From the NCBI GenBank assembly GCA_963422735.1, contig OY730476.1, positions 1,248,001 to 1,312,000 on the forward strand: a DNA stretch of 64,000 bases. The letters run 5' to 3'. Numbering within the stretch: the first letter of the stretch is position 1; every line of letters starts with the position of its first letter. Positions 1-64,000 of the stretch are shown here, piece by piece. A program made the translations under genes and the position numbers. This DNA comes from Candidatus Latescibacterota bacterium. Its GTDB lineage: Bacteria > Latescibacterota > UBA2968 > UBA8231. The notes under the pieces were generated by a model. It was not told the DNA's origin and did not search any database. It saw nothing but the letters and a program-made list of their open reading frames with translations.

Positions 1-421
1 TGAGCGAGCGCAGAGCCTTGTTTTCAAATATCAACAGCCCTTCCACTACGTGAGCAGCTTTGCCGGCCACGGGCGTAGGTAAGAGCGGTGGTGCGGTCGC
101 CGGACCTAGCCCCGCTCCGACGCTTGCAAGCCCTTCCAGCCCGGCTAGGCTTTCCAAGCGGTCGTTAAACCAAATCTCGACGCTGCCCTCGACGCGCCTC
201 AGCCCTTCCAAACCCGTCAGTGCAACTAAGCTGCTCCCGACGATCTGCAAGTCGCCGTCGATGATGTAAGCAGCGCCCCCTCTTTCTCCAAGAGCAGCGA
301 TATCGGCCAGCGACGCAATGACAATGCCCTCTTCCAAGACGACCGGTGCTACCAGCCCTTTGCCACAGCCCGCCAGCGCGACGAGCAACGGCGCGATCGC
401 CCGTTCAAAAATCCCGCGCAC
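1..421 (-). CDS. Receptor L-domain/leucine-rich repeat lipoprotein (partial, runs off window start)
   Basis: Not in the ORF track. Manual translation from GTG at 421 gives MRGIFERAIAPLLVALAGC (lipobox) ...IIDGDLQIVGSSLVALTGLEGLRRVEGSVEIWFNDRLESLAGLEGLASVG..., i.e. L-domain-type repeats. It overlaps the stop of the upstream gene. Confidence 0.75.
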   Translation of the reverse strand, partial: MRGIFERAIAPLLVALAGCGKGLVAPVVLEEGIVIASLADIAALGERGGAAYIIDGDLQIVGSSLVALTGLEGLRRVEGSVEIWFNDRLESLAGLEGLASVGAGLGPATAPPLLPTPVAGKAAHVVEGLLIFENKALRSL

Positions 422-1232
422 ACCGAAACCCAATATCTATATCGGTCAACAGAGGATGATAGGCTTCCCGATTCGCCGCGGGCAGGGACTCCTTCTCAAA
501 CCACCACGACCCACCCCGCAACACCCCGAATTTGCCGCGCAGCGGACCCGGCGGATTGTCCCGTGGACTCTCTGCATAGTAGGTGTCCCCGTACCAATCG
601 GATACCCACTCCCACACGTTCCCCGCCAAGTCGCGTGCCCCGTACGGCGACGCGCCGGCAGGACGGCTACCCACCGGCTCGGTCGCTCCGGCGATAAAGC
701 GAAAGTTGGCCTCGTCGCCTACCAGCACGTATCCCCAGGGATACGTGCGCCCATCGGTGCCGCGCGCGGCCTTCTCCCACTCGGCCTCGGTCGGCAGCCG
801 CAGGCCAGCCCACGCGCAATAGTCGAGTGCGTTTTGGCGGTTCGCGCAATTGATGGGATGGGTGTCGTCTATGGCTTTGTCCCAGTTGCAGTTAGGAGCG
901 TAGGCCGGCTCTTTGCAGGCATCGTCCTCCACGCAGCGCCGGTACCGTCCTACGGTGACTTCAAACTGGTCGATGTAGTAAGCGGAAAGAAAAACTTGGT
1001 GCGGCGGCTGCTCGTCCGGGTCGCCTGCGTCCCAACCCATCACAAAGAGACCTTCGGGCACGAGGACCATGGCGTGATTGGCTTTGTTGACCTCGGTGAC
1101 CTCGGTGACCTCAGTGGCCGGAGCCTCGCCGGGCGGAGCGGGCGCAACTGCGCGATTTTCGCTTACTTGCCCCGGGTCCTTTTGGCCGCAACCAAGTGCC
1201 CACAGGGCCATGCACACCAGTGCGCGGCTCAC
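405..1232 (-). CDS. FGE-sulfatase (SUMF1-fold) domain lipoprotein
   Basis: Lipobox ALGC; motifs F.MG, P.H.V, EVT, RLPTEAEWEKAARG, YPWG, GNVWEW, RGGSW, GFRC. It lacks the catalytic Cys pair of true FGE after RGGS. Confidence 0.9.
   Translation of the reverse strand: MSRALVCMALWALGCGQKDPGQVSENRAVAPAPPGEAPATEVTEVTEVNKANHAMVLVPEGLFVMGWDAGDPDEQPPHQVFLSAYYIDQFEVTVGRYRRCVEDDACKEPAYAPNCNWDKAIDDTHPINCANRQNALDYCAWAGLRLPTEAEWEKAARGTDGRTYPWGYVLVGDEANFRFIAGATEPVGSRPAGASPYGARDLAGNVWEWVSDWYGDTYYAESPRDNPPGPLRGKFGVLRGGSWWFEKESLPAANREAYHPLLTDIDIGFRCARDF
1088..1114. repeat. 9-bp tandem repeat x3 (tgacctcgg) encoding TEV repeats in a linker
   Basis: tgacctcgg tgacctcgg tgacctcag. Confidence 0.8.
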
Positions 1233-1244
1233 CGTGTGGCCCCC

Positions 1245-3236
1245 TCAGAACACGACCTGCGACACGGCCTTGGAAATCAGCGCAATGGCAATGGACGTCA
1301 TGCCGATCAGACCCACGCCACATGAGTACCCAGCCAGCACGATGGGCGCGTACGCGTACCAGCGCTCGGGGCCAAAACGCTTTTGCAAATAGAAGCGGCC
1401 CAGCAAGGCACCGACGAAGTTGAGGATGGCAAAGTGCGGCCAGCCGCCGAGACCGGCGACAAAACCATAGAAGATTCCCAGCGGTGCGCTGAGTGCGCTC
1501 AACAGCGCGTACAATGCGCCGCTAAAGGCTAGCCCAACCCCGATGTAATCCCAGCGAATGATTTGGGTCACCAAGCTCTGACCCGCTCCCGGTAGAGTTG
1601 ACTTGGCCCAGAACGCCTGCATGGTGGCGTGGAAGGGCCACATCTTTTGCACAAATGGGTACGCCGAGGAGGGAATTGGTCCGAGCTTCCATATCAGAGA
1701 CCAGAACAGGAAGCTGCACGCGAACATGACGGCCAAGGTCAGGGCCGTCATCTTGACGATGCTGCCAAATCGGGTGCGCGTCAGATCTAGCTGCTTGAAC
1801 ACTTGCGCCTCGTAGCCCCACTGGAAGATCGGCACGGGCGCGAACCAGATCCCGGCCCCTTGGTAGCCGGACAAATAGAAGCTGGCCTCGCGCAGATAGG
1901 GGAAGGTCACTCCCTGCGGCGATCCGGTCAGGCCGATCATCCGCGTACCGATGTACGAGTAGATCGGCGTCCACACAAAGCCGAAGAGCGCGGTGATCCA
2001 CCAAGGAAAATCGGGCACCAAATAGTACACCATCAGCACGAAGCCCAACGTACTCACCGCCCAGATCCCCAAGGCCATGACAATGCGGATATCGCCGCGC
2101 TCGGGGCTAGGTCCCCGGTCAGCTTCCCGAGTCGGGGCGCGCCCCTTGCCGACGGCGAGCAAGACCTTGCCCGCCGTATAGAAACCCATGGCCGCAACCA
2201 CGATGGCCCCCCCCAGCGAAAAGCTCAGCCAGAAGTCAAAGGTATTGGCGATCTGGGTAGGGATCGACGACATACCCGGCTCCCAAGTGTGCAGGATGCC
2301 GTAGGCATAGAGGATCGGGTTGGCGACCAAGTTGACCAATATCGACGAGGAAAACACCCCTACTACGACCCAAAACGGCAGCACCAGGCCGAATAGCACG
2401 TGGATCAAATCCGTGGCCAAGCCGATGACTGCGGCGGGCAAAACCGCCTTTAACGGCACGGTGAAGTCGATGAAGGGAATCGGCAAAATCGACACGGTTT
2501 CGGTCAAAAAGACCGACGACAGCGTGGGCACCACCACGTAGAATATGCCCCACACCGCCCCGATAAAGGCCCCGGTGCTGAACACGTGCCAGCGCCAGCC
2601 CTCCTGCTTGGCCGAGGTCTCGGCGAGGGCGGTGGCGCCGCCGGCCTGCACATAGGCCATGGGAAAGGGCAAGCGCTCGATGTCGTGAGTGATGCGGAAG
2701 AGCACGTAGCCCAACGACAGGGCGTTGACCCTCTGTAGTGCAACGGCGCAGAGGAGGATGGCGATGGGCTTAAGCCACGCGCTGTCGAGGAAGCTGCGCT
2801 CTAAGAGTGCCTCCGAGCCACGCGGGGGCACGACCCAAGTTGGAATGTGTTCGGCCAGTCCGTCAGCCTGGGGCGATTGGATCAGATATTGATCCCAGAT
2901 CAACACACCGAATGGGCCGCCGAAGAGGTCGGCCCCCGTGCCCAGCTTGCCGCCCATCATCACCAAGCCGCCGGCCACCCAGTAGAGGATGATGATCTCC
3001 TGAGTCCGCAGGGATACGAAGGTGCGCTTGGCCATTTCGATAAAGAGGATCAGGGTCACCCATTCGGCCCCCCCGGCCATGCTCATCCCGGTCACCAGCC
3101 CGAGGTAAATCGCGCCCGGCAGCATCACGAAGCCGACGAAGAGCGCCGCCCACAGGGTCTTTGCATTGAAGCCCGGTTCGAACGGGGCGTTGGCGGGCAT
3201 AACCGCGAAGCGCTCTTGGGCGTTGGCCTGTGCCAA
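1245..3236 (-). CDS. OPT (oligopeptide transporter)-like polytopic inner-membrane protein
   Basis: 663 aa, strongly hydrophobic with many TM segments; ERLPFPMA and IPSSAYP motifs resemble OPT-like 'peptide transporter' proteins. Confidence 0.7.
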   Translation of the reverse strand: MAQANAQERFAVMPANAPFEPGFNAKTLWAALFVGFVMLPGAIYLGLVTGMSMAGGAEWVTLILFIEMAKRTFVSLRTQEIIILYWVAGGLVMMGGKLGTGADLFGGPFGVLIWDQYLIQSPQADGLAEHIPTWVVPPRGSEALLERSFLDSAWLKPIAILLCAVALQRVNALSLGYVLFRITHDIERLPFPMAYVQAGGATALAETSAKQEGWRWHVFSTGAFIGAVWGIFYVVVPTLSSVFLTETVSILPIPFIDFTVPLKAVLPAAVIGLATDLIHVLFGLVLPFWVVVGVFSSSILVNLVANPILYAYGILHTWEPGMSSIPTQIANTFDFWLSFSLGGAIVVAAMGFYTAGKVLLAVGKGRAPTREADRGPSPERGDIRIVMALGIWAVSTLGFVLMVYYLVPDFPWWITALFGFVWTPIYSYIGTRMIGLTGSPQGVTFPYLREASFYLSGYQGAGIWFAPVPIFQWGYEAQVFKQLDLTRTRFGSIVKMTALTLAVMFACSFLFWSLIWKLGPIPSSAYPFVQKMWPFHATMQAFWAKSTLPGAGQSLVTQIIRWDYIGVGLAFSGALYALLSALSAPLGIFYGFVAGLGGWPHFAILNFVGALLGRFYLQKRFGPERWYAYAPIVLAGYSCGVGLIGMTSIAIALISKAVSQVVF

Positions 3237-3239
3237 AAA

Positions 3240-4946
3240 TCACTCCCCTCGTTTGCGCTCGTCGTCCAAATACCGCAGGTGCTCTTCGTACACGTCTATC
3301 TGCTCGGCGTATTTTTCGTGTAACTCCCGCAGATAGCCATTGAAGTACTCCCGCTCGATGCGCTCCCGCACGTCCCGCACCACCGCATTCCGCACCTGCT
3401 TTAGCTCTAGGCCTTGATAAATCTCTGGATATCGTTCGATAACCCGGAAGATAGAATAGCCTCCCCTCGTTTGGATCGGCCCTTGGAACTGGTGCAACTC
3501 GGCGTTCATCACCGCGTTCATCCAAGCCTCCCCCAAAAAAGGGGCCTGTGACTGGGAGACGTACAGGAGGCCATCTTCGGCGTCGCGGCGCAGGCTGTGG
3601 GCGCGGGCCATCTCCGACCACTCGGCACCCGCCTCAATCCGGGCCGCGATTTGGCGTGCCTCGCTTGGGGTCTCGAGCAAAATTTCCTCTAATTGCGCGT
3701 GGGGAGGGCTGCGGAAGCGTTGCTTGTGCTCCTCGTAGAAGGCTCGTAGATCGTCCTCGGTCGGCGCGGGAGCCTCTGCCAAAATTTGCTCGCGCAGTTT
3801 TATCAGCGTCAGGTTGCCCAGCGCCAAGACATGAGACCGCGCGAAAGCCTCGGTTTTATCGAGGCCCTTGCGCCGGGCATCGTGGGCCATGATGCGGGTG
3901 GGGAAATGGCTCTCAGATAGTTTTTCGTTGACCGCGTCGGCTGTGGCTTCCGGCCACAATCGGCCCGATGGCTGCACGGCCTCTAAGACCTCTGCTGCAT
4001 CCATCTGCAAGCCCTCGAAAGCATAGACTGGATGCTGGCGCTGGGCCTGGTCCAAATCTGCATAACGGACCGCCCCCTGTAAGACGCCTACTACTATATC
4101 CATGCCCTCGGCGTCAAAAACCGTGTCCAGATCCCATTTGAGGTGCCGCAGGTACGATTCGCGCAGTTGCTTTTGCTGCTCGTCGCCGAGTGCCTCGCGG
4201 ATCCCGTCTTCAACCTCGACCAATGCAGCGCGGCGACGCTGTGCCACTTTGGCAATGACGAATCCTCCGTGCAAGGGGAGTGGCTCAGTAACGCCGCCCA
4301 CGGGCAGGGCGAAGACCGCTTGCACTAGGTCGCGGGGGCTGTCAAAGGGCGAATAGGCCAGCCGCCGGATTTCGCCGGTGTGTATGCCGTAATAGGGGTC
4401 GGCGGCGAATTGACGACCTGCTTCTGCAAAGTCCTTGCCTTGTGCCAAAAGCGCTTGTACCTGACGCGCCTGTTCCCGATTGGGCACAAAAATCTCCATA
4501 GTAACGACTTTTTCTCCCCACCCCGGCCGCGCGTAGGCTTTTTCGATGTCGTCCTCGGTCACCACGACCTTGGCCGCGACGTTGCGCCGCAACATTGCGT
4601 CAGCGAGGGCCTTGGTTTCGCGCTTGGCGAGTTCGGCTAAAACCTCTTCGTCGCGCTGCAAACCCCGCTCGTTGGCCTCCAAAAGCAACACCTCGCGGTC
4701 AATCAGCGTCTGCAAGTTGTCCCGGTGCTGCAAGCGCATGGCGGCCGTTTTGAGATTGGCCTCAAAAGTGTGCAGATCGGCCGCGGTAATCTCGACCGCG
4801 CCGACCTTGGCCAGCAAGGCGTCGGCCGGCCGATCATCGCCACAGCTAATGCAGGCCCCGACTAGCAGCCCGGCCAACAGCGATTTGTGTATAAAAAGAG
4901 GAGCTAGACGGAAGGTCCAGCTCCTCGCAATGAGATATCCTGCCAT
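3240..4946 (-). CDS. SurA/PrsA-like parvulin peptidyl-prolyl isomerase lipoprotein with two rotamase domains
   Basis: Lipobox CISC; LAKVGAVEIT and LIDREVLLLEA SurA-N motifs; two parvulin-like domains (GKDFAEAGRQF..., GAEWSEMARAHS...GPIQTRGGYSIFRV). Start uncertain (4946 or 4985). Confidence 0.85.
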   Translation of the reverse strand: MAGYLIARSWTFRLAPLFIHKSLLAGLLVGACISCGDDRPADALLAKVGAVEITAADLHTFEANLKTAAMRLQHRDNLQTLIDREVLLLEANERGLQRDEEVLAELAKRETKALADAMLRRNVAAKVVVTEDDIEKAYARPGWGEKVVTMEIFVPNREQARQVQALLAQGKDFAEAGRQFAADPYYGIHTGEIRRLAYSPFDSPRDLVQAVFALPVGGVTEPLPLHGGFVIAKVAQRRRAALVEVEDGIREALGDEQQKQLRESYLRHLKWDLDTVFDAEGMDIVVGVLQGAVRYADLDQAQRQHPVYAFEGLQMDAAEVLEAVQPSGRLWPEATADAVNEKLSESHFPTRIMAHDARRKGLDKTEAFARSHVLALGNLTLIKLREQILAEAPAPTEDDLRAFYEEHKQRFRSPPHAQLEEILLETPSEARQIAARIEAGAEWSEMARAHSLRRDAEDGLLYVSQSQAPFLGEAWMNAVMNAELHQFQGPIQTRGGYSIFRVIERYPEIYQGLELKQVRNAVVRDVRERIEREYFNGYLRELHEKYAEQIDVYEEHLRYLDDERKRGE

Positions 4947-4981
4947 ACGTATTATCCAGATGCAGAAGCAGCGCCGGGAAC

Positions 4982-5734
4982 TCAACCCGCTCCGTCCGCT
5001 CTGGCCCTTTCCCTCGTTCCTTGGTCCACCGCAAAGCGGAACTCAATGTCAATGGTCTCTTCCGGATTGCCGCTGGCGTCAAACGAAAGCACAAATTCGC
5101 GGAATGTGAGCAGCAACTCGTCGTTTTCCGGTAGCAACGGGTCGAAGACCAACATGCCTTTTTGGCTGCTATCGCGGAAGATGGGGCGATGGCGGTGAAA
5201 GACCGTCTTGTAGATAATGCCCATGCGCTCCAAGTTGATTTCGCGCTCGTTGCCCGAAGTGCCCAGCTCCATTTTGTAGTACTTGGTGAAGCTGTTGCCC
5301 CCCAACACGACGGCCCCCTCGCGCCCGGGATCGTAGTAGCGATAGGTCTCGCCGCCCGATTCCATGGTCGCCTTGGCCGGATCGAATTCGATCTTAGCAT
5401 AGGTCTTGTTTATGACCTCGACTTCAAAAACGGTAAACTGCGGAGGGCTGTAGCCCCTTTCGGGATCGATGTCGCCCCGGGTGTAGGGGTTGACGTGGCG
5501 ACCGTCGTACAAGGGCGGGAAGCGCTTGTTGAGCTCGGGATCGCTCAGGTGCCGCACCTTGATCAAAAGCCCCTCTTTGCTAAAGACCATCGAGTTGTCG
5601 TCTGGGTCAATAGTGTAATCGCCGCGGCCCTCTGGCAAAACGGGCATCACGTGCAGGTCGTACACGAGTTGGGGCGGCACCAGCCCCCCGCAGCTCCAGA
5701 CCAGCCCAAGCAGCGCCATGTACCTTGCTGTCAT
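4982..5734 (-). CDS. Hypothetical lipoprotein, paralog of 16771..17538
   Basis: Lipobox VWSC; shares Y.IDP.D.S.V, TVFEV.VIN.T, E.DP and GNP.E motifs with the paralog. Confidence 0.8.
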   Translation of the reverse strand: MTARYMALLGLVWSCGGLVPPQLVYDLHVMPVLPEGRGDYTIDPDDNSMVFSKEGLLIKVRHLSDPELNKRFPPLYDGRHVNPYTRGDIDPERGYSPPQFTVFEVEVINKTYAKIEFDPAKATMESGGETYRYYDPGREGAVVLGGNSFTKYYKMELGTSGNEREINLERMGIIYKTVFHRHRPIFRDSSQKGMLVFDPLLPENDELLLTFREFVLSFDASGNPEETIDIEFRFAVDQGTRERARADGAG

Positions 5735-5765
5735 AAAATTGCCACTCCCTTTTTGCTAGCTGTCG

Positions 5766-6185
5766 TCAATTGGTTGGTTCCTCGGTTTCAATGTCGATCT
5801 GTTCTACGCCCGCCATGGTGGCCGCTTCCATCGCGTCGATGATGTGGCCGTGCGCAGCATCGGCGTCTGCGGTGATAATCAGCGTCGATGAGCCGCTGCG
5901 GACCTTCTCGCGCTCTAGCCAGCTCGCTAGCTGCCCCATGGCTACTAGCTGCCCATTGATCTCGATCTGGCCCTCGCTCGAGATGCGCAGATTCAGCTTC
6001 TTCTCTGCCTTGAGCTGGTCGTAGTGGACCGAATCGGGCAGCTCGATCTTGAGCTGAGTAGCCTTGACGAAGACCGTGGTGGTCATAAAGAAAATCAGTA
6101 GCAGGAACACCGCGTCTATCATCGGCGTCAGGTTCAGTTCAAATTCGCCGGCTTTTTCGGCCAGCGACTGTCTCCGTTTAGCCAT
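5766..6185 (-). CDS. exbD: Biopolymer transport protein ExbD/TolR (copy 2)
   Basis: LNLTPMIDAVFLLLIFFM TM motif with the conserved Asp; C-terminal ADADA.HG.IIDAM. Confidence 0.93.
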   Translation of the reverse strand: MAKRRQSLAEKAGEFELNLTPMIDAVFLLLIFFMTTTVFVKATQLKIELPDSVHYDQLKAEKKLNLRISSEGQIEINGQLVAMGQLASWLEREKVRSGSSTLIITADADAAHGHIIDAMEAATMAGVEQIDIETEEPTN

Positions 6186-6190
6186 GCCGC

Positions 6191-6610
6191 TTATCCTTCT
6201 CCGCTCTTGGCGAAAGCGATGGCCTCAATGCCCTCGCCGCGGGCGATGTCCATCACCTGCACCACATAGAAGTGAGGCACGGAACGCGCGGACTCCAAGA
6301 TCACGTTCTTGGTGTTATCGGCTGCTATGACTTGGCGAATTTTTTCCGCCAATCTCGCCTTATCCGTGACCTCGCCGTTGACTTGGATCGTCTGATCTGG
6401 GTCAATCACGATGTTCATGTCCTTGGTCGCTCTCGACTCGCCTTCGCCGCCCGGCAGATCTACGCTCAGACCCTTGGGGTTGACGAAAGTGGTCGCCACC
6501 ATAAAGAAAACCAACAGCAGGAACATGCAGTTGATAAGCGGGGTCAGATCTGGATTCTCTGTGGTCTTGAAGGCACTTTTGCCGAATCCGCTCTTTCGTC
6601 TCTGCTGCAT
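6191..6610 (-). CDS. exbD: Biopolymer transport protein ExbD/TolR (copy 1; TM Asp replaced by Asn)
   Basis: DLTPLINCMFLLLVFFMVATTF, VDLP, VVQVMDIAR. Confidence 0.9.
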   Translation of the reverse strand: MQQRRKSGFGKSAFKTTENPDLTPLINCMFLLLVFFMVATTFVNPKGLSVDLPGGEGESRATKDMNIVIDPDQTIQVNGEVTDKARLAEKIRQVIAADNTKNVILESARSVPHFYVVQVMDIARGEGIEAIAFAKSGEG

Positions 6611-6628
6611 AGCAGCGTCTCTTTCTGC

Positions 6629-7303
6629 CTAGCGGCCCTCCTGCTGGCCAGCTTGAAAGCGCACCAGCAGGGTATTGGCGAAGGCGTGGCAATACAGTTC
6701 CACGCTCTTGAAGACCTTTTCCGCACGACCGGAGAGATAGCGATGGAAGACGATGGTCGGAATAGCGACGATGAGACCACTGGCCGTAGTAATCAGGGCC
6801 TCGGAGATGCCGCTGGCCACGGCCGCCGGATCGCCGGCCCCGGCGCGGGCAATAGCGTCAAAGGCGTTGATCATACCCATGATCGTGCCCAACAGCCCCA
6901 TCAGCGGGGAAAGGACGCCAATGGTTCCGAGCGCGTTGAGCAGACGGCCCAGATACATCTCGCCGGCCTCCTCAGTGACCAAGATCAACTCCTGGCGCAT
7001 GTCCTCTAGGTCCGTGCGATTTTCCAGCACTAAGGTGTCGTAGCGCTTCACCAAGGCGGCGAAGATGAAGTTGAGCACACCGCTGCCCTGCCGGAATAGC
7101 TCGATGGCCCCACCTTCGCCTTCGCTTTTGAGCATGTCTTCTGCCTCGTTGAGCTGCTGTTCGGCCTCCTGTTCGCCCGGGACCATCAGCAGGCGCCACA
7201 GCCGTTCTATGATGATGGCTAGGGCGATCAACAAGCAAAGCAACATGGGCCACATCATCGGCCCGCCTTTGAAAAACTGGTCAACTAAAAAATTCTGCTC
7301 CAT
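6629..7303 (-). CDS. exbB: MotA/TolQ/ExbB proton channel family protein
   Basis: GGPMMWP; LGTIGVLSPLMGLLGTIMGMINAF; GISEALITTASGLIVAIP. Start placed at ATG 7303 after a GGGAGG RBS. Confidence 0.93.
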   Translation of the reverse strand: MEQNFLVDQFFKGGPMMWPMLLCLLIALAIIIERLWRLLMVPGEQEAEQQLNEAEDMLKSEGEGGAIELFRQGSGVLNFIFAALVKRYDTLVLENRTDLEDMRQELILVTEEAGEMYLGRLLNALGTIGVLSPLMGLLGTIMGMINAFDAIARAGAGDPAAVASGISEALITTASGLIVAIPTIVFHRYLSGRAEKVFKSVELYCHAFANTLLVRFQAGQQEGR

Positions 7304-7350
7304 TACAACCTCCCATATTGTGTCCTGCTTTGCGTTGCGTTGAAAGCTCG

Positions 7351-10300
7351 CTAGAGCCGGTTTTCCACAATCCACGCCCGGTGCAGCTTGGCAAAACTGA
7401 CCACGTCCGCGTTTTCCGCCTTGTCCCCGCCCTTTTCTTCCACTACCTGATAGTTTTCCACGGCTTGCGACCACTGGCGCATGATTTCATAGACCAGCCC
7501 CAAGTTGCAGTACGCGGCCAATTCGGTATAAGTACCGGGGTACTCGCGGATAATCTCCTGTAAGGCTGGCACGGCCTGGTCGTAGTCTTTGGCCTCAAAC
7601 AGCTTCATGGCCTCGTTATAGCTAAAGCTGGCCTGGATCTCGCTTAGCTCTTCCACTAGGGCTGTGGCCCTCGACGCCTCCTCGGAGTCGGGATATAGCT
7701 TGAGTACTCGCTTGTAGGCCGCCATGGCCTCGTCATAAAACTGGATATTGTAGTAGTAGTCGCCGATGGTAAACTGCGCTTTGGGGGCGAATTCGCTTTG
7801 GGGGTAGTTGGCAACTAGGTTTTGCATCGCGCCTACTGCTTGCTCCATCTCCTCTTGTTCGACAAAGGACCAAGCCAACGCGTATTGCGCCGATCCGCCG
7901 TATCGGCCTTGGGGATATTTGGCTAAGAGCGCTTGATATGCAGTCGCGGCCTCGGCAAAGGCCTGCTCGTTGTAGTAGTTTTCGCCAATGAGGAAAAGCG
8001 CCTCTTCCTCGTATTGGGACTGGAGATAGCGCTCGACGAGCACAGCAAAAGCGGCCGCAGCCTCCTTGAACTGGGTCAGGGCCTGGAGACTGTGAGCCAG
8101 ATAGTACTGGCCGTGAATGCGGTTGGCATTGCGCGGATATTTTTTGACAAAAGCCCTGAAGCTCTCAGCGGCTGTGGCGTAGTCGCCGTAGCTGATTTCG
8201 GCAAAGCCCTTGGAGAAGGCCAAGTTGCCACTCTCGCCCGAATTCGGATAGCGTTTGAGACCTTGGGCAAAGATGCGGGCGGCTTCCTCGTATTTCTTCT
8301 GCTGTAGCAGCGCGTTGCCAATGATGGAATAGGCGCGTTCTTTGCGGTAGTACCCAGCTTGAGCGTCGTCTGCAAACTGCATGTCGAGGAGCCGGCGAGC
8401 GAATTTCTCGGCTTGAACGAAGTCCTGCTGATCGTAGTACAGCTCAGTCAGCAGCATGCTAAAGGTGGCCTGTTCTTGGGGGTCAGCCGACGCGGCAATG
8501 AGCTCTTGGTAGTATCTGGCCGCCTCTTCTTGCCGCCCCAAGCGGATCATGCCAGCCCCCAGCGTGCGGAAGGCACTGTCCTTTATCTGAGGCGCAGGAT
8601 CGCTTTCGAGCAGGGCCTTCATATCCTCCAGCGATGCCTCATAGCTTATGCGGGCCTGGGCCGTGTCGCCGACGGCGTCTTGCTGTTTGGCGACCTCGTA
8701 GTAAGCACCGCCGCGGGCCAGCAGCGAATTTTGCAGGATGTGCGTGGGCGGACTCAGCGCAATGGCCTGACCCCAAGAGTCGATCGCATCCGCGAAATTG
8801 TCCTCGGCAAAATGCACCCGAGCCATGGTGTAGTGCATCTGGCCTCTTAGAGTGTCGTCGTCGGCTCGATCCAAGGCGCGAGATAGGGCCTTGTGCGCCT
8901 TTTTGTACTCTTGTTTGCCCATGTACAGCTCGGCCAACTCGACCTGCATGGTCGGCCACTTGTCCCAACCCTCTTCTACCGTCTCATAGGCGGCGATGGC
9001 GCTCTCTGGATCCTGTAGGTGCTTGTAGGTGAGCCCCAACTCCATCCGCGTCGTATTGCGCAGTTCCGAATCCGAGAAGCGGTCGAGGAAGGACGTATAG
9101 ATAGCTTCGGCCCGTTTGAGATCGGATGCGGCATAGGCTATGCGGGCCAACTGCAAAAGGCCGTTAGGGGCCGCCGGATGGGCCGGATACTCATCGACTA
9201 ACCGCTGGTACAGCGGCTGCGCCGCTTCGTTTTTCTCGAGGAGTTGGTTGGCAAAACCGGCGTTAAAAAGCACATCCGCTATCAGGGAATTATCCTCGTG
9301 CTGGCTCAAGAGCTGATCGTAGCCCTTGAGCGCCTCGGCGATTTCCGCGTCCGCTCTAGCCGGATCCTCGCTGCGGATCTGCCGCCCGTATTCTTGGTGG
9401 CACTGGGCGATGCGAAAAAGAACCTTGTAGCGGTTAAAGCCGATGCGCTGGGCCACATCGCCGTAGGCATTGATATATATCTCGTATTCTTGTGCCGACT
9501 TAAGGTATTCGTCTTGGTCGAAAAGCATCAGGGCGACCGTTAGCTGCGTGCGGGCTTGAAAGAGCTTGTCCTCGACCTTTTCGATGGCATCCTTGTACGC
9601 GGCGATGGCCGCGGTCGTGCCCTGCTCCTTCTGCACCAACTCGGCGGTGCGGATATAGCTGTTTTGCACCAAGACCGGCTCAGCCGCGTATTCAGCCGGG
9701 AGTACGGCATAGGCGGCGAGGGCCTTTTCGACCTTGCCGTTGCGTGCGTAAATATCGCCCTTTTTCAGGTGGGCCTTGGCGACTAGTTCGCGCGCTGTCT
9801 CCTTGACCAAGCCTTTGAGCTTGAGGGTGGTCATCTCGATGATTTCTTCCTCGGTCATCTGCGCGAAGTCGTAGCGGGCGATGAGGCGGTCGAGAAAATT
9901 CAGCGCATCTTCGTACTGCCCGAGCTTGTCGTAGCTCTCGGCGATCTGGAAGAGCGAGCGGTCGGCATTAGAGCCTCTGGGGGCCAAGATCAACACCTGC
10001 TTGAAGCCGGCGATGGCCTCCTCGTAGCGTTCCAATTCAAAATAGGACCACGCCCGGTCGTAGTGAACGGACGCCTCGTAGAGGCTGTGGGGGAAGCTGT
10101 GTAGCAGCGCGTCCCCCTCCTCAATGACCTGATCGTAATCCTTGAGCTGGTAACTCGTCTGGATCATCTGGTACTGGGCCATCACTCGGGTGCGGTCATC
10201 AACGTGCTCGTCCACGGCTAGGCTGCGGAAGTGGTCGCGGCTCTTATTGAGGTCTTGCAGTGCCTCCTCGTAGCGAGCGTCGGCCTCGGCCTCCTTTTTC

Positions 10301-10623
10301 TCTGAGCGCAAAAACTGCGAGCGCTGCAATTTTTCGAGACCTAGCTTGTTGTAGGTATTGCCTAGCTGGTAGGTAGCACCCACGCGCACCGGCAGAATGA
10401 ACTCGTCAACCGCTACGGTTACATCCTCCACGTTGATCATGGAGTTGCTCTCGGTGGAGAGAATGACCTCATAGCGCTCAATGGCTTTGTCGTAGGCCCC
10501 CAACGCATAGAGCTTCTGACCTTCCTCAAAGCGGTCTTGCAATTCCACCGGCGAGAAGAAGCGCGTGCTCAGGCTGGCGGCCACGCCGACCGCTGCGACC
10601 AGTAGCAGGTTTACCAGAATCAT
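7351..10623 (-). CDS. Large exported TPR protein (BamD/YbgF-type TPRs)
   Basis: N-terminal hydrophobic segment, then many TPRs with 'YP.S..A..A.F.IG..YY' spacing; 1090 aa. Confidence 0.88.
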   Translation of the reverse strand: MILVNLLLVAAVGVAASLSTRFFSPVELQDRFEEGQKLYALGAYDKAIERYEVILSTESNSMINVEDVTVAVDEFILPVRVGATYQLGNTYNKLGLEKLQRSQFLRSEKKEAEADARYEEALQDLNKSRDHFRSLAVDEHVDDRTRVMAQYQMIQTSYQLKDYDQVIEEGDALLHSFPHSLYEASVHYDRAWSYFELERYEEAIAGFKQVLILAPRGSNADRSLFQIAESYDKLGQYEDALNFLDRLIARYDFAQMTEEEIIEMTTLKLKGLVKETARELVAKAHLKKGDIYARNGKVEKALAAYAVLPAEYAAEPVLVQNSYIRTAELVQKEQGTTAAIAAYKDAIEKVEDKLFQARTQLTVALMLFDQDEYLKSAQEYEIYINAYGDVAQRIGFNRYKVLFRIAQCHQEYGRQIRSEDPARADAEIAEALKGYDQLLSQHEDNSLIADVLFNAGFANQLLEKNEAAQPLYQRLVDEYPAHPAAPNGLLQLARIAYAASDLKRAEAIYTSFLDRFSDSELRNTTRMELGLTYKHLQDPESAIAAYETVEEGWDKWPTMQVELAELYMGKQEYKKAHKALSRALDRADDDTLRGQMHYTMARVHFAEDNFADAIDSWGQAIALSPPTHILQNSLLARGGAYYEVAKQQDAVGDTAQARISYEASLEDMKALLESDPAPQIKDSAFRTLGAGMIRLGRQEEAARYYQELIAASADPQEQATFSMLLTELYYDQQDFVQAEKFARRLLDMQFADDAQAGYYRKERAYSIIGNALLQQKKYEEAARIFAQGLKRYPNSGESGNLAFSKGFAEISYGDYATAAESFRAFVKKYPRNANRIHGQYYLAHSLQALTQFKEAAAAFAVLVERYLQSQYEEEALFLIGENYYNEQAFAEAATAYQALLAKYPQGRYGGSAQYALAWSFVEQEEMEQAVGAMQNLVANYPQSEFAPKAQFTIGDYYYNIQFYDEAMAAYKRVLKLYPDSEEASRATALVEELSEIQASFSYNEAMKLFEAKDYDQAVPALQEIIREYPGTYTELAAYCNLGLVYEIMRQWSQAVENYQVVEEKGGDKAENADVVSFAKLHRAWIVENRL

Positions 10624-10640
10624 GATGTCAATCTCCTAGC

Positions 10641-13559
10641 CTAGAACCCGGCCACAATATCAAAGAAAAGGCGCGAGTTGTCGAAGCTATCGGAAGCGCG
10701 AGTGGCATCGTCGTACTCCCGGCTAGTTCTGATAAAGCCGAACTGGGAGGCGAGGTTGTAGCCGTAGTGATCCGAGCGGTTGCTCATCATCAGTACCAGC
10801 GTCCACTCCTTAAAATCGTTGCGCTGGTCCACCCGGTCCAAGCTCGTGTGCTGCCAGAAAGGGAAGCCCTGAAATCCGAGTTGCAGATTGGACTTGGTCG
10901 TCAGGTCGAAACGGGTCCTGATGATCGGTGCGTAAATCGAGAAAGAGCGAATGCTGCCGTCGCCAGTGGCGTCTTCGAGTACACTCGAATGCTCGCGCAA
11001 CAACAGGTGCTTGAACATCGGGCGGATGTTCAGGTTGCCGGCGTTGATCGTATAGTCGAGCCGGTTGACCATCGCAAAGGTCGAGAGCACACCGGCTTCC
11101 TGTTGGGTACCGTCGTCGAACTCGTCCTCGGCTTGGCTGTTGCGGATCCACTGGACGCTGTTGATGACGTTGAGATTGGAAAACTGCTTAAAGGCCGAGC
11201 TGATGAACAAGGTATTGACCAAGCTATTGCGCATGTTCAGCGGATCGACATCCGGCGGGAAAATCTGGGAATTGAGATCCCGCGCCTCAATCATCGGACC
11301 TTTCAAGTGTGGGACGGGGCTGGGTATTCGCTGGGCAAACCCCACATCTTCCCAGACGTACACATCGTCGCGAATATCGTCTTTGACCTGCTTGATGTCC
11401 TCGTTGATGCGAATTTTTCCCAGATAGGGCGAGATAAAGTTGTGCTCGTAGCGAGCGTAGATGGCCTTGGCCTCGCCGCCGCCGACCGGCTCCTTTATGG
11501 TGTAATAGCCTACAGAGGTCCATTTGCCCCAGCCCCCCAAGCCCTTCTTGGTGGCCACCAAGTGGCCCCCCCGGCGGTCCCGTGGGTAGGGATAGTCGGG
11601 CAGCGCGTCGTTTTCGCGGTAATCGACTATGCCGTTGTTGTTGAAGTCGATGCCGTAGATGAAATCCGGTGGATCGGCGTCGTAAAAGAGGATCGGCTCA
11701 GTCCAGTCGGGAATGCCGTTGAAATTCTGGTCGCTGTCCGGGATTAGGTCATTGTTTTCGTCTAGTCCGGGGAAAATGCCCGAATCCGACTTCTCCGCAC
11801 TAGGCAACTCGTTGAGCATCTCGTCTGGCCACTGGTCGTTGTCGTCATTATCGGTCATGACGGACATTTCCTGCATCTGGGGACACACGAAGCAATTGTC
11901 GCTAAAGAAGGCTACGCCGCCGCGGTCGCTGTCGTAGTTGCCGCTGTAATCCGGGTCTAGGTTGAAAATTTCGCCACCGATCTCGATCGGGCCTACTTCC
12001 TTTTGGGCCGTGAGGAAATAGCCGAGGGCCCGCTTGTCAAAACGCTTGCCGGCATTGCTGCCCACTGGGAAGAGGAAGTACTGGGGATTGGCAACCAACT
12101 CGCCCTTTACTTTTAGCCCTTTGAGGCTTAAGTCCCAGTCCAACCCGTAGAGTGCCTGACCGGTGGGGATGCCGTAGTCGAACTCGACCACCTTGCGGCC
12201 CGAGTCGCTGCCATCGGAGCGCAGGACGGTATAGCCCACCCGGGTCGGATTGAGCAGATCCCACTTGTATTGCAAAAACGGCGAAGCCTGGGTAGTGCCC
12301 GGTTCTGGCACCACCGGCCACTGATTGAAGGAGTCGGGATTTTCTGCTAGCACATCTTCGAGCGGTTTGACCGCGTCGTCGCCTTTCAGCCCGGTAAAAG
12401 GATTGACGTACTTGCTGCCGCCTGGAGCGTACGCGTCGTCCCCATCGGCCACTTTGTCCACGTTTTTTTGGTGGACTCGCTGTTCGAAGAACAAGTGCTG
12501 TTGGCGCACCAAAATGCGATAGTCGCCCTCGACATCGGCCAAGAAGCGCACGGACTTCATCGTCAGCCCCGGAACAAGTTCGTTGGGATCTGCCGAGTAC
12601 GCCGCGTCATCCGGGAGGTTGAATCGCGGCATTTGGAAGCGGAAGACCACCTGGTCGCCGCCGGCTATCGTCAGCCCGCTCTCGGCCCCGCCAACCGGAT
12701 CAACCATCTTCAGGCTCGAGTCGTACTCGGAATCTCCTTCAATGCTGGTCAGGCGCACCCGCTGTCCCTGTGACTCGCCAATGATCACCACATCTACGTC
12801 ATAGACGGTGGCCACCCGGCCTATCTCGTCGGGCGAATCGTCTTCGATAATGACTTCAATAAAAGAGGGCGGCAGCATGCTGTAGGGAGTATCGCCCTTG
12901 AGAAAGGAGCCGTTCTCGTCGGCGGTATTGGCCATGTGCTGATTGAAGTACGTGGCACCCATGCGCAGCACGTTGCCCAGCTTAGTCTCCCAGTGGCCGC
13001 CAAAGATCAACACCGGCGAGGTCTCCCTAGTCGCTTTGAAAGTCGAAAACTTGGCGGCGTTCAACAGGTCGCCGCCTTGGCTCAGCATCAAGGTGAACTT
13101 GTTGTCCGAGGAAGCACCGTCGAGCAAAATGCCAAAGAAGCGCGGGTCGCTAAAGGTCAGATCCGAAAACTTGGCGCGGATGTCCTCGCCCAAGGTCACT
13201 CGGTAGTTCCAGCCCTTGTAGGAGTCGTTGAGCATCACCAAGTTGGCGAACCACCCCAAGTACTGGGCCGTTCGGGTGTTGATATTACTTTCCCCAGGAC
13301 GGGAAAATTCCCAAGTGAAGACATTGAACCCGCGCGACAAGTAATTGCCTAAGCGGTCGTAGCGATTGCGTGCGTTGATCACCGAAGGATAGGGATCGTA
13401 CTCCTTGCGCCCATAGTTCAAATAAGGTTCGGGATGGCCGAGGTTGAGGAAATCCCGGTTGCGCAGAAAGGTCTGCGCTTCGGCTTCGGCGCCCAGCATT
13501 CCCAACCCAACAAACGCTAGTAGCGCGGTCCTCACCAGGCTTTTTCTCGCATTACTCAT
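10641..13559 (-). CDS. Uncharacterised large outer-membrane protein A with Asp-rich Ca-binding-type loops
   Basis: Signal peptide (AEA-Q); amphipathic beta segments; C-terminal FFDIVAGF (BAM-type terminal Phe); DNDDNDQWPD, DENNDLIPD and DFNNNGIVD repeats. GAGGA RBS before ATG 13559. Confidence 0.75.
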   Translation of the reverse strand: MSNARKSLVRTALLAFVGLGMLGAEAEAQTFLRNRDFLNLGHPEPYLNYGRKEYDPYPSVINARNRYDRLGNYLSRGFNVFTWEFSRPGESNINTRTAQYLGWFANLVMLNDSYKGWNYRVTLGEDIRAKFSDLTFSDPRFFGILLDGASSDNKFTLMLSQGGDLLNAAKFSTFKATRETSPVLIFGGHWETKLGNVLRMGATYFNQHMANTADENGSFLKGDTPYSMLPPSFIEVIIEDDSPDEIGRVATVYDVDVVIIGESQGQRVRLTSIEGDSEYDSSLKMVDPVGGAESGLTIAGGDQVVFRFQMPRFNLPDDAAYSADPNELVPGLTMKSVRFLADVEGDYRILVRQQHLFFEQRVHQKNVDKVADGDDAYAPGGSKYVNPFTGLKGDDAVKPLEDVLAENPDSFNQWPVVPEPGTTQASPFLQYKWDLLNPTRVGYTVLRSDGSDSGRKVVEFDYGIPTGQALYGLDWDLSLKGLKVKGELVANPQYFLFPVGSNAGKRFDKRALGYFLTAQKEVGPIEIGGEIFNLDPDYSGNYDSDRGGVAFFSDNCFVCPQMQEMSVMTDNDDNDQWPDEMLNELPSAEKSDSGIFPGLDENNDLIPDSDQNFNGIPDWTEPILFYDADPPDFIYGIDFNNNGIVDYRENDALPDYPYPRDRRGGHLVATKKGLGGWGKWTSVGYYTIKEPVGGGEAKAIYARYEHNFISPYLGKIRINEDIKQVKDDIRDDVYVWEDVGFAQRIPSPVPHLKGPMIEARDLNSQIFPPDVDPLNMRNSLVNTLFISSAFKQFSNLNVINSVQWIRNSQAEDEFDDGTQQEAGVLSTFAMVNRLDYTINAGNLNIRPMFKHLLLREHSSVLEDATGDGSIRSFSIYAPIIRTRFDLTTKSNLQLGFQGFPFWQHTSLDRVDQRNDFKEWTLVLMMSNRSDHYGYNLASQFGFIRTSREYDDATRASDSFDNSRLFFDIVAGF

Positions 13560-13610
13560 GGCAGCTATCCTCATTCAGTATAGAGATTTCGTCTTCAGTC
13601 GCATTCCAAC

Positions 13611-14471
13611 TCAGCGCTGGCGATAACCAACGCTGAACCGATGTACACCTCCATAGCCGGACAGGTGCAGCGGATAGGAATAAGCATAATCGAAATGCCA
13701 TTGCTTATAGTTGTGGCCAAGGCCCACGTTGAGCTCTCTGTCATCAAAACCCGAACCAACCGCCGCCCCTCCCATGCGGAACCGGGCTCGGTTGAGGCTC
13801 ACTGTCCGCGTCTCGAACCCCACCCTGAACTCAGTTTGTCCATCGCGGCGCTCAATGTCGAACAGGACTTCCCGCCCCGCCAAGTTGAGCAAGGCCGCTG
13901 CGACCAAGGCCGGCTTTTCTTCGCCTGCGGCTTGGCCACCTGCTGCGATATTGGCACCGTTTAAGCCTTTGGCGACCAAACCCAAGCGCAGGTACGCTCG
14001 CGGGTGTATGAAGCCCACTTCCCAAGTCGCCCCTACATCCAAGTGCCAAGCCCGGTGCGACAGATCGCCAGCCTTCCAAGCGCTGGTGCGCAAGCCGCCG
14101 CCTAAGGCAAAGCGCTCGTGCAACGGCCGCCCATAGCCCAAGGCAATCACTTCTTCGCGCCAGCCATCGGCACCGAGAAACGATAGGCCCATTTGCAAAC
14201 CGCCGCCTCGCAAGGGGCCGGTTACCGACAAACCGCTTAGGGCTGGACTTTGGTCCAACCCGGGATAGAGCAACGCGTGCGTCGTTCCAGCCTGCCATTT
14301 TTGCTGCTGGGCGTTGCCGGCCGGATTGTACCAAACGGCCTCAGCCGTTTGAATGCTGGCGGCGAAAGCCCCGCCCAATGCCGTGCTCTGGGCCCCCCGT
14401 GCCGCAAATTCAAAAGCGGCTCCGACCGGGGGCACAAAAGCCAGCAATAGGACGCTAGTACGCCACCACAA
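13611..14471 (-). CDS. PorV/PorQ/PorP-like small outer-membrane beta-barrel
   Basis: N-terminal GAQSTALGGAF...AVWYNPAG and C-terminal FDYAYSYP...GGVHRFSVGY, as in PorV/FadL-like T9SS barrels. Confidence 0.7.
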   Translation of the reverse strand: MWWRTSVLLLAFVPPVGAAFEFAARGAQSTALGGAFAASIQTAEAVWYNPAGNAQQQKWQAGTTHALLYPGLDQSPALSGLSVTGPLRGGGLQMGLSFLGADGWREEVIALGYGRPLHERFALGGGLRTSAWKAGDLSHRAWHLDVGATWEVGFIHPRAYLRLGLVAKGLNGANIAAGGQAAGEEKPALVAAALLNLAGREVLFDIERRDGQTEFRVGFETRTVSLNRARFRMGGAAVGSGFDDRELNVGLGHNYKQWHFDYAYSYPLHLSGYGGVHRFSVGYRQR

Positions 14472-16113
14472 AAGTGCCTCGGCGCGCCTTGCCGCTTTCT
14501 TCTATTCTAACCTCGTACAGATAGAGCCCCGGCTCGACAACGCGACCGCTCCCATCGCGACCGTCCCACTCAAACTGATAGGTCCGGGCACTTCCGGTCT
14601 GCGCCAACTGGCGAATCGGCCGACCGGTCAAGTTGTAAATTTTTAGCACGACTTCCCGGCCCTCTTCGATGTTGCCGACGACGAAGACAAAGCGCGCATA
14701 CTCGTCCGCAAACGGAGAGAACGGGCGCGGCTGCACCTGCACCTCGCCCAAAAGCTGCAACGGCGTTCCCCCAGCCAGTACCGTCCAAGTGGCACCCGGC
14801 ATTTCCCGCCCCTGCTGCCAGTTGACGTAGCCGTCTCTGTCGCCTTGGGCCTTGTTGCCGGCTTCGAAGCGCATGGCGGTCTTGTCGCGCACAAAGAGCG
14901 CCTGTCCCTCAATTTCGACGGTCGCCATCGCGTTGATTTGCTCGCTAGGTACAAGCTCTATCAGCATCCCCTCCCGATCCGGCGTCGGACCCCAAGTATA
15001 GCCTTCTGTGGACACGAGTTCTCGACCATCGACGCGCACGGCTGTTACGCTGAGCAAGGGGCCTTGTACGCGCAAGAGATCGACCCCGTAGTCATCGACG
15101 CCAGCCGCGATTTCCACTCGGTAGATCAACGTTGCTTCCTCGCCCTTGCGCAGCGAATCGGATGCGACCACCTCCGCCATGAGCTGTTGGGCGACCAAGA
15201 CTGGATCGTAGTCAATGGCGATGCGCTCGAGCGCCGGGCTGACAAAGGGGGCCGAGTTCGTCAGGCGGGCCCGGTACGCCAACCGCGCGACCGGCTCGTC
15301 CCCGCTGTAGAAAAATTCCCCGTCCGTGTGTGCCGCCAAGCTTCCCCAAGGCACTTCTGCTCCCTCTGCGGCGGTTCCACGCACCTGCAATTCAATGCCC
15401 GTGCGCTCCGTGCGCTCTACTTGCCAGCGTATCTGCCCCACGTTGACCGGGGTAGGCGGGGCGAAGCTATCCTCTATGAAGCCTTCGCTAACGTAGCCCG
15501 CGCCGAACACCTCGATTTCCCCGATGGCGACCCAGTTGCTGCGGTCTTGGCGGATCAGCGTCAGCCGCACGAAGCGACCCTCTCGCGGGATCGCCTCACC
15601 GCGCTCGTCGGTTATGGCCCAAGTAGAATCTGCACTCGTATCTACGTTGAGGACGAAATTGTCCGGCTGTTCCGCCAACAGGTGCCAGACTTGCGGCGCT
15701 GCTTGGGTGGCTGTTTCAAGCCTGTACCCACGCACGAAATACTCGGGCTGGCTCAGCGCTGTCTCGCCGGCTAGCACCCGCACCCGCTTGATCGCCCGGT
15801 CCAGCCCGAGATCGACGGTAAACTGCTTGTCGAACACGTGATTGGTCCCCGAAATCCACTCGCTCCGCACGAGATCAATCGCGCCGTCGGTTAGGGGCAC
15901 AGGCTTGTCGAAATCGTCTATCACCGATCGTCCTAAGGCCACGTTTACATCCTCGTCCAACTGTGCCAGAATGACGAGGCTATCTGGATGCACCCGTACT
16001 CCTCGGGTCGTTCCCAAGGCAAATGTTTCGACCGCGTCCACTACCCAAGTCTTTAACTCAGCACGGCACGGACTGAATTCAAGCAAGAGCAAAAGTGCGC
16101 CCAGCCTCAGCAC
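14455..16113 (-). CDS. Secreted protein with discoidin-like domain and C-terminal FlgD-Ig/T9SS-CTD-like domain
   Basis: Signal peptide; FTVDLG...GRFVRL...IGEIEVFG (F5/8-like); C-terminus PRPFSP...KIYNLTGRPIRQL...WDGRDGSGRVVEPGLYLY...VVAY. Confidence 0.78.
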   Translation of the reverse strand: MLRLGALLLLLEFSPCRAELKTWVVDAVETFALGTTRGVRVHPDSLVILAQLDEDVNVALGRSVIDDFDKPVPLTDGAIDLVRSEWISGTNHVFDKQFTVDLGLDRAIKRVRVLAGETALSQPEYFVRGYRLETATQAAPQVWHLLAEQPDNFVLNVDTSADSTWAITDERGEAIPREGRFVRLTLIRQDRSNWVAIGEIEVFGAGYVSEGFIEDSFAPPTPVNVGQIRWQVERTERTGIELQVRGTAAEGAEVPWGSLAAHTDGEFFYSGDEPVARLAYRARLTNSAPFVSPALERIAIDYDPVLVAQQLMAEVVASDSLRKGEEATLIYRVEIAAGVDDYGVDLLRVQGPLLSVTAVRVDGRELVSTEGYTWGPTPDREGMLIELVPSEQINAMATVEIEGQALFVRDKTAMRFEAGNKAQGDRDGYVNWQQGREMPGATWTVLAGGTPLQLLGEVQVQPRPFSPFADEYARFVFVVGNIEEGREVVLKIYNLTGRPIRQLAQTGSARTYQFEWDGRDGSGRVVEPGLYLYEVRIEESGKARRGTFVVAY

Positions 16114-16114
16114 T

Positions 16115-16771
16115 TCAGAATAGCAGTTTCTGCGTCAGGCTGGTCACCACGGCAATGGCGAGAGCCTCCTCCAACTCCCTAGAGTTGAAGGTCATGACAA
16201 TGCCGGCATCCACTGGGCTTTTCTTGCTCACTTTGCCGGTTTTGAGATCCTTAACTGACACCTCGACCTGCACTCGTTGCGTTTGCGGGGAGAATACTTT
16301 GCGCACTCGCTGACTGGAAAGCAGAGCCGTACCGCTAATTTCCAAGTCGGCCTCGTCCGAGTCCGCTGACACCACCGCGAAGGGATTGTTCACTTGCCGC
16401 ACGCTGTCTTCGTCTAGCACCTCGACCCGATCCGTCTGCGTGAAAATCCGCACCTTGTCCCTGCGGAGTTCGCGCAACAAGGCCCCAGACAAATCCTCAA
16501 TGCGCGAAGGCCGAGTAATCTGCACCAAGCGATTTCCAGAGGTGGCGAGGGCATTAGTAACGTACTGGGTTCCTTGGCCACTAGCCGAATTGGCGGTCCT
16601 CGGATCGACCACGTTAGCCTTGCTCTCGACCGGGAATTCCTTGACGTATATTTTGACTGGCATCGACGGCGGGTTGGGCAAACTAGTGTCCTTGAGTGCC
16701 TCGTATCTCAAAGTACAGGCCATCGCGCCGCCTAGTAGCATCATCCCGAGGTATTTGACCATCTTTTTCAT
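16115..16771 (-). CDS. Hypothetical lipoprotein
   Basis: MKK...GAMAC lipobox; tightly coupled to neighbouring genes. Confidence 0.75.
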   Translation of the reverse strand: MKKMVKYLGMMLLGGAMACTLRYEALKDTSLPNPPSMPVKIYVKEFPVESKANVVDPRTANSASGQGTQYVTNALATSGNRLVQITRPSRIEDLSGALLRELRRDKVRIFTQTDRVEVLDEDSVRQVNNPFAVVSADSDEADLEISGTALLSSQRVRKVFSPQTQRVQVEVSVKDLKTGKVSKKSPVDAGIVMTFNSRELEEALAIAVVTSLTQKLLF

Positions 16772-17538
16772 TACTTATTCTCCACCCAACGCACTCCGTG
16801 ATCGACATTGAAGTCGAATTTCAAGTCGGTAAACTCCACCGGATTGCCGTATCCTACTTGAAACCGATCAAAGGCCAGAATGAAGTCGTTTACTTCGAGG
16901 GTGAATGACTTAGTCTCTACGGGCAGCGGTGGAAAGGTCAGCTTGCCGGCGTATCTGGAGCCTTTGCGTACGGGCTTTTCCCGGTGGTACTCGCTCTTCT
17001 CCCAAATCGGGTTGCGGTCCAAGCTGGCGTGATAGCGCACATTGCCTTCTTGCCCCCCCCACTTCAAATAGGAATAGTCGAAGAACTCGTCTTTGTCGTA
17101 CCAATTTCCCGTCCCTTGGCGGCAGAGCAATCGGCTGCCGTCGTCCAAGCGGATAATGGCCTGCGTGGGATCCAACTCCACCCGCTCTCGAGTGCGGTTG
17201 ATCACCGTCACTTCAAAAACGGTCCATAAGGGCGGCGTATAGTCCAAGCCGGGAATTTCGACTCCCGTGAGCGTATAGGGCGTGAAGCGGGGGTCGTATT
17301 CGGCGTCGAGCATGGCATCGTCGTAGAACTTGACCTTGACTTGCACCCCTTGCTCGCTCCACACGACCGAGCTATCGATCGGATCGATGTAATAGGTCTC
17401 CCCATCGGGCAGTTCCGGCTCCAACTCGATAACGTACTCCCGCTGCACATGCGATTCGAGGGATTTGAGAGTAGCGCACCCCCCGGCGGCCAACGCCAAG
17501 CACAGGAGGACGTGAATGTATTTTGCGATTGGTCTCAT
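16771..17538 (-). CDS. Hypothetical lipoprotein, paralog of 4982..5734
   Basis: Lipobox AGGC; conserved motifs shared with the paralog. Confidence 0.8.
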   Translation of the reverse strand: MRPIAKYIHVLLCLALAAGGCATLKSLESHVQREYVIELEPELPDGETYYIDPIDSSVVWSEQGVQVKVKFYDDAMLDAEYDPRFTPYTLTGVEIPGLDYTPPLWTVFEVTVINRTRERVELDPTQAIIRLDDGSRLLCRQGTGNWYDKDEFFDYSYLKWGGQEGNVRYHASLDRNPIWEKSEYHREKPVRKGSRYAGKLTFPPLPVETKSFTLEVNDFILAFDRFQVGYGNPVEFTDLKFDFNVDHGVRWVENK

Positions 17539-17543
17539 AGGCC

Positions 17544-20501
17544 TTAGAAGGGGGATATCAGCTCTACGAAGAGAATGCCTTGCTTGGAGTCGGGCCGCCC
17601 TGCATGGCTAAAGTCCCGCCGCGTACGCTGGTAGCCGAAGAATATCGAATTGTCGCGGATGCCAAAGTAGTCTGCGGTGATGCTCAGCATGGCCAGATAA
17701 TCGGTCTGGCTGTACGTCCCATCACCAAAGGCGCGATCCCAGTGCTTAAACGGCAGCAAGGGCAGCCCCTGCACGCCTAGCTGAAAGCTGGTCTTGGGCG
17801 TGAGCTTGTACTGCCCCATTACAATGGGGATGAAGTCGCTGTACGATTTCCGCGGCGTATCTTCGCTGTCAACCTGCTCAACGATCGTCCGATGCTTTAA
17901 CTTAGGCGTGACGCTGAAGGCACCCCAGCTATGGGTATAGTCGATCTTGTTGACAACGGAAAAACGCGAGCGCACATCTTGGGGCTGCAACAGCCCGCTG
18001 CCGTCTTCAAGCTCAATTTCGGCTTGGTTGTTGCGCTGCCACAGGAAGCCATTTTCAATGTTGAAGCCGCGCAAGCCCTGATAGGTGCTGTCAAAAAAGA
18101 GGAGATGCACAAAGCTGTCGCGCATCAACAGCTCGTCCGGCGTTGCCGGCCGCCAAAAGCCCGCGCGCTCGGGCGGGCCGTCCGGCTCGTTAAACCAGTT
18201 GATGACTTCGATATCGTCGATGGGCACTTGGTACACGTAGGTGTGATCCGGGGTGTCGTCTTTGACCTGCTTGGCGTCGAAGTTGATCCTCAATGCACCA
18301 ACGCCGCGCTTTTCCAACTCATAGGCGTAGCGGAAGTAAAGCCCTTCGGACTTGCCCGGGCCGGCGATCTGACGGTTGTCGTAGCGACCTATGCTGACGA
18401 ATTTACCCAAGCGCCCCAAGCGGTCGTAGCGGAGGAAGATGTGCTGGCCCTTTTGGTCGCGTGGATAGGGGTAGTCCGGCTTATCGTCGTTCTCGCGGAA
18501 GTCGGGTACGTTGTTGTTGTTGAAGTCGATGCCATAGACAAATTCGGGCGGCTCTGAATCATAGGTCAGAAAAGCCTCTTCCCAGTCGACGATGAAATTC
18601 TCGTTGCGGTCCATATCCGGGATGTTATCGACGTTCTCGTCGAGACCCGGATACACTTGGGCACTGGGAAAGCCCGGATACAGCGTACGCGGCTCGGCGG
18701 TAGCCGTATCGTTAGTGTGTTCGTCGGGGAAGCCGTCGTGATCGTCGTTGTCCTCGTGGAGGGGGAACTCCTCGGTGACCGTAGAGATTCTCTCGCCGGG
18801 AGCAGGCTGCCCATCGTAGTGGAAGGCCATGCCGCCTCGGTAGCTATCGTACCCGCCGCCGTAGTCAGGCTCCATGCGGTATATCTCGCCGCCCAGTGCT
18901 AGGCCGCCGGCTATATCCTTGACGCCCTTGACCCACCACGCAAAGGCGCGCTCGCTGCTGCGCTCGCCCTCGTTATCGCCGACCGGGAACATAAAATTCT
19001 GCAGGTTGTGCGCCACTTCGCCGCTGATATCTAGCCCTACCAAATCGACCTGATAGTTGACCGAGGCCAAACTCTGCCCGGTGGGAATGCCGTAATCAAA
19101 GGAGACCATCCGCCGATTTGCACCGCTGCGGTCGCTGCCATCGGCGCGGACAACGGTGTAGTAGATCTCCTCGTCTTCGTCTGTGTACCACTTGAACGGA
19201 CGCCGGATGGCCCGCTCGTTACCTTTAGTGATGGGGGCTGGCCAAGCTGCTTCGGTGATCGTCGCGTCGCCCCGACGACTGATATTGAAGAAGTCGTGGG
19301 TCTGGCTGACGCCGACCCGGTAGTCGCCGGCCACATCGGCGACAAAGCGCACCGAGCGCACCGTCGCGTCCGGCGGGAGGACGAAGGTGTACACCACCGG
19401 CACCTTGCCCTCGGCCTCGCGCCCGCCACCGGCGCGGACGGCACCGCCCTCGGGCGGCCCGGCTTCTAGCAGCGGGTCGTAGTCTGGGTCGTCGTCGAGG
19501 CTGGTCAGGCGCACCGGCTCTGTGTTGCGCTCGCCCTCGATGACGATGTCCACGCCATAAACAATGGCATTGGCCCGGGCGTCGTCGGGCGAGTCGTCGG
19601 CCACGAAGACGCGGATGGTCTTGGGGCCGAGCATCTCATAGGGCAAATCGCCGCGCCAAGCGCTGGTGCGCGACAGGGCCGGCGAGGCCATAATCTGGTT
19701 GATTAGCGTCCCGCCAACGCTGGCGAAGCGACCTACTTCGTGCTGATAGTGGCCGCCAAAGAGCAGCACTGGTGAGTTGTCCCAAGCGTCGTCGCCTTCT
19801 TGGCCAAACGCCCATTTGGAGAATAGCTGGGCACCGGAGTGATCGCCGCCGCGCGAGTAGAGCAGAGTCGCCCGGTCGCGCTCCTTGTAGTTGATGTCCA
19901 TGCGCAGCACGTTCAGCTTACTGCTGGTCAGCGTGAGCGGCGTGAAAATGGTGCGCACATCCGATCTTGTGGTCAGATGGCCCACAGTAGCGGTCCAGTG
20001 CAAATCCTTGTGAGTATAGTGGCCGACCCGGAACGACCGATACTTGTGGTCGATATAGCTATACGCACTAAAATCGTTGCCACTGCGCGACTCTTCTATC
20101 GTCAGGAGCCGCTGATAGCCGCCGCCCATGTAGTTGCCCATCCGGTCCCAACCCACGTTGCGGGTACTTGGCGAGCGGCCCGACGGGGCGGCCCAAGCAA
20201 CCGTCTCGCGGTAGTAAGCAATGTACTTTTCGTCGGCGTAGTTGAGATAGGGGACGTTGACTGCGGCGTTGAGGAAAGCCCTCTCCAGCCCTCGGTCATA
20301 GCGGTCTTGGGGACCGCGCAGAAAGGGGGGGCGCTTTTTCCACGGGGGATCTTTGGGCGTACCGGGAGTAGGGTCGTAATAGGGCAGCGGACCGGCGGAT
20401 TCGGGGTGGCGCTGCGCCTCCGCCGGCGCGGACAGGGCAACGCAAACTACTGATAATATCCCCACCCAGCACTTGGACACGACACTAATAAAAAACAGCA
20501 T
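17544..20501 (-). CDS. Uncharacterised large outer-membrane protein B, paralog of 10641..13559
   Basis: Signal peptide (AEA-Q); C-terminal FVELISPF; shared motifs PYLNY, SPVL.FGGH, DDSPD, FDYGIPTGQ, PGLDEN, YGIDFNNN, PDYPYPRD, KQVKDD. Confidence 0.75.
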   Translation of the reverse strand: MLFFISVVSKCWVGILSVVCVALSAPAEAQRHPESAGPLPYYDPTPGTPKDPPWKKRPPFLRGPQDRYDRGLERAFLNAAVNVPYLNYADEKYIAYYRETVAWAAPSGRSPSTRNVGWDRMGNYMGGGYQRLLTIEESRSGNDFSAYSYIDHKYRSFRVGHYTHKDLHWTATVGHLTTRSDVRTIFTPLTLTSSKLNVLRMDINYKERDRATLLYSRGGDHSGAQLFSKWAFGQEGDDAWDNSPVLLFGGHYQHEVGRFASVGGTLINQIMASPALSRTSAWRGDLPYEMLGPKTIRVFVADDSPDDARANAIVYGVDIVIEGERNTEPVRLTSLDDDPDYDPLLEAGPPEGGAVRAGGGREAEGKVPVVYTFVLPPDATVRSVRFVADVAGDYRVGVSQTHDFFNISRRGDATITEAAWPAPITKGNERAIRRPFKWYTDEDEEIYYTVVRADGSDRSGANRRMVSFDYGIPTGQSLASVNYQVDLVGLDISGEVAHNLQNFMFPVGDNEGERSSERAFAWWVKGVKDIAGGLALGGEIYRMEPDYGGGYDSYRGGMAFHYDGQPAPGERISTVTEEFPLHEDNDDHDGFPDEHTNDTATAEPRTLYPGFPSAQVYPGLDENVDNIPDMDRNENFIVDWEEAFLTYDSEPPEFVYGIDFNNNNVPDFRENDDKPDYPYPRDQKGQHIFLRYDRLGRLGKFVSIGRYDNRQIAGPGKSEGLYFRYAYELEKRGVGALRINFDAKQVKDDTPDHTYVYQVPIDDIEVINWFNEPDGPPERAGFWRPATPDELLMRDSFVHLLFFDSTYQGLRGFNIENGFLWQRNNQAEIELEDGSGLLQPQDVRSRFSVVNKIDYTHSWGAFSVTPKLKHRTIVEQVDSEDTPRKSYSDFIPIVMGQYKLTPKTSFQLGVQGLPLLPFKHWDRAFGDGTYSQTDYLAMLSITADYFGIRDNSIFFGYQRTRRDFSHAGRPDSKQGILFVELISPF

Positions 20502-20555
20502 GAAGACCCCTCGTGGCTCACCTTAGTATGAGCTAACTGAAAATCAACGGGCGAA

Positions 20556-20585
20556 AACATATGTTTGCCAAAGCTCGCGGGTCAA
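20556..20585 (-). promoter_or_regulatory. Possible sigma70 promoter for the OM-protein operon (TTGACC-N18-TATGTT)
   Basis: Minus strand reads TTGACC CGCGAGCTTTGGCAAACA TATGTT, about 55 nt upstream of ATG 20501. Confidence 0.35.
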
Positions 20586-20586
20586 G

Positions 20587-20624
20587 AAAAAAAACGGGAA
20601 GCAGGCGTCAAGACCGCTTCCCGT
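20587..20624 (-). terminator. Rho-independent terminator after the CBM9-like gene
   Basis: Stem acgggaagc (20594-20602) / gcttcccgt (20616-20624), followed on the minus strand by a U-tract (A-run 20587-20594). Confidence 0.75.
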
Positions 20625-20653
20625 CTTTGTAAAACCTATCCAAAGTGCATTGA

Positions 20654-21610
20654 CTACTGGACGAAGGTCTCCTTTACTCGGCCCCAAGAATCTTCTTCGA
20701 CCGCGGTCCCTGTCGGGCCAGCCGGCGTATCCACAAAGACCCAGTTGGCAAACTCGGACATGTTGCCGCCCGCCCATGCCACGCACTGAATCTGGCCGCC
20801 ATAACCATCTTCGCCGTCGGAATCAACCGCCAGCCAAGTAAAGCCCATCTCAGAGCCAGCTGTGGGGGCTTCAAAGAGGTTACCGTTGCGCAGGAAGGTA
20901 TCCCATGGCAGCATGCCTTCAATCACGTAGTCGGCGTCGCCAGCGTCGCCAAATTCGTCGCCAGCGTCGCGGAAGCCGTATTCAAACCCCTCAAGCGCGT
21001 CGGGGTCGTGGACATCCACGCGCTGATTATCCACGGTGGTGATTAAACAGACAGACAGCTCGTTCGAGCCAAAGGGCAGGGCCATGAAGTTGACCACGTT
21101 CAGATTGACGTAGCTAGCCGGGGCCGGGTCGCCGCACGCGCAATCCTCGTTGTTCAGGTCGAGGTAGAGAGACATGCTGTCGCGCTCCCACCAAGCCCGG
21201 GCCTCACCGCCGCCCTCGGTGTCGCGGACATTATCGCTAACCTCGGTGATGTAGTACAGGGCATCGTCGTCCCAAGCCTGCAAGATCACCGAAGAAAAAT
21301 CGGCGTCCGTGCGCCCCTCGCCGGCTACTTCGGTCTCGCCGTTTTCATTGAGCTGGTTGGTACTGACTTCGCTGGACTCCTGCTCAATACTGCGCCAACC
21401 ATACTCTTGACCATCGAGCTGAATCTGGCTCGGCGAGCAGGGAAATTCTAGCGCACCAGCCCACTCGTCGGCAACTGTTGCGCGGTCGCCGTCGAGCGTG
21501 GGGGCTTGGGTGAACTTGGGCAAGTCGAAGTAGCGCACTGGCGGCTGGGCACTGGCCAGCGTAGTAAAGCAAAGGGCCGCGATAGCGGCCAAAAGAGCCA
21601 ACTTCTTCAT
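20654..21610 (-). CDS. Secreted CBM9/DOMON-like sugar-binding protein with C-terminal TAVEEDSWGRVK tail
   Basis: Signal peptide (ASA-Q); PTLDGD...EW, AWDDDALY, D.MSLYLD, YVIEGMLPW and MGF....DSD motifs typical of CBM9_1-like domains; very acidic. Confidence 0.72.
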   Translation of the reverse strand: MKKLALLAAIAALCFTTLASAQPPVRYFDLPKFTQAPTLDGDRATVADEWAGALEFPCSPSQIQLDGQEYGWRSIEQESSEVSTNQLNENGETEVAGEGRTDADFSSVILQAWDDDALYYITEVSDNVRDTEGGGEARAWWERDSMSLYLDLNNEDCACGDPAPASYVNLNVVNFMALPFGSNELSVCLITTVDNQRVDVHDPDALEGFEYGFRDAGDEFGDAGDADYVIEGMLPWDTFLRNGNLFEAPTAGSEMGFTWLAVDSDGEDGYGGQIQCVAWAGGNMSEFANWVFVDTPAGPTGTAVEEDSWGRVKETFVQ

Positions 21611-21661
21611 TATTGCATCTCCTTAGCTGTAAGAGAAGTGGACGAAAAATTTGAACGGTTC

Positions 21662-21690
21662 ATAATATACCCCTGCCAAAGGGTTGTCAA
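21662..21690 (-). promoter_or_regulatory. Near-consensus sigma70 promoter (TTGACA-N17-TATTAT)
   Basis: Minus strand TTGACA ACCCTTTGGCAGGGGTA TATTAT in the AT-rich divergent intergenic region, about 50 nt upstream of ATG 21610. Confidence 0.7.
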
Positions 21691-21793
21691 GAAAAAAGTT
21701 GCTCTACGAGACCATCCAAATTATATCATAAATATAGAGCATGATACATAATGATACCTAGATTTCCACTGCGATCGCACATGATTTAATCCC

Positions 21794-22822
21794 GTGAAGT
21801 ATCTCTTCCTCATTGGATTGGCCCTCGTACTAGGAGGCCAACCGGCCAACGCCCAGCCGCACATCTACACTGTCGGCCTAGTCTTTATCGATCTCGTTGA
21901 TCAAGATATCCTACCCGTCCATCTCGCCGAACAACATCCCCTCCTGATGCGTGAAATCGAACGAGCGATCAGAGACCTCTTTGCCGGCCTAGGCCGCTTT
22001 CGCACCGTGCGTTTGCCAAGCGTCGGAGAGGCCCGCGATCCCATTTATCAGGGAGGGAAATCCGTCGATTTCATCGCTCACATTATTCTCAACAAAGCCT
22101 ATAAAACATACCACAACAAGGTCATTCACTACGAGGATTTAAGCCTATTCGACGACGGCAGGCCGAGCGAAGACCGTTCCTATGAAGTGATTTCACTGCC
22201 CGCCTTCGTCGGCCAACTCGAAATCAAGCTAGTGGATCCGAGCCGGGGAAAGACCTTCTGGTCGGACTTGCGCGACTCCTCGGCCACTATACCTTATGAC
22301 AAACAGCTATACCTTTATAATACTTGGAAGTATCCGGGCGCGTCACATCCTAATTTGACGCGCGCTTTTTTAGCCGATCTTCTCCGTTTGCAAATGGCCA
22401 ATCCCGCCACAGAACGCGCATTGAACGTCGCCGAGCGCTGGTTCGTCTCTAAGCCCAGTAGCGACCTCGCCGTTGCCCGAGGACTGTTAAAGGAGCTAGC
22501 GGACAATCTAGCACCCGATATAGACGCAAATTTGCCGATAGAGGGCCGCGTCACAGCCCTATTGCCCGAGCAGAAAGGCAAACCTCACGTCCAGCTAAAC
22601 ATCGGTGCCCGGCATGGGCTGACGGCGCGAATGCGGTTCGATGTGTGGCGACCTAGGCCCTCGCAGCAGAAAGTGGGACAAATAGAGATCGTTGACGTGG
22701 ATTCCACCACGGCCATTGCTCGGCTGCGGAAACTTGACAAAAAGATCAAAAAACGCGGAGATGGCCTACATCTCCAAGACCGGGTCATTTCTCCCAAACG
22801 CCCTTTGAGGAGATCATTGTGA
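21794..22822 (+). CDS. Exported protein with FlgT C-terminal-like domain
   Basis: Signal peptide; C-terminal VQLNIGARHGL..RMRFDV...VGQIEIVDVDSTTAIARL...DRV resembles FlgT_C. Confidence 0.6.
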   Translation: MKYLFLIGLALVLGGQPANAQPHIYTVGLVFIDLVDQDILPVHLAEQHPLLMREIERAIRDLFAGLGRFRTVRLPSVGEARDPIYQGGKSVDFIAHIILNKAYKTYHNKVIHYEDLSLFDDGRPSEDRSYEVISLPAFVGQLEIKLVDPSRGKTFWSDLRDSSATIPYDKQLYLYNTWKYPGASHPNLTRAFLADLLRLQMANPATERALNVAERWFVSKPSSDLAVARGLLKELADNLAPDIDANLPIEGRVTALLPEQKGKPHVQLNIGARHGLTARMRFDVWRPRPSQQKVGQIEIVDVDSTTAIARLRKLDKKIKKRGDGLHLQDRVISPKRPLRRSL

Positions 22823-23064
22823 CCAAACCTGTAACGCAAGCCCAAGACCACGACCGCCGCATTGGACGGCTGGAAGGCATCGCCGAACAACTGGATCGCC
22901 GCTTGGACGCTATCGAGCGCACTATGAGCGAGAATTTTCGCGCTGTCCAAGCCCGTCTCGACGGTATCGAGCAGCGGCAGGCCGCCGCGTTTCTCTGGCT
23001 AGTCGGCATCCAGCTTACGACGCTGATAGCACTGGGCACACTGATTTTGAGCATCAAGCCATAG
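22819..23064 (+). CDS. Small coiled-coil protein with C-terminal TM helix (DUF1640/XhlA-like)
   Basis: Heptad-like RLDAIE/RLDGIE followed by hydrophobic FLWLVGIQLTTLIALG. Confidence 0.6.
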   Translation: MTKPVTQAQDHDRRIGRLEGIAEQLDRRLDAIERTMSENFRAVQARLDGIEQRQAAAFLWLVGIQLTTLIALGTLILSIKP

Positions 23065-23130
23065 CCGAACTCCAACCCCTACTAGCGGCCTTTTGCGCTG
23101 GTAGGGCTCACCACCGAGGAGAAATTCGCC

Positions 23131-24348
23131 ATGCAGATGAATAAGAAATGGGTCTCCACGCGCTTTGCCTCGCCCACTCAAGACTTCGATCTCGATACTT
23201 TGGCTCGCCGCCTGCGCCGAGGCTTTGCTCTCTGCGTGGCCTTTGCTGCGGCCATCCTGCTCATCGTCGTTGCAATCAACCCCTTTCAGGAGGCCGAGAA
23301 GAAGACACCCCGGCCCCTGACGACCAAGTTCATCAAGCGCGAGCCACGGCTGACCAAGCCGCTGGAGCTGCGCAAGATTCCCCAACCCAAGCGCCAGCTC
23401 GCACGCCGCGAAGTCCAGCTCGCGCAAGCGCGCATGGACCAAGTACAGGCCACGGCCTCGTTCAACACTCGTAGCCTAATCGCCGGCGTTAGCGGCTCGG
23501 GAATTCGCCTGTCCGGCCAGTCTGCCTTCAGCAAGACGAGCACTATGACGCTAGAGCCTAAGCTGATGGCAGCGGCAGTGACTAGCACCCGTACCTCCGA
23601 GCACAAAATCGACATGGGACTAGAGATGCTCGACGTCAACAACATGGACACTGGTCGCTACCGCGCCATGATCGTCCAAGACGCCACGGACAAGCAGGCC
23701 ATCAAGGGCTTTGTCAAGATGGCCCAAGTCATGTCCTCGCGGGCATTGGCCGGCGGTACCTCCGGCTACGGCACGGTCACGCTCCGCGTCCAAACCATTG
23801 ATCGGCTACGAGACGTACTCAACGAGTACACCGGCCTCAAGGCCGAGTTCCTCGGCTTTGTCACGTTCGACGACCCGCGCCTGATGGAAATACCTATCAT
23901 CCTGCCGCAGGGCGCACCCACCGAGGCCGAAATGGCCAATTTGGCTCAGTACCTGATGTCGGGTGGTTTTACGTTCAACGGGATATATGAACAATCACTG
24001 GAAAAGTACGGCGGCCTAATCCGCGGCAAGGACTTCTGGTCTGAGCGCCTGCCAGAGGATCACCCCGTCTATACCGCCTTCTTCGACCTAAGTGGAGGCA
24101 TGCCTTTCGGCTATAGTCCCTCGTTGAGTCAGGGTAAGTCAGGCGTCAGGCCCTGGAACTATCTGCGCGGCTATTACATCAAAGGCCGGCTGGCGAGCAT
24201 CACGCCCGGCGACGGCGGCTGGGGCTGGGAAAACGATGTGCGCGGCGGGGACTCGACTCGTCAGCTACAAATGGCGGTCAACGTCATCATCTACGCCCTG
24301 ACGCAGGAAGGGTCAATTACCCAACGCCTCATGCAGATGGTCAACTAA
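23131..24348 (+). CDS. Membrane-anchored DUF4159-like domain protein
   Basis: N-terminal TM, Pro/Lys-rich linker; C-terminal E..NL..YL..GGF, LPEDHPVYTAFFD, MAVNVIIYALTQ. Confidence 0.75.
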   Translation: MQMNKKWVSTRFASPTQDFDLDTLARRLRRGFALCVAFAAAILLIVVAINPFQEAEKKTPRPLTTKFIKREPRLTKPLELRKIPQPKRQLARREVQLAQARMDQVQATASFNTRSLIAGVSGSGIRLSGQSAFSKTSTMTLEPKLMAAAVTSTRTSEHKIDMGLEMLDVNNMDTGRYRAMIVQDATDKQAIKGFVKMAQVMSSRALAGGTSGYGTVTLRVQTIDRLRDVLNEYTGLKAEFLGFVTFDDPRLMEIPIILPQGAPTEAEMANLAQYLMSGGFTFNGIYEQSLEKYGGLIRGKDFWSERLPEDHPVYTAFFDLSGGMPFGYSPSLSQGKSGVRPWNYLRGYYIKGRLASITPGDGGWGWENDVRGGDSTRQLQMAVNVIIYALTQEGSITQRLMQMVN

Positions 24349-24366
24349 CCTACCAAGGCAGTCGGT

Positions 24367-25184
24367 ATGGCCGAATTTGCTTCACCTCACCTTTGGGTGA
24401 GACTACCATTTCCAAACACCTGATTCAAACCCACCCCGCCGACGTCGAGGTCTTAGAAGTCATTGACACCGAGCAACCCACTGTCGAAGCGCACCGCACT
24501 GATAGCCTGATCCGCGTACGCCTCGGCGACGAGGAGGCATTGGTCCATTGCAAATTTCAAACCACCGACAGTACACCGCCGATGCCGCAGCGGATGGCGG
24601 GCTATATCGGGCGTGGCGTTGAGCAGCACGGCCGACCGATCTACCTGCGCCCCGCGGCAGGGCAGGCCGATCCGGGACATTATGTCCAAGAGAGGCTCGG
24701 ACAAGGTGATTCGGCTGATCGAGCTTGACGGACTAGGCATCTTGGAGGGAGGCCCTTTGGGGTTGATTCCGTTTGCGCCGCTGATGAAGCCACCGGAAGG
24801 GATGGGTTCGGCGGCGTGGTTGCGTCAGGGTATTCACGCCGCTCATGTACTGCCGCAGGATCGTTCTATAATAAGGCCGATTTTCTCGCTGGTCTGACGC
24901 TGTTGAGCGGGTCGATTTACGAGTCAGAAACCATTAGGGATCTTGGTTTGAAGGAGGGTATCATGGATCTCGTGCGCGAATCATCCTTTGCTCAACACCT
25001 TACCCAACAAGGCATTCAAGAAAGCATCCAAGAAGTGTTGGTACCTCGCTTTGATGCGGCGCGGCAGTTGGCCGGCCGGATTGGGGCCATTGACGAGGTG
25101 CCCCGGCTCAAGCAATTGCATCGGGCGGCCATACAGGTACCCAGCCTCGAAGCCTTTAGGCACCTGTTAGACCTAGCCGAGTAG
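24367..25184 (+). pseudogene. Rpn/YhgA-like (PD-(D/E)xK) putative transposase, fragmented
   Basis: Pieces in several frames: ISKHLIQTHP, TEQPTVEAHRTDSL, VH(C/K)FQT, MPQRMAGY / VIRLIELDG..LIPFAPLM / MDLVRESSF..LKQLHRAA. Confidence 0.75.
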
Positions 25185-25216
25185 GGTCGCCGCGTAACAT
25201 CACTATATAGCTGCCC

Positions 25217-26035
25217 ATGTCCAAGCTCGCCCTAGCAAGCCTCTGCGTCGGCCTATTGAGCTGCGCCGCACAACAGGCTGAGTACTACATCGACCAACTC
25301 GCCGATTCGCGGCGTCAAGTTCGCCTCGACGCCAGCCACGCCTTAGTGCAATTAGGCAGCGCGGCTGTCGAGCCTTTGATGGACCGCGCTACCGCCGGCA
25401 GCGATAGCTTGCGCTACATCGCCGCCCAAGTCCTCGGCCAAATCGGCGATCGGCGCACCATCCCCTTCCTCAAATCGCTCCTCCGCGACGATAATCGCTA
25501 TATCCGCGAACAGGCCGTCCGCGCTCTCGGCCAACTCGACGACCCCCGCCTCCACGCGACCCTAGCTAACATCCTCTCCAGCGACTCGGTCCCAGATGTG
25601 CGCGGCGCGGCAGCTTGGAGTTTGGGCAACCTCCGCGACACCACGGCGGTGCCCTCTTTGGTGGGTGCCTTGGCGGATACCGTTCCCTCGGTGCGCCGGC
25701 AGGCTCTCGCCGCGCTTCAGTTTCTGTGGACCCAAGCGGCTGAAGCGGCGGCCCTCGCCGCGCTCCGCGACCGCGACGACAACATGCGCTACATCGCCGC
25801 ACAACTATTGGGGCACCATAGGACGCACCGCGCCCTCGACGCACTATGCCTCGCCTTGACCGACGACAATATCTGGGTCCGCACGGAGAGCGCACACACC
25901 CTCGGCCGCATCGGCGACACAACGGCTGTGGGTCCGCTAGAGCGCATGTTCGCCGAGCGCGAAGGCCCCGACCACGAGGCGGCAAAAGAGGCATTGCAAC
26001 AGCTTACGGGCCTGAACTACGCAGGCGCCCCCTGA
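25217..26035 (+). CDS. HEAT/PBS-lyase repeat lipoprotein
   Basis: Lipobox LLSC; repeated 'VR..AA..LG.LGD..AV..L' units. Confidence 0.88.
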   Translation: MSKLALASLCVGLLSCAAQQAEYYIDQLADSRRQVRLDASHALVQLGSAAVEPLMDRATAGSDSLRYIAAQVLGQIGDRRTIPFLKSLLRDDNRYIREQAVRALGQLDDPRLHATLANILSSDSVPDVRGAAAWSLGNLRDTTAVPSLVGALADTVPSVRRQALAALQFLWTQAAEAAALAALRDRDDNMRYIAAQLLGHHRTHRALDALCLALTDDNIWVRTESAHTLGRIGDTTAVGPLERMFAEREGPDHEAAKEALQQLTGLNYAGAP

Positions 26036-26036
26036 T

Positions 26037-27716
26037 TTGCGCTTCTTGCCGCTTTTTTTTGCCGCGCTTCTATGCGCCCTCCCCCTGCGCGCCCAACCCC
26101 AATTTAGCGATCAAACCGCTGCCGCTGGCATCACCTACCGCAATGTATTTGGCGGGGAAGAAAAGCAGTATATCCTAGAGTCCCACGGCAGCGGCGCAGC
26201 CTTCTTCGACCACGACTCCGACGGCGACCTCGACCTCTACATAGTCAACGGAGCCACCTTTGCCACGTACCGCGACCGCTCGGGGCCAGGCAACGCGCTC
26301 TACCGCAATCGCGGCGACGGCACTTTTGTAGAAATCACGCGAGCAGCAAACGTCGGCGATGCCGGCTGGGGCAGTGGCGTGGCCGTGGGCGACATCGACA
26401 ACGACGGCCGCCCAGATCTCTATGCGACCAACTACGGGGCCAACGTGCTCTACCGCAATCGCGGCAGCGACCGCTTTGCCGATGCGACCCGAGCAGCGGG
26501 CGTTGGCGGCGATCAATACAGTGCCAGTGCGGCCTTCTTCGACTACGACCGCGACGGCGACCTCGACCTCTACGTGGCCAACTACGTCGTCTTCGATGCC
26601 GAGCACCTACCGGCCAAGCCCAAACTCTGCACCTTTTTCAGCGGCCTCCGCGTCTATTGCGGTCCCAAAGGCTTAGTCGGCGCACCGGATGTGCTCTACC
26701 GCAACGAGGGCGACGGCGCGTTTACCGACGTAACCCAAGCGTCCGGCGTGGCGGCTGCTAACCGCTATTACGGCTTGGGCGTAGTCCCAGCCGATTACGA
26801 TTCCGATGGCGATAGCGACCTCTTTATCGCCAACGACGAGACCCCCAACGTACTCTTCCAAAACCAAGGCGACGGCACCTTCCAAGACGTCGCTCTCATC
26901 GCGGGCGTGGCGTACAATGGCGACGGCGATGTCGAAGCTGGCATGGGTGCGGACTTTGGCGACTACGATCAGGACGGCGACCCAGACCTATACGTGACCC
27001 ACTTCTTTACCGAGACCAATACGCTCTACCGCAACGAAGGCGGCGCACGTTTTTCCGACGTCACGACTACGGCTGGTCTCGCCGCGCCCACAGTAGAGAT
27101 GTTGGGTTGGGGTACGCGCTTTTTCGACTGCGACAACGACGGCCGCCTCGACCTCTTTGTCGCCAACGGCCACGTATATCCGCAGGTTGACCAAGCCGCA
27201 ACCGGCACCACCTACCGCCAGCCCAACCAACTCTTCCGCAATGAGGGCGGCGGCCGCTTTGCCCCGGTGTCAGCCGGCCCCGGGCTGGCACAGGCCAAAG
27301 TCAGTCGCGGCACCAGCTTTGGCGACTACGACGACGACGGCGATATCGACCTCTTCGTCGTCGAGCTCAACGACGCGCCGACTCTGTTGCGCAACGATGG
27401 GGGGAATGCGGGAAATTATCTCGTGGTGCAGGTCTTTGGCCGCGAGGACAACCGCGATGGGGTCGGCACTCGCGTCGGCCTGCAAGCAGCCGGCCAGCGC
27501 CAGTGGCGCACGGTCAACGGCGCGGCCAGCTACCTCTCACACAGCGACTTGCGCTCCTACTTCGGCTTGGGCGCGGCGCAGACCATCAACCTCGTCGAAA
27601 TCACCTATCCCAACGGCAGTACCTACGCGATCGAGAACGTGCCCGCCAACAAGCTGTTAGTCGTCCGCCAAGGGCAGGGGCACGCCCTCCTCGAACTAGG
27701 CGCGAATCCTTTTTAA
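26037..27716 (+). CDS. CRTAC1 family protein (FG-GAP repeats plus ASPIC/UnbV)
   Basis: Multiple D.D.DG.LDL.V.N repeats; C-terminal N.DGVG..V...SYLS....FGLG. Confidence 0.92.
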   Translation: MRFLPLFFAALLCALPLRAQPQFSDQTAAAGITYRNVFGGEEKQYILESHGSGAAFFDHDSDGDLDLYIVNGATFATYRDRSGPGNALYRNRGDGTFVEITRAANVGDAGWGSGVAVGDIDNDGRPDLYATNYGANVLYRNRGSDRFADATRAAGVGGDQYSASAAFFDYDRDGDLDLYVANYVVFDAEHLPAKPKLCTFFSGLRVYCGPKGLVGAPDVLYRNEGDGAFTDVTQASGVAAANRYYGLGVVPADYDSDGDSDLFIANDETPNVLFQNQGDGTFQDVALIAGVAYNGDGDVEAGMGADFGDYDQDGDPDLYVTHFFTETNTLYRNEGGARFSDVTTTAGLAAPTVEMLGWGTRFFDCDNDGRLDLFVANGHVYPQVDQAATGTTYRQPNQLFRNEGGGRFAPVSAGPGLAQAKVSRGTSFGDYDDDGDIDLFVVELNDAPTLLRNDGGNAGNYLVVQVFGREDNRDGVGTRVGLQAAGQRQWRTVNGAASYLSHSDLRSYFGLGAAQTINLVEITYPNGSTYAIENVPANKLLVVRQGQGHALLELGANPF

Positions 27717-27925
27717 TTATTGAGGTTACGCATAGTTCTCGTTTAGGGAGTTAATGCGAGGGTGCCAAGACGCAAGGGAGCGGGGTGGTAGGGTCGAGTA
27801 GGGTATTTCTTTTAGGTTTATCGACCAAGGAACACGAAGGGTTTCCTGAGTATTCTTCGTGTTCCTTCAGGCCCTTGGTGGATCGCACAAGGCTCAAGGG
27901 CTGCGTAACGTCGGTTAATTATTGA
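27713..27925. mobile_element. MITE-like ~195-bp element with imperfect terminal inverted repeats, flanking direct repeats and an internal hairpin
   Basis: Direct repeat TTAATTATTGA at 27713-27723 and 27915-27925; TIR tgaggttacgca (27721-27732) / tgcgtaacgtcg (27902-27913); perfect 13-bp IR aaggaacacgaag (27827-27839) / cttcgtgttcctt (27855-27867). Confidence 0.6.
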
Positions 27926-27926
27926 A

Positions 27927-29186
27927 TCAACCCGCGCTGTGTGCGGCCCGCACCCGCTCGATTTCGGCGAGCCGCTCCTGCGCGGCGGAAAATTCGGGAT
28001 GGAGTTCGAGGAGCTTTTCAAAAACCGCTGCAGCCTTGTTGACGTAACCGAACTTTAGGTGGAGCATCCCCAGGTTGTAGGCGGCCTCCGGGGCCCTCGG
28101 CGACCGACTCGCGGCCCGTTTGAGGCTGGCGAGCCGACCCTCGTATTCCTTGAGCTTGGCAAAGACCTGCATTAGCTCGCTGCCCTCGGCACTGCGGCCC
28201 TGCTTGAGGTAGAGCTGAGCCAAGCTGTAGTGCGCGCCCGCGTGGCCGGGATCGCGCTTTATGGCCTCCAAGTAGTAGGTAGCCGCCTGTTCTTCGTGCC
28301 CTAACTTGGCCGTCACCGCGCCCAAGCGGTGATAGGAGTCGGCGTGGGCCGCATCCTTGAGCAGGGCTTGGTGAAAGTAACTCCGCGCCGCTTCGAACTT
28401 GCCTTCCTGCTCGCTGATAACGCCGAGGTCGTAAAACGCGCTCGCCGTCTCGACGCCAAGTTCTACGGCTCGCCGGTAGGCCGCCCTAGTTTCTTCGTAT
28501 TGGCTCAAGGCCATGTAGCTCTCGCCCAAGAGCGCATATACTCGCCCTTCGTCCGGGTGGTCGGCGAGGGTGCGCTGGTACTCGGCGATGGCTTCGCCCG
28601 GGCGGTGCTGCAAGTGATAGACCCGCCCCAAGTTGGCCCGAGCTTGCAGAAAGCTCGGCACCAAGCGCACGGCTTCCTCGTACTGAGCCGCAGCCTCTGC
28701 GTAGAGGCCCTGTTGCTGGTAGAGATAGCCGAGATTGTAGTAGATCGCCCCAAAGTCGGGCCGGAGCGCGAGCGCCTTCTTATAGCTGTCCTCTGCTGCT
28801 AAAAAGCGGCCCAACCCGTCGAGCGAAACCGCAAGGCCAATCCGCGCCTCAAAGTGCTTGGGGGTCAGCACTAGTGCCTGTTCGAAGTGGGGGATCGCCG
28901 CGTCAAAGCGTTCCAAGGCCGCGTGCGTCGCGCCCAAATTGCTATGGGCTTGGGCGAGGTCTGGATCGAGCTCAACGGCCTGCTGGTAGTAGCGGGCCGC
29001 TTCGTCCATCTGGCCTTGAGCGCGCAAGCGGTCGCCTTGCTCGACGGCTTTTTGCGCGGCATTTGCCCGGTACTGCGAGTACCAGTACGAGCCGCCCAAG
29101 CCGAGGGCAATCGCCAACGCGGCTGCTCCTAGATAAAAGAGGGGGCGACGCGGCACTTGCTCGCGGTTCTTTTTGTTGCGGGCCAT
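27927..29186 (-). CDS. Membrane-anchored TPR protein
   Basis: N-terminal TM followed by about 10 canonical TPRs (A..NLG...A...Y..AL.L.P). Confidence 0.9.
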   Translation of the reverse strand: MARNKKNREQVPRRPLFYLGAAALAIALGLGGSYWYSQYRANAAQKAVEQGDRLRAQGQMDEAARYYQQAVELDPDLAQAHSNLGATHAALERFDAAIPHFEQALVLTPKHFEARIGLAVSLDGLGRFLAAEDSYKKALALRPDFGAIYYNLGYLYQQQGLYAEAAAQYEEAVRLVPSFLQARANLGRVYHLQHRPGEAIAEYQRTLADHPDEGRVYALLGESYMALSQYEETRAAYRRAVELGVETASAFYDLGVISEQEGKFEAARSYFHQALLKDAAHADSYHRLGAVTAKLGHEEQAATYYLEAIKRDPGHAGAHYSLAQLYLKQGRSAEGSELMQVFAKLKEYEGRLASLKRAASRSPRAPEAAYNLGMLHLKFGYVNKAAAVFEKLLELHPEFSAAQERLAEIERVRAAHSAG

Positions 29187-29320
29187 CAGTGAGTTGCGTT
29201 TACTCAGGGGAACACCAGTGTCATCCCATTTGGGCATGGGATCAATCGCGCCGAACTCGCCTAGAGCACCATTGCGAATTTATAGACGATCACCTCAAAC
29301 AATCTCAAATCCTGTACATC

Positions 29321-29770
29321 CTACCGGACGACCTCTAGCGCGGTCATGATCTGATCTTGACCCCAAGTTCCTCCGAGCCGGAGCGAACTCGTCGCTATGG
29401 AGCCGGTGATGGTGTCTTCTTCTTTGGTGAAGGCATAGACCGTCTTGGCATTGAGGTAGCGCAACTCCAAAGTGATCTGGTCGGGATCGTCGGGTTGGAT
29501 AATGTCGATTGCCTGGATGAAATCGTTGCGGCCCTCGCCATAAACCAACTTGGCAGACACGGTAACTTTCTTAGGGGTGACCCACACAATACTTATTGAA
29601 ACGGGGCGGTCTTGTCCGCTGACGCCATTGGATAGGGCGAAATCCCCGGCGCCTTCGTATTCGCCGACCCAGACATCGGCGTAATCGGGCGTCGATTGAA
29701 CGGCTTCCTCCGAGCTGCAGCTCAGGACCGTCAAGAGGCCAATTAGGGTCAACCACGTCCATTGTTTCAT
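29321..29770 (-). CDS. Hypothetical lipoprotein
   Basis: MKQW...VLSC lipobox; start ATG 29770 after GGAGG. Confidence 0.7.
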   Translation of the reverse strand: MKQWTWLTLIGLLTVLSCSSEEAVQSTPDYADVWVGEYEGAGDFALSNGVSGQDRPVSISIVWVTPKKVTVSAKLVYGEGRNDFIQAIDIIQPDDPDQITLELRYLNAKTVYAFTKEEDTITGSIATSSLRLGGTWGQDQIMTALEVVR

Positions 29771-29894
29771 CGTGCGTACCTCCGCAGAGATTTTGTTCGG
29801 AAAAAGTATAGCGCACAACGCGACGCGAATCAACCACCTTGTGCCGCCGCCACTCGCCAATTCTCCCTCCAGTTCGTACACTATGCGGCGCAAA

Positions 29895-32162
29895 ATGTAT
29901 CCACTGCCAAAGATGCCTATGCGCCTAGGTATCGCGCTCGCTGCCTTCTTGGGCTGCACCTCCGAGCCGCCCCTTCCCTCGCAGAGCGCGCAGCGCTACG
30001 AACAGGCCCGCCAACACCTAGCGGCCGGCCGTTTGGACTCAGCCGCCCACGTGCTCAAAGCACTCGTCCGGCGCGATACCTTGCACTACGAGGCCGCGCT
30101 CACGCTCGGGGAAATCTACTTGCGGCAACGGCGCTACCGACAAGCCTTGTCGCCGCTCGCCCGCGCACAGAGGCTCGCGCCCGAGCGCATTGAGGCCCGG
30201 CTGCAGTTAGCCCAAACACTAAAGAAACTCGGGCGTCAAGCCGAGGCGCGCGCCCTTTTCGACTCCCTCGTGGCGGCCTTCCCCGGCAACGCGGTTGCCT
30301 GCATGGCATACGCCGACCTCCTAATGACGCAAGACCAACCCGACGCCGCGGGTGCCCTCGCCCAGTACGAAGCCATCCTCGCCGTCGATCCCAAGCACTA
30401 CCGAGCGCGCTCTGGCAAGGCCGCCTCGCTCTTGCGCTTGGGCGATTTTGCCGACGCAGCCGTCCGTCTCGACAGCTTGCTCGCCGAGCGGCCGGACGAT
30501 GTGTATCTATCGTTCCTGTTGGGCGCGGCCCACCACCACTTGCGCCAATACCCCGAGGCTGTCGCCGCGTACAAGCGCGCCATTGACGTCCTGCCCCCGG
30601 CCTCGCCGCAACGCACCGTGCGCCAGTGGAACCTGCGATTGGCCTATATTGAAGCGTATGGCACCTACCCGAGCGATCTCGAACCAGCCTATCAAATTGG
30701 CTTGGCACCGCTGGCTGAGGCGTCGCCGGTGCGCTTCACCGATGTGGCCGCAACAGCCGGCGTCGGCAAGCGAGATCGGGGACGCGGCGTGGCGTGGCTC
30801 GACTACGACACCGACGGCGACCCGGACCTTTTCGCCGCGGGCATCCAAGCCCCACACGCGCTCTACCGCAACGATGGCGACGGGCGCTTTGCCGACGTGT
30901 CTGCCGCAGCCGACCTCGCCGACCCGCGTGGCGGCTGGGCAGCCATTGCCGCAGACTACGATGGCGACGGCGACCCAGACCTCTTTGCCACCCGCGAGGC
31001 TTGGGAGGGCGAAGCGCCCAACTCGCTCTACCGCAATCAGGGCGATGGAACCTTTCGCGATGTCGCGCCCCAAGCCGGAATCGCCGGCGCGGACGACAGC
31101 TTCATGGCCGTCTGGACCGACTACGACAACGACGGCCTGCCCGATCTATACGTGGCCTCGGGCATCACCGGCAGTGGGCGGCCCAACCGCCTGTACCACA
31201 ACCAAGGGGACGGCACTTTTGCCGACCGCGGCGCGCAGGCCGGCGTGGCCTATCGCGGCAAAACCCTCGGCGTTACTTGTGGCGACTACGACAGCGACGG
31301 CGACAACGACCTCTACGCCATTGACGTAGCCGCCCCTAACCACCTCTACCGCAACGACGGACACCACTTCAGCGACGTCACCGCCGAGGCCGGCGTGGCC
31401 AAGCCGGGCGAGGGCAGCTACGTGGGATTTTTCATCGACGGCGACGGCGACGGCGACAGAGACCTCTTCGTCTCGGCCATGAATTTTTACGAAGACATCG
31501 TGCAGTCGCAGGTCACCGGGCTGGCCTTGCGCCCAACTCGTGCCCATCTGTACCGCAATGACGGGGCGACCTTCCGCGACATCGCCCCTCAGCAGGGGCT
31601 GGCCCGCTCCTTTGGCTCGATGGGCGCGGGCTATGGCGACGTGGACTACGACGGTCTAATCGACATCTACCTGACCAACGGCGGCCCCTTAATGGCGCGC
31701 TTTGAACCCAATACCTTGTTCCACAACCGCGGCGACCGCTTCGCCGACATCACGGTCGCGGCCGGCGTCGGCAATCCGGGCAAGGGGCACGGCGTGGGTT
31801 TTGCCGACTACGACCTCGACGGCGATCTCGACCTCTATACGGCGGTCGGCGGCCACTACTTAGGAGACCTATGGGCCAACAGCCTGTACCGCAACGAGGG
31901 CCACCACAATCACTTTCTCGGCGTGGATTTAGGGCCTCAAGCCATCGGCGCGCAGTTGCGCCTACGCGCCCAAGATCTGCTCGGGGTCGCGGAAGTCAGC
32001 AGCGGTCCGGGGTTCGGGTCGTCCAACAATTTGGCCCCGGCCCTCGGCTTGGGCGCACGCACCCGCGTCGATACCCTCGAAATCCGCTGGCCCAACGGCG
32101 CACACCAAGTGTACACAGATTTGGAAATCGACCGTTTCCACTCCTTTGCCGAGCAGCCCTGA
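29895..32162 (+). CDS. TPR plus FG-GAP/CRTAC1 (ASPIC/UnbV) lipoprotein
   Basis: Lipobox FLGC; N-terminal TPRs; many DYD.DGD.DL repeats; C-terminal GLG...LEIRWPNG. Start uncertain. Confidence 0.88.
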   Translation: MYPLPKMPMRLGIALAAFLGCTSEPPLPSQSAQRYEQARQHLAAGRLDSAAHVLKALVRRDTLHYEAALTLGEIYLRQRRYRQALSPLARAQRLAPERIEARLQLAQTLKKLGRQAEARALFDSLVAAFPGNAVACMAYADLLMTQDQPDAAGALAQYEAILAVDPKHYRARSGKAASLLRLGDFADAAVRLDSLLAERPDDVYLSFLLGAAHHHLRQYPEAVAAYKRAIDVLPPASPQRTVRQWNLRLAYIEAYGTYPSDLEPAYQIGLAPLAEASPVRFTDVAATAGVGKRDRGRGVAWLDYDTDGDPDLFAAGIQAPHALYRNDGDGRFADVSAAADLADPRGGWAAIAADYDGDGDPDLFATREAWEGEAPNSLYRNQGDGTFRDVAPQAGIAGADDSFMAVWTDYDNDGLPDLYVASGITGSGRPNRLYHNQGDGTFADRGAQAGVAYRGKTLGVTCGDYDSDGDNDLYAIDVAAPNHLYRNDGHHFSDVTAEAGVAKPGEGSYVGFFIDGDGDGDRDLFVSAMNFYEDIVQSQVTGLALRPTRAHLYRNDGATFRDIAPQQGLARSFGSMGAGYGDVDYDGLIDIYLTNGGPLMARFEPNTLFHNRGDRFADITVAAGVGNPGKGHGVGFADYDLDGDLDLYTAVGGHYLGDLWANSLYRNEGHHNHFLGVDLGPQAIGAQLRLRAQDLLGVAEVSSGPGFGSSNNLAPALGLGARTRVDTLEIRWPNGAHQVYTDLEIDRFHSFAEQP

Positions 32163-32163
32163 G

Positions 32164-33375
32164 ATGGCGTGGCGACTGTTCTGCGCGGCATTTGCGCTGG
32201 CCTCCTGCGCCTCCGAGCCTGCGTCGGCACCAGATACAACCGAGCACCTTGCCCGTGCCCGCGTTCACTTTGCGGCAACCCGCTTTGAAGAAGCGGCGGC
32301 CGCCGCCCGCGCCGGGTTAGCCCTCGACTCGACGAACGCCGACCTCCACAATGTGCTGGCCTCGTCCCACGCGGCTCAGGGCCGGTACGCACTGGCCATA
32401 GAATCCCTCGAAACAACCGTCCGCCTCAAGCCCGATTACGCCATGGGCTTTGTCAATCTCGGCGGGATTTACACCAAGCTGGGCCAGTACGATCGCGCCG
32501 ACACCTATCTCCAGCGCGCCGTCCAACTCAACCCCGACAACTCGCCGGTGCGCCGGCGCTTGGGCGAGCTATACTTGGCCACGGGCCGCTACACCGAGGC
32601 CACCCGCGAGCTGCTCGAAGCCCTGCGCCTCTTTCCCAACGACGCTACTCTCTACTACTACCTCGGCCAAAGCCTTGCGGCCGAGGGCCGGCAGGACGAT
32701 GCCTTGGAGGCCTTTCAGCGCGCCACCTTGCTCGACATCGGCTTTGCCGACGCCTTCTATCGCCTCGCCACACTCGCCCGCAAGGCCGGTCGCAATACCT
32801 TGGCGCAGCAGGCCCTAACGAGTTTTGAGCACCTGCAAACTCTCGGCGGCAAGGAGATCAAGCGACTGCGTGCAGCCATCCTCAACGCGCCCGAAGAAGC
32901 CGCCCATCACTACAACCTCGGCCTGTTCTTCGTCCGGCACGGGTACTTTGCCCAAGCCGAGAACAAATTCAACCGGGCCGTCGCCCTGCGCCCCGGGGAC
33001 CTCGCCCTGCTCAACCGCCTCGCCGGCGACCTCCTCAAGTTGCAACAGCCCGAAGCCGCGCTCCGCTATGTACAGGTCTCCCTCGACCAAGACCCAAGAT
33101 ACTTTCCTGCCTTGCTCAACGCCGGCCACATCGCCGGCCAGCGCGGACGCTACGGCGAGGCCGTCGCCTACTGCCGCCGAGCGGTTGCGGTGCGCCCAGA
33201 CGACGCCGAGGGCTGGTACCTCCTCGGCTTGGGCCTGTTCAGCAACGGGGAACGCGCCGCCGCCGAACAGGCGTTGCGCCGCAGCCTAGCACTGAGCGCG
33301 GACGCTGAGGCGCTGCACGCCAAGGCCCAGCAACTTCTCAACACCCTGCAACAACAATCCACAGGAACGCCGTGA
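32164..33375 (+). CDS. TPR lipoprotein
   Basis: Lipobox LASC; canonical TPRs. Confidence 0.87.
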   Translation: MAWRLFCAAFALASCASEPASAPDTTEHLARARVHFAATRFEEAAAAARAGLALDSTNADLHNVLASSHAAQGRYALAIESLETTVRLKPDYAMGFVNLGGIYTKLGQYDRADTYLQRAVQLNPDNSPVRRRLGELYLATGRYTEATRELLEALRLFPNDATLYYYLGQSLAAEGRQDDALEAFQRATLLDIGFADAFYRLATLARKAGRNTLAQQALTSFEHLQTLGGKEIKRLRAAILNAPEEAAHHYNLGLFFVRHGYFAQAENKFNRAVALRPGDLALLNRLAGDLLKLQQPEAALRYVQVSLDQDPRYFPALLNAGHIAGQRGRYGEAVAYCRRAVAVRPDDAEGWYLLGLGLFSNGERAAAEQALRRSLALSADAEALHAKAQQLLNTLQQQSTGTP

Positions 33376-34178
33376 CCGCGCTGCTTTCGCTCTTTTTGCC
33401 CCTCGCCCTCCATCTTGCTTGTAGCGGTCCAGATCCCCGCGCTGAGGATTGGTCCCAACACTATCAAACTGGGCGCACAGCCTTTGGCCAGAGCCGTTTC
33501 GCCGAGGCCGAACGAGCCCTATCCCGCGCCCTGACCTTAGCCGAGGCGTTTGCCCCCGACGACCCGCGCTACGGCCGCACCGCCCATCAGCTCGCCCAGC
33601 TCCACGTGGTGCGCGGCGAACTCGCGCGGGCCGAAAGCCTCTACCAACACTTGCGCGAGCGGCAAGCGGCTTTCCCCGACGACCATCCCGACAAGGTGTT
33701 GACCCTCGACAAGTTAGGCGACACCTATCGGCTCCAGCAGCGGCCGTCCGAGGCCGCCGCGCTCTACGGCCGCGTCCTCGCCTTTCAGCAGGTGCATCGA
33801 GGCGATGGGGAAGTCGCCGCGACCATGCAGAAATTATCCGACCTCTACCGAGCACAGGGCGACCGCGCCGCGGCCGATTCCCTCGCGCAGCGCGCCCAAG
33901 CCCTAAACCTCCGCGCCCGCGCCCACGCCCTGTTCCTCCAAGGCCACTACCAACAGGCCGCGCCCCTGTACCTCAGCGCGCTGGCCCTACAAGCGGGCGA
34001 TCATCCCGACTTGGCCCGCACCTGTTACTACCTAGGCCGCCTGTACGACGCGCAGGATCGCTATCGGCAGGCCGAGCACTTCTACCGGCGCGCCCTTGCT
34101 GCGTCTCCCGCCAGCGACCCCGATCGAGTCGGCGCAGCACTCGCCGACCTGCTCGCCCGCAAGGCTGCCCATCCCTAA
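33372..34178 (+). CDS. TPR lipoprotein (kinesin-light-chain-type TPRs)
   Basis: LAC lipobox; DHPD....L..LG..Y..Q.R...AE..Y.RAL motifs. Confidence 0.82.
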   Translation: MTALLSLFLPLALHLACSGPDPRAEDWSQHYQTGRTAFGQSRFAEAERALSRALTLAEAFAPDDPRYGRTAHQLAQLHVVRGELARAESLYQHLRERQAAFPDDHPDKVLTLDKLGDTYRLQQRPSEAAALYGRVLAFQQVHRGDGEVAATMQKLSDLYRAQGDRAAADSLAQRAQALNLRARAHALFLQGHYQQAAPLYLSALALQAGDHPDLARTCYYLGRLYDAQDRYRQAEHFYRRALAASPASDPDRVGAALADLLARKAAHP

Positions 34179-34198
34179 CGCCCTACAGGAGTTTCTTT

Positions 34199-35200
34199 AT
34201 GAACCGCCCCCCCACAGAGTTCAAACACATTGCCTCCGCCGACCTCAGAGCCTTTGGTACGGCCTGCCTGAGTGCCGCTGGCTTGTCCGCTGCACACGCC
34301 GCGCAGTTGGCCGACCTACTGACCAATTCGGACTTGCGCGGCGTACGCTCGCACGGCACCCGCGCCCTGTACGGGTACTGCTGCACGATCCGCGACAAAA
34401 AGGCCAACCCAGACCCAGACATCCGCGTCCTGCGCGAAAGCGACACCCACATCTTTGTCGATGGCGATGGCAGCCTCGGGTACGCGCCGACCATGCTGGC
34501 CACAGAACGCGCCATAGCCAAGGCCAAGGAAAAGGGCCTTGCCGTCGGCGCGGCCTGCCATATCGGGCACTACGGCTCAGCGGGGCACTATGTGCGCCGC
34601 GCTATGGCGGAAAACTGCGTGGGTTTCTCAGTGCAAGCGGCCTATCCTCAGTACTACCCCAGCAACGACGGCAAGCGCGCCGCCCACTACGGCAACCCGC
34701 CCTTGTGCTTTGGCCTGCCCGGGCAAGAAAGGCCACCGGTGGTGCTCGACGTGGCCACCTGCATCCTCGCCGACTACCAACGCGGCGAGCAGATCGAAGC
34801 TATTGAAGAGTTGATCCCGGCGGCCTTCTTCAAGTCCATGGGCTACACCGCAATCGCCACCCTGCTCGGCGGAGCTTTTGTCGGCCAAGGCGGCGATCGC
34901 GCCCGCGCGATCGCCGCGCAATGGCCGGCCGCGCGCATGGGCAGTTTGATCCTCGTCCTCGACTTGGGACTCTTCGCGCCCGCTCCGCAAGTGCGCCGCG
35001 GCGTCGATGAACTGGTGCGCCTAGCGAGCGAGCAGATGATCCCGCTGCGCGGGTACGACGAAGTCGCCCTGCCCGGCACACCCGAACACCGCAACGAGGA
35101 AGCGTACGCACGCGACGGCGTACCCGTCGGCTTAGAGGACGTCGAGCGCCTCACCGAGTGCGGCCGGGCCTTTGGCGTCGCCCCCCCGTGGCTGGACTAA
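34199..35200 (+). CDS. Ldh_2 family (malate/L-lactate dehydrogenase-like) oxidoreductase
   Basis: DLRGVRSHG, DGDGSLG, A.AKAKE.G, H.GSAG.Y, GNPP, VLD.AT. Start ATG 34199 after AGGAG. Confidence 0.9.
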   Translation: MNRPPTEFKHIASADLRAFGTACLSAAGLSAAHAAQLADLLTNSDLRGVRSHGTRALYGYCCTIRDKKANPDPDIRVLRESDTHIFVDGDGSLGYAPTMLATERAIAKAKEKGLAVGAACHIGHYGSAGHYVRRAMAENCVGFSVQAAYPQYYPSNDGKRAAHYGNPPLCFGLPGQERPPVVLDVATCILADYQRGEQIEAIEELIPAAFFKSMGYTAIATLLGGAFVGQGGDRARAIAAQWPAARMGSLILVLDLGLFAPAPQVRRGVDELVRLASEQMIPLRGYDEVALPGTPEHRNEEAYARDGVPVGLEDVERLTECGRAFGVAPPWLD

Positions 35201-35247
35201 GGCCGCGTCGGTTCCTACCTTAACGAACCGCAAAAAGGAGACATTCT

Positions 35248-36114
35248 ATGAGCCTGACGCGTGCGCGCCGCGCCGAGCTAAAGCGCTATGCCATCCAATT
35301 GCGCCGCTTAGTCGTCGAGTCGGTACACCACGCTGGAGCCGGCCACTTGGGCGGCCCCATGTCTGCGGCCGAACTACTCGTCGCCCTGTACTTCGCCGAG
35401 CTGAACATCGATCCGGCCCGGCCCCGCGACGAAAACCGCGACCGCTTCATCCTGTCCAAGGGACACTCTTCGATCGGCCTCTACGCGGCTTTGGCCCTGC
35501 GCGGCTACCTGCCCATCGAGGAACTCGCCACCTTTGACGCTATTGACTCCCGCCTACAGGGTCACCCGGACATGAGCGTCCTCCCCGGCCTCGACATGTC
35601 CACCGGCTCGTTGGGCCAAGGCCTGTCACCCGGCCTCGGCATGGCCCTCGCCGCCCGTCTGAAGGGGCAGGACTTTCGCACTTGGGTGATGATCGGCGAC
35701 GGCGACTCTCAGGAGGGGCAGATATGGGAGGCAGCCTTTGTCGCAGCCCGCTACGGCCTCGACAATCTCACCGCCATCCTCGACTGGAACGGCCTTCAGC
35801 AATACGGCTGGGCCACTGAAAAGGGCTACGACGCGCTCGACCGCTTGGCACCGCAGGAAAATCCACTTAGCCGCTGGCGCGCCTTTGGCTGGAACGCCAT
35901 CGAGACCGATGGCCACGACTTCCCCGCCATTTTCTCGGCCTTTGCCGCAGCCAAGGCGCACCGCGGCCAACCCACCATCATCGTCGCCCGCACGGTCAAG
36001 GGCAAAGGGATATCCTACATGGAAAACGACTTCAACTGGCACTCCAAGCCGGTGACCGACCAAGACCTCAAACGAGCGCAGGATGAGCTCGCCGCGCAGG
36101 AGGCAGCCCTGTGA
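35248..36114 (+). CDS. Transketolase, N-terminal TPP-binding subunit
   Basis: GHLGG, RDRFILSKGH, LQGHP, STGSLGQG, GDGDSQEGQIWEA, DGHD. Confidence 0.95.
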   Translation: MSLTRARRAELKRYAIQLRRLVVESVHHAGAGHLGGPMSAAELLVALYFAELNIDPARPRDENRDRFILSKGHSSIGLYAALALRGYLPIEELATFDAIDSRLQGHPDMSVLPGLDMSTGSLGQGLSPGLGMALAARLKGQDFRTWVMIGDGDSQEGQIWEAAFVAARYGLDNLTAILDWNGLQQYGWATEKGYDALDRLAPQENPLSRWRAFGWNAIETDGHDFPAIFSAFAAAKAHRGQPTIIVARTVKGKGISYMENDFNWHSKPVTDQDLKRAQDELAAQEAAL

Positions 36115-37058
36115 ACCTCTCCACCACCGGCGAGATGCTGGCCCAGCGCGACGCCTTTGGTGACGCGCTCATCGAACTCATTGACCGCGACCCGCGCGTG
36201 TACGTGCTCGACGGCGACTTGGCCAACTCGACCAAGGCCGACAAAGTCTCCCGCGAGCGGCCCGACCGCTTCCTCGAAATGGGCATTGCTGAGCAAAACA
36301 TGATGGGCGTTGCCGCCGGCATGGCTACCTGCGGCCTCGTGCCGTGGCTGAGCAGCTTCGCCTGCTTCCTCGTCAACCGCGACCTCGATCAGCTCCGCGT
36401 CGTCGTCGCCCAGCCCAACCTGCCGGTCAAACTTTGCGGTGCCTACTCGGGCCTATTGACCGGCAAAACCGGCAAAACCCATCAAGAAGTCGCCGACATT
36501 TCCGTCATGCGGGCCATGCCGAATACGACCGTTTTGGCCCCGGCCGACGCCGTAGAGGTCCGCGCCTGTATGCTGGTGGCCAACGACCTATCTGGCCCCG
36601 TGTACGTGCGCATGACGCGCGACCCGGAGCCGATCATTTTTCCGGCGGACTACGAATTTGAACTGGGCCGCGCCCTTACCGTGCGCGAGGGCGCAGACGT
36701 CGCCCTCATATCCACGGGGGCCCAAACCCCGCGCTGCCTCGCCGCGGCCGACGAATTGGCGCGCGAAGGGATCTCGGTGCTCGTCCTGCATGTGCCGACC
36801 CTCAAGCCACTCGACGCAGACGCCATTGTCGCCGCCGCCGAGCAGACGGGCCGCGTAGTAACGGCCGAAGACCACACCATCATCGGCGGCTTAGGCGGCG
36901 CGGTCGCCGAGGTGCTGGGCGAGCGGCGTCCCACGCCCATGCGGCGCGTCGGCCTGCGCGACGTATTCGGCGAATCCGCGCCTAACGAAGACCTGCTGCA
37001 AAAATACGGTCTGACCCCCGGGCACGTCGCGCAGGCGGCGCGGACGCTGCTCTCTTGA
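36111..37058 (+). CDS. Transketolase, C-terminal subunit
   Basis: GIAEQNM, THQ, GPVYVR, KPLD, EDH..IGGLG. Confidence 0.95.
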   Translation: MNLSTTGEMLAQRDAFGDALIELIDRDPRVYVLDGDLANSTKADKVSRERPDRFLEMGIAEQNMMGVAAGMATCGLVPWLSSFACFLVNRDLDQLRVVVAQPNLPVKLCGAYSGLLTGKTGKTHQEVADISVMRAMPNTTVLAPADAVEVRACMLVANDLSGPVYVRMTRDPEPIIFPADYEFELGRALTVREGADVALISTGAQTPRCLAAADELAREGISVLVLHVPTLKPLDADAIVAAAEQTGRVVTAEDHTIIGGLGGAVAEVLGERRPTPMRRVGLRDVFGESAPNEDLLQKYGLTPGHVAQAARTLLS

Positions 37059-37195
37059 CCGCTGTATCCAAATATCCGTAATTAGATGTGATTCACTACC
37101 GCAACCGATATCCACAAGCTGCTGATGACGCGACATACTGGGTTTACTTGCCACACAGGGTGTTTGTCCACCAGCAGAAGCTCATACGAGCCATT

Positions 37196-37222
37196 AGAGT
37201 GCATCTCAGATGCACTCTTTTT
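37196..37222 (+). terminator. Palindromic hairpin plus U-tract (possible terminator or operator)
   Basis: agagtgcatct-c-agatgcactct (37196-37218) followed by a T-run. Confidence 0.45.
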
Positions 37223-37264
37223 CTTTGGCCGGTATAGCCGGTGCTACGGGAAACGAGAGGCCGC

Positions 37265-37975
37265 ATGAAAGAGGGTTTGCTGCAACTGTTGAAGCTCCAA
37301 GAAGTGGATAAGAGGCTCTTCGCGCTCGAAGAGGCCAAAGAAAAATATCCCGCTGAAATCGACCTGCGTCGCAGCAGGATAGCAAAAGCGCGGGCCGTCT
37401 TGTCCGATATAGAGGCCCAGAGTGCCGAGTTCGAAAAGCAGCAGCGGCATTGCGAGCGCGAAATCGAAAGTGGCAAGGCCAACCTGCGCGAGCGCGAGGG
37501 GCGCTTTGCCGTGGTGACCACCAACAAGGAATACGATTCCCTCCAGCTTGAGATCGAGATTTGCAAAAAGGACCTTGCCGAGCACGAGACGCAGTTGCTC
37601 AAAGCCATTGAGGGCCTAGAGCGAATTCAGGAGCAGATCGCCGAAGAGCAAGGCGCTTTTGAAGAAGTCCGCGAGGCCGAGCAAGGACGCATCGACGAGC
37701 TCGAAGGCCAGCTCGGCACCATGCAGGAGCAAATCGACGAAGTCGCAACGAGCCGACAGATGGTCGCCAAGGTCATTGATGAAATTGACTCCCAATTGAT
37801 GCGGATGTACGAGCGCAAGAAGGGGCGGCGTGGGATTCGCGTCGCGGCCGTGCGCAAGGAGGCTTGCGGTGCTTGCTTTTACCAGATGCCCGCCCAAACC
37901 CTCAACGAGGTTCGCATCGGTGGTCGAGTCATCTCCTGCGAAAGCTGCGGCACCATCATGGTCTGGGACGGGTAA
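37265..37975 (+). CDS. Coiled-coil protein with C4 zinc ribbon (DUF164/CT398 family)
   Basis: L..LQEVD, NKEY.SL..EI, C-terminal CGAC...CESCG; lies directly upstream of rnpB. Confidence 0.9.
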   Translation: MKEGLLQLLKLQEVDKRLFALEEAKEKYPAEIDLRRSRIAKARAVLSDIEAQSAEFEKQQRHCEREIESGKANLREREGRFAVVTTNKEYDSLQLEIEICKKDLAEHETQLLKAIEGLERIQEQIAEEQGAFEEVREAEQGRIDELEGQLGTMQEQIDEVATSRQMVAKVIDEIDSQLMRMYERKKGRRGIRVAAVRKEACGACFYQMPAQTLNEVRIGGRVISCESCGTIMVWDG

Positions 37976-37990
37976 TCGGTTTGATTTTGG

Positions 37991-38362
37991 GAGGAGTAAG
38001 TCGGGCGGGCGCGCCAGCGGCTCCTAGCGGCTGCTGGTGAGGAAAGTCCGAGCTCCACAGGACAGGATGCTGGGTAACGCCCAGGGGGGGCGACCCCACA
38101 GACAGTGCCACAGAAAACACACCGCCCAGTTTGCTGGGTAAGGTTGAAAAGGTGAGGTAAGAGCTCACCGCACCTGCGGCGACGCGGGTGGCAGGGTAAA
38201 CCTCATCCGGAGCAAGGCTAAGTAGGGGAAAAGAGGTGGTCCGCCTCGCTATATTCCCGGGTAGGCCGCACCGAGGCGGCCGGGCAACCGCCGCCCCAGA
38301 TGAATGCCCGCACAGCGCACTTCAGGTGCGTGGACAGAACTCGGCTTATAGACTCACTCCTC
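37991..38362 (+). ncRNA. rnpB: RNase P RNA (bacterial type A)
   Basis: GAGGAAAGTCCGAGCTCC, AGTGCCACAGAAA, GGTAAACC...GAGCAAG and ACAGAACTCGGCTTA conserved regions; P1 pairing gaggagt / actcctc. Confidence 0.97.
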
Positions 38363-38414
38363 CCACACCCGGGGCCGGCGGCTCCGGGTGATTTTTCTTT
38401 CTTTGGAGAGCTAT

Positions 38415-39494
38415 ATGTTCCCTCTGATCGCCGCGCTGGTGCTAATTGCCGCGCGGCTTCCCGCCCAACAGCTCGAGCGCTATGCGATCGAGCCTCTGGT
38501 CTCGCAGCTAGCCGAAGGCTATATCGACTGGACGCAACACGCGCTCTTTGCCTATGGCGACGGCACCGCGCCCGCGGCTGTCTCCGACCTCGTACAGCAG
38601 CGGCTCCACGGGTTGCGCAATGCCCGGGACGCGGCGTTCCGCAACATGCGCGAACTAATCGGCCAAGTCCGCCTCAACGCCGACACCCAACTGCAAGACG
38701 CTAGCTTCAATGGCGATTTTCAAGAACTCGCCCGCGTGGCCATTGGCTCGCAAAGCGAGGGCCAAGGGAGCTATCGCATCGCCGTGCGTCTGCTTCTGCT
38801 AGGCGATTTCGCGGATGCGGTGCTGCCCCAAGTTGAGCCTATAGACCCAAGATCATACGACCTGAGCCACTTCGACGACTCCCCCGATTCGCTAACGACG
38901 CCAGCTATCGCCGATTCCCTCGCAATGCCACCCACCGCTGATTCCCTCGCACTGGATACCCCCGACTCGCTAACGACGCCAGCTACTCCCGCCGACTCCC
39001 TCCCGGCAGACGAGCTCGTGTTTTTCGTGCCCGAAGCACCCTACACGGGCCTGCTCGTCGATGTTCGCGGGCTCGGGCTGCAACCGAGCATAGCACCGCG
39101 AGTGCTCAGCGCGGCTGGGCACGTGATTCACGGTGCGGCCACCGTAACCCGCAGTCTCGCCACGGACTACGGAGTCGCCGGTTACGACGACGACATCGAC
39201 CGCGCCTACACAAGCGAACGGCTCGGCGGGGAGGAGGCCAATCCTTTCGTCGTCAAGGCCACGGACGCGGCTGGCCGCTACTCGGGCGATGCCATCCTCG
39301 ACAACTTCGATGCCGCGCAGGTGCTGCAAGCTGATGAGGTCGGCGATTTCTTGCGCCAAGGCCGGGTGACCTTCCTCCTCGGCCCCGAGCCAGCGGCCTT
39401 CGATTCTACCTATACTGATAGTTTCATGCTAGAAGGAGAGGGAAATGAGTTTGAGCTTTACGGAGAAATGGAACCAAGCGACTGGCCGGAATAA
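38415..39494 (+). CDS. Exported hypothetical protein (LPP20-like) with an internal low-complexity repeat linker
   Basis: Signal-like N-terminus; GYIDWT, YTGLLVDVRGLGLQPSIAPRV, RLG..NP.VVKA motifs; DSL repeats. Confidence 0.65.
   Translation: MFPLIAALVLIAARLPAQQLERYAIEPLVSQLAEGYIDWTQHALFAYGDGTAPAAVSDLVQQRLHGLRNARDAAFRNMRELIGQVRLNADTQLQDASFNGDFQELARVAIGSQSEGQGSYRIAVRLLLLGDFADAVLPQVEPIDPRSYDLSHFDDSPDSLTTPAIADSLAMPPTADSLALDTPDSLTTPATPADSLPADELVFFVPEAPYTGLLVDVRGLGLQPSIAPRVLSAAGHVIHGAATVTRSLATDYGVAGYDDDIDRAYTSERLGGEEANPFVVKATDAAGRYSGDAILDNFDAAQVLQADEVGDFLRQGRVTFLLGPEPAAFDSTYTDSFMLEGEGNEFELYGEMEPSDWPE
38881..39001 (+). repeat. Degenerate intragenic tandem repeats encoding (P/A)DSL units
   Basis: cccccga(t/c)tcgctaacgacgccagcta occurs at 38881 and 38959; gattccctcgca occurs twice. 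Confidence 0.75.
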
Positions 39495-40260
39495 CTCGCT
39501 GGTCTGCGTCGGGCTGGATACCGTTCCTGCGCAGCTACCCGTCAGCGTCCGCGCCAAAGCCGACCCGGTCCTCTACTTCAACCAGCAAATCATCGACGCC
39601 ACATGCGACCTCGTCTGCTGCTACAAGCCCAACTTCGCTTTCTACGGTGCCCTCGGCGCGGGCGGCTTTGCCACGCTCAAGCGCACCCTTGACCACATCC
39701 CCGCGGACATCCCGGTGCTCATCGACGCTAAGGTTGGCGACATGGGCAACACGGCCGAGCAATACGCCCGCACCTTCTACGAGGTCCTCGGCTGCGACGC
39801 GCTGACGGTGACTCCCTATTTGGGCCACGACTGCGTCGCGCCCTTCACCGCGTACAAAGACCGCACTACCTTTCTCGTCTGCCTGACTTCCAACCTAGGG
39901 GCCGATGATTTTCAGAAGGAGCATCTAGGCGACCGGCCCCTGTACGAGCAGGTAATCGCCAAGGCACACGCTTGGAACGCGGCCAACAACATCGGACTCG
40001 TCGTCGGGGCAACCCAACCGGCCGGCTTGGCCCGCGTCCGCGCCCTTGCCCCGGATGTGCCCTTGCTCATCCCCGGCATCGGTGCCCAAGGCGGCGATAT
40101 TGCAGCGGTGGTCAAAAACGGCTGCGACGCCCGCGGCGCGGGCATCCTCATCAACTCCTCGCGCGGCATTCTCTACGCCTCCCAAGGCAGCGATTTCGCG
40201 GCCGCGGCCCGGCAGGCGACCCTAACCCTGCGCGACGCCATCAACGCCCACCGCCCCTGA
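39445..40260 (+). CDS. pyrF: Orotidine-5'-phosphate decarboxylase
   Basis: CVGLD, YKPNFAFY, DAKVGDMGNT, TSN, VVGAT, PGIGAQGG, NSSR. Confidence 0.96.
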   Translation: MSLSFTEKWNQATGRNNSLVCVGLDTVPAQLPVSVRAKADPVLYFNQQIIDATCDLVCCYKPNFAFYGALGAGGFATLKRTLDHIPADIPVLIDAKVGDMGNTAEQYARTFYEVLGCDALTVTPYLGHDCVAPFTAYKDRTTFLVCLTSNLGADDFQKEHLGDRPLYEQVIAKAHAWNAANNIGLVVGATQPAGLARVRALAPDVPLLIPGIGAQGGDIAAVVKNGCDARGAGILINSSRGILYASQGSDFAAAARQATLTLRDAINAHRP

Positions 40261-40308
40261 GCCGTTGTTGCCATCCTCCATAGCTATCTCTATTTTTTTG
40301 CAACGAGT

Positions 40309-40386
40309 CGGGGTGTGGCGCAGTCCGGTTAGCGCACCTGCTTTGGGAGCAGGATGTCGTCGGTTCGAATCCGACCACCCCGACCA
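40309..40386 (+). tRNA. tRNA-Pro(TGG)
   Basis: Cloverleaf CGGGGTG...CACCCCG-ACCA; anticodon arm CCTGC-TTTGGGA-GCAGG; T-loop GGTTCGAATCC. Confidence 0.98.
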
Positions 40387-40452
40387 CAACTCCCTCTAGA
40401 TCCCCTTTCCTCGCACAGCGAAATTCGCGACCCTTCACGGCAAGGATGAACC

Positions 40453-41790
40453 ATGGCACGAGAAATCGAGGCTTTGCTCGACGAGGAAATCGCTGCTTAC
40501 GCAGCACGCAATCCCCGCTCGTACGCGATGTTTGCGCGAGCCAAGCAATTGCTGCCGGGCGGCAACACCCGCACCGGTGTCCACATTGATCCTTTTCCCC
40601 TATACGCCGACCGCGGCAAGGGGGCCTATCTCTACGACATCGACGGCCATCGCCTAATCGACTTCGTCAACAACAACACGGCCCTCCCCTTGGGCCACGC
40701 CCATCCCGCCATCGTCACCGCCCTGCAAGAACAAATCGCCCGCGGCACTGGGTTTTCGCGGCCCCTTGCCCTCGAAGTGGAGATGGCCGAAGTGCTCCGC
40801 GCGCGCATGCCCGCGCTGGAAAAAGTGCGCTTTTGCTCCTCGGGCACCGAGGCCGTGCTCAATGCCCTGCGCGTGGCGCGGGCGCATACCGGGCGCACTA
40901 AGGTCGCCAAGTTCGAGGGGGCCTATCACGGGATAGACGACAGCGCACTGGTGAGTTACTTGCCCCCGCTGGGGCCGGAACTGGGTCCGGCCAGCAAGCC
41001 GCAGGGCGTGGCCTCTTCGGCCGGGCTGATGGCCCATACCCTCGACGAGGTGGTTGTGCTGCCGTTCAACGACGCGGCAGCTTGCGCCGAGATTATCGGC
41101 GACTACGCTCAAGAGCTAGCAGCCGTGATCGTAGATCCGCTCTCCACGGCCGCCGGGCTGGCACTGCCAGAGGCCGGTTTTTTGCCGAGCCTGCGCCACG
41201 CGACCACCCGCGCCGGTGCCCTGTTGGTCTTCGACGAAATCGTCAGCTTCCGCTTCGGCCCGGGCGGGACGCACACGGCCTACCAAGTGCGGCCCGATCT
41301 GGTCTGTTTGGGCAAGGTAATCGCCGGTGGGACGCCCGGCGCAGCTTTCGGCGGCCGCGCCGACGCCATGGACCTGTACGACCCAGCCGACGGGCCGCAG
41401 ATCCAACAGTCTGGAACCTTCAACGCCAATCCCATCGCCCTAGCCGCTGGCTTGCAGACCCTCCAAGCACTAACCCCAGAGGCTTACGAGCATATGGAAG
41501 GGCTAGCGCGGCGGGCAACTAAGGGATTACAGGCCGCGTTTGGCGAAGCTGGGGTCGCCGTACAGGGGGTCGTGGCCGGATCCATATTCCGGCTGTATTT
41601 CCTCAAACAGCCGCCGAGCAATTTCCGCGAAGCAGCGCAGGACGACGCGCAGAGGCACCGCTGGTTGTTCTTCGCCCTGCTCAACAAAGGGCTGTACACG
41701 CGAATGGGCGGCAACGTGTCGCTGGCGACCGAGACTCACCACATCGACGCGCTGGTGCAGGGGGTGCGCGAGGTGGTACAAGTGCTGTAA
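40453..41790 (+). CDS. Class III aminotransferase (glutamate-1-semialdehyde aminomutase-like)
   Basis: PGGNTR, LGHAHP, SGTEA, KFEGAYHG, FDEI, LGKVIAGG, SGTFNANP. Confidence 0.9.
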   Translation: MAREIEALLDEEIAAYAARNPRSYAMFARAKQLLPGGNTRTGVHIDPFPLYADRGKGAYLYDIDGHRLIDFVNNNTALPLGHAHPAIVTALQEQIARGTGFSRPLALEVEMAEVLRARMPALEKVRFCSSGTEAVLNALRVARAHTGRTKVAKFEGAYHGIDDSALVSYLPPLGPELGPASKPQGVASSAGLMAHTLDEVVVLPFNDAAACAEIIGDYAQELAAVIVDPLSTAAGLALPEAGFLPSLRHATTRAGALLVFDEIVSFRFGPGGTHTAYQVRPDLVCLGKVIAGGTPGAAFGGRADAMDLYDPADGPQIQQSGTFNANPIALAAGLQTLQALTPEAYEHMEGLARRATKGLQAAFGEAGVAVQGVVAGSIFRLYFLKQPPSNFREAAQDDAQRHRWLFFALLNKGLYTRMGGNVSLATETHHIDALVQGVREVVQVL

Positions 41791-41798
41791 CGTCTTGC

Positions 41799-42155
41799 AT
41801 GGCGGCTAGCGCCTGGAGGTGTTCACTTCTTTGGAGCCTGTCCCTGAGCATGGTTTGCTGCGGCGGTGGGGGCCGCCGGCCCCCACCAGCAGAGCCGTCG
41901 GCCACGACTACGGCGACAGCCCTCTACACCCACTATTGTGCCGACTGCCACGGTCCCGCCATGGACGGGGGCATGGCCAGCAGCCTGATTGACGGCCGCT
42001 GGGATTACGGTGCAAGCGACGCGGCCATCGTCGCAAGCATTGCCCTGGGAATTCCCGAGGACGGCATGCCTGGGTTTGGCGCAGTGATGGCAGCGGCTGA
42101 AATCGACGCGCTGGTCGCCCTAATGCGGGCGGCAGAGCGCACACAATCCCATTAA
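41799..42155 (+). CDS. Exported monoheme cytochrome c
   Basis: Signal/lipobox region, CADCHG heme-binding motif, distal GMPGF. Confidence 0.85.
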   Translation: MAASAWRCSLLWSLSLSMVCCGGGGRRPPPAEPSATTTATALYTHYCADCHGPAMDGGMASSLIDGRWDYGASDAAIVASIALGIPEDGMPGFGAVMAAAEIDALVALMRAAERTQSH

Positions 42156-42238
42156 TCTTCACCGCCTCCTAGGGCCTTGCCACCGCCGATGTGGACATGG
42201 GGCGGGGATAGCTATCTAAAAAGGTTTTAAGAAAAGAC

Positions 42239-43366
42239 ATGCGATACAGCGTCTATCTAGTTTGCATTCTCGTTGCCGCAGGGGAGGCGGCGGCCCAACA
42301 GCTCGTCCGATCCGAAGAACACACGTTTCGCGTCGAGACCTTCGCTACCGGCTTGGGCGTGCCGTGGGGTCTCGCTTTTCTGCCCGATGGACGCCTGTTA
42401 GTCACCGAGCGCGAGGGGCGGCTGCGCATCGTCGGCACAGACGGCGCGGTTTCGCCACCCATCGACGGTGTACCCAAGGCGCACGCCAAGGGGCAGGGGG
42501 GGCTGATGGACGTGGCCTTGCACCCTCAGTACGCAGAGACCGGCTGGATTTACCTCAGTTACTCGGATCCACTGCCCGGGCCGTTGGGTGGCATGTTGAG
42601 CTATACGGCCATCAGCCGCGGGCACCTGCAAGACGATGGGTTGGTCGATGTGGAAGTGGTGTATCGCGTCCCGGAGCAATTCTACACTCGACACTCCCAC
42701 CACTACGGCTCGCGCATCGTCTTCGACCGCGAGGGCTACCTGTACTTTGCCATCGGCGACCGCGGCCAGCGGCCCCTCGCCCAGAATGTGACGCTGCCCA
42801 ACGGCAAGATCCACCGCTTGCGCGCCAACGGCGGCGTCCCGTCCGACAACCCTTTCGTTGGGAGCAACGGGGCCATTGCGTCTATTTGGTCCTACGGGCA
42901 CCGCAACCCCCAGGGGATGGCCATGCACCCGGAGACCGGCCAACTGTGGGCAGCCGAGCACGGCCCCAAGGGCGGCGACGAACTCAACCACGTGCGCCGC
43001 AGCCTAAACTACGGCTGGCCGGTCATTACCTACGGCATCAACTACAACGGCACGCCCATCACCGACCAAACCCACTCTGAGGGCATGGAGCAGCCGCAGA
43101 CCTATTGGGTGCCGTCGATAGCGGTCTGCGGCATTGACTTTTACACCGGGGAACGCTTCGGCAACTGGCAAAACGACCTGCTGGTAACCTCGCTGCGCTT
43201 TAACCGCCTGCACCGGCTGCGATTGGCGGGCACAGAAGTGGTACACGAGGAGATCGTTTACCAAGGCGAGTCGCGGATGCGCGACGTGCAGACCGGGCCG
43301 GACGGTGCGATCTATCTCGCAGTGGAAGACCCAGGGCGGATTTTGCGGCTAGTGCCGATGGAATAG
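42239..43366 (+). CDS. PQQ-dependent sugar (aldose/glucose) dehydrogenase, soluble GSDH family
   Basis: PWGLAFLPDG, GQGGLMDV, HYGSRI, GHRNPQG, EHGPKGGDELN, NYGWP. Confidence 0.93.
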   Translation: MRYSVYLVCILVAAGEAAAQQLVRSEEHTFRVETFATGLGVPWGLAFLPDGRLLVTEREGRLRIVGTDGAVSPPIDGVPKAHAKGQGGLMDVALHPQYAETGWIYLSYSDPLPGPLGGMLSYTAISRGHLQDDGLVDVEVVYRVPEQFYTRHSHHYGSRIVFDREGYLYFAIGDRGQRPLAQNVTLPNGKIHRLRANGGVPSDNPFVGSNGAIASIWSYGHRNPQGMAMHPETGQLWAAEHGPKGGDELNHVRRSLNYGWPVITYGINYNGTPITDQTHSEGMEQPQTYWVPSIAVCGIDFYTGERFGNWQNDLLVTSLRFNRLHRLRLAGTEVVHEEIVYQGESRMRDVQTGPDGAIYLAVEDPGRILRLVPME

Positions 43367-43440
43367 GGCGATAGGAGACGGAGACAGTCCCCTCGCAGCG
43401 TATTACAGTCCTTTAGCATCTATAGGCAAGGACGAGATAG

Positions 43441-44274
43441 ATGCACCACATCCAAATTATCGAGCAAGTTTACAACGCACTCTCTGCGAAGATTACCCAA
43501 GGCGAAATCCCAATTTCTCTTCGCGCACCTGCCTTAGTCGGCACAGTCCAAGACGATCCATTTGACTGCTGGGTTGCAGATATGGCTTCCAGATGTCGAA
43601 GTGTTTCACTCAGGGAAACTGACTACCCCGGATCTCGTGCTGAGATACCAAGCGACCAACTCACTGCTCGGTCTCGAGGTCAAAAAGCTCATCTAAAAGG
43701 AGGATGGCAAAGACTCCCGAGGTCTTACCATCGACTACAATAGCTGTCTTCCCTGTGGGAAAGCCCTTGTGAAGGTCAGAGAGAACACGGTCGAGGTGCC
43801 TTGTTTTTATCTTTTTGCACTCCTCAGTCCCAATAGTTCTTCAATGGTCACAACAATTCTGATGGACGGTGACTTCCTCAACCATGACTTTGAACTCCAC
43901 AAGGATGCAAAATATGCAAATCAAAGCGAGTATGGCCACGGCCCTTGCTAAGAAGGTTCCGTCCGTCACCGCAGGATGTACACCTACCTCAATCCTCTCA
44001 ACTATAAGCTGAGCTTTTTCACTTGCGGCATATCCTTATTGTCAAACAGCATGAACTGGCATCCTTTGCTACGCGATGGGCACGTTGTACGGACTTAATT
44101 ATCCGCGGCGATAAGCATCAAAACTCTTTTTATTATATCGTGATAGACGGTAGGAGCAAAAAGGAACTCCCTTTTCCACTGGAGAAACTCCCCGTACGTC
44201 AAGATATTTTCAAAGCGTGCAAAGAACGTAAGCCAAAAGAGCGCACTGCCTCCATGCCGCAGCTCCCGGAGTGA
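43441..44274 (+). pseudogene. Inactivated PD-(D/E)xK restriction endonuclease
   Basis: Reconstructed frame: ...GKLTTPDLVL...LGLEVKK*...IDYNSCLPCG...MDGDFLN...GPC*EGSVRHRRMY.... In-frame TAA at 43694 and 43949, frameshifts near 43590 and 44020. Lies directly upstream of the MTase; lower GC. Confidence 0.7.
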
Positions 44275-44277
44275 AGG

Positions 44278-46452
44278 ATGCCCCGACTCATAGAGAACGA
44301 TTTTCCGTATGCTTGCCTTTCTGTGATTGCAGAGGCCGAATCGTGGAGAAAAGAGGTCCACCGTCCGGTCTATTATATCCACAAGTGGTGGGCGCGTAGA
44401 TTGGGATCCGTTTTTCGGGGTATTTTGCTAGGCGCATGTCTCGACGAAGGAGAGGACTTCTGGAAACGTTTTTATGGGAAGAACGATTTTTCTAAAACTG
44501 TAATTTTTGACCCTTTCATGGGGAGCGGAGTTACCATAGGAGAAGCGATTAAGCTTGGTTGTACCGCTTTAGGCCAAGATATCAATCCAGTCGCGTATCT
44601 CGCATGTCTCGCTGCCTTCACTAAGTACGATCCGTCCGAAGTCGTCGCTACATATCAACTCCTTGAGCACACGGTCGGCCCCAAACTACTGAACTACTTC
44701 GAGACGCGTACAGAAGAAGATAGTAGGGCAACTGTACTGTACTACTTCCTCGTCAAGGTCGTGCCATGTCCACAATGCGGTGAACAGATCGATCTCTTCA
44801 AGTCTCGCATTTTCTCAAAGAACGCCGTCCCGCGCAAAGATTCTAGTGCTCGCGCCCTCTGCCCTAGTTGCGGTGCCGTTAACGCGACGCTCTACAATGC
44901 CGATTACGTGAAATGCTCGGATTGTGGCACGACGTACAACCCACAACAAGGCAACGTCAGAGGATCGAAAGTCGAATGCGACAAATGCGGCTATACATTC
45001 CGCCTTGTTGAGCGGATGAAATCAATGCGTGGTCCTCTTGGTTATCGCCGGTACGCCAAGATGATCCTCACCACGGATGGGCAAAAACGATATGCTTCTA
45101 TAAATGCTTTTGATGACGCCCTTGCAGGACACATCGCACAAGAGTTCACTTCCATCAGCTCCTCCTTCCCTCAGATTGAAATCGCGCCGGGTTACAATAC
45201 AAATCAGATTTTGAACCACAACTATCGCTTCTGGCACGAGCTGTTTTCCGATAGGCAACTCCTTTGCATCCACCACCTGCGGGAGGCCATTCGTCAGATC
45301 GACCACGCCGATCATAGGCTCCTCTTTGCCTGCCTGTTCTCTGGAGTGCTTGAGTTCAACAATCTCTTTGCATCTTTCAAGGGGGAGGGAACAGGGGCCG
45401 TTCGGCACATGTTTTCACACCATGTCCTCAAGCCCGAAGTGATGCCAATTGAAGCAAATGTCTGGGGTACGAGTAAGTCGTCTGGATCGTTTTCCACCTT
45501 GTTCCGCTCTCGAATCCTAAATGCGCTTGCCTACAAGGCTGATCCAACGGAGCTCTACGTGACACCGGGGAAGAGCACTAAAGTTGGAGGAATTAATCGG
45601 CCTCTCTCCGTTCCGGTGTCCAACGAGCTTGCCTTGAATGGGAACGATGCGGTTTACCTTACTCAAGGCGACTCCAGTCGTACCAGTATTCCAGACCGCA
45701 GTGTGGACATCGTTGTAACCGATCCCCCATTCTTCGATAATGTTCACTACTCCCAGCTCGCCGATTTTTTCTTTTACTGGCTGAACCAGCTTTTGGATTT
45801 CTCCAAAGCCGAAACGACGAAACGGGAAGACGAAGTCCAAGATACGAGTTCTGTTCTCTTCGCCAAAAAACTGACATCCGTGTTTGCCGAATGCCACCGC
45901 GTTCTCAAGCATACTGGGCTCCTCGTATTCTCCTATCACCATGCTCGACACGAAGGGTGGACATGTATCCACAGAGCTATCCGATATGCCGGATTCTCGT
46001 GCAAACAAGCTTATCCGATTAAGGCTGAGATGTCCGTTTCCACGCCTCTGAGACAGGCAAAGACGCCGATACATTTGGACTTGATACTCATCTGTGGCAA
46101 GGAAGAGAACCGTGATGCCCATCACGTCGCTAACGTCGACATTACTCATGTTCTCCGCAGTGCAGAGGACCAAATTTGCGCCCTCAAATCGGCTGATATA
46201 CCCGTCTCACTCGGAGATGCGAAGGTGATTCTTATGGGACGCTTCCTATGCGAAGCTCACCGCCTGTGGAACCTAGACAAGGAAGAGACATTCCTTGCCG
46301 ATATTGAAGGACATATTGACGACTACGTAGCTGACGTTATCAAAGTCCAAGGAGAGGTTCTATACACACAAGATCCCTCTGAGCAATTGGTCCTTTTTGA
46401 AGAGATGGCCAAGTATTTGGCCAATAGGGGAGAGTTCGGAGCACGGCGGTAA
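44278..46452 (+). CDS. Amino (probably N6-adenine) DNA methyltransferase with Zn-ribbons, DUF1156-like
   Basis: IHKWWARR, motif I DPFMGSG, four CxxC pairs, motif IV TDPPF. Confidence 0.9.
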   Translation: MPRLIENDFPYACLSVIAEAESWRKEVHRPVYYIHKWWARRLGSVFRGILLGACLDEGEDFWKRFYGKNDFSKTVIFDPFMGSGVTIGEAIKLGCTALGQDINPVAYLACLAAFTKYDPSEVVATYQLLEHTVGPKLLNYFETRTEEDSRATVLYYFLVKVVPCPQCGEQIDLFKSRIFSKNAVPRKDSSARALCPSCGAVNATLYNADYVKCSDCGTTYNPQQGNVRGSKVECDKCGYTFRLVERMKSMRGPLGYRRYAKMILTTDGQKRYASINAFDDALAGHIAQEFTSISSSFPQIEIAPGYNTNQILNHNYRFWHELFSDRQLLCIHHLREAIRQIDHADHRLLFACLFSGVLEFNNLFASFKGEGTGAVRHMFSHHVLKPEVMPIEANVWGTSKSSGSFSTLFRSRILNALAYKADPTELYVTPGKSTKVGGINRPLSVPVSNELALNGNDAVYLTQGDSSRTSIPDRSVDIVVTDPPFFDNVHYSQLADFFFYWLNQLLDFSKAETTKREDEVQDTSSVLFAKKLTSVFAECHRVLKHTGLLVFSYHHARHEGWTCIHRAIRYAGFSCKQAYPIKAEMSVSTPLRQAKTPIHLDLILICGKEENRDAHHVANVDITHVLRSAEDQICALKSADIPVSLGDAKVILMGRFLCEAHRLWNLDKEETFLADIEGHIDDYVADVIKVQGEVLYTQDPSEQLVLFEEMAKYLANRGEFGARR

Positions 46453-46557
46453 ATCGCGGTCTCAATTTTAGCACTACGCGATAAAGCTCCGTTTTATTCG
46501 CCTATTCACAGTAGTATGCTGCCGAGCAATATGCAACAGACATAAGGAGATCGCCAC

Positions 46558-48462
46558 ATGGCCGACGATTTTTACGACGACATAGTAGTAGAAAAAGACG
46601 CAATGGTCCCCATGCGCGACGGCGTCTGCTTGGCGACCGACCTGTACCTTCCCGCCCGAGATGCCCAACCCCTACCCGGCAAGTTCCCCGCTGTCTTTCA
46701 CCGCACCCCGTACGACAAAAGCGACGTGGAGCGCAACGGCAACTACGGCCGGTTTTTCGCGCAGCGCGGGTACGTGGCTGTCCATCAGGACTGCCGGGGA
46801 ACGTTCCAGTCCGAGGGCGAGGTGAACTTCCTCCTGCCCGAGGCCGAAGACGGGTACGATGCCTTGCAGTGGATCGACCAACAGCCGTGGAGCAATGGCA
46901 AAGTGGGGTCGTGGGGAACCTCGTGGTCGGGCTGGACGCAGACGGCGATGGCGGCGTTGGGGCCGACCAACCTCAAGGCCATGGTGGTCAACATGAGCGG
47001 TGCCGACGCGCATGAGTCTTCAGTGCGGCACGGCGGTGCGCTGGAGTTGCGGTTTTTGGCATGGGCGTTTTGGCATTCAGCCGCCAATACGCAGCGCGCG
47101 TTAAAAGCCGATCCAGCGGTTGATGCGGCCCTGAACTTGGGTGCGCCAGCCTTTGCCGACTGGCTCGCGCGGATGCCGATCCGCAAAGGACAGACCCAAC
47201 TCAAATTGGTGCCACCCTACCAGAGGTGGGCGCTGGACCTGCTGACGAAGGCCGACTACGACGAGTATTGGCAGCACCCTAGTTACGCACCAGCGCTTTT
47301 TTGGGACGACTTCCCGGACGTGCCGATCTTGCTCATTGGAGGTTGGTACGATTCGTACACGCGCTCGACGGGCAAAAACTACGCGGGACTGGCGGCGCAC
47401 AAACAAGGACCGGTGCGGATGCTCATGGGGCCGTGGACGCACGGGACGCAAACACTGGAGCAGAGCTTTGCCGGCGATGTGGAGTTCGACGAGGACGCGG
47501 CGCTAGACGACTTCCGCGACCTGCATCTGCGCTACTTCGATTGGGCACTCAAGGGAGCAGAAAACGGCGAAGCGAGCGCACCGCCGGTGCGGATCTTCAC
47601 CATGGGTGGCGGCGGGGGCTATCGCACCAGCAGCGGCCGGCTTTTCCACGGCGGGCATTGGCGCGACGAGGCCGAGTGGCCGTTGGCGCGGACGCAATAT
47701 ACCAAGTACTACCTGCACGGCGACGGCACCTTGTCGCTGGAAGAGCCAGCCGCAGATGGCGGCGATACAGTCTATCGCTTCGATCCGGCCAATCCGGTGC
47801 CCTCCATTGGCGGCAATGTCTCGTCGCTTTCCGAGATCGGCCCGCTGCCGCCGGGCGTGGGCACTGCGGCCAATGCGCCGTGGCGGGCGCGGGTAGAGCA
47901 ATTAATGGCACCGGGCGGGTTCGATCAGGTAGAGGGACCGGAGTTTTACGGCTGTACGCCGCCCTATCTACCGCTAGGCTCGCGGCCGGATGTGTTGGTC
48001 TTTGCCACTGAACTGCTTGCCGAGGACGTGGAGGTGACCGGGCCGATTGAGGTGAAGTTGTGGGTCTCGTCGTCAGCACCGGATACGGACTTTACCGCCA
48101 AGCTGATCGATTGCTATCCACCGAGTCGCTGGTATCCGCATGGCTACGCGCTCAACCTGACCGACAGCATCGCACGCCTGCGCTACCGCAACGGGCGCGA
48201 AAAGGGCGAGCTGCTAGTGCCGGGCGAGGTCGCCGAACTGACGATTACCCTCTATCCGACGAGCAATGTGTTTGCCGCCGGGCATCAGCTCCGCCTCGAC
48301 ATTTCCAGCTCGAACTTTCCCCGCTTTGATGTCAATCCCAACACCGGCGACCCCATCGGCCAAGAGCGACGACGCCAGGGAGCGGACAACAGAATTCACC
48401 ACAATGCGGCGCAGGCGTCGCACGTGGTGTTGCCGATTATTCCAACTAGGAGAAACGCATAA
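46558..48462 (+). CDS. CocE/NonD family hydrolase
   Basis: MRDGV.LATD, RTPY, D.RG, nucleophile G.SW.G, GGWYD, GPWTH, SSNFPRFD.N. Confidence 0.95.
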   Translation: MADDFYDDIVVEKDAMVPMRDGVCLATDLYLPARDAQPLPGKFPAVFHRTPYDKSDVERNGNYGRFFAQRGYVAVHQDCRGTFQSEGEVNFLLPEAEDGYDALQWIDQQPWSNGKVGSWGTSWSGWTQTAMAALGPTNLKAMVVNMSGADAHESSVRHGGALELRFLAWAFWHSAANTQRALKADPAVDAALNLGAPAFADWLARMPIRKGQTQLKLVPPYQRWALDLLTKADYDEYWQHPSYAPALFWDDFPDVPILLIGGWYDSYTRSTGKNYAGLAAHKQGPVRMLMGPWTHGTQTLEQSFAGDVEFDEDAALDDFRDLHLRYFDWALKGAENGEASAPPVRIFTMGGGGGYRTSSGRLFHGGHWRDEAEWPLARTQYTKYYLHGDGTLSLEEPAADGGDTVYRFDPANPVPSIGGNVSSLSEIGPLPPGVGTAANAPWRARVEQLMAPGGFDQVEGPEFYGCTPPYLPLGSRPDVLVFATELLAEDVEVTGPIEVKLWVSSSAPDTDFTAKLIDCYPPSRWYPHGYALNLTDSIARLRYRNGREKGELLVPGEVAELTITLYPTSNVFAAGHQLRLDISSSNFPRFDVNPNTGDPIGQERRRQGADNRIHHNAAQASHVVLPIIPTRRNA

Positions 48463-49625
48463 TGGAACAGTTGCAGTTGGCCCTCGTAGGCTGTGGAGGC
48501 ATGGCCGGAGCACACGTGCGCGGCTTGCAGGAATTAGCACAAGCTGGAATTGACGATATTCAGGTGGTGGCCTGTTGCGACTTGGTGGAAGCGCAGGCGC
48601 AACAGCGGGCTGGCGAGATCGCCGAATTCCAAGCACACAAGCCAGCCATCTATACCGACGTGGAGAGGATGCTCGCGCACGTGGAAGACTTGGACGCGGT
48701 GGACATCTGCGCCCTGCACTCGCAACACCACATCCTCGCCGTCGCCTGTCTAGAGGCGGGCAAGCACGTGATCATCGAAAAGCCGCTGGCGATTACCCTG
48801 CGCGCTGGCCGCAAAATACTCAATGCGGCCGTGGATAACCGCTGCCAGCTCGCCGTGGCGGAAAACTACCGCCGTTCGCCGCAGGAGCGGGCCCGATCTT
48901 GGGCGGTGGCCAGCGGGCGGATCGGCCAGCCGCGCACCTTCTACTGGCAGGAAGCGGGCTTGCGGCTGGGCAAGTGGGGCTGGCGCAACTTCAAGCGCGA
49001 CGCCGGAGCCGGTTGGATCCTCGATGGGGGCGTACATTTTGCCGATTTGTTCCGCTATCACTTGGGGACTGAGGCGCGGCAGGTGGTGGCGCGAGTACAC
49101 GGCTTTGAGCCGTATCGCTACGACGAGCCGGTCGAGCGCGAGGGGGCTTGGCCGGTGGATGTGGAGGACTGTGCGATGGCACTGATCGACTTCGATGGCG
49201 GTGCCGTGGTGCAGTGGACTTGGCAAGGTTCAGCGCCGGGACAGGACTTCAGCAAGCGCGTCCTCTACGGCAGCGAGGGCTGCATTGACTGGGAGAGCGG
49301 GCTGTGGACGCGCACAGGCGAGAACACAGCCACCGAGGCATTGGTCGAGGCGTATCAAAGCAGCCTCGCAGAGGACGAGCACGAGCGGCTGTTCCCCAAG
49401 GGCGTGGAAAATCCCATCGCAACCGAGCTGAAGGATTTCGCCGATGCGGTACGGGGGCAGGGTACGCCCGAAGTGGATGGCTTGGACGGCTATCGCTCGC
49501 AGGCGATCTGCATGGCGATCTTTGAGTCGGAGTGGTTTGACCGGCCGGTGAGCTTGGCCGAAATCGAGCGCGGCGACTTGGAGGGCTATCAGGCCGAGAT
49601 CGATCAGGCACTGGGGATTGATTAG
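48462..49625 (+). CDS. Gfo/Idh/MocA family oxidoreductase
   Basis: VGCGGMA, GKHV.IEKP, DGGVH. Confidence 0.94.
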   Translation: MEQLQLALVGCGGMAGAHVRGLQELAQAGIDDIQVVACCDLVEAQAQQRAGEIAEFQAHKPAIYTDVERMLAHVEDLDAVDICALHSQHHILAVACLEAGKHVIIEKPLAITLRAGRKILNAAVDNRCQLAVAENYRRSPQERARSWAVASGRIGQPRTFYWQEAGLRLGKWGWRNFKRDAGAGWILDGGVHFADLFRYHLGTEARQVVARVHGFEPYRYDEPVEREGAWPVDVEDCAMALIDFDGGAVVQWTWQGSAPGQDFSKRVLYGSEGCIDWESGLWTRTGENTATEALVEAYQSSLAEDEHERLFPKGVENPIATELKDFADAVRGQGTPEVDGLDGYRSQAICMAIFESEWFDRPVSLAEIERGDLEGYQAEIDQALGID

Positions 49626-50197
49626 GAGGCGAATTCTTTCTTTAAGACGGCTAGGACTCCCCAGCACTCGCCGCAACTCCAGTAGCCTGCTGGCGGTGCC
49701 CATCGGCGTTAAGTGAGCAGAGCGCGGAATCCGTTGCCGCTCTTGCAGCATACCTCCGCGCTGTTCTAAGTCCTGAATGGCGAGTGGTCGTTGGCCAAGC
49801 GCGTGGAACAACTCCGGTTCAAGCTGCACGAGGGCCGGAAGATCTTCGCCCAATCGTAGTGCCGACGTACACGGCGACTTTTCCACCCGCGATAAATCCT
49901 AGATCGTTTCCTTCCCACGCGAACTGCACTCCTTCGGGTACGCTCTCTGGGAGAAGCGGCGACACTGCACCGCAGGGTCTAACGAGGACGGACGAGTCGA
50001 TCTAGCACAGGCGACCTTGCAACCGATCTCTTCAGATGCCTCTCTGCACAGGGCATCCTCAATGGTCTCGCCTTTCTCGACAGTGCCACCGATACAGCCC
50101 AGAATCCCTCTCGCTGACGCCTCCATTTCGCCGGCTTCTGGAGTTCAAAGAGAAATCTATTTTCGACTCTTAAAAGGATTGCAACGCCAATGACCAA
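49623..50197 (-). pseudogene. NUDIX hydrolase, frameshifted
   Basis: Nudix box GGTVEKGETIEDALCREASEEIG in the 49899..50126 ORF; N- and C-terminal parts are in other frames. Boundaries approximate. Confidence 0.65.
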
Positions 50198-50219
50198 GTG
50201 AAGTTTCCACTTTCTGATG

Positions 50220-50762
50220 GTGTTGTTAGGCGCACAAAACCACCAATTAGGCGACGAATTTATGATATGTGCCATCTTGGAATAGCCCTCACTTCTTGGA
50301 TGAGAGCCGTCGTTTTTCGACACTTCCCGTCTATAAGCGCCGTCCGCGCAAAGCGCAGAAAAGAGATCGATGTATGGGACTTCGCGGGAAAAAGCAAACG
50401 AGAGGTCTTCGATTCTTTTATTTTGTTCGTCGTCGAGGACCGGTGGCGGGCCAATCATCAGCACGGTGTATTGCTCGGCTCCGCGCAGAGATTCCGCGAA
50501 ACTGACGCGAAGTATCATTGACGCCACATGAGCAGACTATGCGACTATCGCAGGAATCGGGCAGCAGCCGGGTGCATTCGTCCTCCCAGCGCAACAGAAT
50601 TCTTTGCCCGTATTGCGCCGAATACCAAGGTTGTAAGGTAACGGGTATAGTACTCGCATTGGGCATAGCACCTAGACGCCCGGCCCACCCAAAAGCCGCC
50701 TCGTCACCGGTGCCATTAACCAATGAATCGCCAATAGAGCAGATTCTTATGTCCTGTGTCAT
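50220..50762 (-). pseudogene. GDSL/SGNH hydrolase, frameshifted
   Basis: IGDSLVNG and GVND in one frame; IGPPP and DGSHP in another. Confidence 0.75.
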
Positions 50763-50791
50763 TTCGTTATCGGGCTGTACCCTCTTGAATT

Positions 50792-51808
50792 TTACCTTTT
50801 CCACCCGATAACAATACTTTGTTCAGGATCTATAGGGCGGATCTCTATATCTTGAAAGCCCGATTCTGACATCATTTGTTGAATCTCGGAGCCAGTCCAC
50901 TGTTTAGCCTCAATGTTGTTGTAAAAAACATGCAGCCCCTGGAATGCGGCTAGCAAAGGACCCGTCTTCTCTTCATTGAGGAGAAATTCCGCTGCAATAG
51001 CCACACCGCCTTCAGGTAAAGCTTCATAACATCGCTGCAGAATACACATACAGCGATCGCGTCCCCAGTCGTGTAGAACATGCGACATGAAAAATACATC
51101 AGTCTTTGGGGGATAGGCGTCTGCAAAGAAATTACCCGTTTGGAACGCGATTTTTCCCGAAGAATCCGTCTGAGCAAGACCTTCTTCTGCCCCCTGACGA
51201 TTATATTCCAAGTCGAAGACGATAGCTTCTAAGTGGGGGTAGCGTCTCGCGATGCCCACTAAATGTCCTCCTGTAGCTCCACCGAGATCGACTATCTTTC
51301 TGTACTTAGAAAAATCGAACGCTTGCGCCACACAGTCCCCCCAGAGAATGCGCAGATGATGGCGTTTGGGATAAAAAGCCATAGAAGGGCGATTCTTACC
51401 CGTTGCTTTGTCCAGCCAGCCAGCCCCTTTTTGAGGTCTATCCGCGAGAATGGCTTCTTTGATTTTAGCACCGCGCTCAGGATCGACATAACCGGCTCGC
51501 CCAAAAGCAGTATACTGATTGTAGAGTGCTTTGCCCTCCACGAGAAATTCCTCCATGTCACCAACATTTGCATAACGATCCTCATCTTTTTTCAATACGC
51601 CTATTGCTGCACAGGTTACAGCAAGAACTTCTGCAGGTCGTAACTGGATACCCATCTGTTCGGCGATCCCGGCAATGGTCTTGGGACCGTCAGCCAGTTG
51701 GGTGAATAGCCCCAGTTCAAGGGCACAAGCCAGTACATCTTGGGCTTCAGCACCAACGCTTATTTTCCAGAGTTGGTAATAAGAATTACTCTCGTTATGC
51801 AAATCCAT
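50792..51808 (-). CDS. SAM-dependent O-methyltransferase (Methyltransf_2 plus dimerisation domain)
   Basis: ELGLF, VDLGGATG, GNFF, SHVLHDW; lower GC than its neighbours. Confidence 0.9.
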   Translation of the reverse strand: MDLHNESNSYYQLWKISVGAEAQDVLACALELGLFTQLADGPKTIAGIAEQMGIQLRPAEVLAVTCAAIGVLKKDEDRYANVGDMEEFLVEGKALYNQYTAFGRAGYVDPERGAKIKEAILADRPQKGAGWLDKATGKNRPSMAFYPKRHHLRILWGDCVAQAFDFSKYRKIVDLGGATGGHLVGIARRYPHLEAIVFDLEYNRQGAEEGLAQTDSSGKIAFQTGNFFADAYPPKTDVFFMSHVLHDWGRDRCMCILQRCYEALPEGGVAIAAEFLLNEEKTGPLLAAFQGLHVFYNNIEAKQWTGSEIQQMMSESGFQDIEIRPIDPEQSIVIGWKR

Positions 51809-51931
51809 TTTTCCCTCGGCTAAAAGTGATAAAACGAAATGAAAAGCATTTTTAAACCTCCTTTGCAGAGCCGGGCAAGACCTGCTGCAAGCGCACTCAC
51901 CGAACCTTTCAGATTCGGTCGAGAAAGGTCA

Positions 51932-52798
51932 TCAAAGTGCGCCCAAGGTCTCCAGTCGCTTGCGTACTTCGGCCTGCACGGGTGCCGTCAGTTGCCGTCA
52001 ATCCTGCCCATGGCGTTGAGCGCCCACTTGGTTGGGATGGGGTTGGTCTCCACGAACAGGGCCTCGTGAATCGGCTGTAGCTTGGCACCTAACTCGCGGG
52101 CCCTGTCGTCGTCGCCGTCGATGAACGCTTGGCAGAACTCTACCATGGCCGCCGGCAAGACGTTGGCGGTCACCGAAATCGCCCCGACGGCACCGTAACT
52201 CGCCATGGTGAACGTCTGCGCGTCCTCGCCGGACAGCAGGACGAAGTCGTCGGGCACTAGTGCCTCGATCTCGGCGACGCGGTTGGGATCGCCACACGCC
52301 TCTTTGATGCCGACGATCGAATCGACAGCAGATAACCGGGCCACGGTCGCGGCCTGCATGTCGCACGCCGTGCGCGGCGGCACATTGTAGAGCACCATCG
52401 GCAGGTCCACCGCCTCGGCGATGGCGCAATAGTGCCGGTACAGGCCCTCCTGAGTTGGCTTGTTGTAGTACGGCGTCACTGACAGGCAGTAGTCGGCACC
52501 GTCGCCCTGCACCGCCCGACTCGATGGCCTCGGCAGTCGCGTTGGCACCGGTGCCTGCGACCACTGGCACGCGGCCATCCACCCGACGCACCACGGCTGC
52601 GATCACCTGTTTGTGTTCGGCATGAGTCAGCGTGGCCGATTCGCCAGTGGTGCCCACCGGCACAATGCCATGCGTCCCGGACTCTAAGTGCCAATCCACC
52701 AAGCCGTCCAGCGCCGCCCAGTCGATGGCCCCCGATGCCGTCATCGGCTTCACTAAGGCGACCAAGCAGCCCCTCAAATCATCCATTGCCTGCGACAT
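51932..52798 (-). pseudogene. dapA: 4-hydroxy-tetrahydrodipicolinate synthase, disrupted
   Basis: GTTGES, GTGANAT / PYYNKP, YNVP, IKEA, SGED, ETNPIP / C-terminal helix in three pieces; breaks near 52515 and 51990 look like short deletions. Confidence 0.85.
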
Positions 52799-52846
52799 GA
52801 TACCCCCCGAGAGATAAGAAGAATGGAATCTCAAAGTATAGCCAAT

Positions 52847-53473
52847 TCACAGGCATAATCTAAGCAGGCGGCGATGCTCCCGGAGTTTCAGAATCCCCAA
52901 ACGGATGCAAATCAATCGGCGTGAGAATCCCATAGAAACCGTATTTGATGCCCTGTCGATCTCCTTTTCCGGAGGAAAGTATTCTTCTATAAGCACCAAT
53001 AATCGACGACCAAATTCGGCGGCCTGTTCTTCAGATAGTCGTGCGCGGTTGTGATTGACTGATAGCTGGAATGTCGAACCGTATAAGCCCTCGGCCGCTT
53101 CGCGCAATGCTTGATTGAACTGGCTGACAACGTCCATTGGCATGGCCTCGGCAATTTGGTCATTCGCCGCAAGGATTTCTCGAACGCGAATCGTTCCTGC
53201 CGCTGGCACGCAACGCCATTCTTGGGAGCCTGATCCATCTTCCTCCAAATGCACGACACCTGTTTGCGCCAGCCGTTGCAAATGGTACAGCACCCGGGCA
53301 TCGGTAACGTCCAACGTCTGCGAAATTTCCGCAACCGACTTCCCTGCTCCAAGAATTTCGAGGATGCGCCAACGAAGCGGATCGGCGAGTGCGTTCGCAC
53401 GATCATCTTCGATAACGAGCACCGCGTCCTGTAAGGAGTTGGTCGGGAAGGTCAATTCACGCCATGTATTCAT
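52847..53473 (-). CDS. ArsR-type winged HTH regulator (possible frameshift near 52970)
   Basis: ALADPLRWRILEIL, S..EI...L...V.YHL..L...G.V. Confidence 0.8.
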   Translation of the reverse strand: MNTWRELTFPTNSLQDAVLVIEDDRANALADPLRWRILEILGAGKSVAEISQTLDVTDARVLYHLQRLAQTGVVHLEEDGSGSQEWRCVPAAGTIRVREILAANDQIAEAMPMDVVSQFNQALREAAEGLYGSTFQLSVNHNRARLSEEQAAEFGRRLLVLIEEYFPPEKEIDRASNTVSMGFSRRLICIRLGILKLREHRRLLRLCL

Positions 53474-53504
53474 TCAGATTCTCCAGTTGTATAATCGAGA
53501 AACC

Positions 53505-54302
53505 TCATATACCTGACAGACTACTCCGAACCATTCCTCGCAGGTGCCCCAACTGTTTTGCCACCTCGGCTGATGTGAAAGCCAGCAGGATCGCGTCGGC
53601 AAACATTCGCCAGACGACAGCCACTTCATCAAACCCGGCCTCGATCATGGCTTCGATCGCGTCCTCTGCGCTGTGTTCGTACTCAATGTCTTTCCCAGCG
53701 GCCTTCATCGCCCGCTTGTACTCCACCCTAGCATCAATCTCTTGCTGAGTAGCTACCCCTGAAGCAATCGCGTCTTGGAGATAACGCTGGCGGAAGCGCG
53801 ACGACTGCCGCCGAACACCTGCTCCCCAGTGGGGGCCGACCGCCATCGCGTCGTACAGGGCGAAGCAACCGCCCGGCCGGAGTGCGCCTGCGATCCGGGC
53901 AAAAAGTTCGGGCAGATCGGCCGGAGGAACGTGGTGAATGGTCTTTGCCGAGAACACCACGTCACACTGCCGGATATCACAACGGGTTATGTCCGCTTCC
54001 CGCACCTCAATTCGATCCGAATACGGAGTCAGTTTCCGCTGGGCGAGCGCAAGCATCTCCGGTTCGCTATCTATGCAGGTACCAGTGGCGTGGCGGAAGT
54101 GTTCCAACACGCGCACAGTCGGCTCCGCCGTGCCACAGCCGAGTTCCACAAACTCGAACGAATCATCGGGATCGAAGGGGATCAGATCCACAATCATGTC
54201 CAAGCCCTTGCTGTAGGGTGGACTTAGGATTGGCTGGAGCCGATCATACGAATCCGCGATGGTTGCGAAATAACTGCGACGTTCAGGTAATGAAGAATCC
54301 AT
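53505..54302 (-). CDS. Class I SAM-dependent methyltransferase
   Basis: VELGCGT, DSEPEML, LRPGG. Confidence 0.88.
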   Translation of the reverse strand: MDSSLPERRSYFATIADSYDRLQPILSPPYSKGLDMIVDLIPFDPDDSFEFVELGCGTAEPTVRVLEHFRHATGTCIDSEPEMLALAQRKLTPYSDRIEVREADITRCDIRQCDVVFSAKTIHHVPPADLPELFARIAGALRPGGCFALYDAMAVGPHWGAGVRRQSSRFRQRYLQDAIASGVATQQEIDARVEYKRAMKAAGKDIEYEHSAEDAIEAMIEAGFDEVAVVWRMFADAILLAFTSAEVAKQLGHLRGMVRSSLSGI

Positions 54303-54360
54303 GTTCTACTCCATCTGACGGGATTAACTCTGATTCCAGATATCGAGCCTAATCCGCCGC

Positions 54361-55224
54361 CTAGATCCCGACGCCGAACCGTTCCTCAAAGTCCGCCCAT
54401 ATTTCAGCAGGCACTTCCTGAGTCGCCGCGTCGTAGGCGTCTTGGAGTTGGTCGCGGTCGGCTGGCCCGCTCATGACGATGCCGTCAATGGGCGCGTCGA
54501 GGCAGAACTGCATAGCCAAGTACTTGATGTCCACGTCCTGCTTTTGGCACCACTCCCACATGGCGTGAGCACGCGGTTCAGCGGCCCGGTCCGGCTCGAC
54601 GCCGGTCAAGCGACCCATGCCGAAGACGCTGGCTAAGATCAGGCCCGTGCCGTGCTTTTTGGCCAAGCGCATGGTAGTGCGAGCGACCGATTGGTCGAGG
54701 AGCGTGTAGTCGAGGAACGTGAGGACGATCTCGGCGTGGCCCGCTTCGATGGCGGCGCGATGGAACTCGTGTTCGCGGACCCCCAAACCAATGTGACGCA
54801 CCAATCTCTCTTCCTTCATTTTCTGCAGCTCGTCGAAGGCGCGACCGGGACCTAACGGGTCGGCAATATCGGGTGGATCATGCACGAGCACGGCATCGAG
54901 GTAATCAACGCGAAGCGATTGCAGGCTTTGTTCGACGCTCCAGCGCGTGGCCTCCGCCGAAAAGTCCTTGGGGCGCTCTGGGTGCGGGCCGACTTTGGCC
55001 TGCATGTAATAACTCGACCGCTCGACGCCGGCTAGCGCCTTGCCCCAGCGGTCCTCGTTGCGGCCGGCATAACTGTCGAAATAGTCGATGCCTAGATCGA
55101 GGGCGCGTTCGATAGTGGCGATGGTCTCGGCCTCGGCGACGTGGCTGACGAAGGCTGCGCCCATGCCGAGCGCCCGGGGCTGCATTCCAGTGCGCCCCAT
55201 CTTGCGGCGCGGTAGGTTGCTCAT
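54361..55224 (-). CDS. Aldo/keto reductase
   Basis: GRTG, GIDYFDS, K, SL..L.VDYLD...HDP, IGLG. Confidence 0.9.
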   Translation of the reverse strand: MSNLPRRKMGRTGMQPRALGMGAAFVSHVAEAETIATIERALDLGIDYFDSYAGRNEDRWGKALAGVERSSYYMQAKVGPHPERPKDFSAEATRWSVEQSLQSLRVDYLDAVLVHDPPDIADPLGPGRAFDELQKMKEERLVRHIGLGVREHEFHRAAIEAGHAEIVLTFLDYTLLDQSVARTTMRLAKKHGTGLILASVFGMGRLTGVEPDRAAEPRAHAMWEWCQKQDVDIKYLAMQFCLDAPIDGIVMSGPADRDQLQDAYDAATQEVPAEIWADFEERFGVGI

Positions 55225-55228
55225 GGAT

Positions 55229-55675
55229 TTAACTCCCTTTTATTTCGTATAACTCGATTTCAAAAATTAAGGTCGCGCAAGGCGGGATGCTGCCTACCTT
55301 GCCCTTTTTGCCGTAGGCCAGTTCCGGCGGGATCACTAGCCGCGCCTGGCCGCCGCCCTTCATCATCTGCAAGCCCTCGGTCCAGCCGGGGATGACCCTT
55401 TTGAGCGACAGCGTGCTTGGGCGACCCCGTTCGTACGAGCTGTCGAAGACCTTGCCGTCGGCAAACATGCCCTTGTAGTGGACGGTAACGCGGGCTTTAG
55501 GCCCTGGCTGGGGGCCATAGCCGGCCTTTAGCTCCTGATAAATGAGGCCGGATTCGGTGCGCACGGCCCTTTCTTTGGCGGCCTCGCCGTCGAGAAAGGC
55601 TTGGTCAACGGCTTCGGCGCAAGGGTCGGAGCAGGCGGCGAGTGCCAACAAGGTGAAGGGGAGTAGGGCGTTCAT
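55229..55675 (-). CDS. FKBP-type peptidyl-prolyl isomerase lipoprotein
   Basis: Lipobox LAAC; VHYKG..DG.VFDSSYERG, VIPGWTEGL, IPPELAYG, TLIFEIEL. Confidence 0.95.
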   Translation of the reverse strand: MNALLPFTLLALAACSDPCAEAVDQAFLDGEAAKERAVRTESGLIYQELKAGYGPQPGPKARVTVHYKGMFADGKVFDSSYERGRPSTLSLKRVIPGWTEGLQMMKGGGQARLVIPPELAYGKKGKVGSIPPCATLIFEIELYEIKGS

Positions 55676-55845
55676 GGCGTTATCTCGGGGCGTGAGGGTG
55701 GGCAGGCATACCTTCCATATTAGCGCACGCGGCCCGCTCGCTCAAGAGACGGCGCGGGAGCGGATATGGACAACGGAGAACTCCGCGCTTTATGTTACCG
55801 TCCGTTGCACGTAATAAGTCTCGCACGGAGGAAAGTACGGCTACT

Positions 55846-57615
55846 ATGGGAAAACGATCGAAGGCCATCCGGGCGGCGCGCGCAGGGCACTGGGCGTTCC
55901 TCTGCGGCGTAGTAATGATAGCCTGCAGCGGCGAACAAGCCACGGACGGTTTGCGGCAAGTGCCGCGCAACCGCACGCTGATCGTCGATTGCGCCGAGAA
56001 CAACACCTGCGGCGGCCAGATCCAAGACTACAACACCTTCAATCCCTTCGTGCCGGGCGGGATCTCGCGGATCGGCTATCAGTTCCTCTACGAGCCACTC
56101 TACTTCTTCAATGGCTACAAGGCCGACGCCGAACCGCGGCCGTGGATCGCCACCGGGCACCGGTTCAACGCGGACTACACCCAAGTCGCGGTGGATATAC
56201 GCCCGGGCGTGGAGTGGAGCGACGGGCGGCCGTGGACGGCGCACGACTTTGTTTTTACGGTCAATATGCTCAAAGAACACGCGCCGAACCTAGTATTCTC
56301 GACCGATATGGAAACTTGGGTTAAAGAGGCGGTGGCACTCGACAGCCTGACGGCGAAGATCGTCCTCAAGTCGCCTAACCCGCGCTTTCTCTTCAGTTAT
56401 TTCACCCACAACCACGGCAACGGAGTGCCGATCGTCCCCAAACACATCTGGGCGGGACAGGATCCCTTGCGTTTTGCCAATTACGACCTAGTCAGCGGTT
56501 GGCCGGTAGTCGCGGGGCCGTATCGCATTGCGCTGTCGGAACCAGCGCAGCGAATCTGGGATCTGCGCTCGGACTGGTGGGCGGCCAAGATCGGCTTCCA
56601 CGCGCTGCCGCAGGTCGAGCGGTTAATTTTTTTGCCCTATATGGAAGAGCACCAGCGGGTGCAAAACCTGCTCGCCAACAAGCTCGACACCTGTTTGGAA
56701 CTCCGACCGTCAAACATCATCACCCTGCTCGAACAACACGACAAAATGAGCACCTGGACGGGACGGGAGCCGCCCTATAGCTACATGACGCCGTGGGCGA
56801 TCGCGCTGGGTTTCAACAACATGGAAGCGCCTTTCGACGATCCCGAAATCCGGCGGGCGATTAACTTCGCCATCAACCGCGAACAACTAGTCGAGATCGG
56901 CTGGCAAAACTCGGGCGACTACGCGCTGTTGCCGCTGCCGGACGTGCCGCAGATGCAGCCCTACTTTGCGACGGCGGCGGATCTAGTGGCCCAATACGAA
57001 ATCGGAGTCCACGACACTGCGCGCACCGCGGCAATCATGTCGCGCAAGGGGTGGGTGCGAGGGCCGGATGGCTTCTGGACGAAGGACGGCGAGGTATTTT
57101 CGCTCGTCATCGATATCTTCGCGCATTTCCAAGACCTGACGCCGGTTTTAGTCGCCCAGCTCCAGGCGGCGGGATTCGACGCCTCGTTCCGCATGACTGC
57201 GGACTACATTGCGCGGATGGCCCAAGGCGAGGCGCACGCTTTTATGTTTGGCAACTTGAGCTCAATGCGCGATCCCTACCAAGTGTTGAGCCACTACCAC
57301 AGCCGTTTCGCCAGACCGACGGGCGAAACCGCCGAGCACTACTGGCGCTGGCAGAACGCCGAATTCGACGCGCTAGTAGACCGCATGGCGCAGACGCCCA
57401 ACGACGATCCCGCGATGATGGCGATTTACCGGCAGGCGATGGCGATCTGGCTTGCCGAGCTGCCGGCGATTCCGCTCGTGCAGTGGCCACATCGGATCCC
57501 GGTCAACGAGACGTACTGGACGGGGTGGCCTTCGGCGGAGGATCCTTATATGAACACTTCGTACTGGGCGCGGTCTTGGCTGTTGGTGTTGCTCAATTTA
57601 CGCCCGGTCGGATAA
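55846..57615 (+). CDS. ABC transporter substrate-binding lipoprotein, family 5
   Basis: Lipobox MIAC; LYEPL, WSDG.P.TA.D..FT, GPY, PFDDP.IRRAI..AINR. Confidence 0.92.
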   Translation: MGKRSKAIRAARAGHWAFLCGVVMIACSGEQATDGLRQVPRNRTLIVDCAENNTCGGQIQDYNTFNPFVPGGISRIGYQFLYEPLYFFNGYKADAEPRPWIATGHRFNADYTQVAVDIRPGVEWSDGRPWTAHDFVFTVNMLKEHAPNLVFSTDMETWVKEAVALDSLTAKIVLKSPNPRFLFSYFTHNHGNGVPIVPKHIWAGQDPLRFANYDLVSGWPVVAGPYRIALSEPAQRIWDLRSDWWAAKIGFHALPQVERLIFLPYMEEHQRVQNLLANKLDTCLELRPSNIITLLEQHDKMSTWTGREPPYSYMTPWAIALGFNNMEAPFDDPEIRRAINFAINREQLVEIGWQNSGDYALLPLPDVPQMQPYFATAADLVAQYEIGVHDTARTAAIMSRKGWVRGPDGFWTKDGEVFSLVIDIFAHFQDLTPVLVAQLQAAGFDASFRMTADYIARMAQGEAHAFMFGNLSSMRDPYQVLSHYHSRFARPTGETAEHYWRWQNAEFDALVDRMAQTPNDDPAMMAIYRQAMAIWLAELPAIPLVQWPHRIPVNETYWTGWPSAEDPYMNTSYWARSWLLVLLNLRPVG

Positions 57616-57616
57616 A

Positions 57617-59635
57617 GTGGCGTCCTCCATGTCCCCCACCCTGTTCGACCGCACCCTGTTGCCCAAGGCCCTAGGCGAATTCGTCGTCATCGCCGATACC
57701 CACTATGCGCTAGAAGGGAGCATTGGGATGGACGAATTCCCTTCCCGCGCCCAACAGAGCCGACGGGCGGGCGCGGCGTTGCGCTGGGTAGCCGCTTTGG
57801 AGCCAAACTTTGTCGTGCATATGGGCGACGTGATACAGGAGTACCCCGGGAGCTCGGGCTTTGTTCTGGCCTTAGACCAAGCCCTAGAGCAGATGGCCGC
57901 CTGTGGTGTGCAGCCGCGCTGGGTGGCGGGCAACCACGACGTGGGCGACAAACCTGACCCCACCATGCCCACCCATCCGGTCACGTCCGAAGGGTTAGAC
58001 GCATACCACCGGCGCTTTGGCCCGTCTTGGTACAGCTTTGACTATCGAGATATGCACTTGGTGGTGCTCAACAGCCAGATTCTGAACACCGGCCTGCCGG
58101 CAGAGGAAGAGCAAAAGATTTGGTTGGAAACCGACTTGGCCGCGCACGCGAGGATGCGCATCGCGGTGTTTTTGCACCTGCCGCCCTATCTACACAACCC
58201 CGCCGAGCCGCATCTGGGCCACTACGACAATATCGGCGAACCGGCCCGCACTTGGCTGCTAAAATTGTTGGCCGCCCACCAAGTGACTTGGCTCTTTGCA
58301 GCCCACGTGCATTTTGCCTTTTGCGAGCCAGCGGGGGCCTGGGACTATCGCACCGTTCCTTCCACTTCTTTTGTACGGCCCGGTTTTAGTCACTTGTTCA
58401 ACGGCGCACCGCCGCCCGAGCAGGGCCGCGACGACCAGCCCAAGTTAGGTTTTTACCTGTGTCGCCTGCGCCACAACCGACTCGACATCCACCTGATTCG
58501 CACTGCCGGGACCCAAGATTGTACACCAAGGCCGCGACGGCTGCTCACCCCGGCAACTGCCGACTTGGCTGGTGCCCCATTGGGACTGACCGCAACCCAC
58601 CCCCTTGGTTGGGAGGCGCAAGTCCCCACAACCTTTCCGTCAGTGGTGCGCCAGCCAGTGCGCAATGACTATCCCCTGCTGGCCTGTCTGGAGTTGGGCA
58701 CACAAGCCTTGCGCTGCCCTTGGACCGACTTGGACCAGTCCGGCGATCGCCTGCGCTTTTTGCGCAGCCAAGGCGTCCAAGTGCAGGCGACCATTCTCGA
58801 CGACGAGGACACTCCTTACGAATCCATTCTGGAAAGTCGCCGCGACCAAGTGGATGCTTGGGAGATCCAGACGCCGGGCGGGCCTTGGCCATCTTTGTCG
58901 TGTCTGTATTTGTTCAAAAGCTACCACCGCAATCTACGGCTGTCTTTGGCTCCGGTGATTCCCGACCAGCAGATAACTGGCAAGCAGCACCCCCGCACCC
59001 GGGTCGGCTACCGGCTCGACGAAGTGGCCCAACTCGACCAGCGCTTGCAGGACGCTGATACCTATATAGAAGCAGCCCTGTGCCGACTCGATGCAACGGC
59101 CCCTTGGGAAGATGCCTTGGCCTGGCGCGAGGTAGGCGCCCTGACCACGATGGGTCGGCTGGATTTGCTTTTTGAATTGCCGGGGCAAAGCGACCAAGAC
59201 GATGCAGTCCGGGCCGCAGAGGCACTCTTTGCAACTACGCTACTGCCGAGGGCGCGGCTCTTTGTCGAGCCTTTTATCGATCTGGACCGCACCATGGATG
59301 TGGGTCGAGGGCTTCTGGACCCCCTGTGCAACCCCCGACCCGTCTTTGGCGTCCTGCGCTACCTCAACGCGCTGCTGCAGCGCTTTCGCGTACCCTTTGC
59401 CGAGGCCACTAGTGTGGAAGGCGCGGGCGCGACAGCGCGGCTGATTCAGGGGCCGACCCGCACGTTGGCCCTGCTGTTGCCAGCGGTTGCAGGAGCTGCC
59501 GTACCATCCGCTTGGGAGGGTACGGGATTGGCGTGGCTCTATCGCCTAGCCGACGGGACGGTAGAAGAGATGGAGGTCGGGCGGCTGTCAGAGGTGGAGC
59601 TCGATCAGCCGATCTTGGTAATCGTCGAAAATTAG
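57617..59635 (+). CDS. Metallophosphoesterase with a long uncharacterised C-terminal region
   Basis: ADTH, GD, GNHD, H.P and AHVH motifs in the first ~290 aa. Confidence 0.85.
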   Translation: MASSMSPTLFDRTLLPKALGEFVVIADTHYALEGSIGMDEFPSRAQQSRRAGAALRWVAALEPNFVVHMGDVIQEYPGSSGFVLALDQALEQMAACGVQPRWVAGNHDVGDKPDPTMPTHPVTSEGLDAYHRRFGPSWYSFDYRDMHLVVLNSQILNTGLPAEEEQKIWLETDLAAHARMRIAVFLHLPPYLHNPAEPHLGHYDNIGEPARTWLLKLLAAHQVTWLFAAHVHFAFCEPAGAWDYRTVPSTSFVRPGFSHLFNGAPPPEQGRDDQPKLGFYLCRLRHNRLDIHLIRTAGTQDCTPRPRRLLTPATADLAGAPLGLTATHPLGWEAQVPTTFPSVVRQPVRNDYPLLACLELGTQALRCPWTDLDQSGDRLRFLRSQGVQVQATILDDEDTPYESILESRRDQVDAWEIQTPGGPWPSLSCLYLFKSYHRNLRLSLAPVIPDQQITGKQHPRTRVGYRLDEVAQLDQRLQDADTYIEAALCRLDATAPWEDALAWREVGALTTMGRLDLLFELPGQSDQDDAVRAAEALFATTLLPRARLFVEPFIDLDRTMDVGRGLLDPLCNPRPVFGVLRYLNALLQRFRVPFAEATSVEGAGATARLIQGPTRTLALLLPAVAGAAVPSAWEGTGLAWLYRLADGTVEEMEVGRLSEVELDQPILVIVEN

Positions 59636-60321
59636 TCTATGTGCTCGGTGCGGTCCGAATCGAGCAGCGCGCGCATTTCCTCAATATTGTCTAGCCCCAG
59701 CCGGACTCGGCGCGTGAGATTTTCCTCGGCCTCGCGCACCTTGGGCAAGGTTTCCACGACATGGTCGAACTGGTCGTGAGGAATGACCACCACCCCGTCG
59801 CGGTCGGCAACGACGATCTCGCCCGCATCGACGCAGGTGCCGCCCATGACCACTGGCATACCGGCGGTACCCGGTCCATTGCGCGTGCAGGAGTTGGGGG
59901 TGATGCCCATGCAGAAGGCGGGCAGGCCGACGGGCAGAATGCCGTCGATGTCGCGCATCAGACCATCGGTGACAAATCCGCTGATGCCTCGGTTGCGCCC
60001 CATGGCTATCATGATGTCACCGGCGACCGCGGTGCGGGTGAACGCATCCGTAGCGATGAAGATCGCGTCCCCCCGCTGCGCGATCTCAAGCGCGGCAAAA
60101 ACGGCGAGGTTGTCACCCGGCCCCGGATGACAGGTGACGATGGGCGCGACGAATTTGCAGTTGTTGGGGTCGAGCGGCTTGATGCGGTAGTCGAGTGCAC
60201 CGCGTCCGTTCATGCAATCGACGATAAAGCCGGTGGGAACATTGCGCAAGGCGCGCAAGACAGCTTCCGAAGGCCGCGTGAAATTGCGGCGAACAGTGAG
60301 TAGCGGAGGGTCTTTAATCAT
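59632..60321 (-). CDS. RraA/HMG aldolase family protein
   Basis: GDNLA, GD.M...G..G...DG..RD, VAD.DGVVV. Confidence 0.92.
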   Translation of the reverse strand: MIKDPPLLTVRRNFTRPSEAVLRALRNVPTGFIVDCMNGRGALDYRIKPLDPNNCKFVAPIVTCHPGPGDNLAVFAALEIAQRGDAIFIATDAFTRTAVAGDIMIAMGRNRGISGFVTDGLMRDIDGILPVGLPAFCMGITPNSCTRNGPGTAGMPVVMGGTCVDAGEIVVADRDGVVVIPHDQFDHVVETLPKVREAEENLTRRVRLGLDNIEEMRALLDSDRTEHID

Positions 60322-60443
60322 GTCGGCTCCAAAGGTGAACGAGGGCGGACTATTTTACAAGGGGCTAAGGGCGGTTGTCAAGCAGACAGGGAGCTAAGCC
60401 CCTTCCTTCTTTCTTGCGCTGCCATTGCATATTACAACTATAC

Positions 60444-60753
60444 TTGGAAAATCGCTGGAGATTTATCGAGATGCCCGAGGAAGGGAGCCGTTCACCGACT
60501 GGTATAGGCGCGTACTCAAGCACGCATTCGCAACCGACTTCGGCGCGTCGAAGCTGGGAATTTAGGTGACTGTAAGCCGGTAGGACGAGGCGTCGCCGAG
60601 TTCAGACTGGACCTTGGCCCGGGGTACCGGGTGTATTTTGCGGAGTTGGCAGACCGGCTTATTCTGCTTACGGCAGGCAATAAATCCACCCAGCAGCACG
60701 ATACTGAGCGAGCCCAAGTGCACTGGGCTGAGTATAAGAAGTCAGACCGGTGA
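60444..60753 (+). pseudogene. Addiction-module killer (RelE/HigB-like, HI1419 type) toxin, frameshifted
   Basis: EIYRDARGREPFTDWY / RIRNRLRRVEAGNLGDCKPVGRGVAEFRLDLGPGYRVYF...GNKSTQQ.D; frameshift near 60510. Start approximate. Confidence 0.82.
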
Positions 60754-61060
60754 GAAAATTAGAAGCCTTTAAGGAGTTCCGTTTTCAGGAGCTCAGCGAT
60801 CCTGTCAAGGCTAAAGCGTATATTGACGTGGCCTTAGAGGAATATCAAAACGACAACGACAACGGAGCACTTTTGCTGGCCTTATGAGATGTAGCAGAGG
60901 CGCAAGGGGACTGGGCCAACTGGCTGAGAAAACCGGCTTGAATCGGTCCAATATCTATCGAACCTTATCGGCGGGCAGCAATCCCCGTCTCCATACCTTA
61001 GCCGTCATCCTGCACAGTATGGGTCTGCGGCTGTCAGTAGATGTGGAAAGACGCCTTTGA
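60750..61060 (+). pseudogene. Addiction-module antidote (HTH antitoxin), disrupted
   Basis: GTG start overlaps the toxin stop; AYIDVALEE...LLAL*DVAEAQG / GLGQLAEKTGLNRSNIYRTLS..SNPRL.T; premature TGA at 60885 and frameshift near 60908. Confidence 0.82.
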
Positions 61061-61355
61061 CCGATCCAAGATTGGACCAGTAGATGGCACCTCCTTCCCT
61101 ATCGGTCCAGCACACCTTGCCTCCCAATACATCCAGAGCAATGTCGCCTGGATACCTCAGTTCTGGCTCGACGAGGCGTTCGGCACTGGAGCCGTCAAGG
61201 TTGGACCGAAAAATTCCATTCTCCAAATCCATCCAGTAGATCTTGCCCTCTGCAATCGGCGACTCAGCGTAGCTAATGCCCTGTACGCCAAGGGCCAACC
61301 ATACCGCTACTAAAATGGACGCGATGGCTTTTCGATTCGCAACCGAGTTTATCAT
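61005..61355 (-). pseudogene. Truncated secreted LDL-receptor class B (YWTD) repeat protein
   Basis: Signal peptide, KIYWMD..IFRSNLDGS, P.DIALD..GGKVCWTD..IYWSNL; only about 2 repeats before it runs into the antisense of the antitoxin. Confidence 0.65.
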
Positions 61356-61357
61356 GC

Positions 61358-62524
61358 TCAGCGCTCCACTGCGCGGCCCCAAGGCCCAGGGATGTAGGGG
61401 AAGCGCGTTTCGAGGTCGTCGGCTAGTTCTACACCCCAGCCGGACGCGCCGGGCAGCACGAGGTAGCCTTCGGTCGCGGGCGGGTCTTTGAGGATGCCCC
61501 ATTGCAACGGCCCTTGGCCAATGAACATTTCCAGCACGTGCTCTTCGGGGAGAGCGGCGAGGAAGTGGGCGTTGGCTATGGTCAACAGGCCGTTGTGCCA
61601 GTTCTGAGTGAAAAGCTCAATGCCGTACTCTTTGGCGCGGTGGTAGATGCGGATGGCATCGCCGAGGCTACAGACGCCGACATCGAGCTGGCCCTTGGCG
61701 TACGCTCTTTGCGCGAAGAACGACTCGAACTGGTCGAGCGTCGAGTTGGATTCGCCGCCGGTGATGGGCAGATGCAGTTCGGCATTGAGGCGGGCGTAGC
61801 CGTCGACTTGGTCCTTGGGCAGTGGTTCTTCAAACCAAGTCCATCCCGCTTCGTCGAGAAAGTGGCCAATCTCGCCGGCCTGCGCCTCGTCGAGGCGGCA
61901 GTTGCCCTCCAGCATCAGCTCCATGCGCTCGCCCACCACGTCGGTCACCTCCTGCAACAGGTCAATCATCTGCGCGACAGTGACGCCCGACCACGACCAC
62001 TGGGTGCCCAGCCGCATCTTATAGGCGGTAAAGCCCCGGTCGGCGAGGGTACGCGCTTCATCGACGACCGATGTGGGGCGGTTGTCCCAGTCGTATTGGA
62101 CACCGCCGGAAGCATAGAGGCGCAGGCGGGTGCGCGATTTGCGCTCGGGGGTATCCGGCGTGATGAGGGGGACGATGAGTTCGGAGACTGTTTTGTTTTG
62201 CGCCTTGGCGCGCAGATCCCACAACGCCAGTTCGAGACCAGCGTGGGCAATATGCATCGAGCGGTCGCCAGTGGGTTTGGGCGCGAGGTCCGGGTCGAGT
62301 GGGTCGCGGCTGATGAGACTGGTCTTGAGCGCGTCGAGCCGCTGGCGAATGAGCGGTGGATCGCCATAAGTGGAAGGTTCGGCAATGCCCTGCAAGCCGG
62401 CGTCCGTGTCGATGATGACGATGGGACAGTCGGCTTTTTCCACGTGGAAGGCGGCGCTGAACCACTGGCGGTCGGGTTCGTGGGGACGGGAGAGGCAGAG
62501 GGTGCGGATGTCGGTGATTTTCAT
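61358..62524 (-). CDS. Mandelate racemase/muconate-lactonising enzyme (enolase superfamily)
   Basis: MKITDI start, ALWDL.AK, YASGG, K.R, WFEEP, GGE, H.W. Confidence 0.92.
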   Translation of the reverse strand: MKITDIRTLCLSRPHEPDRQWFSAAFHVEKADCPIVIIDTDAGLQGIAEPSTYGDPPLIRQRLDALKTSLISRDPLDPDLAPKPTGDRSMHIAHAGLELALWDLRAKAQNKTVSELIVPLITPDTPERKSRTRLRLYASGGVQYDWDNRPTSVVDEARTLADRGFTAYKMRLGTQWSWSGVTVAQMIDLLQEVTDVVGERMELMLEGNCRLDEAQAGEIGHFLDEAGWTWFEEPLPKDQVDGYARLNAELHLPITGGESNSTLDQFESFFAQRAYAKGQLDVGVCSLGDAIRIYHRAKEYGIELFTQNWHNGLLTIANAHFLAALPEEHVLEMFIGQGPLQWGILKDPPATEGYLVLPGASGWGVELADDLETRFPYIPGPWGRAVER

Positions 62525-62532
62525 GGAGGCCC

Positions 62533-63567
62533 TCAGCGCGTATTGCGCACCCAGTCCAGTGAGAAGCCGGCCAGAGTCAGGCGCTCGTAGGGCTGCTCGG
62601 CACCGCATTCATAGAGACAGGCGGCGCGGCCGTCGGGCAAAGCAGCCAAACAGGAATACGCGGCCGGGCCGGAATACAAAACGCGGGCACTAGCCCACGT
62701 TTGACCATCGTCGTCGCTGAGCCGCACGGTCATGTTCCGGCGTCCCTCGGTGCTGGCGGGGTTGGAAAAGAGCAAGCTGGTCCCAACCCGGCGGATGCTG
62801 GCTTGGCAGATCGGCTCGACGAGGACGGGATCGCGCGCCAGCGGCGACCAACTCTGTCCGCCGTCGTGGCCAAAAGAAAAAGCGCGGGCGCGGATACTTG
62901 GGTCGTAGTTGCGCATATTGAGCAGCAAGCGGCCATCTTGCAACTCTACGACTTCACACTCGTTGACTTGGTCTTGCGGGGTCGAGCCGCCAAGTCGCCA
63001 GCTTTGGCCGCCATCGTCGCTGAGCAGGACGTGCGAGTAGTATTTCTTAGTGCCCGCTTCGATGTGATCGCAGGGGATGACGAGCCGGCCGGTGCTTAGC
63101 TCGATGCCAGCGCCTGGGCCGGTGGCGTACCAAGTCCAGTTGGGTTGCTTAGCGTCGGATGTGATCTCCACGGGAGGAGACCACGTGCGTCCGTCGTCCT
63201 CACTGCGCGTCAGCCACACGGTGCGGGTGCCCTCGCTCGTTTGGTCGATGATCTCGGGCTCGTGGTCGCCGCCGAGATTGTGGGTCATCAGTAGGGAAAT
63301 CGCACCCGTGCGGGCATCGACCACCGGGCAGGGGTTGCCGCAGGTATTCGAGCCATCGTCCCACACTAGCTCGAAGGGAGCAAACGTCTGGCCGCCGTCG
63401 TCGCTGCGCCGCAGCAGCATGTCGATGTCGCCGGTGTCGCCGCGAGCGTTTTTGCGGCCCTCGCAAAAGGCGAGTACCGCGCCTGTTGGTGTAGTAATCA
63501 GGGATGGGATGCGGAAGGTGTGGTAGCCTTGGGTCCCGCTCTCAAAGAGGTCAATGGAATCGATCAC
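62533..63567 (-). CDS. Exo-alpha-sialidase family protein (GH33-like)
   Basis: FRIP motif; several Asp-boxes S.D.G.TW; AYS; LYE. Confidence 0.93.
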   Translation of the reverse strand: MIDSIDLFESGTQGYHTFRIPSLITTPTGAVLAFCEGRKNARGDTGDIDMLLRRSDDGGQTFAPFELVWDDGSNTCGNPCPVVDARTGAISLLMTHNLGGDHEPEIIDQTSEGTRTVWLTRSEDDGRTWSPPVEITSDAKQPNWTWYATGPGAGIELSTGRLVIPCDHIEAGTKKYYSHVLLSDDGGQSWRLGGSTPQDQVNECEVVELQDGRLLLNMRNYDPSIRARAFSFGHDGGQSWSPLARDPVLVEPICQASIRRVGTSLLFSNPASTEGRRNMTVRLSDDDGQTWASARVLYSGPAAYSCLAALPDGRAACLYECGAEQPYERLTLAGFSLDWVRNTR

Positions 63568-63578
63568 GTCGTTGGCTC

Positions 63579-63758
63579 CTATACCATAGGCTCAAGTCTT
63601 TTGGCCGCTGGGTTGACGCCCATGAACACGCCTTCAAGGACCAGAGCACCTAGCAACGGCGCGGTTACAGACGCCCCTGTATCCACTAGCGCGTCCAAGT
63701 CAATCCAGTGTGCCCGCTGCGGGTCGCCGATGCAGATCGGTACGTTGAACATTCCCAT
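63579..63758 (-). pseudogene. Clan AA (retropepsin-like) aspartic protease with an internal deletion
   Basis: 59-aa ORF MGMFNV...ALVDTGASVT|APLLGALVLE...NP...L.P. The DTG and PLLG motifs abut, so the middle region appears to be missing. Confidence 0.65.
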
Positions 63759-64000
63759 GAAATAGTGTCCTCAAAAAGAAAATCATTGGTCCGATGCGTG
63801 TGAATATACTCCGTCGAATCGAAGTAGAGCAAGGACGCCCCGTGGGGTGGAATATACCCAGCAGAAGCCCGTGCCAGCCGGGTGCGCCCCGTTGGCACCG
63901 CCTAAAGTCGGCTATAGGCGCTTGGGGCGCACCCGGAATGTTCAGACCGCTTCTTAGATTTTAATGGCTTCTAGTGATCAGTGGTTAGTGCTCAGTCCCA

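What the first reader, a model, noticed from the sequence alone, without database searches (positions are those of the whole stretch)
1..21690. Candidate undescribed PMF-energised outer-membrane machine: twin ~980-aa OM proteins, ExbB/ExbD2, giant TPR, PorV-like barrel and OPT transporter, with no TonB or TBDT
Seen: 16 co-oriented, mostly abutting or overlapping genes, all envelope-targeted, behind a near-consensus promoter. Order: CBM9-like protein, OM protein B, lipoprotein B, lipoprotein, discoidin-FlgD/CTD protein, PorV-like barrel, OM protein A, TPR(1090), ExbB, ExbD, ExbD, lipoprotein A, parvulin foldase, OPT-like permease, FGE-fold lipoprotein, L-domain lipoprotein. Established: ExbBD-type motors normally work with TonB plus plugged receptors (SusC), with TolA-Pal, or with Agl-Glt (one TolQ-like and two TolR-like subunits, TPR proteins, OM barrels). 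I see none of the canonical partners here. Inference: a new envelope system, either a SusC/D-independent glycan/peptide uptake route or a T9SS-like export apparatus with its own motor and foldase.
Basis: partly seen in the sequence, partly recalled or inferred. Interest (0 to 1): 0.88.

Follow-up and report, generated by a model that had tools for sequence, protein, structure and literature searches.

The report
New motor-linked outer-membrane barrel system
A conserved gene cluster in an uncultured bacterium joins an unannotated family of very large outer-membrane barrels to a proton-driven motor that lacks the usual TonB partner, which points to an undescribed way of working the bacterial envelope.

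Summary
There are 16 same-strand envelope genes, with no TonB_C, Plug or TonB-receptor domain among them. The cluster is not a lone machine, though. The two ~980-aa proteins belong to an unannotated outer-membrane barrel family: no Pfam or NCBIfam hit, and the AF2 model shows a large plug-less barrel with no close PDB fold. This genome has 34 full-length paralogues at about 24 places. Each place repeats a module of type-B T9SS-CTD discoidin proteins, 1-3 barrels, often a CBM9-like protein, a lipoprotein, a SurA/PrsA-like lipoprotein and an OPT-like permease. Only three places carry a TolQ/TolR-like motor and a giant TPR protein; the window is one of them. The order barrel-TPR-(ExbB-ExbD-ExbD)-(DUF4159)-lipoprotein recurs across FCB phyla. 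It lies divergently at 23131-24348 here and directly after ExbD in other lineages. The genome has its own SprA and PorU, so the cluster does not replace the T9SS translocon. Best reading (0.45): a PUL-like, TonB-independent uptake system that uses T9SS-displayed binders. The direction of transport is not shown.

The parts
21662..21690 (-). Sigma-70-like promoter match TTGACA-17-TATTAT, about 50 nt upstream of gene 1
   Evidence: 11 of 12 positions. A consensus match only.
20654..21610 (-). Gene 1: secreted CBM9/DOMON-like protein, 318 aa, with a signal peptide
   Evidence: CBM9_1 at 38.3 bits. About 300-aa relatives recur at 17 of the 23 other barrel places.
17544..20501 (-). Gene 2: outer-membrane barrel B, 985 aa, with a signal peptide and a C-terminal Phe
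   Evidence: no Pfam or NCBIfam hit; 35% identical to barrel A.
16771..17538 (-). Gene 3: lipoprotein B, 255 aa, of the lipA/lipB family
   Evidence: 34% identical to lipA; the lipobox Cys is invariant in 28 relatives.
16115..16771 (-). Gene 4: lipoprotein of 218 aa, no known family
   Evidence: no hit. Conserved in 11 of 12 close loci but only 2 of 64 distant ones.
14455..16113 (-). Gene 5: surface protein with a weak discoidin-like N-terminal part and a T9SS C-terminal sorting domain, 552 aa
   Evidence: FlgD_ig at 30.6 bits, CHU_C at 20.4 bits; its C-terminus matches the PorU CTD region; 56 of 61 family members carry CHU_C.
13611..14471 (-). Gene 6: small barrel like PorV/PorQ/PorP, 286 aa
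   Evidence: NF033709 at 44.7 bits (cut-off 90) and TIGR03519 at E 0.002. Sub-threshold.
10641..13574 (-). Gene 7: outer-membrane barrel A, 977 aa
   Evidence: AF2 model with pLDDT 81.4 and pTM 0.80; no close solved fold; 122 relatives, all unnamed.
7351..10623 (-). Gene 8: giant TPR protein, 1090 aa, with a short N-terminal hydrophobic anchor
   Evidence: many TPR families, and YfiO/BamD-like at 874-1034; the N-terminus is conserved. It follows a barrel directly in 46 of 76 loci.
6629..7303 (-). Gene 9: ExbB/TolQ-like proton channel. The short 224-aa form is taken; the 281-aa ORF overlaps gene 8.
   Evidence: MotA_ExbB at 98.4 bits; best match TolQ at 86.8 bits, below its cut-off of 221.
6191..6610 (-). 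Gene 10: ExbD/TolR-like protein, 139 aa, with Asn where the other ExbDs have the TM Asp
5766..6185 (-). Gene 11: ExbD/TolR-like protein, 139 aa, TM Asp present
4982..5734 (-). Gene 12: lipoprotein A, 250 aa, an Ig-like beta-sandwich
   Evidence: pLDDT 89.5; best match is YjhA (3cfu), E 6e-3. Its phyletic spread matches that of the barrels.
3240..4985 (-). Gene 13: SurA/PrsA-like lipoprotein with two parvulin domains, 581 aa
   Evidence: Paralogues lie at 16 of the 23 other barrel places.
1245..3236 (-). Gene 14: polytopic inner-membrane permease, OPT-like, 663 aa
   Evidence: no Pfam hit; relatives are named 'peptide transporter', and 4 of the 120 listed carry PF03169; hhalign 83% to the DUF6785/6784 paralogues.
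405..1232 (-). Gene 15: FGE-sulfatase-fold lipoprotein, 275 aa
   Evidence: 174 bits. GldK at only 77 bits against a cut-off of 350.
1..433 (-). Gene 16: lipoprotein, cut by the window edge (262 aa in the genome); last gene of the run
   Evidence: No family found.
23131..24348 (+). Outside the stated range: a 405-aa protein with an N-terminal TM helix, a basic Pro-rich linker and a C-terminal DUF4159 domain. Candidate force transducer of the system.
   Evidence: DUF4159, E 1.3e-10; sequence; relatives lie after ExbD or between TPR and lipA in other loci.

Best explanation
The cluster is one of three motor-bearing loci of a modular, PUL-like envelope system. The system is built on a previously unannotated family of large, plug-less outer-membrane beta-barrels.

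Shown:
- the parts,
- their conserved order,
- the expansion of the barrel family,
- its phyletic coupling with the lipoprotein family,
- the absence of TonB_C and Plug domains,
- the separate presence of SprA and PorU.

Inferred mechanism:
1. The discoidin/CTD proteins (gene 5 and its roughly 60 relatives) are exported by the genome's ordinary T9SS. They are held at the surface next to the barrels, gene 5 perhaps by the PorV/PorP-like gene 6. With the CBM9-like protein they capture a polymeric substrate.
2. The barrels pass fragments into the periplasm.
3. This step is energised by the TolQ-like/2x TolR-like motor. The link runs through the TM-helix/Pro-rich-linker/DUF4159 protein, which stands where TonB stands in Ton systems, with the giant TPR protein as a periplasmic scaffold and lipA/lipB as the partner lipoprotein.
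4. The SurA/PrsA-like lipoprotein and the OPT-like permease take the product, most likely peptides or glycopeptides, to the cytoplasm.
5. The roughly 20 motor-less loci would share the three motors.
For: Barrel family:
- No Pfam or NCBIfam hit.
- The AF2 model (pLDDT 81.4) shows about 24-26 long strands. The N-terminal ~80 residues are conserved but disordered, with no globular plug. There is an invariant Asp/Asn-rich loop at 575-665.
- Foldseek's best matches are SlpA, MtrB, LptD, SprA and TonB-dependent receptors, all at TM-score 0.33 or lower.
- Both barrels end in Phe.

Expansion of the kind seen for nutrient receptors:
- 42 matches, which are 34 full-length paralogues, at about 24 places, against 13 TonB-receptor ORFs.

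Recurrent module at the 23 other places:
- CTD proteins 23/23
- CBM9-like 17/23
- parvulin lipoprotein 16/23
- lipA-like 9/23
- DUF6785-like permease 7/23
- ExbB 1/23

Inner-membrane importers in the loci:
- Relatives of gene 14 are named 'peptide transporter', and a few carry the OPT domain.
- DUF6785/6784 proteins are remote relatives of gene 14 (hhalign 83%, E 8.6e-6).
- BPD_transp_1 occurs in 6 of 108 neighbours.
- One locus has an oligopeptide-type ABC ATPase.

Conserved order across Latescibacterota, Handelsmanbacteria, Ignavibacteria-type, Kryptoniota and Zhuqueibacterota records:
- TPR directly follows a barrel in 46 of 76 loci.
- lipA-like is present in 42 of 76, ExbB in 22 of 76 and DUF4159 in 32 of 76.

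Transducer candidate:
- In L078 the order is TPR-ExbB-ExbD-[TM-linker-DUF4159]-[lipA fused to DUF4159].
- In this genome's L117 locus DUF4159 follows ExbD directly.
- 15 of 35 TM helices carry SxxxH, which as I recall is the pattern of TonB and TolA.

Phyletic coupling:
- Barrels occur in 94 of 151 sampled genomes of the phylum and lipA in 92 of 151. The tallies are the same in 13 of 14 families.

Transcription:
- RNA-library contigs from 3 studies cover 29-30 of 30 bins of the operon at 90-95% identity, and some bridge gene junctions.
Against: - The direction of transport is not shown by any result.
- No glycoside hydrolase or peptidase family appears among the 25 commonest families of 108 neighbours. 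A PUL analogue would be expected to carry enzymes.
- The strict order CTD protein then barrel also fits the T9SS rule that type-B CTD cargo sits next to its own outer-membrane partner (sprB-sprF; recalled).
- Only 3 loci have motors, so energisation of the other barrels is assumed.
- The window's own DUF4159 copy has no His or Ser motif in its helix and is transcribed divergently.
- The topology of the TPR protein (periplasmic or cytoplasmic) is not established.
- Gene 14 itself has no OPT hit.
- I could not inspect model coordinates, so the strand number and 'plug-less' rest on the secondary-structure string alone.
- RNA libraries may contain DNA, and contigs do not prove a single transcript.
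Confidence: 0.45

Rival explanations
1. The system is for surface display, not uptake. The large barrels are cargo-specific outer-membrane anchors or adaptors for the neighbouring type-B CTD proteins, that is, giant functional analogues of PorP/SprF. The parvulin lipoprotein helps to fold the barrel or the cargo. The motor/TPR/DUF4159 module energises attachment, release or movement of these proteins.
For: - CTD proteins lie next to barrels at 23 of 23 other places, usually directly upstream.
- 56 of 61 CTD proteins carry CHU_C, the type-B sorting domain.
- A PorV/PorP-like barrel lies between gene 5 and barrel A.
- The genome has SprA, PorU and at least 50 CTD matches.
- No catalytic families are enriched in the loci.
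Against: - The barrels have no PorP_SprF or PorV hit, and at about 900-1000 aa they are far larger than those families.
- Inner-membrane permeases (gene 14, DUF6785/6784, ABC) recur in the loci, which an anchoring role does not explain.
- Loci with three tandem barrels and a single CTD-protein hit exist (for example L073).
Confidence: 0.25
2. The motor module replaces PorL/PorM. In this phylum the TolQ/TolR-like motor, the giant TPR protein and the DUF4159 protein would be the missing energiser of type IX secretion.
For: - SprA and PorU are present.
- No match to GldM (TIGR03517, PF12081) or GldL (TIGR03513) in this genome, and GldK only at 65 bits or less against a cut-off of 350.
- GldM matched 0 of 151 genomes of the phylum and 0 of 5 Ignavibacteria-type carriers.
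- The motor loci contain PorV-like genes and CTD cargo.
Against: - The GldL and GldM searches had no positive control: for TIGR03517 and TIGR03513 nothing rang in any genome tried, and for PF12081 only two sub-cut-off control hits did. Divergent PorL/PorM could simply have been missed.
- This reading does not explain 34 barrels or the permeases.
Confidence: 0.12
3. The cluster is an Agl-Glt-like surface motility or adhesion machine. One TolQ-like and two TolR-like subunits, a giant periplasmic TPR protein, TonB-topology inner-membrane proteins, outer-membrane barrels and adhesins would move along the envelope.
For: - The subunit composition 1 + 2.
- A 1090-aa TPR protein.
- A TM-linker-globular protein.
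- Adhesin-like discoidin/CTD proteins.
- The composition of Agl-Glt itself is recalled, not tested.
Against: - About 24 loci with different barrels and binders, plus permeases, are not expected of one motility machine.
- No homology to Glt proteins was tested or seen. The GltE NCBIfam matches among neighbours are generic TPR matches.
Confidence: 0.08

Closest known systems
SusC/SusD polysaccharide utilisation loci (utilisomes) of Bacteroidota
   Same: Many paralogous loci per genome. Each pairs a large outer-membrane barrel with surface binding proteins, a lipoprotein and an inner-membrane importer, and all are energised from a few shared PMF motors.
   Different: The barrel has no Plug or TonB_dep_Rec domain. 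The surface proteins carry T9SS sorting domains rather than being SusD-like lipoproteins. No enzymes are enriched. The loci include a parvulin lipoprotein and an OPT-like permease.
TonB-ExbB-ExbD and TolQRA-Pal systems
   Same: MotA_ExbB and ExbD domains. A partner protein has a TM helix, a Pro-rich linker and a globular end, and many relatives carry SxxxH in the helix.
   Different: No TonB_C, TolA, TolB or Pal in the cluster. NCBIfam scores lie far below the TolQ, TolR, ExbB and ExbD cut-offs. The C-terminal domain is DUF4159.
[quoted passage not shown]
   Same: [quoted passage not shown] That is the gene order seen here and in L078 and L117.
   Different: The paper calls the domain a vWA fold and names PVC, Proteobacteria, Bacteroidetes and Rhodothermaeota. 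I could not test whether DUF4159 is that family. The paper (passages for six terms; section 8) does not mention the barrel family, lipA or T9SS cargo. Its supplements were not seen.
Fibrobacter succinogenes FSU_2396-2403 cluster (Sci Rep 2019, PMC6851124; passages read)
   Same: An FCB-group cluster of OmpA, two TPR proteins, ExbB, two ExbD-type proteins and a TonB-family protein. It is up-regulated on cellulose and is proposed to import cellodextrins through an unidentified barrel.
   Different: It contains a TonB-family protein. Homology of its parts to the present ones was not tested.
T9SS type-B cargo with PorP/SprF partners; SprA-PorV-PPI-SprE translocon (PDB 8gl8)
   Same: CHU_C sorting domains, a PorV/PorP-like barrel, and a foldase and a TPR protein in one system. 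SprA is among the Foldseek hits.
   Different: The genome has its own 2140-aa SprA. TM-score to SprA is 0.23. The foldase here is a parvulin lipoprotein present in 21 paralogous copies by tblastn.

Membership tests
TonB-dependent transporter (incl. SusC) | N-terminal Plug domain (PF07715) | tested here: not met
   No Pfam hit at E<=0.1 for either barrel. In the model, residues 23-83 are disordered and no globular N-domain precedes the first strand at 112.
TonB-dependent transporter (incl. SusC) | TonB_dep_Rec barrel (PF00593), 22 strands | tested here: not met
   No hit, while the same family finds 13 ORFs elsewhere in the genome. The strand count of about 24-26 comes from the DSSP string only.
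SprA/Sov T9SS translocon | Match to TIGR04189; about 2100-2400 aa | tested here: not met
   No NCBIfam hit for the barrels. A separate 2140-aa SprA lies at genome 2.39 Mb.
DUF5916 (CBM9-fused barrels) | Homology to PF19313 | tested here: not met
   hhalign of the barrel profile against this genome's own DUF5916 protein gives probability 0.3%.
Ton system | ExbB and ExbD domains | tested here: met
   PF01618 at 98.4 bits; PF02472 at 90.2 and 103.5 bits. The equivalog cut-offs are not reached.
Ton system | TonB with a TonB_C domain in or beside the cluster | tested here: not met
   None in the 16 genes or in the 10 upstream ORFs scanned (21794-37058). The 4 TonB_C places in the genome all lie outside the window.
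Tol-Pal | TolA, TolB and Pal next to TolQR | tested here: not met
   No such domains among the 16 proteins. TolQ and TolR are the best NCBIfam names, at 87 and 55-61 bits against cut-offs of 221 and 127.
T9SS cargo (type B CTD) | C-terminal CHU_C / TIGR04131-type domain | tested here: inconclusive
   Gene 5 scores CHU_C 20.4 bits (cut-off 27) and FlgD_ig 30.6 bits (cut-off 27). 56 of 61 paralogues match CHU_C at E<=1e-3.
PorV/PorQ/PorP family | Score over the NF033709 or TIGR03519 cut-off | tested here: inconclusive
   44.7 bits against 90, and 17.6 bits against 90.55.
OPT oligopeptide transporters | PF03169 match | tested here: inconclusive
   Gene 14 has none. 4 of the 120 listed relatives carry it, and 10 are named 'peptide transporter' by NCBI.
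Non-TonB force transducers of PMC12204202 | TM helix + Pro-rich linker + globular C-domain, encoded with TPR, tolQ-like and two tolR-like genes | tested here: met
   By reading the sequences and by gene order.
Non-TonB force transducers of PMC12204202 | vWA fold of the C-domain; SHLS/His motif in the helix | tested here: inconclusive
SxxxH is present in 15 of 35 relatives but not in the window's copy.
Agl-Glt gliding machinery | Homology to Glt/Agl proteins | not tested
   Only the composition is alike (1 TolQ-like + 2 TolR-like subunits, a giant TPR protein). The Glt composition is recalled.

The most novel reading that the evidence does not exclude
FCB-group bacteria outside the classical Bacteroidota run a second, TonB-independent energised outer-membrane system. 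In it, a new plug-less barrel family, expanded to dozens of copies, forms utilisome-like complexes with T9SS-anchored binding proteins. The barrels are driven by a TolQ/TolR-type motor through a DUF4159 transducer, a giant TPR scaffold and a partner lipoprotein. The same motor may also stand in for the undetected PorL/PorM in type IX secretion.
Probability: 0.3. Interest if true: 0.92.

Novelty: new variant of a known kind. Interest (0 to 1): 0.8.

Why it matters
Energised traffic across the outer membrane is currently explained by a handful of systems: Ton, Tol, Lpt, T9SS and Agl-Glt. This genome holds more copies of an unannotated barrel family (34) than of TonB-dependent receptors (13). The family is tied by conserved gene order to a TolQR-type motor whose partner is not TonB. 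If the barrels import nutrients, this would be a SusC-independent counterpart of PULs in Latescibacterota, Ignavibacteria-type and related lineages, two of whose RNA data sets here are labelled sponge metagenome. It would also give a function to DUF4159, to DUF6785/6784 and to the 'orphan' motor-TPR-transducer clusters noted in 2025. If the barrels instead anchor T9SS cargo, this would be a new branch of type IX secretion. Either way, a cultured Ignavibacteria-type carrier makes the question testable.

Tried and rejected
- Complex prediction on a paralogous pair (barrel 105-879 plus lipA 18-241 of locus L109): 'no answer', score 0.00. This counts neither for nor against binding.
- Foldseek on the barrel model gave only generic barrel matches with TM-score 0.33 or lower. 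PDB sequence searches found nothing for the barrel profile or the DUF4159 protein, and only chance-level rows for gene 14.
- Foldseek on lipA gave only a weak Ig-like match (YjhA, E 6e-3), so no function follows from it.
- The idea that gene 1 plus gene 2 are a split DUF5916 protein was rejected (hhalign 0.3%).
- SlpA_C: 3 of 5 relatives scanned hit it at 17-25 bits against a cut-off of 35. I take this as barrel likeness only.
- The pooled NCBIfam scan of neighbours was swamped by TPR models and told me nothing.
- BLASTP of gene 14 against a DUF6785 paralogue and against a 660-aa neighbour was not significant. Only the profile comparison was.
- The GldL, GldM and GldK searches had no positive control, so they do not show absence.
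- The Atlas gave only unnamed clusters for the barrel; the nearest named one was DUF6029 at 0.89, a lead only. For the other protein it gave DUF4159.
- RNA runs: before laying, the shares were small (0.08-0.10). In X17 one bin (3702-4368) had no cover. Depth cannot rank genes.
- Literature searches found no paper in the held library that describes this barrel family, DUF6785/6784, or DUF4159 beyond a Pfam listing. Subscription journals and supplements were not searched.
- The 2015 Latescibacteria paper (passages read) assumes unspecific porins.
- The sigma-70-like promoter is not taken as evidence.

Full report
**What is there.**
Sixteen ORFs lie on the minus strand from 21610 down to the window edge. 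They are mostly abutting or overlapping. The last is a 262-aa lipoprotein that ends 356 nt beyond the window and is followed by convergent genes. A TTGACA-17-TATTAT match lies about 50 nt upstream of gene 1; it is only a consensus match.

Pfam and NCBIfam confirm the following:
- a CBM9-like protein;
- a 1090-aa TPR protein;
- one MotA/ExbB and two ExbD proteins;
- a lipoprotein with two parvulin domains;
- an FGE-fold lipoprotein.

The small barrel resembles PorV/PorQ/PorP only below cut-off. Gene 5 has a T9SS-type C-terminal domain and a sub-threshold discoidin match. The 985-aa and 977-aa proteins, the three small lipoproteins and the 663-aa membrane protein have no hit at all. None of the 16 proteins has a TonB_C, Plug or TonB_dep_Rec domain. 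The genome's 4 TonB_C and 13 receptor ORFs lie elsewhere. The window is part of a single 4.95-Mb contig (95% complete). Relatives are named Latescibacterota in public records.

**The big proteins are a new barrel family.**
The two are 35% identical, have signal peptides and end in Phe. A search of 5.8 billion proteins returned 122 relatives. All that carry a name are called hypothetical, and 9 of the 120 listed carry a precomputed SlpA_C tag. On rescanning 5 relatives, 3 hit SlpA_C, all below cut-off. A profile search over 1.84 billion representatives found 1192 clusters at E<=1e-3 and 382 at E<=1e-30.

The AF2 model of barrel A (65-row alignment; pLDDT 81.4, pTM 0.80) shows these features:
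- about 24-26 long strands;
- a conserved but disordered N-terminal extension (invariant N53 and G76);
- an inserted strand/helix region at 238-447;
- an invariant Asp/Asn-rich loop at 575-665, which looks calcium-binding to me (recalled, not tested).

No globular plug precedes the barrel. Foldseek finds only generic likeness to large barrels (SlpA, MtrB, LptD, SprA, TonB-dependent receptors) at TM-score 0.33 or lower. A PDB sequence search finds nothing, and the family is not DUF5916. I could not open the coordinates, and the VIA libraries were unavailable. The strand number and the state of the lumen therefore remain open.

**It is not a lone machine.**
The barrel profile matches 42 places in this genome. 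These are 34 full-length genes plus fragments, at about 24 loci, often with 2-3 genes in tandem. I fetched all of these loci and compared them. At the 23 places other than the window I found:
- T9SS-CTD proteins like gene 5 at 23/23, usually directly upstream of the barrel;
- CBM9-like ~300-aa proteins at 17/23;
- parvulin lipoproteins at 16/23;
- lipA-like lipoproteins at 9/23;
- DUF6785/6784 membrane proteins at 7/23;
- ExbB at 1/23.

Of 61 gene-5-like proteins, 56 carry CHU_C (the type-B T9SS sorting domain), 53 carry FlgD_ig and 19 carry F5/8 type C. No catalytic domain appears among the nine families matched. Among 108 further neighbours (13 of 121 were dropped for the size limit), the commonest families are TPR (14), FG-GAP (8), DUF6785 (6), ABC permease (6) and DUF4159 (4). 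No hydrolase or peptidase family reaches the top 25.

Relatives of gene 14 are named 'peptide transporter' by NCBI (10 of the 120 listed), and 4 carry the OPT domain. Its profile matches the DUF6785/6784 paralogues at 83% probability. Inner-membrane importers are thus a recurrent part of the loci.

**The motor module and the missed partner.**
tblastn finds four ExbB loci in the genome. One sits beside a TonB_C gene. The other three each sit with a ~1090-aa TPR protein and a lipA-like gene: the window, the L117 locus and the L101/L102 locus.

Across 76 loci from other genomes the order is conserved:
- TPR follows a barrel directly in 12 of 12 close and 34 of 64 distant loci;
- lipA-like is present in 12/12 and 30/64;
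- ExbB in 10/12 and 12/64;
- gene-5-like in 11/12 and 35/64.

Many of these loci are cut by contig ends, so the counts are lower bounds.

In an Ignavibacteriaceae locus (L078), ExbD is followed by a 438-aa protein with a TM helix, a basic Pro-rich linker and a DUF4159 domain (97.9 bits). Next comes a lipA-like protein fused to a second DUF4159 domain (27.4 bits, cut-off 25.9). The window has the same kind of protein, but it is transcribed divergently at 23131-24348. Relatives occur in 32 of 76 loci, typically between TPR or ExbD and lipA. In this genome they lie directly after ExbD (L117) and between TPR and lipA (L102). Fifteen of 35 relatives have SxxxH in the helix and several more have a His; the window's copy has neither.

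[quoted passage not shown] Whether DUF4159 is their 'vWA' family I could not test.

The motor proteins score best against TolQ and TolR, but far below the cut-offs. One of the two ExbD-like proteins has Asn where all seven other ExbD-like proteins in this genome have the TM Asp.

**Relation to type IX secretion.**
The genome has a 2140-aa SprA and a PorU over cut-off. Fifty further C-terminal matches to the PorU CTD region include gene 5. The cluster is therefore not a substitute translocon, and gene 5 is ordinary T9SS cargo. On the other hand, I found no match to GldM, GldL or GldK in this genome. GldM matched 0 of 151 genomes of the phylum and 0 of 5 Ignavibacteria-type carriers. These searches lacked a positive control, so this is only a lead.

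**Co-occurrence and expression.**
In 151 sampled genomes of the phylum the barrel family is found in 94 and the lipA family in 92. The tallies are identical in 13 of 14 families: 63/63 in the window's own family, and 0/30 and 0/19 in two others. Kin are not independent, so this is descriptive.

Contigs from four RNA libraries of three studies (two libraries labelled sponge metagenome) cover 29-30 of 30 bins of the operon. They are mostly 90-95% alike, and some span gene junctions. RNA libraries can hold DNA, and contigs do not prove one transcript.

**Reading.**
Four facts favour a PUL-like uptake system:
- a receptor-like expansion of the barrels;
- surface binding proteins;
- recurrent inner-membrane importers;
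- a few shared PMF motors.

In this reading a DUF4159 protein takes the place of TonB, the giant TPR protein acts as scaffold and lipA as the partner lipoprotein. The lipA-DUF4159 fusion supports that last link. Peptides or glycopeptides are the likeliest cargo (confidence 0.45).

The main rival is that the barrels are anchors for the adjacent type-B CTD proteins (0.25). Two further readings remain possible: the motor as a stand-in for PorLM (0.12) and an Agl-Glt-like motility machine (0.08). Nothing here shows the direction of transport. The one complex prediction gave no verdict.

**Limits.**
Supplements of the papers were not available.

Noticed in passing
window 6191-6610 (-): The first ExbD-like protein has Asn at the TM position where its neighbour and all six other ExbD-like proteins of this genome have Asp. 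The motor may therefore hold one proton-competent and one silent subunit.
   Followed up: partly
whole genome G000 and 151 genomes of the phylum: SprA, PorU and at least 50 CTD proteins are present. No match to GldM or GldL was found, and GldK scores only far below its cut-off. The searches had no positive control.
   Followed up: partly
L078:18738-20195 (Ignavibacteriaceae record): A lipA-like lipoprotein is fused to a C-terminal DUF4159 domain. It lies directly after a TM-anchored DUF4159 protein and before a GHL10 protein with a T9SS tail.
   Followed up: yes
window 25217-33375 (+/-) and several barrel loci (e.g. L096:12630-15952): FG-GAP/ASPIC-UnbV proteins, HEAT-repeat proteins and mid-size TPR proteins recur near barrel loci. 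FG-GAP occurs in 8 and ASPIC in 6 of 108 neighbours.
   Followed up: no
L113:11344-13542, L116:6943-8883: Membrane proteins with a PMT_2 (ArnT/PMT-like glycosyltransferase) N-terminal part and C-terminal TPRs lie directly after barrels.
   Followed up: no
L102:14474-15419 and L103:14344-15346: A conserved pair lies between the barrels or TPR and the DUF4159 gene: a 179-199-aa protein (weak DUF5683 match) and a 127-129-aa lipoprotein.
   Followed up: no
window 21794-22822 (+): A 342-aa secreted protein with no family lies between the operon's promoter region and the DUF4159 gene. I do not know whether it belongs to the system.
   Followed up: no
window 10641-13574 (-), residues 575-665: An invariant Asp/Asn-rich stretch (D575, N576, D577, D578, D580, D605, D609, D613 and others) is conserved over 65 relatives down to 25% identity. 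It looks like calcium-binding repeats (recalled, not tested).
   Followed up: partly
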